Assembly (NCBI GenBank): GCA_964035545.1 | Contig: OZ037766.1 | Location: forward strand, 30,042,074-30,106,073 | From: Bugula neritina | Taxonomy: Eukaryota; Animalia; Bryozoa | Direction of reading: 5' to 3' | DNA length: 64,000 bases | Part shown: positions 1 through 64,000 of the stretch, piece by piece | How positions within the stretch are numbered: the first letter of the stretch is position 1 | How the letters are laid out: the number at the start of each line of letters is the position of its first letter | Translations under genes and position numbers: made by a program | The notes under the pieces: model-generated | Database searches by the model: none | Seen by the model: the letters and a program-made list of their open reading frames with translations, nothing else | What the model was told of the DNA's origin: nothing

Positions 1-2860
1 GATTAAGAGGTTTGTACCTGAGTCAACATGTAATATTTAAGCAATAATTTTATCTTCAGTACTGATATATTATTAAAGTCACCATGGAAGCACTATAGTT
101 ATAAGTAAAATGAAATCTATGTAGTATATATTATATAGTTTCAAAACCAGACTCCGATTTCAGTTTGCGTTTTGCGTTTGGCTGCGTAAGAATTATCGAA
201 GACAATTGATTCTGCAAAGTTGCAGCAGAAATTAAAGTATTGCAGTCTAGCTAGGTTGTTTAAAAAGCACAAGATTAACTATAAAAATTGTATATCTTGA
301 TGTTGCATGTCTAATTGTTGCTTAATATATTATTATAGGTAGCTTTGAAAGCTTTGGTAAAAAAAGCGATCAACATAACATGTGGTATAGATGTGACACA
401 ATCGATATTATGTAGCTGACATACGTAAAGCTCTTACTCTGAGCTGCTTCCTTACAGCTCTCAAGTAAAACATTCAGCACTTGTAAAATATATGTGCTAG
501 TGAACAGGTTAAGTTATATGGCAAAAGAAGTAAGTTTCTCCAACATTTTTATTTCTTCAACAATGGTCGATGCAATTAATTAGATTAATGTAATTTTTTT
601 ACTTAGCTACGCAAACTAATATTTATTATGAAGCTACTTGTAAAGTAATATTTGTTATAGAGCCTCATGATATATGCTTTCAGGCATATCTGCAAGTTTT
701 CAATTAGAACATATGCTTAGGCCTACTATTGTTTTTATATGGCGTAGAGGTTCAAGGTATCATTAATGAGAAAATAATACACCACTGAATATTCACTGCT
801 ATAATCTAGCTCACAGTATTTTGTACAATAAATTTTTTGACCCAAAATGTGCTGCATGCAGTAGACCAACATTCTTATTATATTACCATAATGATCAGTT
901 TTAATGATGCCAGCTGACTATTGCACCACAATATTTGGTTTAACATGTATTGCTTTTGCTGCATGGATAGCTAGTATATAGTATGCATGGTTGCACTAGC
1001 TGGTGATATGGTTGCCACGGTGATTTAGTTACTATTATGATGTGTATATAATAATTATTTTTTTCTCATGAAACTTATGCAATGTAACTATAAAAAAAAA
1101 GCTAATTGATTGCTTTATAACTGTTTACTATATTAGGCATGCTTTTAATTATTATTAATTTAATATTTATTTAATATATTTATATATATATTTATATATA
1201 TATTTATCTAATATATATAATATTATTTAGTATATTTAATATTTATTTAATATTTATTTATTTAATAATTTATTAATTTTAAATATTTTAATTTTAATTA
1301 TTGGCTAATTTAAGTTAGCCAATAAGAAGCAGTTGCTGGGAAAATCTTGAACAGAAACCCCACTTATGACTCACCATGATGTCAGCTTCTGATTAGTCTA
1401 TGACCATATAAGGGTATACATATTATAATCTTAGTGATACACTACATGCATACAAGAAATAAATAGCTTGTGCCATGTTATATATGTATAACTTTTTATC
1501 GGAATTAAGACACATAATTTAATTTGGAGAAAATTTATATTGCTTCGAGATAAACCATTTGCCACACAACACAACAACTATATTATATAAGCAGTATTTT
1601 ATTTTATTTCATTTTTTATGTCTCTATACCCAATTTTTGTTGAAGATTTATACGCATTTTTTATAGCACAAAAATTATGTTAAATAAATTAATTATTGCT
1701 ACTTCTATATATAAATGTACATATTGTGATGACCCCTTTAGTGTGACATATGCTATAATAAATAATTGTTGAACTTATCATAAGGCATGCATAACCATGT
1801 GCATATATATTTTGAAGTACTTACAATTTAAAAAGGTAATTCTTAAAACAAGGCAATTTTTACGTATATCAAAGTATTACCAAATAAAAATTAATATTTA
1901 AACTAAGAACAGATTTTGTTGATTCTATAATGTAGATTTAGACTTTCCAAATTTTTCTTCAAATAGTTTTACACATACTGCAGCTTGAGCTACTTTAACT
2001 ATAATAACGCTTACTTATACTTCTGCAAACTTAAGCCACTCAAGTGTGAATTAATTATATTCAAGATTCCTAAATTAGTAGATGGTAAGGGTTGCAGCTT
2101 TCATGCATTTGTCAATTTCCATCAATAAAATACAAATAGATTGAAAAATGACAGGCAATATGCTTGTAATGTGTTTCTGGAGATATATACCCCTATATAC
2201 AATAATATTATAACCTTTGCCTTTAAGTCGAGTGGTTTTTTATGCACATTAAAGTTATTTTCCCTAATTGTACTTAATCAGTGTTATACAAAATGTAAGT
2301 TATTTCTGGGTTTATATTGTTTTCTATAAATTAGTGCCAATGCTTAAAATGGAATATTCTACCTTTGATTAAATGATTATAGGTTTTTTTTATAATACTT
2401 GACATACAAGTTATTGGTAGTGTTTGGGGCTGCATGTCTTTCAGATTGCATGACACCCTGTAATTTTATCATCATTTTTGTATGCCAAAATAAATGATAT
2501 AAAAGTTTAAAGTTGTTTTTGTGCTTCATTAAACATGTTTTATAGTTATATTACAACTGTAACAAAAGGTTATATTATTTAAAAATTTTTTTACAATATT
2601 GCTTTATACATAAGACTGGCTTTAGAACTTTATTATAAATATACAAATTATATTGTACATCAAATTACAAAACAAGGACATATTTTCTAGTCCAGGTGAA
2701 TTTAATTTTTATTATGTAATACCAAGTCTTAAGTATGCTTTCTATTCTAACTATAGCTCTATACTTATTTTAAACACATGTTTGAGAAGTATGAGGAGTT
2801 ATCCTGCATAAATTCAATTTTTGGTCTGATATTGAATAACTCTTCAGAGTCATCTGCCCT

Positions 2861-5094
2861 TTATGATCTTACAGATCTTGGTCTTACACATCTGCATCTC
2901 CTTTTACCATGTCTGTTGGTGCAGATTCTTCTTCTGTGAGGCCCACACTGACCATTCTGCAATTTCGAGTCTTAATTTAAGCATTCTAAAGACTATACTG
3001 AAAATTTATTTATTATTAATTACTTTATTGCTATAATGCTATGCATAGATATAATTAATATTTGTGCTAGTGATGCCCATAAATCAGCCCAATTGCATTA
3101 TATTATAGATGTGGTACTTCCAACATTAGTCTTTTAACTTTTGATTTGAAACTAAAATAGTGTTGCGTACAGACTTTTCATAAACTAATTACAATAAGTT
3201 ATATAAATTAGAGACTATTTTATCGAAACAGTGATAAATAATACTATGTGTAACTGCTAATATAGTTGTTATTGAAATACGTTATTTTATGCACCCGTAT
3301 TATTCTGATTAATGATGTTAAGTAAAATAGTTTGAAGTTGTCTCCTCCTACCTTATTTCCACCTCTGACAGGTGTACATTGCGAGTACCCACAACTCCTC
3401 ACTCTGCAGCACTTCTGTCTCCCGGTACATTCTGAGTCCACTTCACATCCCACAAAGTCAGCCCTGCATGGAGTACTGCCTTGTCTTCTTGACGGAGCTG
3501 GACAGCTGCCTAAAATAATGACAGTCATTAAATCAACAGTTCAATAATCAATTGTAAGCTTCTTTTTCACAAAATATGCTTTAGCTAAGGTTTGTGTTTT
3601 TTAAATAGAATATTTAGCATATTTTAAAGAAGATTATATTTTCAAGCAAAAGAAAGTATTGTAACCCATTTACATGACAATTGCATGTATCATGCTTGTT
3701 AATATTTTACCCTACTATTTAATGATAGTGTACATTCTGTACAGGAAGTTTGATGCTATACTTATCTAATTAAAATATGACAACACTTTTACTCTAAGTT
3801 TATTTCAAGAATTTTTTTAAATAATCAATCAAGCCAAAGCCTATAATTTGAATGAATTTAAATTCAAACCCAAATAAAATTATCCTTGTATGCAACAAAA
3901 GGAGCCATGCATGAGACACATTATAATTTACAACTTACAGCTATATAACATATGTGAATTTAATAGCAATCCACTTTTTGAAGCCAATACTTTTTTACAA
4001 TAGCTAAATGTAATGGTAATTTTCCTTTTGATAAATTTATAACTCTCTCAAGCTATACTGTGCATTTAAATGTATGATATAGTTATTTATATGAGTAGAA
4101 AAATTATATTCCATTCATATATCTTTAATCATCTCATCAGCTATAAATGATTAAACTTAATCTTCATTCGTAGTTAAAACTAAAGCTATAATGATGCTTT
4201 ACTATACACTAAGTCAAACTAACTAGCCATTTCCAGGTCACTTCCTAATACTTCTAAGTGATTGATTGATTTATTGCATATCGTAGAAATAACAAGTACG
4301 TAGACTGTTATAAACATATAAGTATAGGCTACTATAAGAAATTGGTACAATTATAGGTTGGGCTAACAGTTAACAACATGAATCTTGAGCCTTTGCTATT
4401 TGAAGTTAAACAGATTTACCAGGTTTTGGTCTGGTTCTCAGCCCTTTCAGACAGTGCTTAGTCCTGAACCACTGGCAGCATAACTCTCCCCCACTGCAGT
4501 CAGCGTCTGAGTCACATCTTGGCTCATTGCTCGGAACTTCAAAGAAGGTCTTCGGGGTGGGGCATATGAAGTTCTGCAATGAATGGTAAGAAGCCTATTG
4601 TTCACAACGCATTGTATGAGATATGTCATTTTCATCTTACATGCTATTTTCATAGCAAATGTATCGCTAGGCTTGATGCAGTTTTGTAAACTTGTAAAAG
4701 CTTAGTAATAAAAGCATTTTTTTCATTTTTTAAAAAAATTAAATGAAAAATTGCATTATTGAAAGATAAGTTAAATAAGGCAAAAATAATAGCCATGACT
4801 AATAAATTATACACTGCACATTTACGTTTTCAAATTTAGATTAAAAATATATTCATTGGTGTATTTGAAACTCATGTTTCAAGCTTTAGATTTAAATTCC
4901 AAGTAGTTTTAAGTAATAAGTGTATAATGTAACTAAATGACTTTCAACCTGCAGTTAGAAAGAAAGTCTTTATATTTCATTTTAGTAAACATCTGTATTT
5001 GTTATGAGCAATGGCTTACCACCGGCGGACTTCTTTCGAAGCTGAGGCCAATGAGACATTCCAGTAAGACGAGGACTAACAGACATCTCTTCAT
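2861..5094 (-). CDS. Secreted two-WAP (WFDC) domain protein with an Arg-rich 4-Cys C-terminal tail, about 160 aa
   Basis: Coding exons 5094-5020 (signal peptide MKRCLLVLVLLECLIGLS), 4573-4420 (NFICPTP...CDSDADCSGGELCC...HC, 6-Cys WAP-like), 3509-3352 (GSCP...PC...GCEVDSECTGRQKCCRVRSCGYSQC, canonical 8-Cys WAP) and 2956-2861 (NGQCGPHRRRICTNRHGKRRCRCVRPRSVRS*). All introns GT-AG with consistent phases 0/1/0. A probable non-coding exon 1 ends at 5403 (GAG|GTAAG). Confidence 0.88.
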
Positions 5095-7789
5095 ATTGTG
5101 GTAAGCTCTGCTAATAGTATACTCCTGGTAGTTTATGGTTGTAGCTTTTACTACAACATGCAAACAAAAAGTTTAATTAGCTATATTGTAAAACAATTAT
5201 ACTTATACACAATGCCTGTATTTGCGAACATCTTTACAAATGTTCTAAACTTCTAACCCGTTTATTAAAAAGCAGCTACATGTATATATGCCAAAAATAT
5301 TTTCATCTAAATCTTGATAATAATATATTTGCTTACACAACACCCAGCATAGCAACACCGATAGTATTATTAGAATTATAGCAAAGCAACTTTTAAACTT
5401 ACCTCTTTAGGATTTACGAACACACGAACACACAACTTTGCTCGATGACTGCAACTAAGCAACTGAAGATTCAATAAACTTTGCACTAAACACTAGAATA
5501 AATACCAATGGAACAACCTGTTTTAATCTCCTATATTCAGGATTATCTGGTTAGAAATTTGGTTGTAAATTATTAGTCTTTCCTTGTGCCATTACGCGAC
5601 AGCCAACACAATAGATTGCACTGATGAGTCACACATGCACAATCGATTGAAATTGTAACCAAAAGGAGACATATTTCAGTTATACAATAGATTACTTCAC
5701 TGGTGGCACATGGTGAATAGGTAATTAGAAGATTTGAATAATTATTAGCACTTAGGAAGAGATTAGGTTAGAAAACCTTTTTAGAGACAACAGTTATCTA
5801 AGACACGTATTGCTTGTAAGACGTTGTTTTAATGAATCATATATCAAAAGAAGCACATCTTTGGTTAAAACCATCTATAAAATTGACAATTTCCTTGAAA
5901 AACAAAGACAGTCGACTACACAATGCAGACAAAATGTTTAAGTGGCATTTCCTCTACTGTTTGCCATTTGCCTGTACATGACATGATCAATTGATTTTCC
6001 CCTCAAAAATCAACACTATAGTTTTTATATTGATGAAAAAGCAAATCAAAAGCTTGAAATGATTGTGCTAATGTACTAAATAAAAATTATAAAATACAGT
6101 ATAGTAGCTTAGCATCTTCAAAATTGATGCGGTAAATTTAACATAGAAATTCTGAAGAGATTTGCATAAATAAAATACTAAAGTTGAGCGTTACCAAGTA
6201 GCATATAGCAAGGTTTTAAAATTTATTACATTCAAGCTAAGAATTGTTTCATATAGTATTATGCAGCCTTCACATGTCAGGTTTATACTAAACTAAGTAA
6301 GTGTAACTTCAATTCCAAATACTTTGTGTTATAAATCGATTTTCCCAACTTAGTGGCCGAGCTTTTCACTATTCACTAATCTATCAGGTATTTTGTCTGA
6401 TGAACAGATAAATTCTAATTAGGGGTTGCATGTTTTAAGGTAAAAAAGTGTTTTTGACTACACAAATGAAAATTATAAAATATAATACCAACCTATAATT
6501 GCTAAGCAGATTTTGGTATAAGGAGTTGCCTGTTCATGAGCATTGCATAAGAGCTGAAGACAAGGTCAAACATATAGAGAGCTGGTTGGTAATGCCTCTG
6601 TTATATAGGGCAGAATTAAACTTGCAAATTCTGCCATATTGTAAATAAAACAGTTTTCTCAGCTGTATATATATAGGGATCAAATGTGAAAAAGTTTTGT
6701 TTCTTGTTGACCACAACAACAACACACATTCACAATTAGAAGAAAATTATTTAAGTTTTGTAGCAATATCAATAATTTGCAAGGCACTATGATAAATATA
6801 ATGCACGTTTTTGTTAAACTTACTGGTTTGCATGCAAAGATTTATCAGTTTCTGAATTCGATCACCACATAAATTGGTAGTAAGTTCAGTTTTTATAAGA
6901 TTGAAGAAAGATTTATTTTGTTATTGGGTGCAATTGAAGCATACTCATTAAAGTTTTTTAGCCATATTGTTCCTTAGCCATATTATTATTGAGTTTCAAA
7001 ATAATATATAAGCGCCCTTACATAATTTTCAGTGAAACTTGCATTATAGCATCACTCGAGGCTGGTGATGTACCTTTACCAGCTTTATCTTTCACATAAC
7101 TCTGAGACAGCATGAGATAAATGCAATTACCAAAAGTAGCGATGAGTCAAAATAAAAAGAGTTATGGGATGATAATGCTTTGAATCTGTGCCATTATCAG
7201 TTGTAAGTTAATTTTCCATGTTTTCCATTTCTCTATTTCAGTAATTCCTTTCATGTAGCTTTGAATACAAAGTGTTAAGAGATAAAATCTTACAGTTATT
7301 TTAGCTTAAGTAACTATAGTTACAGCAAAAGCATAAAGCAAACTTTATATTCTTTAAATAACTATGCTCCCAAAAAGACAATTATTCAAGATTTTACTGT
7401 AAATTTTAGATGCATCTTTTGTAACGGCTTTTTTCTAACAACACATTATGCATCAATATTCTTCGCAAGAATTTCTCCGATAACCAAATATTTGATAAAA
7501 TGATCTTCTAGCTTTGATTTGTTATAATTTGAACAGGTTAATATATTAAAATTAGTCAACTTTAATTTAGCTTGCAACGTTTTTGGCAATTTATTTGGCA
7601 AAAAATGTACTTATTCAAGCAAAAAACTCTATAAAATGCAATGAAAGAAGTTTCAAAAGATAAAAAATTGTAGATAAAATGGCACATTGTTACACTATAT
7701 GTTTTATTTTTTATATATTCATACAAACTTTGAAAACTTTTCGATTGAGCAAACTTCAGTTCATGGCTATATAATTATTTTTGAAAAGT

Positions 7790-10700
7790 TCAGTTGCTTT
7801 TAATGCACACAACACAAGGTACAGCTTTCTGCTCTACCCAGAGTCCTCTACCAGATCTAACCAGCTTCACTTCTGGAGCTGCAGGATCTGTACCGTATCC
7901 TTCTGTTACTTCAGGGTTTATATCCATACATATTGATTGTGATGTCCCATGTTCTGATTCAGCTGCCATCAAGTATCCGTGATAGGCCCTGAACCACTCT
8001 CTGCCAGCGTTACAAGTGTTCCAGCCAATCACAGTAATCTATAATACAGTAAAATAAACGGTCAATTGTCATAATGTCTCCAAATATTATTGCTTATTTC
8101 AAGAGGTCAACATAGTTTTATTCTAAATACATTTTTATAATTTGGTTCCTCGGTAAGTTTGAAAGAAATCTAGAAAATTCTACTACTGTGATATTATAAA
8201 CCATTACAAATAGATAATGGAAACCAACATGATAAAACACAATAATGATGCATTATATTATGAAACCTTTACTTTTATAAAAATATTTTAGGATAAAAAG
8301 CCTACATCTAATAAAATTGAAGTATCTATTATCATTAATTTTCTAAATTTGTTATTCCATCCTAGAGACTAACGATTGAGAGTTATAACTCTGCTCATAC
8401 CATTTCAGCTTGAGGAACCTGACACAGAGCACATCTAATGACCTTGTTGTGGTAGACATCAATCAGAGGTTGAACACCAGTTCCACTCAGATTAAACCTG
8501 GCAGCTACTAGTTCTGGTCCAGATTCTAGTGTAACTCCTTCTGGTTTTATCTGATTAGGAAGAGGTGCGCACTGAAGTGTTCGGGATCCACTATTTGCAA
8601 GTCCAACTACATACCCTAAAGAGAAGAAATGAAGAGCATGTATACTATTGATCTGCAGTCTGAATAAATGTGGTTAGTTTTGGCAGACACATTGCTGGAA
8701 TCTGAGAGCATATTCTAGTATTATTATATAATGGTAGTGAAGGAGGCAAAAGTTCTTTAAACAGTGACTAAAGGAACTTTTAAATACACCAATAAAAGCT
8801 GTAGCCAAAATAACATACGGAAAAAAGTTGACTATTAGCTGCAGCTACTATACCTACAATGTGATGATTCAACTTCATATAAAACATTTCCTTTATGTTT
8901 CAAATTTTAAAATCAAATATGTAATATGTTTATAATCATTTTTCAGCATGGGAAATAACATAGATATGTGTCTGTGGCATTCAGGGCTTTCAAAACACCC
9001 ACAATTAATTGCATTCTATTTAGCACTACATTGATAAAATAACACTTTAGAATACACTTTTTTTCACATATAATTATATAGTTGATAATATTTTATATAA
9101 TTATCATTCAATCTGATATGAAATGTGATAAGAGTAGTTTGCAAAAAACTATGTGAAGATTTTCTTCTGTTCTTATATAATCAGTAACAGAGAATAAATT
9201 CTTCCAAATTTTACTAATAAACAAAAAAGCCCCAAAACATTTTGCATTTACAACTAGAAACTCACCATCATAAAACTTTTGTCCAAAAGTGCACCCAAAT
9301 TTTCCATATCGAACAAAAGTGACCTCAACTGTAAAAAAGGCAAGAAATCATAAATTGTATACTCTTTTAGAACATTATCTTTAGTTTTAGACAATGAAGC
9401 TGATGAGCTAAAATTGTTCCTCGACCAATTTAAAGTTCTATAACAGGACTGTGAGTTCAAATAACGGATTGCTAAAATAATTTATGCCAATATATTATAA
9501 TGTTTTATTATAGTTTTATAAGTAATAATTATAACTTATAATACTATTAGTTACTGATGGATTTACAAACCCACAAACTCAGGTGTACCTTGAACTCCAT
9601 CTTGACCTCGATCACCAGGAGCTCCATCAAAACCAGGAGAGCCATCTCTACCAAGTTTACCGGGTTCACCACGAGCTCCAGGTTCACCACGAGCTCCAGG
9701 TTCACCACGAGCTCCATCTCTACCAGGTTCATCACGAGCTCCATCTCTACCAGGTGCACTAGGAGCTCTATCTCTACCAGCTGTACCAGGAGCTCCATCT
9801 TGACCATCAAAACTATCTGCACCATATCTACTTAGTGTAATAAAATCTCTATCTTGACCAGTTGTAACAAGAGCTCTAGGGTGACCAGGAACCTCAGCTG
9901 TGCTATCCCTACCAGGTGCGCCCGGAACTCTAGATTGACCTGGAGAACCATCTCTACCAGGTGCACCAGGAGCTCCATCTTGACCTGGAGAACCATCTCT
10001 ACCAGGTGCACCAGTAGCTCCATCTTGACCTGGAGAACCATCTCTACCAGGTGCACCAGGAGCTCCATCTTGACCTCGATTACCAGGAGCTTTATCTTCG
10101 CTAGATGTGCTTGAAGCTCTATTATTCTGTGTTGATTGACTTGTTTGAGTGGTTAATTGTGGATTTTGAGAATCTTGAATTTTTATTCTCAAGTCTTCAG
10201 GTGACAGAGAGAGAACACTCAGTGTAGCCAGTGCTAATGGGTAGGTCACTGTAGCAGCTGGAGAGTCTACTCTTGATGGAATAACTACAACAGACCTTTT
10301 ACAAAGTTATCTTATTTAACGCTGGAGCGAGATTTTTGACAATCTGATTGGTAAATTGAAGCAGCTGCATAAAAATACAGAACCATTATTTCACTCATTT
10401 TTAAAACAACTATATAGAAGTAATTTCTATTGCGATCACCCGTACTGGACTACGACCGTATAGGTGTGAAGGGTGTGAAAAAAATAAATTTTATTCTATA
10501 GCTAGATAGCTTTAAAAACCTAATGTTTTTAATTATTATACGTAGTATTAAGTGTTATATAGTTAAAATTAGGAAAGTTAAATTATGTACATACAATCTT
10601 ATGTACAGTTTGCTAGTCAAAACAAAAACACCATTTTAAAAAGTTTCTATTCATAAAATCAAATTGATAGTTTGCTTCAACATCTACTATTAAATAGGCA

Positions 10701-12177
10701 ACTTGCTGATTACTTTATTTTCTATACCTAAAATCTTAGCACCAAATCCTCTAGCCGTGATTGAAGAATCTGTCCTAAAAGAGATATAAATTGGTCCATT
10801 AAATTCTATTAAATTTCGAGTTTCATTTATTCCACAAAGCCTTTGTCTTGTAAGTAGGGGACCTGTAGAGCTACCTCCCCTAACCTGAAAAGAAATTGTT
10901 GAATTTTTTTATAAAGCTGTTAAAGCTTTTATTTAAATTTTAGTGATCACAATCAAATTGCTTACTAATATTAAATTGTTTGCAGCTCAAGTTTGGTACC
11001 TACACCTGACAATTTGAGAAGCAATGATTTTACATGTAAATGAAAATTTGTACAAACAATTTTTTACTATACACACCAGAACTTTTTATATCACTATTAC
11101 TTCATTTTTTACAGTTTGTGGTTTCCTAATGCAATTATTGTTTTCATAAAAACATTCTAAAAATTATACATATATAATTTCCAATGCAAGAAAAAAAAAC
11201 GTCAAAAGAAAATTAAACTAAGTTAGTAGCTCCTTTGAAACATAGTATATTAGTAAAAAAACCCAAAAAACATTTTTATACACTGAATTTTATGTTAGAT
11301 AACAGGAATTTTTTGAATTTTGTATTTTTAGTCTAAATACAGTTACAATTAAAATTTTCCAAGAGTAATAGAGTGTTGCAATACCTCAATGTAATCATAT
11401 ACACAATTGTTGGTTTTCTCTACAAAGATTGGTTCTTCAAACACAAGTCTCAGTGACTTCTCATCTAACAAAGCACTTCCTTTATAGGCCTCCGGCACTG
11501 GGAATCTTAATACAAAATTCCATTCACAGAAGAGATTGTTGGAGTAGTTTCCAGGGTAGTTTGGAGACTGAAATCTGTAGCTTTCCAAGGAGTCTATTGG
11601 TACGTATATAGTACCCCCACACTTCACGGCTGTAACTTTACATGCAAAAAATCTATTGTACACTTCACTGAAGACTATATATATATATCTGATTATTTTA
11701 TTTTTCAATTAGCACTTTGGTGTAATTTTTGAAAATATAATTAATTTTAAAATGTTAATGATAAATTCAGTGAAAAGTATTACTGAGAATGATAATCAGC
11801 TATTCGTTTCAACAAGCAAACCATTACTTGCAGCAATAGCTAATATATATTACATTTATACTTACATTATGTATATGAATTGAAGCTATAATTATTTTGT
11901 CATTTCTATCTTAAAATATTATTGCTTTAAAACCACATTGCGTTGGTATTTTTTCTATCAATGTGGTGGTTTCCCTGAAAATAGAGGGTCCTGCATGGTG
12001 CATATGCTTAAATGTATTTTACTATAGATTTGTTAAACTAATTTACATAACATATTGACATTGCATAATGATTTATAGATTCAATGTTTTATGAGCCTCA
12101 CTATTAAACAGTTATACGATCATTCAAAAGTATCAAAGGGATACATTTGCAATTAGTTTTACTATACCTAAACATAA

Positions 12178-12273
<96 letters not shown>

Positions 12274-14419
12274 ATTCAAAACATATGATAAAGGTTGCAA
12301 AATGGCCTTTTTGTTGGTGCACATAAACTTGTAAATAATAGCTTTGAAAAATAAATTAATATAAAGATAGAGATCATAGCTCGATGTCTAAAGCAACTAT
12401 CATCTATATGATATATTGCTTGAAGGTGGACTGCATGGTCAACACTGAAATAAGAGTAGTATAAGAAAGCTTTACTGACCTTGTCTTTTTACTCGTGCAC
12501 TATCTTTTCCTGGAAACCCAAGGTTTCTCTGATTGCTCTGAAAATATACAAGTTGAAAGAAATGACCATCTGCTCAAGCAAAGGCAGTAGCCTCAAACAA
12601 TAAACATGTTCAATCTAATTTTACCTGCTTGAGCAGTAGTGCTCTTATAAACAACATGAAATAAAATTGTGCTGTATTTTATATTGTGAAAGTCATGGCT
12701 AAAAATTCAACATTTTTGTATCAATTGAGAAACTTCTCGGTAAAATAAACATACTATAGCGCTATTGCACAACTTTTCAATGCATTATTCAAAGTTAAGT
12801 AATTCATTTGACAATTTTCTTTGATTTTCACTGATTCTCAATATATAATCTTTAACAACTCTTGTTACTTATAATCAGTCAACTAAGAGTTCTATTTAAA
12901 CAAAGATTCTAAGCTGCAAACAGCTTTTTACAAATAAAGCTTATTTTATAGCTTCCTTTGACTTGGGTAAGTAATTATCCATATTTTTGCAGCTGAAGCT
13001 GAATTATAATTTAGTGAAACTCAATGGTAGATTTCACACAGTTTTATTTATATGGACAAGTTGCCATTTCTAAAGGTGTTACAGTTAATGATAGTAATAT
13101 TATGAATGTAGTAATTGATGGAGCTAAAATTTCACATAGGTTGCTATGACTACCTATAGCTATATAATTCACATGAGTTGAAAGGTTATTATAGTTACTG
13201 CAAGCACTAAATGTTATAGATGACAAACCTAATCTTCTGTCAGTTGCCAATGAATAATTACTTCGTCTACACCTCAAGGAAAGAGATTTCAGCCTGACTA
13301 GGATGTGGTGCTACTTCGTACCAAGCTGAGTAAGTCACCAAATTATTGTTGTGTAGTACGTTAAGTTAAGCTCCAATGAGGTGTTCTGATTTTCTATTTT
13401 AGTAGTAGAAATTATAGTCGTAATGAAATATGTTTGTTGTACATACGTAAATTTGCCAGTTGGCAAGAGTTCATATAGTATAGAATATAGACATATTATG
13501 CACATGTAATGTGCTTGTCCACACTATTTCCTATATGCATGTGTGATTTTGCTGTAGAAACTAACCGGCCTGCATGTATATGAGCCAGATTTTGTTACAC
13601 CTGCATGAAAGGCCTCTACTCTAAACAATTTCCATGCAATTTCGAAATATTTTAGGTTTTATTCTAAGACTACCTTTGCAATATACAAGTTTAAAAAAAT
13701 CATTCTTCAAGTGCCAATTACTACCACGGGTATATTTAGCATATTATATATACGGTAAAAGGATAATCTAATATAGAATATATTATATTTATCTATGTAG
13801 CAGATATAGCACAATATGTCTTTCATTTAAACATTATTTGTTTAACAATTAATTAGTGTATATTTATGTTGACTAGTATATATCAGTTTTCAGATGAAGT
13901 AATTTTAATCTCAAGCAGAGTTATAGTTTTACTGCTAACTCTGTCGCAGGATGACTTTTGAAAAACATAAATAGGCTTTTATTAAAAGTTTGCAAAAGCT
14001 AAGTAATGTATTTGCTGGGTTTAAATAGCAGTGTACACATATTATAGCTATAACAAATTATTAGGTGTCACTAATTGTTTGTTGAGCTTTAATTCAATGA
14101 TTTTTAGTTTGACCTTCTTAAACTATATTTCTTTGATCCATTAAATTCTGCTCTATAGTGACTGAACATGCAAAATTGAAATAACAGAACAACTTAAATC
14201 AATACTTACTCTGTTTACTATATTTGATTGGGTAACACTTTCCTTAGATAAGCTCTCGTGTTGAGGTGGCTGAGAAATATAGTTTGGTTGTCTGTAGAAA
14301 GTTTCAAAGAATGTAAATCCACATAAAATGAGTGTGAAAAGATGTAGACAGAAAAATACTGTTGAAAATACTTTCATCTTGTATTTTATTACAATGAGCT
14401 CTTCCTCTTGCAGTCCCAT
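7790..14419 (-). CDS. Paralog A: type II TM - furin site - CUB - collagen - spongin/short-chain collagen C4-type NC1 domain, about 630 aa
   Basis: Exons 14419-14210 ([24 protein letters not shown]), 12537-12480 (SARVKR|Q), 11629-11385 plus 10884-10728 (CUB: CGG...[18 protein letters not shown]...CVYDYIEV...LCG...[12 protein letters not shown]), 10284-9589 (linker plus about 55 Gly-X-Y triplets), 9328-9266 (FVRYGKFGC), 8615-8401 (GYVVG...LQC...CALC) and 8038-7790 (GWNTC...YHGYLMA...ICMD.NPE...CVVC). Phases are continuous. The collagen-exon donor is the least certain boundary. Confidence 0.85.
12180..12270. repeat. (TA)n microsatellite in an intron of gene A
   Basis: Perfect dinucleotide run. 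Confidence 0.97.
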
Positions 14420-15252
14420 GATGCTTTGATTTGTAATATTTCACTTTGCAAGATAATTGAGCACTATTACAGTACAGACTGCATTATTATGAGTTATTAT
14501 TGAGGTTAGTTTTATTAATACTGCCAGCTTATATAGCACGGTTTCGAAGTTAAGAAAAGATCATCTTTATTGGATAAAAAAAGCATGATATTATCTCCAT
14601 GGTGACATAGTTCAAAATCAATTTTCTATAATTATTCTATAATCTTATGAGTAACTCAGCTAAGCCAATTTCACAATATTAGTTTCTCAAAGATTTTCCA
14701 GTGGTCTATAATAAAATATAAGTATGATTATGTTATTATGTTAGTTCACAAAAAAAACTTCGAAGATTTTATTATTACTTTTTGCATTGAAAAGGCAACT
14801 TTATGTCTGGCTATTGGAATTGAATTATAATGAGTATAAAAAAATGTATGTGGTTATAGCTTGGTACTCTACACTCATCTTTCAATCTAAGGCTTTACCA
14901 TAATCTGATGAAAATATTCATGTTTTCTTTCAAACTTTTCATACAGCATCACATTACACCACAGCTTTTATTATATTATATTACATTGCATTAGACTACC
15001 CTGTATTATATTATCCTGTGTTTTATTATTTATAATATACTATTTACAGTATAACACTACAGTATAGTAGGTCGTATTCTATGTTTTATTGCACTATTAT
15101 ACGAGTCACTTTTGTATTCAAATACATTGTATATTATACACTATACATTCTATTTCATAACTTTGTATTTACAAGTACTATTTTTAAGATATTTTGCTAC
15201 GTCATATAATATTTGGGTTCAATATTTAGTTATGAAGTTGTTTGAATTTGTA

Positions 15253-15512
15253 TATATGCTCACACATATATGCTCACAAAATGCTCTCATATGTTTATAA
15301 TTTACTCTTATGCCCTCATTATTCATGCTCTTAGGTCTATTATTTAGTGTCATGTACTAAAAGTATATAATATATTTATAGTACATGACACCAAATAATT
15401 TGCCTAAAGCATGAATTATAACGAGGGTACGAGAGCAAATTATAGACCAATGAGAGCGTTTTGTGAGCATATGAGAGAATAATGGCTAAACACTTTATTG
15501 TGAGCATATGAG
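15253..15512. repeat. Foldback/MITE-like inverted repeat upstream of gene A
   Basis: 15268-15290 ATATGCTCACAAAATGCTCTCAT pairs with 15450-15472 (1 mismatch). Inner arms at 15301-15328 and 15409-15439 are also complementary. Confidence 0.5.
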
Positions 15513-17016
15513 ACGTAATAAGTAAATTTTTGACCCTTTGGCACTCTATAGCCGTGCGTGTTGCAGGGTCATTATATAGCAAAAATAAAATATAATTTTC
15601 TCATTTACAATTAGCTCTTTGAGATCGGCTTGTAAGTTCTTTGCCCCTAAGTGATACAGCTTGCGTTGATTTAAATTGTTGACTCCTAAGACTATATAGA
15701 CATATTTTCAGCAGCAAACTTATATTGATGGACCATACAATATGCCTACCATATCCTAAAGCCTAGATTAGATAAACAAGTCTAATAATTATATTTGAAA
15801 TGTTATCACATATAAGACACAAATTAATATGGATTATGGAGTATATGCGTAAGTACTTCTGATCTACATTTATCTTATTTCCTGGTCTGTCGTCACTGAA
15901 TAGTGTTCAAATTGAAACTAGGAAGTGCCAATAAATCATAGTACGAGGATACAAATTGTTAATGTGTCTTCTAGGCAAGAAATGATTTTAAATTTGCCAA
16001 TCAACATGCAGTTAACTAAAATTTTTTACAACATAATCGATTCCATCAGTGAACTACCGATGTTTTTTTGCTATATACGTAGCAACAAGTATAAACTTGC
16101 AGAAACTGAGAAAAAATTTAAGTTAGTGTGCTTATAATAATAGATTAACCAACCTACTTTGAGAGAGTGTGAACAAATGTTGATTTTGTAAAGTAACTGC
16201 CCATTGAAAATTGAGCAGCAAACCTCCAACTAGGAAGCTAGCATTTAACAATTAGGCTTTAGGGGCTACTGCATGAGTAATCACTACACCACATTTCACT
16301 GCCCCCCACTATTCTAGCTTGTCAGTTTTTGGGCTCCACCAGCCCATCAACACCTTAGGAGCAGTAGCACCCAACAACACCCGCGCAGGGCTGAAATAGC
16401 TTGTACTTAGAATATTTCTTTAGGGGTTTATAATGGACTTTTTTCCACAAACACTAAACACTGACTGGTTATTTGCTGAATGCTTATATATAGCCAATTA
16501 CTTTATAAATGATAATATAATTAAACTTTTCTTGTGAATTCAAAAAGTTACATCAAAGAACAGCAGAAATTTTGATTTGATCATATTGCAGTTTCAAAAC
16601 TAGTTACAGACAAATTACATGGTTTTCGTGGTATGGCTGTGGTGATGTATTTGTTATATGGTTCATTGGTGACTATGTTTATTGGAAAGTATGGTACTCA
16701 GCTTCCAACGTTTTTATTTTTAATATAAAAGCTGCTGTGTCATAAGTTTTACACCAGCTATTACATCAAATCTAAAAAAAATAATTTTGAAAATATTTTG
16801 ATTTAATTGCATATTGCCAAATTAATCAATGAGTTTAAAATCAATAAGGCTATACCGAAATATTATCATGGGTTGCTATCACTGCAACAAATATTTTATT
16901 TATTGTGTTGGCAAAAAATATTATGAATCAATGATAAAGAATTGAGATACTTTAAACAAAAGGCCATAAGTACAGATGAAGAAAATTATAATGATCAGAG
17001 TTATATTTGTTTTGAA

Positions 17017-23586
<6,570 letters not shown>

Positions 23587-24104
23587 ATTTCTATTGCAGT
23601 AATCTTTCACGTAGTGTGTCGAGATATAATCTTACACTTATTATTAAGACTCTCAATTTCCATTATTTAAGTTGAAGTTACCATAGTTACAAGCTTATCT
23701 TTAATAAGTAATTTTATCCAATATTATTATTCATATATTTACTGCATATTTTTATAGATGTGTCTTTCCTAAATGAAACTCACCTTTGCAAACACATTTT
23801 TGGTAACTAGAAAAATGGTAAAATCATTTTCTAGCTTTGAGTTGCAGTTTAAATAAATTAGATCAAAATCATCAAACTTTAGCATAGCAATTGTGAAATT
23901 TTAGACAGTTTATTTAGTAGAAAAATATGTAAATGAGCAAGTAACACAATTTCATAAAGGATTGCAAAAGAAGAATACCATAAATACAATCACCTATTAT
24001 TATACAATATGCTTTTATTTTTCATACATTATCAAAACTTGTACAAAACACACACTTGAGCAAACTTCAGTTCATGCATGGCCATATGATTATTTGTGCA
24101 AAGT

Positions 24105-27100
24105 TTAATTGTTTTTAATGCACACAACACAAGGTACAGCTTTCTGCTCTACCCAAAGTCCTCTACCAGATCTAACCAGTTTCACTTCTGGAGCTGCAGG
24201 ATCTGTACCGTATCCTTCTGTTACTTCAGGGTTTATATCCATACATATTGGTTGTGATGTCCCATGTTCTGATTCAGCTGCCATTAAGTATCCGTGATAG
24301 GCTCTGAACCACTCTCTGCCAGCGTTACAAGTGTTCCAACCAATCAAGGTAATCTATACACAATAAAATTATTAGTCAAATGTCTTCTTAAATCAAAATA
24401 TTGCTGATTGGTTGAAGTGGTCAACATGATTTTATTCTAGATACATTGCTACGTATTATGTGATCACTTTGATTTCTTTTTTAAGCTAATACTTTTCTTT
24501 GAAAACTTCAACCCCTATTAAAAGCTGTTACAAACTACTGCAATGCTAATTAAAGAAATAATGTACTATGGTGGCGATATTGTAAAACGTTTACCCTAGT
24601 AAAAATAATTTTAAATTAAAAGCCTATTTATATCTATTCCAATTTATATTGTTTAGTACAAAATTTTCCAAGTTTCGAATCTGTTCTGAAACTAGCTCAT
24701 TTTTAATATATCTGCAGTATATAAAATTACGTATTGCGATTTCAATTTCTTTACAATATTGAAAGCTGCATTTCTACTTACTATTTCAGCTTGGGAAACA
24801 TGACACAAGGCACATCTGATAACCTTGTTGTGGTAGACATCAATCAGAGGTTGAACACCAGTTTCACTCAGATTAAACCTGGCAGCCACTAGTTCTGGTC
24901 CAGATTCTAGTGTAACTCCTTCCGGGTTGATCTGATTAGGAAGAGGTGAGCACTGCAGTGTTTGGGATCCACTATTTGCAAGTCCAACTACATACCCTAA
25001 AGAGAAGAAAGGAAGAGCATGTATACTATTGATCTGCAGTCCAAATAAATGGGGTTAATTCTGGCGCCTACATTGCTGGAATCTGAGAGCATATTCTAGT
25101 ATAGAATAGTAGTGAAGGGACCAAAGAATTTGTTGTACAGTGACTAAAAAACTTCTAAACACAAAATAAAAGCTTTTTGGCTGAAAAATATGAGAAAGTT
25201 GACAACTGGGCCCAGCTACTACCAACTCATATGTTTATTCAACTTTATACAAAATATGTTTTGTATTGCAAACTTTAAAATCTTTCATGGTAAGTTGTTA
25301 ATTCATTTTTAGCATGTAAAATGACATAGATGTGCATACAACTTACAGTATGTATTTTCAAATAGCAAATAATAACTTTAATTCCATTCTGTTTATAGCA
25401 CTTGATGAATGAGACAATAAGATATTAATGAAATATGTATAATATTCAGTAGAGAACAGTATATATATAATTATTATCCAATCTGATTTTATTTTCATAA
25501 GATTTGCTTGCAAAATAATTATGTGAATATTCTGACTTATTTGTATAGTCACGAGCACAAAGAAATTGTTCTAAATTTTACTAATAAGGAAAACTGCCCA
25601 AAATGTTTTGTATTGACAATTACAGACTCACCATCATGAAACTTTCGCGTAGAAGGACAACTAAAACTTCCGTATCGTATAAAAGTGACCTCAGCTGTAA
25701 AAAAATGAAGAAAATTAATTTTGTGCCTTTTTAGGATATTATGCTCTATATAGCTTTAGACCCTAGAGCCAAAGAATAAAAATTGCACTTGTATTAATCT
25801 GGGCCCTTAACTAACATTGCTAAAACAATTTATGCAGTTGTACAATAATTCTTTATATTGTTGAAAGTAATAGTTATACAATGTCTTAATGTCTCTATAG
25901 CTACTGATTGGTTTACTATTTCTTGATAACCAGGTGTACCTTGAACTCCAGTTTGCCCAAAAGAACTAGCTATGCCATCTCTACCTGGTTGACCAAGAGC
26001 TCCATTTTGACCTGGAGAACCAGTTATGCCATCTCTACCTGGTTGACCAGGAGCTCCATTTTGACCTGGAGAACCAGCTATGCCATCTCTACCTGGTTGA
26101 CCAGGAGCTCCATTTTGACCTGGAAAACCAGCTATGCCATCTCTACCTGGTTGACCAGGAGCTCCATTTTGACCTGGAGAACCAGTTATGCCATCTCTAC
26201 CTGGTTGACCAGGAGCTCCATTTTGACCTGGAGAACCAGTTATGCCATCTCTACCCAATGTGCCTGGAATTCCAGCTTGACCAGGTAATCCAGCTGTGCC
26301 ATCTCTACCTGGCTGACCAGGAGCTCCAGGTTGACCTAGGGAGCCAATTCTACCAAATGTGCCAGGAACTCCAGAGTGACCCAGATAATTAGGTGCACCA
26401 TCTCTACCAGGTGTGCTTAAAGCTCTGTTATTCTGTGCTGATTGACTTGTTTGAGTTGTTAATTGCGCATTTTGAGCATCTTGAATTTTTATTCTCAAGT
26501 CTTCAGGTGATAGAGAGAGAATACTGAGTGTAGCAAGTGCTAATGGGTAGGGCACTGTAGCAGCTGGAGAGTCAACTCTTGATGGAATAACTAAAACAGA
26601 CCAAACCTGATTATCCTAGTTAATGCTGAAACGTGATTTCTGACAATTTGATTAGCAAATTTAAAACAGATACATAAAAGGTAATCACAACTTGTTTTTT
26701 GGAACAATTAAAAGTGATGTGTATTTTTTAACTAATCAAAATAGTATAAAATATTATAGAGCTAAAATTAGAAAAGTAGTTAAGTACATACAATTTTATG
26801 TACACTTTATTATGCAAGATGATCAAAATCTTAAAAATTCCTAGTCAACATCTAATGTACTAATAACCGTGTTTTCTATATACCTGAAATCTCAGCTCTA
26901 AATCCTTTAGCCGTGATTGAAGAATCAGTCTTAAAAGAGATATACATTGGTCCATTAAATGCTATTGTAGTCTGAGTTTCATTCATCCCACAAATCCTTT
27001 GTCTTGTAAGTAGTTGACCTGTAGAGCTACCTCCCCTAACCTGAAAAAATGAGATGTTGAATTCATTTGATTAGAACTTTATTTATTAGTTTTTTAAAAC

Positions 27101-30100
27101 TATAGTGAAGTCGAATTGCTCAGTAAATTTGTACGCTCAAGTTTGGCAACTACAATTATTAATTTGAAAAGTAGTAATTTGAAATAAAAATTTAATATGA
27201 ACATTTTTGATTACACAGATATTTTTCATACTATTATTATCTATATTTTTTACAGTGATTTGCACAATTTATATTACACATATATAAACATTCTAAATTA
27301 TACATAATATTATATATGTGACTCACAATGCATGAAGAAGATATGTTGTCAAAAGTGTTTTAAATTTAGGTAATATATATAGCGCACTTGACTATAAGTA
27401 GCATTTATGTTATCAATATATTTCTTTATACACCGGTCTCATGTTGAATATGGCAGAAAATTTTTAAATTTTATACTATTATTCTATGCAGTAATAATAA
27501 AAAAATTCCCAAGAGTAATAGAGTGTTGCAATACCTCAATGTAATCATATACACAGTTGTTGGTCTTCTCTACAAAGATTGGTTCCTCAAAAGCAAGTCT
27601 CAGTGACTTCTCATCTAACAAAGCACTTCCTTTATAGGCCTCCGGCACTGGGAATCTTAATACAAAATTCCATTCACAAAAGAGATTGTTGGAGTAGTTT
27701 CCAGGGTAGTTTGGAGACTGAAATCTGTAGCTTTCCAAGGAGTCTATTGGTACGTATACAGTACCCCCACACTTCTCGGCTGAAACTTTACATGTGCAAA
27801 AAATCTATTGTACACTTTTCTGGAGAATATAATATATTATATAGTTAGCTATTTCAATTTTCAAGAGGTCTACTGTTATTTTGAACATATACAAACAGTT
27901 TACAATGTCAATAATACTATGCTTTTAAAATAATTTTTACACACAGTGATAACTAATATTATGTTTATCTTTATTATTTATATAAATTTGCTGTTTTCTG
28001 TGATTAGAATTTTAGTTTACTGTACTATAAAAATATGATGCTTGTATTTTTCTTTTTCAATGCGGTCAATTTATGCATGCTTTTGTATTACGCCATCAAA
28101 ATGTTACACTAACTTACAAAAGTTGATATGATATATTAATTAGATAAAATCTTTCATATACTTACCACAAATGATTGCTAATTATTATGCAACAGCTTTA
28201 AAGTCATATTCATTTGTAATTAGTTTATGACACTAACAACACAATAGATATGTTATTCAAATCATGCTAGAAAGGGTGCAATGTGAGCAGTTTGCCATTA
28301 CACATAGTGTAAACATCTAGGAAAACAGTCAAAATAAGGAGCTTCGTGTAAAAATAAAGACAGTGGTGTCTAAAGCAGCTTCTATGATGCATTAGTTATA
28401 GAGGTGGGCTGGTCCAAAGTAAAATAGGAGTATATTCAACAAACAATGCCTTACAAACCTTGTCTTTTTACTCTTGTGGTATCCTTTCCTTGAAATTCAA
28501 AGTTTTTTTGTTTGATCTATAAAACATACAAATAAACAGTAGATAACACAGAAAAACCAATACATTTTTAGGCAAAGACAATAAGACAATAAATAATGTG
28601 TATAATCTTTATCCTTAGTATAGATAGCTTTAGCAATCCTGAATGGTTAGTAGGATTCCTATAACTTGAAAGTAAATTATACTGCATTTCACACTTTGAA
28701 AGTAAAGGCGCTAAATATATAGCTACTGCAGAGTTTTGAAACCGATATAGAAAGTTTTGCAGCACACTGAAGATATCTATATATAGCACAAAATCTTGTG
28801 CATAGAATGTAAGGAACTAAAGAAGTGTCAGTATCCGAATGGCAAAAGAGGCTAGGCAAACTTATTTATAGTTATGTTATATACTGTTGACATCCTTTAA
28901 CCATTTTTTATTGCATAATATTCTTTTAATGATCACTAAATTATTCTGGCTGTACATTTGCAAACAGTGAGATTCGTAGGCTTGTTAATAAGATACAAGT
29001 AGCTTTTTATAAACAATGCTTTTTTAGTTGACTTTGATCTCTGTACCTTATAATGCATGTTTTTGCAACTGGTTGCATTATATTTTAATGAAAATCAATG
29101 ATGAAATTCAGGTAGTTTAACTCAATTAGTTATACAGACAAGTTGCCATCTGTAAAGTCTCTACTCATTCCAACGTTATGCAGAGGAGTAATAGGGATGA
29201 TTTGACGGGTATTGGTTGCCATGACTACTTAGCTATATAGCTTGCATGAGTTTGAAAGCTACAAGCACTTGTTATAGATGACAAAATTAATCTTCTGTCA
29301 GTTGCCAATGAATAATTACTTAGTCTACACCTCAATGAAAGAGATTGCAACCTGACTAGGATGTGGTGCTACTTCGTATCAAGCTGAGTAAGTCACCAAA
29401 CTATTGTTGTGTAGTACGTTAATTTAAGCTCCAATGAGGTGTGCTGTTTTCTATTTTAGTAATAGAAAAAAAGCTCAGACAAGTTTATTATAGTCACTAG
29501 CCCTGTGAAAGCCCCTGATAGAAGGGGTTTTTGTAGTGTTAAGTTTACCCAGTGGTTCCCGTGGTGTAATGGTTAGCACCATTGAACTATAACCCCTTAT
29601 AGTTTCAGTTCAGTCGTTAGCACACTTGCAAGCCGAAGGTCTCGAGTTCAAAAGTGGGGGCAAAATTATTTTACAGTTTTCTGTTAAATCGGGCTAAGAA
29701 CTTATTCAGATGTGGCACAGGAGCAATTATGATTGGATGCTCTTCCTATAACAACGCGAATGGCCTTTGCGGGTTTGAACCCATGACTCGGTAGTTTACT
29801 AAGCCAATGCTCTAACCCCTAAGCCACGGCTGCTCCCCTATATAATAGTAGAAACTAGAAACTATATTATTATAATAATTTTTGTCATACGTAAGTCTGT
29901 TTACCAGTTGACAATAGTTGCTATAGCATAGACATGCATACATGTATGTAATGCACCTGCAGGCAGCAGCATTTCCATTGTTTTACATGCATTCACACTA
30001 TATAGAATATGACCAGCATGTATAGCCAGTTCCTGTTACCTTATGAAGGTTACTCCATTTTTTCACAAAATTCAGTATTTGATTATGTGATTATATGTGC

Positions 30101-30786
30101 ATATACGTTAAAAACCTGTTTTGATGAATCTTACAAATCACAAATTACATTTTGACTGATACATTGTATGTACATATATTAACATATACAATAAGCAAAT
30201 ATAACCTGAAAGACATATGGCACTATAATATCTATATTATTGCCATTATGTTTTGCAAACTAATTGGTAAATAGTAAATCTGTCATTCACAAAAACGCAA
30301 TCGTGTTTTAAGCAAACTTGTAATTTTGATACGAGCTCTGTTGCAAGTGCGAGAGTTGACAAACGTAAATATAGTAGTTTAAAAAAAACTACTCAAAATC
30401 TAAAGAAGATATTTCATGGGTTAAATCACGTGCAATTAAGGTGGCCGCAACAAATTTTTAAGCTGTCAGTAATTGTTTGTTGAAGTTTTGCTTTTTTTAT
30501 CTAACTTTCTTTCGTTCTGTGCGGTATGGTGACTGAACAAGATTGAAATAATAGAACTAGTTAACTTCATACTCACTGTGTCGTCTATATTTGATTGGCT
30601 AGCGCTTTCTTTAGATGAGCTCTCATGTTTAGAAGGCTGAGTAATACAGCTAGGTTGTCCGTAGAAAGTTTCAAAGAATATAAATCCACATAAAATGAGT
30701 GTGAAAAGATGCAGACAGAAAAATACTGTTGAAAATACTTTTATCTTGTACTTTATTACAATGAGCTCGTCCTCTTGCAGTCCCAT
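24105..30786 (-). CDS. Paralog C: type II TM - furin site - CUB - collagen - NC1-like domain, about 615 aa; closest relative of A
   Basis: Exons 30786-30577, 28516-28459 (TTRVKR|Q), 27779-27535, 27040-26884, 26590-25940 (about 52 triplets, including five 18-aa [18 protein letters not shown]-type units), 25694-25632, 24996-24782 and 24353-24105. Exon sizes match A except for the collagen exon. Confidence 0.86.
29466..29838 (-). mobile_element. tRNA-derived SINE (family X, copy 1) in intron 1 of gene C
   Basis: Minus-strand head GCAGCCGTGGCTTAGGGGTTAGAGC...TAGTAAAC...GGGTTCAAACCC (A and B boxes, tRNA-Thr-like) and a T-run tail. Absent from the aligned intron of gene A. Homologous to 46029-46342. 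Confidence 0.75.
29532..29675 (+). mobile_element. 144-bp TGTA...TACA element with a tRNA-like core and 5-bp TSD (family Y, solo-LTR/TRIM-like), nested in SINE X1
   Basis: Flanked by GTTTT on both sides (29527-29531 and 29676-29680). Contains GGTTCCCGTGGTGTAATGGTTAGCAC (A box, resembling a tRNA-Gln 5' end) and GAGTTCAAA (B box). Confidence 0.75.
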
Positions 30787-33700
30787 GATGCTTTGGTTGA
30801 TAACGTTTTACTCACTAAGATTATTCTGAGCCATTATGGTTCAGATTGAAGCACTGGTTATTAATGCTAACGTTATTAATACTGCAAGCTTATAGCAAAG
30901 CATTGAAGTGTGGAAAAGATTATCTTGATTGGATAAAAATCATAATATTACTCCATGGTGACATAATTTAAAATCAATTTTGTACAATTCTAGCATTTTA
31001 AGCCTCAATGATCTTGTGACTAAAACTATTTAACCAACTAAGGCAGTAGATCTCTCAACGTTTCTTCAGTGGGCTATTAGAATATAAATATAATTATTTT
31101 ATGTTAGTCTACACTCTACAGGAAAGATTTTGTAGCTTTTATTGCTATAACTTTTCAACATTAATAAAGGAACTTGATGTTAGACAATTTATAGTATAAA
31201 AAATTATATCCTAGCCTTTTTAGGCAAGCTAATTTTTCAATTTTCAGTTTTACCAGAATAAAAATATGAAGAACGGGTCGTTTTCTCTCAAATTTTTCTT
31301 ACTGCATCATATATTAAACCGCAATTCTTGTGTTATTTTATATTGTGTATGTACTATCTATAATGTGTATTAAAATATCCTGTATTATATTACTACGTAT
31401 TTTATTATTTATAAGATACTAACTAACAGGACACTCAGTGGTAGGCCTATTGCACTTTGTATTATAATATCTTTCATTGCACTACTATACACTTCAAATA
31501 GCATTCTATATCACAGTGTATTGCACTTGCACCTTTTACTTCCTAACTTTCTATTATAGGCCACTCTATGTAAAGCTATGCAATATCTAAAAATGGAGCT
31601 CTTTGAATTTTAATACTTAGCTGTCAAAATTAAGTTTTCTATCGTTTAGTTATAGAGACTTTTCTACTGTATGCTTTAAGCATTCAAGTTGATTTTTACT
31701 TTTAGTTTATTAACGTTGACTTATAGTTACTGCATGCACATCTTTCACAAAGTGATTATATATAGCTAGAGAGAGGACTTATTATTTTCTCATTTATAAC
31801 AAAAACTCATAGATCTAATTGTGGCCAGAGTGTTTTTGCTCACAAATGATACTAAACTGTTGAATTTGTAAAGCTTGTGTAGAATTAAATTTTCAAGTCT
31901 ACTTCTAATAATCTAGATATAATATTTTAGCCAGGAGTTTCAAATAGGTACATATGTCTACAATACCTGAAAGCTTGGATTACACAAACAATTATAGTTA
32001 TAATTAAATTCTCACATATCCTATCCTGTCTCCACTTTGTCTTGTTCGGGTAGCGGGTATAATAATATGAAATGGTATATTATAAATAAAATTTAATATA
32101 GATTATAGATTATGCTACAACTTCTATACATATGTACTCAACTTGTTTCCTGGTATGTCAATCAATGGAGTTTTGTCCAAGTTGAAACTATAGGAAGTGG
32201 CAATAACTCATAGCATGCGGATACAGATTGTTTATTTGCCAGTTGGGTAAAATTCTTTGCATCAGCCAATCAGCACGCTGTTAACTTGGAATTCACACGT
32301 CATAATATATATCCTCGCCCAATTATATGGGTTTTTTGCTACGTAAAGCAATATTTATAAACTTTTAAAGACCAGGAAAAGAATTCAAGTTTTTATGTTT
32401 ATTATAATATAGTGGCCAACGTACCTTGGCAAAGTGTAAAAATAATGTAGATATGTTTGGCGATTTGCTGAATGTTTAGCCAATAGATTTGAAGAATGCT
32501 TATTTGATTAAAGTTCACTTCATAAATCTAAATTGTTACGATAATTAGATAATGTTTTGCCAGGAGATGGTATATTATGTAATAATTGTTGAAAACCACC
32601 CATACTAATTAAGTTGCTTTTCTGCACTAAATAAATTTGAGTTTTCCTCCTTTTCCTTTTTCCTTGAATTAGAACAAGGAATTTATGCACAAACATATAT
32701 TATTTCATCAAGGAAATACACTACTTTAATATATGTGCCATTAAACCACCTACGCCTTCAAATAATGCCAATTTGCATATGACGCAAGGTAGCAGATCAG
32801 CTTCTACTCAAAACTCAACTTGAACCTATGAACACCTAGTGGAACAGTTATAAGAAAATATCATCAAATATATTATTGCTTCTAAAGAAAAAAAATCTGG
32901 TGGTTAATAAAACAAAAATAAATTGATGAAACGGCTAGTTTTTGACTTCGAAACTATTTTTATTTTTTAGTTAAACATATATTCACCTAACTAAGCATTC
33001 AACTAGAACATATATAGATAAACTTTAGGCAACATGATGTAATTGCTTTATATGTAATAAAAGCGACGTATTGTTATAACTTCATAAGAATCATTGTTAT
33101 GGGTTTTACCAAAAAATATGTTAACTTAGCTTTAACAGCTATAGCCGTTAATCAAAGAAAAAGCAAAACATTGCAATGACAGTTTTTAAAAAAATAAATG
33201 AGATTTTCTGTATCAATTTTGTTATTTTGTGTCAGAAAACATTTAAATTACTTACCACATTTTGCAGACCCATAAAACTGTAAACACCTTTTGTGTGCAG
33301 CCTATTTTGCAATTATGGTAATATATACAATTATCTTTCTACAAATAATTAAACATGTTAAATAGAAAAGAATATTAAAGGTTAATTGATATGATGTACG
33401 TATAATCTTATCAATTATATATAAGCATATTATCATTGCCCATGTATTTTAAATATTTGTTTTGCTGACTGCATGTATTACTGCCTTGTCAAGCAAAATA
33501 TTTAATAAATGAATGGCCCAATTATTACACAGAAACTATTTGAAAAATAAGTTGATGCAGTATAAAAATAGAGTTTTTTGTTTCAGGAAAAGAGGATATC
33601 AAGTATGTTGGCTACAATTAAATATGTTTTGTGTATTCTAATGAGAGATTTGCATGTCACATACTTAAACTTGTGTTAGACACAAGTTTAAATTATTGTG

Positions 33701-35648
33701 TATCTTTTTTGAGACTATTGGCAATTTTAACATCACTCTTCGTTGATCTGTGACTGTAGTTTATGAAACCTTGTGACAATTATAACTCAGCCTTTCAACA
33801 AAAAATCACAAAATAATATGCTCACCAAAATATTAGCTAAAACAGTTGGCATAAAGTCAAATAACTGAGTTTATATTTTTTTCTCAAGATTTTTCTGCTG
33901 ACAATTAATGTTTGAATTTTTATTTATATGTCTAAGCCATTTTTCAAAGCTGCACATGCATCTAGAATAAAAGATCATAATTTTGAATTTCCATTTAAGA
34001 ATGGGGACTTTGACTTTGCGCAACAGGACACAAAAAAGTTGCCAAATATAAAAATTAACTTGGTTTTGGCGAAAATCATTAATATAATATAATCAAAGTT
34101 TAAAAATTACATATTTTAAATGACTAAAATATGATGCGATTAATATAAAGTGATGCAAGTCACTTAGATGTCTAAAAATTAGGGAGTTGACAATTATAAT
34201 AATGAGTCATTGTTTCATCAGCAATAAGCAATCTTACAGGTGGCATGTGCAACTGAATTCCATTACAGTCATGATGGTTCCATTACTCTTGGCTACAATT
34301 TTATGCAAATATTTCTTCAGAATGATGTAACATTTCACTTTGGAAAATAAAGTTTTTTTTATATTTAATTATCATGATGCAATCAGGAAGATAGTGAGTA
34401 ATAGTTCTTTTTAAATATCTGAAGCAATAAAGAACAGAAGGTTGCTAAACTTTTTTTGAGTGACACATTTGCTGCCATTGGTTGATATATTTTATAGAGA
34501 GATAGATTGTTTTAGCTATTCATACACTTAATAATTGGCATAAGGTATTTGAAGTTAGATAATTAATCAAAATGTAGCTACCATGGTGCATAGTAAGTAA
34601 TTATTAACATAATCTTAAGCATGGTGGGATATAGGTACAAGATCAAACTGAAAAATTAATAAATTCAATTTCTTTTTAACCTTTTATAAGTTATTTCATT
34701 TTCGAGCTCATAACGCAAATTTATTTAAAAAAAAAAACTTTTGTAAAGGGCTATAGTTTTTATACCTTGTCGCTTTATTTTATTCAAAAGTTTTTCAAGC
34801 TAAATTTTGTATTATAAATTCCTTTCTCGGAGCTTTTCACCATAACATCTATATGGTAATTGAATAAAATCTAACAATTATAAAGAGTTATAAAATGTGG
34901 TTCAAAGTTTCCACGCTTATCCACATTATGTTCTTTGATTGACAGTCTATATAATTTATTTATTTTGAAGTTACAATTTATGCATATCCTAATTGCAGAC
35001 GAAAAAGGATATAAAAAAACACTTTCTAGAATTGTTTGCTTGCAGTTGCTGCCACCGAGTGTACAGCACAGGCCATGCAAACCTATAAAGTTTAGTGAAA
35101 AGTAAGAAGCATGTTTGAGATATTATTAAACGCTTGTATTAATAGTGATTTGCATGCTTATAATAATTTTACGCTATTTCTGATCAAAGAATAAAACTAC
35201 CAAAATATATCTGAACTAAAGGGCTTTCAACATAGCTTTACCATATAAGTGCCTAACTTTGCAATATAAAGTAGTTTATTATGGGAAATAATTAAATCCC
35301 CGTAATTAGATAAACTGGTGCAATTATCTTAAGTGAAATGGTAAACTAAAACAAGACAACGAGGAACTTTTAGCAAATAACATGACTCATATTTGCTCTG
35401 TACCCACGCAATAATCTGCAATATTTTCAGTGTTCAGTGAACTATGAATTAACGTTACAAAACAACATAAACTATAATCTACTTATTTTTATCTTTTGTT
35501 ACGCTCCACTAGCGTTGAGACTAGTTTACAAGGTATAAAAATATAAATAAGGCCAGTAAATTTATATAAGTGTTGTTTCAGTCAAGCTGAGTTGGTAGCT
35601 GCTTAGAAAATCTGTTTAATTATAGAAATATTTACTCAAAAGTACACG

Positions 35649-39105
<3,457 letters not shown>

Positions 39106-40781
39106 AGCCATACATTCTTTAGCCCTCACTATTAGTATGTGCAACAGGAACTAGGCTGAAAGTTATTGCAGTATGACTGAAATTCCTAAACTGCAATGAC
39201 AAGTTGGAATACCCTGTCTTGTAATTACCATGTATAGGAAATGCAGTTCTAAAGGATATTTTATTGATACGGTCAATAATATAGCCATATATTTTGCTTG
39301 TGAAATAAAATTTGTTTATGGTGCGTAATTTTATATAACCTCCATTTGCAGTAAAATGTACAATGATATATTATTTTAGCTGTTATTTATATTGCAGCAC
39401 AATATTGGGATGTGATATTTTATATCTAATGAATTGTTTTCTTTTGTTACCATAATTATATTATTAAATTTTTTCTGTTCCACTGTGGCCCCTTGTACAA
39501 ACAACTAATTTTAGAAAATGTCATATGAGAGTTTGTTTTTTTACTCTAAAAATGATGGTTTGCATGTATTAGCAGAATTTATTTATTGCGAATATTAACA
39601 GCCATGTATATGTGATTCCTAATAATGATATATACTAATTGTTTATACGTACTGTAATATATATAAAAATAGTGCAATGTAATACAAGTAGAGTCCAAAA
39701 CAACATATATTATAGTATCTGATTGCTATTAAATCTTTAGTAATATATAGTCTTCAAAATTTTTACTTTGATTAATTATAGATTAACATTATTCAGGCAA
39801 CCAGTTGTTTTTCAAAATTTTGATTCCCCCAACAGTTATTCATAATTTGACCTTCAAAAGTTTTCAATCAAGCTTAATGTTGAAATTGATCCATTGATTG
39901 CTATAAATGGTTTTGCCTTCAAATTGTTCAAAAAGCAAAGTATAAGAAAATTAAAATGGAATAAAGATTTTCAGCAGAGATACTAAGAGAAGACAACTTT
40001 TAACTTAAATAATTTGCAATGTACTTTAAACAACTAAACAACAATGCTGTAATAGTATGTACACAACATCATTGGCTATAGTTAAATTGTTCAATATAGT
40101 GTACACAAACTTCAAAAGCAGACACTTGCAATTAAATTCTTTTGTAAAACAATATTTTGTATTTCTTTTGCTTTTTAATAAACATCCATGCTATATGAAT
40201 GATATAGTTGAAGTGGTACGTTTTGGTCAATTTATAGCCAGGTTAAGCAACAATATTTGATTATAATATATAGAATGCTTTTAACCAAGTAAGTGTTTTC
40301 ATAAATGTAGGTTTCAAGAGGTTCATGCTGTGAAAATAAATTATTCACTCGCAAAGACTTATTATTATATATAGTAAGCTCTGTGTTGCACAATTCATAC
40401 ACATACCAAATCAATTATGGCTACCTTAATAATTATGATAGTTAACGTATTTGTCATACGTTTCTAAGCTTATATATGTGAGATGAATTAAAAAAACTGT
40501 GGAATTCAAAATATTTTGGCAAACTACTAACACCACCCATAGTATGTAAATTGGTTGGGAACTGGTACAAGTTGAACTGAGTGATTCAGCAAACTTGATA
40601 AGTTGATAAATATTTGTGTCCTACTTTAGCATAACATATCGCAATAGAATGAGTAAGTCTCTGAAATATAAAGTGAGTTCATTGATTACAGAGTCTCATT
40701 TAGCTCTTATAGCTGGACCAGACTATATACACAAGCAACCTTAGATTGATAGTTAGGGGAGAGTAACTCAGGTTGAGCCTA

Positions 40782-43180
40782 ATGGCAGAGAAACTATCAG
40801 CTAGCTTATCACAAAATGTGAAAGCTTTACTCCTGCTATTTGGATTATTTCACTTAGCAACACTAGCTTTTTCTGGATATCTACTCCATCAAGTTATGAC
40901 TTTAAAAAATGACGTCTATAATATACAATCTGCTAGCACACCAAGTAGTTGGGAGAAGAGCTCAGGTGTAAGTTGACTTATATACAAAAAAACTTAAAAT
41001 TATATTATACTAATGTTATTTATTAGAATCTTTGATAAAAATGATATAATACTTGTAGACTTGTAATGTAAAATGGATGCGAAGTAATACTGTGTATATT
41101 TTTCTGGTATATATTATGGTAAATAAATAATTGAAAGGGAACATTATAGCCACATAGTACAATTGTAATATTATTTCTTTGCAATATTTTTTTAGATACC
41201 CCCTCAGACTACCAATGGCAAATTCAAAAGAGCAAGTAAGTTTCTTTGTAACTGCAATATGATCTTTACTAAGTAGACCTCACAGATTAGATATTCATCA
41301 TTTTCAACGAAAAATTTAATGTTGATAGCTTGAAGCTATTATAACATCTGAAGTGTAGCATAAATACATAAATGAATATAAAACAAGCTAATTGAGTATA
41401 AAGAAAGATCCACTTTTAGGAAGTGCTTAATTTAAGCTGTGTTTATAGCTTGTGTTATGAGACTTGCGTAAAAGTAGGAATTTCAAGGTTAGTGAGCTGT
41501 TTCAAAGATAATTCACATAGGAGTCAATAAAGCATAACAAACTATGATATGCAACATGTATGTGAACTAACTTAGTACAGTGTATGTGAACTAACTTAGT
41601 AGTGTATATGAGAACTAAGTTAGTAGTTTATGTGAACCGATGCCTGCATTGCAGTTCCAGAACCAAACTCACCTTCACCTTGTGCCTGTGACTGCTCATC
41701 ACAACAGAGCTCAGTGCACTCTTTCACTAATTGGAGAGAGTACGTACGTACTTTCAACAGAAGAGAAACTCCTTGCGTACCCGGGCCTCGTGGGCCTCCT
41801 GGGTTCAATGGAACAGACGGAGCTCCTGGAGCTCCAGGTTTGCAAGGTCGAGATGGGCTGAAAGGAGATCCTGGGCAAGATGGAGCTCCAGGAACCATGG
41901 GCGCTCAAGGTGCTCCTGGTAGGGATGGAGAGCCAGGTAGAGATGGACCTCCTGGCCCACCAGGTCTTGATGGGTTTACACCAACCGAAAGTAAGAATAT
42001 AGTGCAGGCGGAATAAAAAGATGCCTATTCAAGTTTTAAATAAGTGGAATAGATAGATATTTTGCAAAACAATTTGTACTGCCTTATTCAAATAAAGTTA
42101 AACAATAATGTCATTTTCAAGCCTTTATAAAACATTCTATATATATTTTGCCTATCAAAAAGACTTACAACTTTTATGTATTCTGCAGTAATGAATATAC
42201 TATGTTTTAGTAGCATAACTTTTGCTTTTAAAAACAAGTTGGAATAGTTGATGCTATGATATGAAATGGCTCTTATTTCTTAAAAAGCTGTTTGTTTTTA
42301 TTTTAGGAGTATATACAAAGTTTATCAACTGGGGAAAATTCTCCTGTCCACACAGGGCTTTTAAAATTTATTCAGGTAAACATGAAGACTATAAGCTTTT
42401 TGAAGAAATTTAAAGTCACACCCTGCTGATCTACTTTGCTTATAATTATTTATATACTAATACAGGTTATGCTGTTGGATTAGCATCAGGATCTAACTCA
42501 TTGCTCTGTGCACCATCATCTAATACTGTCACACAGCAGGATCCAGTACTTCTATCTGGACCAAAGTTAACAGCAGTTCGGTACAACCTGCAAGGGGCCC
42601 CCAATCAACTAGATGACTCTCAGTTCCACGGCCAACTAGTCCAGTGTACTCTCTGTCATCATGCAAGTGCTGAACTGGTAAAGTAGCTTTTTTTCCATTA
42701 GCTATTAGTGTTTTAAAAAAAATTTTCTTGTAAAAAAAATTATTTACTTACCTCCAAATACAATTTTTATTTTTAATACTAATTAAGCAAGACTTTTTGG
42801 TTTCTGAGTAAATAACTTGCAAGCAAACATCAATAGCTAGACATCCCTGTTTTGCACTAAGTTTATATATGAAATAATTCTAATAAACTCATTAGCTTCA
42901 TGCTATGTTGTAGTTTACTGTGACTGGGCAAGCAAACTGCAATTTTCCCGACACCAGTAGTTGGATCCTTTCTTACTCTGGATATTTGATGACAGCAGAA
43001 CTTGAGGGGATGACATCTGAACCCATCTGTGTTGGTACTGAAAACCGTACAAGTCCAGCTTCAGTTCAGACTGAGCCACAGCTACAGGCACTGAAGTTTG
43101 TAAGATCTGGACTGGGAGTCTGGAGTGAAGACAGGGTCATTGAGTGTGCCGTCTGCTATAAAAGACCAATTCTTAATTAA
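40782..43180 (+). CDS. Paralog E: type II TM - KFKR - CxCxC - collagen (22 triplets) - NC1-like domain, about 369 aa
   Basis: Exons 40782-40967, 41196-41235 (NGKFKR|A), 41655-41990 (PCACDC...[10 protein letters not shown]...), 42307-42375 ([10 protein letters not shown]), 42466-42677 and 42914-43180. Frame is continuous. Confidence 0.88.
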
Positions 43181-44571
43181 ACTGAAACTATTGTATTTCA
43201 CAAATTTTTTGATTTCATTATACTATATATTAATTCTGTATATATTGCAATCATTTATAAATATAGAAAAATATATATATTTCATTGCTTATATATATAT
43301 AAATTAAAATTTGAAATTTTTTATGCCCCATTAATCTACTACATCTAATAATGCTATATAACCTTATTATAAGTTCTACTTCTACATATAAAATTCCATA
43401 CTTTTTCATATCACAACTTATACTTTTACTAAAGTTGGTAATTTTAGTTTTTTTCAAGTATAAGAGTGTATTTTGCAATAATTCATAATCTGAAAAACCG
43501 TTATATTATAGATCATAACACAGGCATATCAGTTTGTAAAGGAAGCAATTGGTTATAGCAATAAATTTGGTCTATATTATTATGGTGCTTACTAAATTAA
43601 TTATAGTAACCATGCAATGCTGGAATAAATTATGTCATTTTTTCATCGCAACTACGCATTATAGCTTAATCAAGTGCTTTAAAGTTTGAGAAATATTTTC
43701 ACTGAAGTATAATTGCTCAACTATAGTTGGGAACATCCTAGGGTGGACATTTGTATGAACCTTAATTTTGCTTTATACATTAAATGCTAAATATAACTCC
43801 TTGGCAAACCATAAAATACCAAAATATTCACCACTATGATTTTATTTTATATATCTATTTTGACTATATATATTATACTGCCTAAATTAGATAATTTTGT
43901 AAGCAATGCCATGTTAAAACAAGCCCTAATTATCAGATACAAACTTTGGATGTAACAGCATAGAAGCAATTGTTGACTATATGATAAGTATTAATTTATT
44001 TGCATTTAATATTATGTTTTATAATGTTTTAATTTGAATAGACGTTGAAATGATGTTTTCAGCGTATGTATGATTAGTATACATGGTTTAAAACGCTTTA
44101 AAAATGTAGCGTAATCCATGACCTTGTCTATTCTCAGATGTTATCAGGAGTTATTTTCTCAGTATAGTATCAATTTACATTGATGAAAATTATTTGTAAC
44201 AATCTACTTTTCTAGACCAAGCTAAAGTTGAAAAACAAATAACATATAAAAAAATTAAACATACTGTATTTTTAAGCAGGCAGTTTAATTTCCATGACCG
44301 CAAAGTATCAGTTATATATAAATTGTTTTAGAGTAAAGACCCAATTAACTTTCAAGTTATCAAAGTACTTGCAGTTAAGGAAGCACTTTATCCATTACTC
44401 TTATTATTATAAAACTATTGCAGGCTGACCACCTGCTTTTATAACTTGAAGTGCAAAGTGCTGAATATAAAATACATCATATTTCCAACTAAGCTACGTA
44501 AGTATTTGTATCGCTAAAGAGTATGAGCTGTTTAGTGCAACACTCCGTGTGCTTATATGAATATTTTTATG

Positions 44572-44855
44572 CATATCACATATCATATATCATATATCCC
44601 ATATCACATATCATATATCATATATCACATATCACGTATCACATATCATATATCACACATCACACATCACATATCACATATCATATACCACACATCATAT
44701 ATCACATATCATATATCATATATCACACATCATATATCATATATCGCATATCATATATCATATATATTATACCACATATCATACATCACATATCATATAT
44801 CACATATCACACATCATATATCATATATCACACATCATATATCACATATCATATA
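44572..44855. repeat. Degenerate (CATAT/CACAT) low-complexity repeat between E and F
   Basis: Mixed 5- and 7-nt units; source of the YHIS-rich ORFs. Confidence 0.92.
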
Positions 44856-45361
44856 TAAATAAATTCTTTAACGATTGGGAGACGACTTGGCACTTAAACT
44901 ATGAAAGCTGGTCCACTATATACACGTATGCAGGCTAATAGTTATGGTGTTGCATCGTTACAAACATGGCGTTGCTCATACGCTATATATATATATTATC
45001 ACTAATACTATATTTGGCTAAATATACATTTTCCTGAAGCAAAAATGCATGACTCATGTTAAAAACTATTAAACTTCAAGATATCTTTACAAGTTAACTA
45101 TAATAGCATATCCTTATATTTATGTAAATTATTGAGGAAGCACGCGTTTAACTTTCTTATTCATCAAATTTAATGACTTTAAGTTATAACTATGATATAC
45201 GTCTGCAAGAAATTGTATATAAAAGTAAAAAACAATAAACCTCAAAACTTCAATGGTGTTTCTACTTATCAAGCAATCATCGTTGGACTGAAACACATGC
45301 AATTGCTAAAGTGTTTTACACATAGTGCCACACTATAGTTGTAGATAATAAGAGTAGAAAA

Positions 45362-48300
45362 ATGGTAGAAAAGGTTTCACCTAGCTTATCACAAAATGTG
45401 AAAGCTTTACTCCTGCTATTTGGATTATTTCACTTAGCAACACTAGCTTTTTCTGGATATCTACTCCATCAAGTTATGACTTTAAAAACTGGCATCTATA
45501 ATATACAATCGCCTGACACACCAAGTAACTGGGAGAATATTATAACTTCAAAGGTAAGTTAGCATCGTATTACTTAAACGTAATATTTTTTATGTTACTT
45601 CACTAAACTTTGGTAATGAGCTTCATGTTAAATATTTGATTCAGCAACATCCAAGCTAGAATTACATACATATAATAGAAAATTTTACAGCTTAGTCATT
45701 TGAAATGAACTCACTTCTTCTGTATAGTATATGGTGTAAGTAAAATTAAAATATGCTAACACATGATATCTGAATTATAGAAAATTAATCAAATATTGCT
45801 TAAAATACTATTTTAGCCAAAATCTGAAACTATCAAGAACAGATTTAAAAGAACGGGTAAGTTTTTCTTCAATTGTAATTATTTTTTGAAACTATAATAG
45901 GATAAATAAGTTATTATGCAATGTGGTCTCCTGCATTTGATTTGTATATAATATTTCTCTAAAAATTTATAATGGTTTAACTAATAATTAATGGTAAAGG
46001 AGTATACTATATCAAGCAATTGCTATTAGGAAGCATGCAGCCTGGTCTAGGGGTTAAAGCGTTTTTTCCTATAGTATATTGAAAAATAATTTTGCCCCCA
46101 CCTGTTGTGCTACCATTACACCAGGGGGGCCACTAGGTAAACTCAACACTACATATATATAAGTACGAACCCATGGTTTTAAGCCCCGAAAAAGGTCATT
46201 GGTGATGTTAAGAAAAGCATCCAGTTATAATTGCTCTAGTGTGCCTAGCTCTTCTGAATAAGTCCTTATAGCCCAATTTACCAAAACCCCTTTTATTAGG
46301 GGTTTTCTCACAGTGACTATAATGAACTTGTGTGAGCTTTTTCTTAAGCAATTACAAATATAGATTAAACTCAAAACAAAGATATTCTGTTCTTTTAGTT
46401 GCTGTCATTTTTAGTATATGTGTGTATTAACAACTTTTGCGTTAAAAATTTCATATCATTACAAAAAATTCTTTAAATAAAAAGGCATTAAGTGCAACCG
46501 TTATTAGTATATATGCCTTAGATTATTTCAGAATTTAGTCACATAATTTTTTTTAGGTAAAACTGCCTTTGAAGTAGAAGTCTTATGCATATATTAATAT
46601 GTGCTCTGCCATTTTCATTGATTCTCTTATAACTGAAACATAAAATGAAATGAGATAAGCAACACAATTTGGAATTTCAGTTTCAGTATAAGTAATATTA
46701 TTATATATAGCAAACTTTCGATATATTGTAATTAATTTTGATATTTACCTGAAAAAAATTTGCACTATAGCATATATATTATTGCAATATAATATAAGGT
46801 TTCAATCAAAATTCCTATATTTGCTTATGCATGAGCACCATTTCTCTGAGCGTTGTCAACCTGCCCCATTCTTATTGAAATAAGACAAACAGTTTGCATT
46901 TACCCTTAGTTGTGACAAAGTCATAGCAGTTTTAATTTGTAAGTTTTAAAAATAACATAGAAACAATTGTAGTCAAATGTGTTTCCTGATGTATTGAAGG
47001 CACTGCAAGTGTTGGATATTTTAATTGAGGAAACGTCAAATCATGCTAGACATTAAGTTCTATTTTGCTTTTGCCTTCCAAAGTAATAATTAGGTCAGAA
47101 TAAGAAAATAGAACATACAACAGCTATAAAATAGAAACATGCACCATAAAGTCTCAGTGCTAATTAGTTAGAGCGGATCTTACGGAGTATTCTCTGCATT
47201 ATTTGAAAATTTAGCAGCTCTGTAGTTGTACAACTAATTTAAGCCTTATTGTTCTAGACTAGAGTTTGGGCAACTCATGCACACAGTTAATATAATGTAT
47301 GCATGGCTGTTTATACAAGTCCGCTGAATAATACAAACATATTTTTTAAGCACATACATTGCAAATTAAAATGACTTTTCTATATAGTTTTAAACTAATC
47401 CATCCATCAATTGTTTTTATTATTTTTGAAAGCATTTATATGTACTCAAACATAAATAATTTGAAAAGATTATTGAGCAGGACATTAAGTTATTAACAGG
47501 GGTAACTAAAAATAAATTTTTCCCATTGTTATCACATTGACTGTATCTTACTTTTTGTAAATATATTTCTCTGTATCATGCAGTTTCCGGACGAAACTGG
47601 TCCGCACCTTGTTTCTGTAACTGCTCACCAAGAACCTGGTCTGCAGTGACCACAGACCGGAGACAGTCCTGGCGTACTCTTAACAGAAGATCTCATTCTG
47701 CTTGCATTGGCTTACCTGGACCTTCCGGACCACCAGGTCCTCCCGGGCCTTCTGGGCCCTCTGGACCTCCTGGGCCTCCAGGACCTCCTGGACCTCCTGG
47801 GTCTTCTGGACCTCCAGGTTTTGATGGAAGAGGGCCAAGTCAAAATATGCTAAAAGGAGATTCAAATTCAGATAGAGTTTTAGGAGATGCAGGTTCTGCG
47901 GCAACTCCTAGTAGAGATGGACCTCCTGGTACACCAGGATCTACAGGTACACCAGGCCGTGATGGTTCTCCACCTGTAGAAGGTAAAAGTATACTAAAGA
48001 GACAAATTTACAAAATTGACTAAAGAGCTGTTGAAATTATGGCATTGTAATTTTTGCAGATTCAAATAAATTATTTGGACATAAAATATCTATCTAAAAA
48101 TATGGGAATATTATAATTCTATGAGGTATCACCATGTTATTTTTATACAATTTCGCATGTAAAGGTATTTTGAATAGTTACTACACTGTTTTAACAAATA
48201 TTTTCGTATTGGATATAACTAGAATAAAACATATTGCTGTTCAACAGCTAGTTCTATATTTATTTGCATTGTAGGAAGAGATGCAAAATTCATCAACTGG

Positions 48301-49411
48301 GGAAAAGTTTCATGCCCACACAGGGCTAGTAAAGTTTATTCAGGTAAACCCCAAGATTGAGCCTCTAATAAAAATAAGTGCAGCTTTAATCTTGATTCAC
48401 CACACTAAGTTATAAGGACTGTTTTGTTCTTAAATAAAAAGTATAGTTTATATATTAAAGGTTATGCTGTTGGATTAGCATCAGGATCTAACTCATTGCT
48501 CTGTGCACCATCATCTAATACTGTCACACAGCAGGATCCGGTACTTCTCTCAGGACCAAAGTTAACAGCAGTTCGGTACAACCTACAAGGGGCCCCCAAC
48601 CAGTTAGATGACTCTCAGTTCCACGGCCAACTTGTTCAGTGTACTCTATGTCATCATGCAAGCACTGAGCTGGTAAAGTAGCCTTCTCTTTGCCTTTCTT
48701 ATACTGCAGTGAAATATCATTCAAAGCTGTTCTGTTTCTCACCTTCAGCTTTTGCAGACAACCTAGGCCAACAGGACAGTCTTAGCTTGCAAGTGCAGAA
48801 TTGGTCAGAGCTATAGTGAATATATTCAGTTATGTTTATAGCGAAAATATCTCAACAGTTTAAGTGATGTAGCTATAGGGTGCGTAAAACCTAATATATG
48901 CCAAGTGTGAATAATAATAAAATTATACAGCAGTGAAAATTCACACTATACACCAATCTTGTTCTCCATATCTGCTGTTTAGAACTTTTCTCTCTTTATA
49001 TTAAACCTTAATCTTATATCAACTGACTATATAATGGCAAAACTTATAATTTATGATTGATTTCTGTTAAATTCATAAATTAAGTTATGTTTTGTCAAGT
49101 AATTACTTATAAGAAATTTGAACTTTCAATTTTTTACTTGCTATTATATGTTGTAGTTTACTGTGATTGGACAAGTGGACTGCAATTTCACTGACACCAA
49201 CAGTTGGACTCTCTCTTACTCTGGATATTTGATGACAGCAGAACTTGAAGGAATGACATCTGAACCCATATGTGTTGGTACTGAAAGCCGTACGAGTCCA
49301 GCATCAGTTCAGACTGAGCCACAGCTACAGGCACTGAAGTTTGTAAGATCTGGTCTGGGAGTCTGGACTGAAGACAGGGTTATTGAGTGCGCCGTCTGCT
49401 ATAAACAATAA
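45362..49411 (+). CDS. Paralog F: type II TM - furin site - CxCxC - interrupted collagen - NC1-like domain, about 388 aa; closest relative of E
   Basis: Exons 45362-45553, 45817-45856 (KNRFKR|T), 47584-47982 (PCFCNC...ACIGLPGPS...), 48275-48343, 48461-48672 and 49157-49411. Frame is continuous. Confidence 0.88.
46029..46342 (+). mobile_element. tRNA-derived SINE (family X, copy 2) in intron 2 of gene F
   Basis: Co-linear with the reverse complement of 29466-29838 (TAGGGGTTA.AGC head; AGCATCCA.T.ATAATTGCTC; TCTGAATAAGT; AAAACCCCTT; GTGACTATAAT.AACTTGT.TGAGCTTTTT tail). Confidence 0.7.
46080..46153 (-). mobile_element. Family Y element (internally deleted, 74 bp) nested in SINE X2
   Basis: TG...CA ends with TATAT on both flanks (46075-46079 and 46154-46158). 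Shares AAATAATTTTGCCCCCAC and CCATTACACCA...CCACT.GGTAAACT.AACACTACA with Y1. Confidence 0.72.
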
Positions 49412-51213
49412 TATTAACAATGGAAAATTTTTGGAACTACATTTGAGACTATTCCACAAGCATCATATTTCCTCGAGTTATTCCATATATTGATTGAGCT
49501 TCTACTTTAGCTATATTAGGACTTCCATATTTGAGCTGTTTTTAATTTTTTATGAATTTTAAAAGGAATCACTAATGGCTATTATATATTTTCTTAATGC
49601 TATATGATTGATAATTTCCTTTAAAATAAATGGCAAATATTTTGCATGACTGCTAATTGGTTGTTTCAAAAGCCAATTACATATCATAGACCCAAAAATA
49701 TATTATTTTCAAGCAAAGAGCAGCCTGTTTATAAACTTTTTTTCTATATATAAGTATTCTATTATATATATAGCGTCATAATGTTTATATGTGTAATGTG
49801 GCAAAACCTAAAAATAACCTCATATGTTGGATCAAGCATGTCAATATGACAACCAAATTTAAAGAGTGATTACTCACTTGGTTACAGGCTGAGCTGATGT
49901 AAAAGAACAATTTTAGCCTTGAACTTTGGGCATTCAAATTTTGTTCATGCACTGAGCGTTTGAAATTGTTTTAAAATACTTAGCCTACATGCTTTATTAG
50001 ACTAACTGTAACCAATTTGAAATTTAAAATCATCCTTTGAAGCATATATAATTATTAACTTTCAGTTAAATAAATTCATATAAGCAGTGTTATGTTGAAA
50101 AGGAGTTCTGCTTTGCATTGAGCATTATTTTAAAATTGTAATTATTGTTTTTATTTATTTATTAATTGGTTTAATCTGTTATAGCCATCAGTGATGCATT
50201 AAGTTATGTAACATTGTGGTAACAAACTTGTAATGCTGGTAAAATAAAGTTGCATGCCTATATGAGATTCTATTTACATGATTCTAACTTAAAAAATATT
50301 GAAACCTAATAGAATATAGTTTAGAATTTTATGCTGTTTTAATGACTGTCACATAGTAAACAAACTGCCAAAATTAGTTTTTATCAAAAATTAACTTTGG
50401 TATTTAGCTAAATAATAATTATTGATCAAGTAGCAAACCCGATTAATTGATGTAAAAATTTATTATTGTAAGGATTATACAATCCTCAATAATTAGCAAG
50501 TTACTGGTAGATATCAGTGATGGTCATAACATGTTATAAGTACTATTAAAATATGCGGTGACTAGTGAAGAAAACTTCCTAAGTTAAAGCTAAGTCATAC
50601 TTTTAGATGCAATATCTGCTAATAAAATATATAGCAAAGACTTGCTTTAAAATTTTAAGTTGATACTCAATTCAAGAAATTTAGTATTGCTTTGTTGAGC
50701 TATTTTAATTATAATGCATTCTTATAGACCTTTATTTTACATAAACCTTAGAAATTTGAAGCCACCCATTTAAATTTGAAAGTTTGAGAATTTTCTTTTC
50801 TTGAGCTGTCTTGAAATTGTCTTCCCATGAATAAATGGATGGGGGAATTTCAAAAACCAATTTCAATTCAGCACTGTATATGCATGCCTTGACATTTCAT
50901 AAAGCCAATTGAATCTTGAGAAATGTTATTAGTGCATATGTTTTACTATATGAACAGCTCACATTATACTATATTAAGCAGGTTTGGGCTTTATTAAATT
51001 TTTATTGTAATTATATATACTTAATAATTTTGAAAAATATATAACACATAATACATAATGGTTTTCTGTAAACATTTCTATATCGTCCAAAATGTAACTT
51101 ATAATTGATATTCTAAGCTAATATATGATACTATATAGATGTGGCAGCTGCCATCATGGCTCCTAGCAGGCACCAGTTATACAAGCTGTCAGAAACTAGC
51201 GCTGTCGAACTCG

Positions 51214-53804
51214 TTAGAACCCGGGCGGGCATCTCTCAACCTGTGAAAATATAATGAGAAAGACCTTTTAAAATACTGACAACAATACATTAGCTTTTTT
51301 AAAATACAAAATTATGTTATGCTTTCTCATAGACTACTATTCTAATGTGAAGTAAAGAGCATTGAGAACTATAAAGCGCTGCCGATTGAATCGACTTGAC
51401 ATTTAAACCGATGCTTACTTGCAATGTCATGTCATAGAGAGAATTGTATACAGGAAACCTCTGAAGGGAAACCTGCAGATTGTAGTAGGTGAAATCTACA
51501 GCCATTATTTCTCCATTTGGCTGTATCTGCAAGTAGCAGTTCTCTGAAGTGTAGAGCTTGTATCTAAAATATACCATTGAACATATTTTGTATACCTAAT
51601 TTGTATATGACATTGTCTATTAATTCAATACGTAACTCTGCATATATATAGCTCAATAGATGGCCTGCTACTGCTTAATTAATATGCTTTGCTATATGGC
51701 TGTGTAAATGCTTCAATATAAAATAGTCTTGTATCACTTCATATATAATTGTATATGCTATAGTGTAACACACAGCTCTTCACAAAACTTTTCTTTATAA
51801 TGATCTAAGAATAGTAATTGTTAATGCCAATGAAATGAAATAAAATAATTGGGGAGTTGTCTCTCTTTCTTAAATAACTGAGTTGAAGTTTTAAAGAAGT
51901 CATTAAAAATATAACATTTAATTGAAACTGCAGCACAGCTTTTACTGCTCTAGAATTTTATATATAACTGCTGCTATCATAAAATTGCATTAACTAATGC
52001 TGATAAGTTGTCTTCCCCTGATGTGAACGCTGGGTGACCTATCAGAATCTTGCAGCAATGAGTAGTTATAGTATTAAAGGAGATCTTTGCCTACCTAAAG
52101 TTGCTGAAGTCAGAGGAATTGTACCTAGTGAAAAGACCATCTAGTGGAATTTTTTCTCCATTTACCTGAAAATTATTACAACATATAATAATAACTATAT
52201 AGTTCCATATATGTAACAATTAAATCTGAAAACTAATATTATATATTTATTACCTATAATGACCACTTGTAGGCTATTCAAATAAATATTGCTATATATC
52301 ATAATATTTAATTATCAACCATGACAATATTATTGTTATTTATTCGAACTTACAGAGCTATTTACTTTCAAGTTTTCGCCACATACAGCTGATAGATACA
52401 AAGTAGAGGACAACTCCTGATTGTTGTTCTGGTAGTCAGAGGAAATAATTTCCCAAATAAATACGTTTTCAGGAACGCTGTATTCAAAGGAGTAGAATGC
52501 AGGGTCCAAAAATCTCAATAAGAAACCTGCAATGCGCATCCATACTACATATACACTATAAGCACAGTTTAAATTTAATACAGTATTATAATGATACTAA
52601 CATACAGTATAATAAATACATGTGTGTAATATTATACAATCTTTTTTGTGTTACAAACGTATGCTTTATACTCTAGTTCTGGCATGTACTATATATATGT
52701 ATTTGTTTAAATAACTAAAATGGCCAGGTACTAAAATATGGAAAAAAAATTGAAAAAGCAAAAGCAGCATATATATAACATTTGCTGTTTTCAGTTGAAT
52801 TATAGTGAATTGAAAATGCTTGTCGTTGCAAGCTTTACAGCAGTGATTATAACGAAACGCTGCAACAGTTTGTATTGCATATGGTTACTAACCAGCTAGT
52901 GTGGAGTTGCTCTCTTTTTCATACAAATCTGCCACAACTACTTCACCAGTTTGAGTCAAGGCTAGTCTTTTGTAATCAAATGTTGTCAACTGATAGCAAG
53001 TGTCGCTTTGCTGTGTGTGTGGGCCATTACTTTGCTGTGTGTGTGGGCCATTACTTTGCTGTGTGTGTGGGCTACTTTGAGCTCTTGTAGATAGATCAGG
53101 TAAACTGTTAGAGGGCTGAACTGGGTTTGAAGTAACCCCTGCAGTGATCTGCAAGACAATGAAAGACTCTATAAATGTTGCAATACTATACCATATGTCA
53201 CTTACATCTGTATATAAACTGCATTGTTTGAGGCAAATTAATTTAACTACATCTGGCCTTTATAGACAGCAAATACCTCTAAAGTATAATGGCCTCAAAA
53301 CCAGCAACTTATCCATACTTGTAAAAATGCTATTTAATATAGATGCAATATATGAATGCAGGATATCATATTCAAAGAATATTATAATTATAATACAGAT
53401 CTGTGTTACATTAATCATATTATTTGCAGGATGTCCTGCATTCACATATTGATTTTGTAAAATAAATATGATGACATACAAGCAAGTTAATCTGCTAATA
53501 TATAATGCCATAGGTTAAAATCTGCAGAAAAACTAAAAATGCAGTTTGCTTTTAACATCTTAAAACTGCAAAGACTCAACACCAAAAATGCTATAAATAT
53601 TGACTTTTGCAAATTCATTTGCCAATTTATGCATAGCCATTACGCTGATAGAATTTAAGATATATACATATTATTTTCACTGATTTTTGTTAAATTATTG
53701 CACACTTATAATGTAAGAATAAATTATTACAGTTATGATAATTTTATACCAGCTTGTCTACTTACCACCACTACCACCACTAGAATCACTGTTTGGAATC
53801 TCAT
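51214..53804 (-). CDS. Gene G: secreted protein of about 236 aa, candidate beta-trefoil (FGF/IL-1-like)
   Basis: Exons 53804-53766, 53148-52893, 52526-52354, 52165-52095, 51563-51419 and 51240-51214. All GT-AG with compatible phases 0/1/0/2/0. Signal peptide MRFQTVILVVVVVITAGVTS; three PHTQQS(NG) repeats; ends VERCPPGF*. The gene model is solid; the fold is inferred from motifs only. Confidence 0.8.
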
Positions 53805-53888
53805 GTTTTTGTCTTGAAGATAATTAAGACTGCTTATTTGATTGTAAACTGAATGAAGTATGATGACAACTTACCAGTTCTTAAAGCC

Positions 53889-56224
53889 TTTTATATAGCA
53901 ACTTCATCAGCTTTGATTTTTTCCATCAGATACTAAAAAGTACTGCTCAGAAAATTTCTCCGGTTTTGCAGACAATTTTTTCCATGATGAAAAATATTAT
54001 AATTGAGAGCACGTGTCTTCCGCTAAACGTTGACCATATTTGTACTTTCTATAGCAGCGTTGAAGCACATATGGTGCCAAGAACTAAACGCTAGCTCTCT
54101 AAGTTGAGCTGCACAAGCATACTATTAGCGTGAAATGATGGGGATATTACCGAGTTGGTAGTTATAAATGGGGAAATCCCTAATCGAATACCTCGTATGT
54201 GCAATCATCTTGAAAACACCTGGCATGGTAATTGGTACTAGTAAGCTATGGACAAATTACATTTATATTTCAAACGATTACAATGTTTTCAGGTAGGGTT
54301 GCAATTAAACATGAGTCACCATTGCCCAACCAAATTTGCTGCTTTATATAATATACAGCTTGGAAATTCTGTTCTCATATTAAATCAATGACAATGCCTG
54401 TTTCTTTGTACTTCATTTCTGTAATATATAATTGACAATATTATTCATTTTTTTCAACTTCAACCCTGTTATGCAGCTAACATGCTATATTTGTATAAGA
54501 GAATGAAGCATATCTCTTGATCACAATAATATGCTTGCATCGTTACTATTATATCATACGAAAACTTTAACGAAATATTTACTATATAGCAAAAAATGTC
54601 TATTGATGCAATTCATTAAGGACTTCTGTTTTTTTGTTTTTCAAAAGCTAGTAGACAGACAAATAATTTTAGTAACTCCTTAAACATCTGTGTTACCTAA
54701 CCTGCTTAGGCGTATTTTAACTTTGCCATGCGACAGCCACATTGCTTAATTGTAACATAATCAATGTAGCACTCATGTCATCTAATTGTAATTAATACCC
54801 AAAGTGCCTGATATAATTGAAAGAAAGCAAACTTTTCTTAAACATTTTTCTGCTCTTTCTGAAAAGTTTCCTATATATTGCTGATATAAGTATTTGGGAA
54901 ATTGATATAGATTTAACATCATATTTATGCTTTGTCAAAAACTTTTTTCAAATTGAAAATTTCTAACCAGCCATAGCTGAAATTAAATTGGTGATAATTA
55001 TATTTATTGTACTTGATTATTTTAGAGTACACACAATATTTTAATTGAAAAGCAATAGAACACAGGTTAGATAAAAAGTGCTGCAATATCCCTAGTGTGG
55101 CTTTGCTTGTTGCCTGTTTTGGTAAATGAGTCATCATTTGCTTTATGAAACGTTAATTCTGTATTAAAATATATAATATACTAAATATATACGTATTATA
55201 CTCTACTATAAAATACAGTATACTGTAATAAAGTATTACTCTATATTAATATATATGATATTCTATACTGTAGTACTCTACTATAATGTATAAAATGCAC
55301 TTTACAGCAATAATCAACTAGTGTATAATATACTATACGGTAATATTTAAATATATATTATGTATTACGTACAGCAATACTGTAATAATGTATATGATAT
55401 TCTATGTACATATGAGTGTACTAATATATATATATGATGTACTATATACAGTAATACTGATTATATATTCTATGACATATTATAGTATAATATAATAGCC
55501 TACAGTAAAGACTTATATGAACTATAACCAACATTGTTAGAATCATTTTTTCTAAGCTTTTAGTTAGAATCTTGTATTTTACGATACTGTTGAATGGATT
55601 CAATATATTAAAAATTCTAGCTTACAACAGATTTATGGAGAATTGAAAGCACTGTATATAACTGAATTTTTATTAAGAACAGGTTAGCATTCAAATGCCC
55701 TTAACTTTAAAATAGGCTACTGTGCATGGTACTTTAAGATATAGACAAAAAAAAGTAAAACATCCAATAAAAATATATTATTTCTCCAGCTGAACTAAAA
55801 CATACAAATATATTTCAGCTATGGAATATCTTATTCAGTATTTTCCAAACTTTAATTCCAGACAGATAGTTCCAACGCTAGTCTGACTACTGACTAACAT
55901 CAACTTATTAATAGAAGCCAGCGATGCTTGCAGACACAGTTATGTAGATTTAATTGCTAGTGTTTCCCACATTGGCAGAAATTTGGAGTAAATAAAGGGA
56001 TTTCCCCTTACGTATTACTACCAGTATACTATTACGAGATACTATTGCAGGCATTGCAACTATAGCATGCTTCAATGAATTTCACAATCTATGTGCAGTA
56101 AAGTTACAATAGCAACTGTAGATGATCTAGTTTAAAGCCAGATGCTGCACGTTTTTGCAATTATGCAGCCTGAGTCACAGCTGTGAAGTTCACCTTTGGT
56201 CTAGGGGAGACTAGGGAAAAGTCC
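53889..56224. promoter_or_regulatory. Putative inducible promoter/enhancer of gene G: TATA box, kB-type and AP-1 sites
   Basis: TATATAAAAG on the minus strand near 53889-53896; GGGAAATCCC at 54171-54180; GGGATTTCCC at 55997-56006; GGGAAAAGTCC near 56214-56224; TGAGTCA at 54312, 55127 and 56171. Confidence 0.4.
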
Positions 56225-58023
56225 AGTTTAGGTTACTTTAGTGACAGTCGCAAGATTATAAGTTTGCATTCATAATGAAAAACAAAATTTGAATATGATC
56301 ATAAACCACATTATAAAATTTATATAACTTAAATAATAATGACGATATAAATATTAATATTTGTCATATTATATTGATGGGAGTTGCCTTTTTAATTACG
56401 CATTTCGTCCTAGCTACTGAGTTTTAAGGAGCTGCAAAAATCTAGGTTGGAGTTAAAACAAGTTAGCAGCTGTGCTGTAATGAGAAAATCGGTTTTGCAG
56501 TGGGTTTTCATATGCTTTGCTGCTTCAAACATCATACACCAACATATTAATATATTATATATAGATACACATACGCACATGTATACATGTGCGTATAGGT
56601 GTGCGGGTATAAGTGTGTGCCTATATAGCTGTAGGAGTGCGCGTGTAAGTGTGCTCGTGCATGTGTGCGTGTGTGTGCGTGTGTGTGCGTGCGTGCGTGC
56701 GTGCGTGCATGTGTGTAGTTGCGTTTATACCTTCACGATTTTCGGTCAAAATTTCAATTTGGCCGGGTTGAAATTTCTCCGAGTTGCATTGCATTGTAAA
56801 AGCCACTCGTTGAAATTTTTGTACTGTGATAACTTAATCGGCAAATTTTAGAATAGGAGTAATAACTCCTTGTAAAAATCGTTATTTAGTTATTACTTTG
56901 GCGATTAGACAACGTACTTAAACGGTTATAATTATATAGCCTACGCCTTCTCAATTATCGCTTTTATGCTTTCCGCTTCACTAATTCACGACGTTTACAA
57001 AGGGCATCAAATAGCTATTATGCGAGTCAAATTTCAATTTCAGAAAGTGAGCAACTGCATCAATATGATTTCAACGATTTTAAGTTTGACTATAAAGGGG
57101 TACCCGGAAAAACGTTATTAACTTAAACTCGGTACTTTTTTCAGCAGAGGTATAAACGCAACTTGTGTGTCTACTGTATTATACCAGTTCTGGTATTTGA
57201 TTTACTGAAGCTTGATTAAAGATTTCAATTAAGTTCATCATAATTGTTGTGAAGACAACTCCACAGTTGACATTTGATTAATTACCTAGACAAGTGAATA
57301 TAAAATTTCTATAGATCTACAAACACAGTAATTTGTTTTCTCTATTATGTTGCTATAGTTACTCAAAGACCTTTGTGAAACTGCAAGCAATTATCAAATC
57401 GTTTTGACAGTATAAAAAGTATTGAAATAACAAGTGTTTTTCAACGTATAACTTATAATTGATTAGGAAACTGTGATTTTTCAAAAAATAAAGATAATAG
57501 TTACATAAATGTTACATTTGCTGATCTTGAATTTTCATTCTCTATAACCTGTTATGTTTTATAAATCCTGCCTTATCCTCGCAACTACTGTCTGCTTCCT
57601 CAGTGTTGGGGCACAGGCTATTTTACTTGATCTCTACAAACCTCTTTACTTATATGGGAATGGGGCTGCTGTTTAACACAAGCAATGCATGGAATGACAT
57701 ACCTCAAAGTACGGGTATCTTCAACACAATATTATACAACCTACTCTGAAAAAGATATGTTGACAATTCTACACAAATATAACTAAATTGATTAAATTCA
57801 TAATATATATCAGCTATTAAATTATAGCTTGTTATATGTATATATGCAGGCAAAATATTTTATCTGTCAATTGAAAATAAAAATATTATGATAGCGCAGT
57901 AATATCATATATAACATCAATAACAATATCATAGTGAGTATAATAATATCTGAATGCAAATAGTTATGTTGTAGTATTAATTATACTTTGCTGGAACTCC
58001 AACTAGATTGACAATCAGCATAC

Positions 58024-58655
<632 letters not shown>

Positions 58656-59040
58656 CACACAAGTATGGTAGTCATGACCTAATTTCCAGCTCTGCTACTG
58701 GCCGTGATAGAAGCCAATATGAGTTATTTCACTTAACCTAGTCATACAGGATTTTTTTAAATTGCTATCATCTCATTAATGTTATCTGCATATATCATGA
58801 AAATATTTTTTCAGTATCTACGACTTTTCACAACAGAGTTAGTCCAAAAATCCACCAGCATAATATTCTACCGGAAAGGTGATTCGGAGTTGTCGTCCTA
58901 CTTATTGATGAGTCGTAAATTGTAGTTGTAGATAATTTTTTCAAAAATATGTTTTAATGGAATAATTTTCTAAAGTTTTTAATAAATAATTAATAAAAGT
59001 GACAAGTTGCTAATTTGTGAATTCAGCCCATTTATGACAA

Positions 59041-59966
<926 letters not shown>

Positions 59967-60346
59967 CTCTTCCAATATTATAACAACAAATACATATCAT
60001 TAAATAAAAAACAATATTATAATTAAATATAAATTAACATTAAAACTATAATAGCAATAGCAATATTACTTTAGCAATTTTTTAATAGCAATAACATTAT
60101 TGAACGTGACAAAATGCTCTACTAATTTTCTTTGAGATCAGAATTTTTGATTTATTGTATATATATGACGCTCAAAACATTTAGTCTTTCATTTAAAGAT
60201 TATCACTTCAAAACTATGACTACAAACTCCAGTCTTTGTTCCTCTTACCTCCTATAACCTCCTTATCATAAACTCCAGTATATTTCAACAAAGCACAGAA
60301 CCAGCTTTGTATTTACTACATTAACTATGTTCTGATTTCAACATTA

Positions 60347-60440
60347 TGAAACTTTTGCCCGCATTGCCGGGATTCAAACCCAAAACCTCCAGCTTGCAAA
60401 CATTACAGCACAGGGGCTGCCGCGCAAACTCAACACTACA
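60347..60440 (-). mobile_element. Diverged third family Y copy
   Basis: Shares TTTTGCCC, GCTTGCAA and the AAACTCAACACTACA terminus with Y1/Y2; B box GGTTTGAATCCC on the minus strand. No clear TSD. Confidence 0.55.
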
Positions 60441-61133
60441 AGCACAATATGCCTATCATAACAGTATTGTGCTCAACTGTTTCTCTAAGTCTATACTTTG
60501 TTTTAGAGTGTAAACCATGTCTATATGCGCAAGCATAGAGGGTGTGGTGGAGAGCCCTAATTGCATTCTTCACAAGATTAGTTGGTTCTCAGTCTTACTC
60601 ATTGCAAGTTATGATAGTGGATATGACTATAATTTGCAGAAGAATGTTTAGTTATCGGCAAAAAACTCAAAACCGTTTGTTTTATGCAGGTATACAATTT
60701 TCAATCTAAATGTTTTACATAAATTGCTGCCTCAAATTTGAGTGAATTTTCTCTATATGGAGCTATAGAATGGACTTTATATGTAGTTATTCCGTCTAGG
60801 TAATTTTTTTTCTACTACCTACCTAAATTTCTTAGAGATTCTGAAATTCTGGAGTTTTAGAATAGTGATTATATAACTTTAAACATACATTAGCATGTTG
60901 TAACTTGTTTATGTAATCAAACGTAGCTGTTTATTGATTTAGATTAATAAAATATGTACATGTTGAAATACTTATAATGCATTCCAAATGTTTTCCAAAG
61001 TATGTGTACAGATAAAAACTCAGAAATCTTGCTAGTAAAATTTTCTAAACTTTATAGGTTCTTCTCAAAACAGCACACAGAGTTTATACAAATATTTTCA
61101 ACTAAACAAAATTGGTACTATAAAAACATACTA

Positions 61134-62854
61134 CCGTAAAATGGGGTAACATTGGCCGTTTTGAGACTTATTTTGGGTGTCATATGAAAGGATTACAATA
61201 TTCTTTAAAATTTTTGGATGCTAAATGAAGCTTATCAACATATGCACTAAATGAAAGAACCATTTGCAGTTTGGGACTGCTAGATCTCCTGTGGTATTAA
61301 AAAAAGTAGGTGGCCAAAGTTACCCTATTTTCGGGGTAACTTTGGCCGGTGTCGTTATTCTCCATGTAGCTAAAGTTAGCAGCACTTGGAGCTTTTTTAG
61401 CCAGTTAGAAATTAAAGAACAACATTATTCAACTTCATTACTACAAAAAAAAAATTATTTTAGACAAAATGCAAGCTATAATAGTGTAATTATTGCATTG
61501 AAACCACAGCTATTCGAGGTACATTGTTAATAAGTGTAAAAACTTTTGTATATGTATAAAAAATCATGTATTTTGCTGGCAACATTGAATAAATCACTGT
61601 ACAAGTTCAAATTCCATTGAATTTAATCTTAAATTCAAGTATGCCCTTTCAAACTATAGGCTGTGGCAGTTGTCTGTAGATTTTTTAAATAATGCGTAAT
61701 GTCTTCAGAATTAACTGTTGCCCATTCCGGTGCTATGTTTTGGCACAACCTGTGAGACAAGCTATCTTTATGTCTTGACATAAAACTGAGACTCCAGAGA
61801 TCTTGAGGGTAGTTGCTTTTGAAATGTTGCACTCTTCTTTCACATTTGTCAAAATAGGTCTTGACTATTATTCGAAAGTCTGTTTTATCTAATGGAAAGC
61901 CCCATTGAGCCAGCTTTGTAGTAGGTATGGTCAACAATGGCTACCTCCTCTACTTGTGATAACACAGTTTGGTGTCCAGGCTTCAGCTTGTGTCTTCATG
62001 CGGCTCTGTTTTGTAGTGTTCCTTTGGTAATATCATATTTCTAGCCACTTCTTGTCAAGACTTTCCAGCTGTCAATTCTTGTGAATAAAGCAAAACCAAT
62101 GATCTCCTCAGATATACCATATCTTGGAGATGTTACTTTTCTTTAATATTTTCTGAGTATAATTGTCTTGAAAAATACATTTTACAATGCATGGTCAAAT
62201 TATTATATAAAAAAAAACATTTTAAACACAAAATTGCTGTCTGGGAACAAAAATGCATAATTCCCCATGTAATTATTTCATATTTCGGACTCTAAGTTGT
62301 TTCAAATATATAACTAAAGCATTGGGTATAGGTAAATCAAATGATTGTGCCTTTAGAGAGTAATGTACTATGTGTCTGAAGTAACAAAAAATTCGCAGCG
62401 CTGCCAGAAACCTACTTTGGAGTACCATTTAGTCATGGCCAAAGTTACCCCAAATTCGTCAAAAATTGTACACAGTGAATTCAAGACACATATTTTGATT
62501 TTGGATTTCAATTTATTTACCTAAATTACAAATATCCTGGTTAAAAACTTACCAAAGTTCTTTAATACAAAAAAGAAAATGAGTCCAGCTTTTCTAATGC
62601 CTTCAAATAGATTAAAGTTGGACAGCGCTGAAAATCTTGTTGTCAAACAGGAAACTGAAAATGGCTGACAGCAAGAAGCAGCAAATAAGTATATCAATTA
62701 TTTTTCAGGAATAGGATGCACCAATCTACAGTCAGTGCATATATACAATTAAAATATCTTTAGACTCCATAGATATAGCACCAGCTACATTTTAAACATT
62801 TTTTCCAAAGTGGCCAAAGTTACCCCAAGTGGCTAAAGTTACCCCATTTTACGG
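61134..62854 (-). mobile_element. Non-autonomous pogo/Tigger-type (Tc1/mariner superfamily) DNA transposon, 1721 bp
   Basis: TIRs CCGTAAAATGGGGTAACATTGGCC and GGCTAAAGTTACCCCATTTTACGG, each flanked by TA. Internal copies of GGCCAAAGTTACCC near 61312, 61334, 62438 and 62812. Decayed CENP-B-type HTH remnant (LAQWGFPL...W...FMSRHKDSLSHR) at 61635-61937. No DDE domain seen. Confidence 0.85.
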
Positions 62855-63659
62855 TATGTAATTATCACCTACATGTTATATCACAACAATGTCATATCTA
62901 CAACTTACTCATATTATACAAAAATGCAGACATTATTTCTATTTAATTAAGGATGCCAGGTTCAAATGATACACATTTTAATAACTATTTATAAGATTCC
63001 CATACAGCTTTAGCCATGCTGCAATGTTTGAAGTATAAGCGTAGTATGCAGCTTTTTAGGTTTGCATATCAGTCCAGTGGGTGCTTTAACAAAAATACCT
63101 AAAATTTTAAACGGATTTATGCTTTGATAATCAAAAGAAAGTCATAAAAACTGAAATTAAGTGTATCCTACTGCAACAGCTATAATAGCAAGATTATAAT
63201 ATGGCTAGTTGGACTTAAGAATGCATTGTGGGATGATTTATTGGAATCTTTACTTTGGCATTATAATCTTATAGTGTCGTGATGAAACTGTAACTCAATT
63301 CACTGAAAAAACCTTCTAAGAGAATGGCTAGCAGTAACAACTCATCAGCCTGCACCAGAAAATGCACTATATGCCATATAAAGCACCTCTTTATAGCTAC
63401 TTCTATCTTAAAAAGAAAGCAGCATTAGAATTAAATCATACACAAGTCTGATGAGCCTTATAGACCTCATTTGATTTAATATAGCAATGAAAGAGCTTAT
63501 AGCAATTAGCAAAGTTGAAGTTAGCGGTAGTGAATTAGTCAGCCAATTTAAGTTCCCATAGTGATTCACGACAGCTAATGTTCCATAACTAATATTATAC
63601 ATTTATACGAGCAAAACATAGAAAGATCTATTTGCCCCTCCTCTCCCCCCCCCGTCTAC

Positions 63660-63837
63660 TTCTCCCTCTCCCTCTCCCTCTCCCTCTCCCTCTCCCTCTC
63701 CCTCTCCCTCTCCCTCTCCCTCTCCCTCTCCCTCTCCCTCTTCCTCTCCCTCTCCCTCTCCCTCTCCCTCTCCCTCTCCCTCTCCCTCTCCCTCTCCCTC
63801 TCCCTCTCCCTCTCCCTCTCCCTCTCCCTCTCCCTCT

Positions 63838-63880
<43 letters not shown>

Positions 63881-63969
63881 TCCCTCTCTCTCTCCCTCTC
63901 CCTCTCCCTCTCCCTCTCCCTCTCCCTCTCCCTCTCCCTCTCTCTCTCCCTCTCCCTCTCCCTCTCCCT

Positions 63970-64000
<31 letters not shown>
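63660..64000. repeat. (CTCTCC)n/(CT)n polypyrimidine tract
   Basis: Pure C/T tract running to the window edge. Confidence 0.96.

Follow-up and report, generated by a model that had tools for sequence, protein, structure and literature searches.

At positions 7790-49411 of the window, by which we mean the whole 64,000-nt stretch of Bugula neritina DNA that was analysed, six paralogous genes form a tandem cluster and belong to a derived branch, apparently peculiar to bryozoans, of the spongin short-chain collagen (SSCC)-related family. Their predicted products combine an N-terminal hydrophobic segment, a basic convertase-type site, a variable stalk and a C-terminal head with eight cysteines. 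Splice modelling placed G1-G3 on the minus strand, with eight exons each, and G4-G6 on the plus strand, with six exons each. The predicted features are as follows.

7790..14419, minus strand: G1, 632 aa
14419-14210, minus: G1 transmembrane (TM) exon, E1
12537-12480, minus: G1 RVKR exon, E2
11635-11385 (E3) and 10884-10728 (E4), minus: G1 CUB domain, PF00431
10284-9589, minus: G1 interrupted collagen of 36 triplets, E5
9328-9266 (E6), 8615-8401 (E7) and 8038-7790 (E8), minus: G1 8-Cys head
17017..23586, minus strand: G2
23586-23383, minus: G2 TM exon
21612-21558, minus: G2 KVKR exon
21101-20857 and 19955-19799, minus: G2 CUB domain, PF00431
19305-18775, minus: G2 Ser/Asn/Thr-rich, non-collagen stalk
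18235-18170, then a GC-AG intron, 17759-17545 and 17268-17017, minus: G2 head
18554..18766, minus: open stretch rich in Asn, Gly and Phe, 71 codons long, with a phase-1 donor at its end
24105..30786, minus strand: G3, 617 aa
30786-30577, minus: G3 TM exon
28516-28459, minus: G3 RVKR exon
27785-27535 and 27040-26884, minus: G3 CUB domain
26590-25940, minus: G3 collagen of 46 triplets
25694-25632, 24996-24782 and 24353-24105, minus: G3 head
35649..39105, plus strand: G4, 384 aa
35649-35828, plus: G4 TM segment and short heptad neck
36703-36739, plus: G4 RLKR exon
37300-37704, plus: G4 CxxxC and collagen of 18 triplets
37811-37879, 38127-38338 and 38854-39105, plus: G4 head
40782..43180, plus strand: G5, 369 aa
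40782-40967, plus: G5 TM exon
41196-41235, plus: G5 KFKR exon
41655-41990, plus: G5 CxCxC, second basic site and collagen of 22 triplets
42307-42375, 42466-42677 and 42914-43180, plus: G5 head
45362..49411, plus strand: G6, 388 aa
45362-45553, plus: G6 TM exon
45817-45856, plus: G6 RFKR exon
47584-47982, plus: G6 CxCxC, second basic site and collagen of 20 triplets
48275-48343, 48461-48672 and 49157-49411, plus: G6 head

The models were joined from predicted exons and their support is comparative; spliced models were analysed locally, and database searches and fold predictions were done exon by exon. All six gave open spliced frames with GT-AG introns, save for the one GC-AG intron in G2, and intron phases were common to G1-G3 (0,1,0,1,1,1,0) and to G4-G6 (0,1,1,1,0). 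The closest named matches of the window were Bugula neritina gene fragments, and B. neritina contigs were only ~75-89% identical to it in DNA, which makes the two most probably sibling lineages within Bugula. Contigs of a sibling lineage, at ~80% genomic identity, kept the splice sites of the G4 orthologue (10 of 10, contig L001), of G3 (14 of 14, contig L015) and of G2 exons 1-3 (also L015). In this comparison, the identity of exons was mostly above that of the flanking introns and indels within G4 exons stayed in frame. The dN/dS of G4 against L001 (Nei-Gojobori, small counts) was 0.26 overall, 0.34 in exons 1-2 and 0.13 in the head, and these ratios show purifying selection on the modelled gene. 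Contigs L018/L019, from a sample labelled BRYA16-1, carried a TM exon, a REKR exon, two CUB exons and three head exons in the order of the cluster, with the head split at the same positions, and two probably bryozoan contigs (L021 and L022) held TM-CUB-head and collagen-head versions in tandem. The sole match in a single-exon word search was a sibling fragment, a metagenome scan with the last-exon profile gave no match, and searches with P0092 and the last exon returned canonical members only, no full-length member of the derived clade being among the matches listed. Judged by the open spliced models and by the splice sites kept in the sibling Bugula lineage, the six genes are real, in agreement with the six-paralogue family described in the first-pass annotation. 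The anatomy given there was largely confirmed, the exceptions being the collagen of G2 and a motif in the hydrophobic segment.

All six genes had been described as collagens. The collagen domain PF01391 was matched in G1 and G3-G6 and absent from G2, where a Gly-X-Y run was sought and none was seen in the Ser/Asn/Thr-rich stalk. Because G2 lacks Gly-X-Y, only five of the six genes encode collagens, and the claim was discarded for the family as a whole. In addition, G1-G3 carry a two-exon CUB domain (PF00431) that the family-wide description had omitted. The last exon of G2 in the assembly lacks the acceptor AG held by its paralogues, with an A at 17270, and the next in-frame AG lies at 17325. 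In DNA run X1, a 353-nt contig at 17241-17593 agreed with a simulation carrying an intact AG, and on this fit of the contig boundaries we rejected a missing AG fixed throughout the species. A G2-type contig in the same run showed a 1-nt deletion at 17144, so that null alleles of G2 may be carried. The donor-ended stretch at 18554-18766 lies 8 nt past the G2 stalk donor, out of frame with the stalk exon, and may represent either an alternative exon for the stalk or the end of G2 exon 5 after a frameshift.

Each protein contains one N-terminal hydrophobic segment, encoded in exon 1 (Kyte-Doolittle 19-mer 1.87-2.58, start residue 13-20), which is the only strong hydrophobic segment in any of the six. 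An N-tail of 10-16 residues, with a net charge of +2/+3 in G1-G3, precedes an uncharged stretch of 22-27 residues. The proposed hydrophobic segment was thus present in all six, and the F.L(L/F)H motif that had been assigned to it fits G4-G6 only; the invariant pattern is F-x-x-[LF]-H-x-x-T, with His and Thr conserved inside the segment. Because the uncharged stretch reaches at least 22 residues, the N-flank is positive in G1-G3 and the polar residues are invariant, we consider it probable that exon 1 encodes an uncleaved signal anchor with type II insertion and a cytosolic N-tail. The argument is weaker for G5 and G6, in which hydrophobicity is modest (1.87), the flanks are neutral and small-residue cleavage sites are possible.

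The basic [RK]-x-K-R site was found, as claimed, in all six proteins at the end of exon 2: RVKR in G1 and G3, KVKR in G2, RLKR in G4, KFKR in G5 and RFKR in G6. It occurs exactly once per protein and nowhere else in 2983 residues, with ~1.1 occurrences expected by chance in total, and a REKR site in an exon of its own was also present in another bryozoan contig (L018). Furin prefers Arg at P4; G2 and G5 have Lys at this position. In G5 and G6, a second R-x-x-x-R-R stands directly before the collagen helix. Cleavage by a convertase at the basic site is likely on this evidence, and the conservation and topology heuristics together support the membrane anchor and the convertase site first suggested.

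The head, encoded by the last three exons, spans ~175-182 aa with eight cysteines in all six proteins, and the C..LPCPPY (C..CPPY) pair is replaced by RSGxGxW in every one, just as had been reported from the first reading. The last-exon profile retrieved 102 proteins, nearly all of them SSCC-like. In hhalign comparisons this profile (A1) aligned with the canonical SSCC profile (A4) at 98.8% (E 8e-17), and A2 aligned with A4 at 57% (E 1e-4); tblastn gave E ~1e-8 to a canonical gene of the same genome. No Pfam family was found for the head exons at E<=1, Pfam being without a model for this head, and PDB sequence searches gave nothing meaningful. An AlphaFold model built for the last exon of G4 (pLDDT 84) matched ESM Atlas clusters annotated as short-chain collagen C4-like (TM-score 0.77, rmsd 2.1-2.2) and a PF01413-bearing Atlas cluster (TM-score 0.68). 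Against the PDB, the top 21 Foldseek rows for this half-head were collagen IV NC1 domains, at weak scores (E 0.63, TMq 0.43, Z 4.2); a canonical single-exon SSCC head of the same genome (pLDDT 92) matched NC1 with E 6.5e-4 and Z 6.9 over 153 residues. The NC1 matches agree with the published remote homology between spongin and collagen IV NC1 (PMC5395295). Profile comparison and predicted folds thus show the head to be homologous to the SSCC NC1, as the proposed SSCC/NC1 relationship had it.

The canonical family signature comprises ten conserved cysteines, seven common with collagen IV and three specific to spongin (PMC5395295). None of the six heads carries this ten-Cys signature with its C..CPPY pair, and on account of the eight cysteines and the replaced pair we classified them as a derived variant and not as canonical SSCC. 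In a quick head tree with SH-aLRT as its only support measure, the six heads, the Bugula gene at C2:30.47 Mb and heads from other contigs formed one long-branched clade (SH-aLRT 100). Head exons 7-8 of G1-G3 are 93-98% identical (17545-17759 and 17017-17268 in G2), the other G2 exons are 53-75% identical to their neighbours, and divergence between G5 and G6 is greatest in exons 2-3. Near-identical heads on divergent stalks point to gene conversion or to selection for a shared assembly surface. Gene conversion is the likely source of the homogenised G1-G3 head exons, and the conservation of the head (93-98% identity; dN/dS 0.13) would be consistent with a co-assembly surface.

The first-pass annotation had implied that a TM-convertase-collagen-NC1-like layout is rare, and the survey of relatives showed otherwise. 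Among 190 database relatives, 89 had an intact N-terminal hydrophobic segment; by our heuristic, 39 of the 89 had a signal-anchor-like N-terminus and 50 a signal-peptide-like one. The anchor, a strict [RK]-x-[RK]-R site, collagen and head occurred together in 22 of the 89, the strict site was present in 17 of the 50 signal-peptide-like proteins, and some dibasic site preceded the collagen in 33 relatives. TM-basic site-collagen-C4 proteins were found in Branchiostoma (RVKR), Oculina (RSKR/REKR), Owenia (RGKR), Antedon and Ptychodera, a spread from coral through annelid, crinoid and hemichordate to amphioxus. For one relative, a frame of 399 codons runs without interruption along a Logan contig of 1.5 kb that is probably a transcript. 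A CUB motif was seen in 0 of the 190. The 216 Mb of this genome gave at least 152 exon matches, which correspond to ~70 SSCC-related genes of the canonical 10-Cys type; they lie in tandem arrays that mix signal-peptide and TM forms:

C2:28.75-29.08 Mb: canonical SSCC array
C1:2.19-2.25, 2.70-2.74 and 29.59-29.65 Mb: canonical SSCC arrays
C5:14.74-14.77 Mb: canonical SSCC array

At least three of the canonical genes combine TM segment, KVKR/VEKR/REKR, collagen and head. Together with the 22 relatives, they rule out an architecture unique to the cluster. TM forms on the head tree require at least three gains or losses, and switching between anchor and signal peptide may therefore be recurrent, as in nematode cuticle collagens. 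The layout is thus common; for TM or shed spongin-related proteins no description was found in the literature, the main family paper (2006) lying outside the search, nor was a report of the ~70-gene expansion. A review of collagen-like TM proteins lists only EDA, colmedins and scavenger receptors (PMC7848082). What is new is apparently the derived bryozoan clade, with eight cysteines, no C..CPPY pair and an optional CUB domain.

Several further relatives were noted. Derived-type genes with a TM first exon, in which no collagen was detected, lie at C2:30.467 Mb (L012/L062, L062 falling within the derived clade) and at C2:29.245 Mb (L014/L063). The family has been reported absent from ecdysozoans (PMC5395295); a scorpion protein of TM-RQRR-C4-like type was observed in Centruroides sculpturatus (XP_023229445.1, P0059). 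SSCC-type subdomains are also found repeated in tandem, and some belong to environmental proteins with N-termini of non-animal appearance (P0010, P0004, P0020, P0047 and P0177).

We compared the cluster with known systems. With the SSCC family it shares the two-subdomain NC1-like head of ~175 aa, by profile and predicted fold, and a short Gly-X-Y stalk, and many database members likewise have TM segments and basic sites. The cluster differs in its eight instead of ten cysteines, the lost C..CPPY pair, the long branch, a head divided over three exons, the CUB domain inserted in G1-G3 and the absence of collagen from G2. The NC1 domain of collagen IV (PF01413) was the top PDB structural match for both the canonical head and the G4 last-exon model. 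In contrast to collagen IV, whose NC1 has 12 cysteines, the cluster shows weak NC1 scores and has no 7S domain or long helix (18-46 triplets, only in G1 and G3-G6); membership was rejected for want of a PF01413 match, of the HSQ motif, absent from all six head sequences, and of a long helix. MACITs XIII/XXIII/XXV and COL-99 resemble the cluster, by sequence heuristics, in its predicted type II TM segment, putative juxtamembrane furin site and collagenous ectodomain, and COL-99 is shed by furin (PMC4678570). MACITs have several COL domains and a conserved C-terminal stretch of 34 residues (PMC4678570), whereas the cluster proteins lack this motif, have a far shorter helix and end in a globular SSCC-like head, which excludes them from the MACITs. 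Ectodysplasin A, the colmedins (gliomedin, UNC-122) and class A scavenger receptors share the order TM-(cleavage)-short collagen-globular head; the cluster head is SSCC/NC1-like, without a Pfam or fold match to TNF, olfactomedin or SRCR heads, and the likeness is one of analogy and not homology. Nematode cuticle collagens also show TM or signal-peptide forms in one family, RxxR sites, tandem expansion and a Cys cluster before Gly-X-Y (here in G4-G6), but they lack an NC1-like head; exon 1 of G1 and of G5 matched no Pfam family at E<=1, Col_cuticle_N included. In C. elegans, 117 of 173 cuticle collagens are predicted to be type II TM proteins, 64 of the 117 with RxxR, and BLI-4 is required for secretion of the TM forms (PMC10538796).

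As to function, the first-pass annotation had offered pattern recognition, adhesion or cuticle/matrix assembly. We favour a structural role, as convertase-shed matrix or cuticle proteins, over pattern recognition, since homogenised, conserved heads are combined with variable stalks, and regard the case for it, built on comparison with known systems, as about evenly balanced. In the mechanism proposed, the exon 1 segment would stay uncleaved and serve as a type II signal anchor, leaving the N-tail cytosolic. Chains would form trimers via their NC1-like heads and, in G4-G6, also via the Cys clusters and the short heptad neck next to the membrane. A convertase of the furin/PCSK type, acting at the surface or late in the secretory pathway, would cut behind [RK]-x-K-R and free the (CUB)-stalk-head ectodomain. 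The freed trimers would enter extracellular matrix, cuticle or an adhesive layer via conserved head-to-head contacts; spacing and partners would be set by the stalk, which varies in collagen length and is mucin-like in G2, and by the CUB domain where one is present. The TM-RxxR route of nematode cuticle collagens and MACITs would be a parallel.

The genes could instead encode shed or surface pattern-recognition proteins, "defence collagens" of scavenger-receptor type whose trimeric head or CUB domain binds microbes or glycans. Type II TM-neck-collagen-head is the plan of class A scavenger receptors (PMC7848082), the family is strongly expanded in this genome (152 exon matches, ~70 genes) and a WAP-domain gene adjoins the cluster; yet homogenised heads under purifying selection are the opposite of a diversifying receptor, and an invariant convertase site is hard to square with a receptor that stays at the surface, so that we hold this reading to be unlikely. 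Rather less probable are EDA- or gliomedin-like ligands, whose freed trimeric head would bind a cell-surface receptor or an adhesion molecule during budding, settlement or the patterning of nerves. The TM-furin-collagen-head logic, the short stalks of G4-G6, a conserved head suited to a conserved receptor and the expression of Nematostella spongin-like genes mostly in neuroglandular cells (PMC12549020) speak for such ligands, whereas no receptor is known for any SSCC head, and many paralogues and NC1 ancestry favour self-assembly. The least probable reading, by a little, is plain secretion, with a long cleaved signal peptide, a basic site that removes a propeptide and no membrane-tethered stage. 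It would fit the 50 of 89 relatives that are signal-peptide-like, 17 with the strict basic site, and the borderline G5 and G6, but N-tails of 12-19 residues, uncharged stretches of at least 22 residues, polar positions that never vary within the segment and the conservation of exons 1-2 at the residue level (dN/dS 0.34 in G4) stand against it.

What spongin-related proteins do outside sponges has been a standing question since 2006, the common view being that they are simply secreted, truncated versions of collagen IV. If a form anchored in the membrane and released by convertases is indeed widespread, it would add a class to the transmembrane collagens. The lineage-specific head and CUB insertion could be markers of cuticle or attachment biology in bryozoans; the individual parts, like the logic of shedding, are already known, and the layout is not unique to this locus. 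We tentatively propose, at somewhat less than even confidence, that an ancient class of type II TM collagens shed by convertases, so far unreported, exists among SSCC-related proteins from coral to amphioxus. From it bryozoans would have built a distinct subfamily with eight cysteines and CUB domains, in which stalks are interchangeable and the homogenised heads co-assemble into a bryozoan-specific matrix, cuticle or ligand system.

The surroundings of the cluster contained other elements. Next to it, at 3332-5090 on the minus strand, lies a small gene for a secreted product, two exons of which encode WAP four-disulfide-core domains (PF00095). Broken reading frames at 58433-58678 and 59038-59962 resemble what we take to be a Penelope-like/GIY-YIG retroelement. 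An 800-bp (CA)n tract occupies 20037-20836 in a G2 intron and an ATATC-type repeat 44570-44860. Two related insertions, at 29550-29830 and 46060-46340, are probably SINEs, the 29.6-kb copy being tRNA-like.
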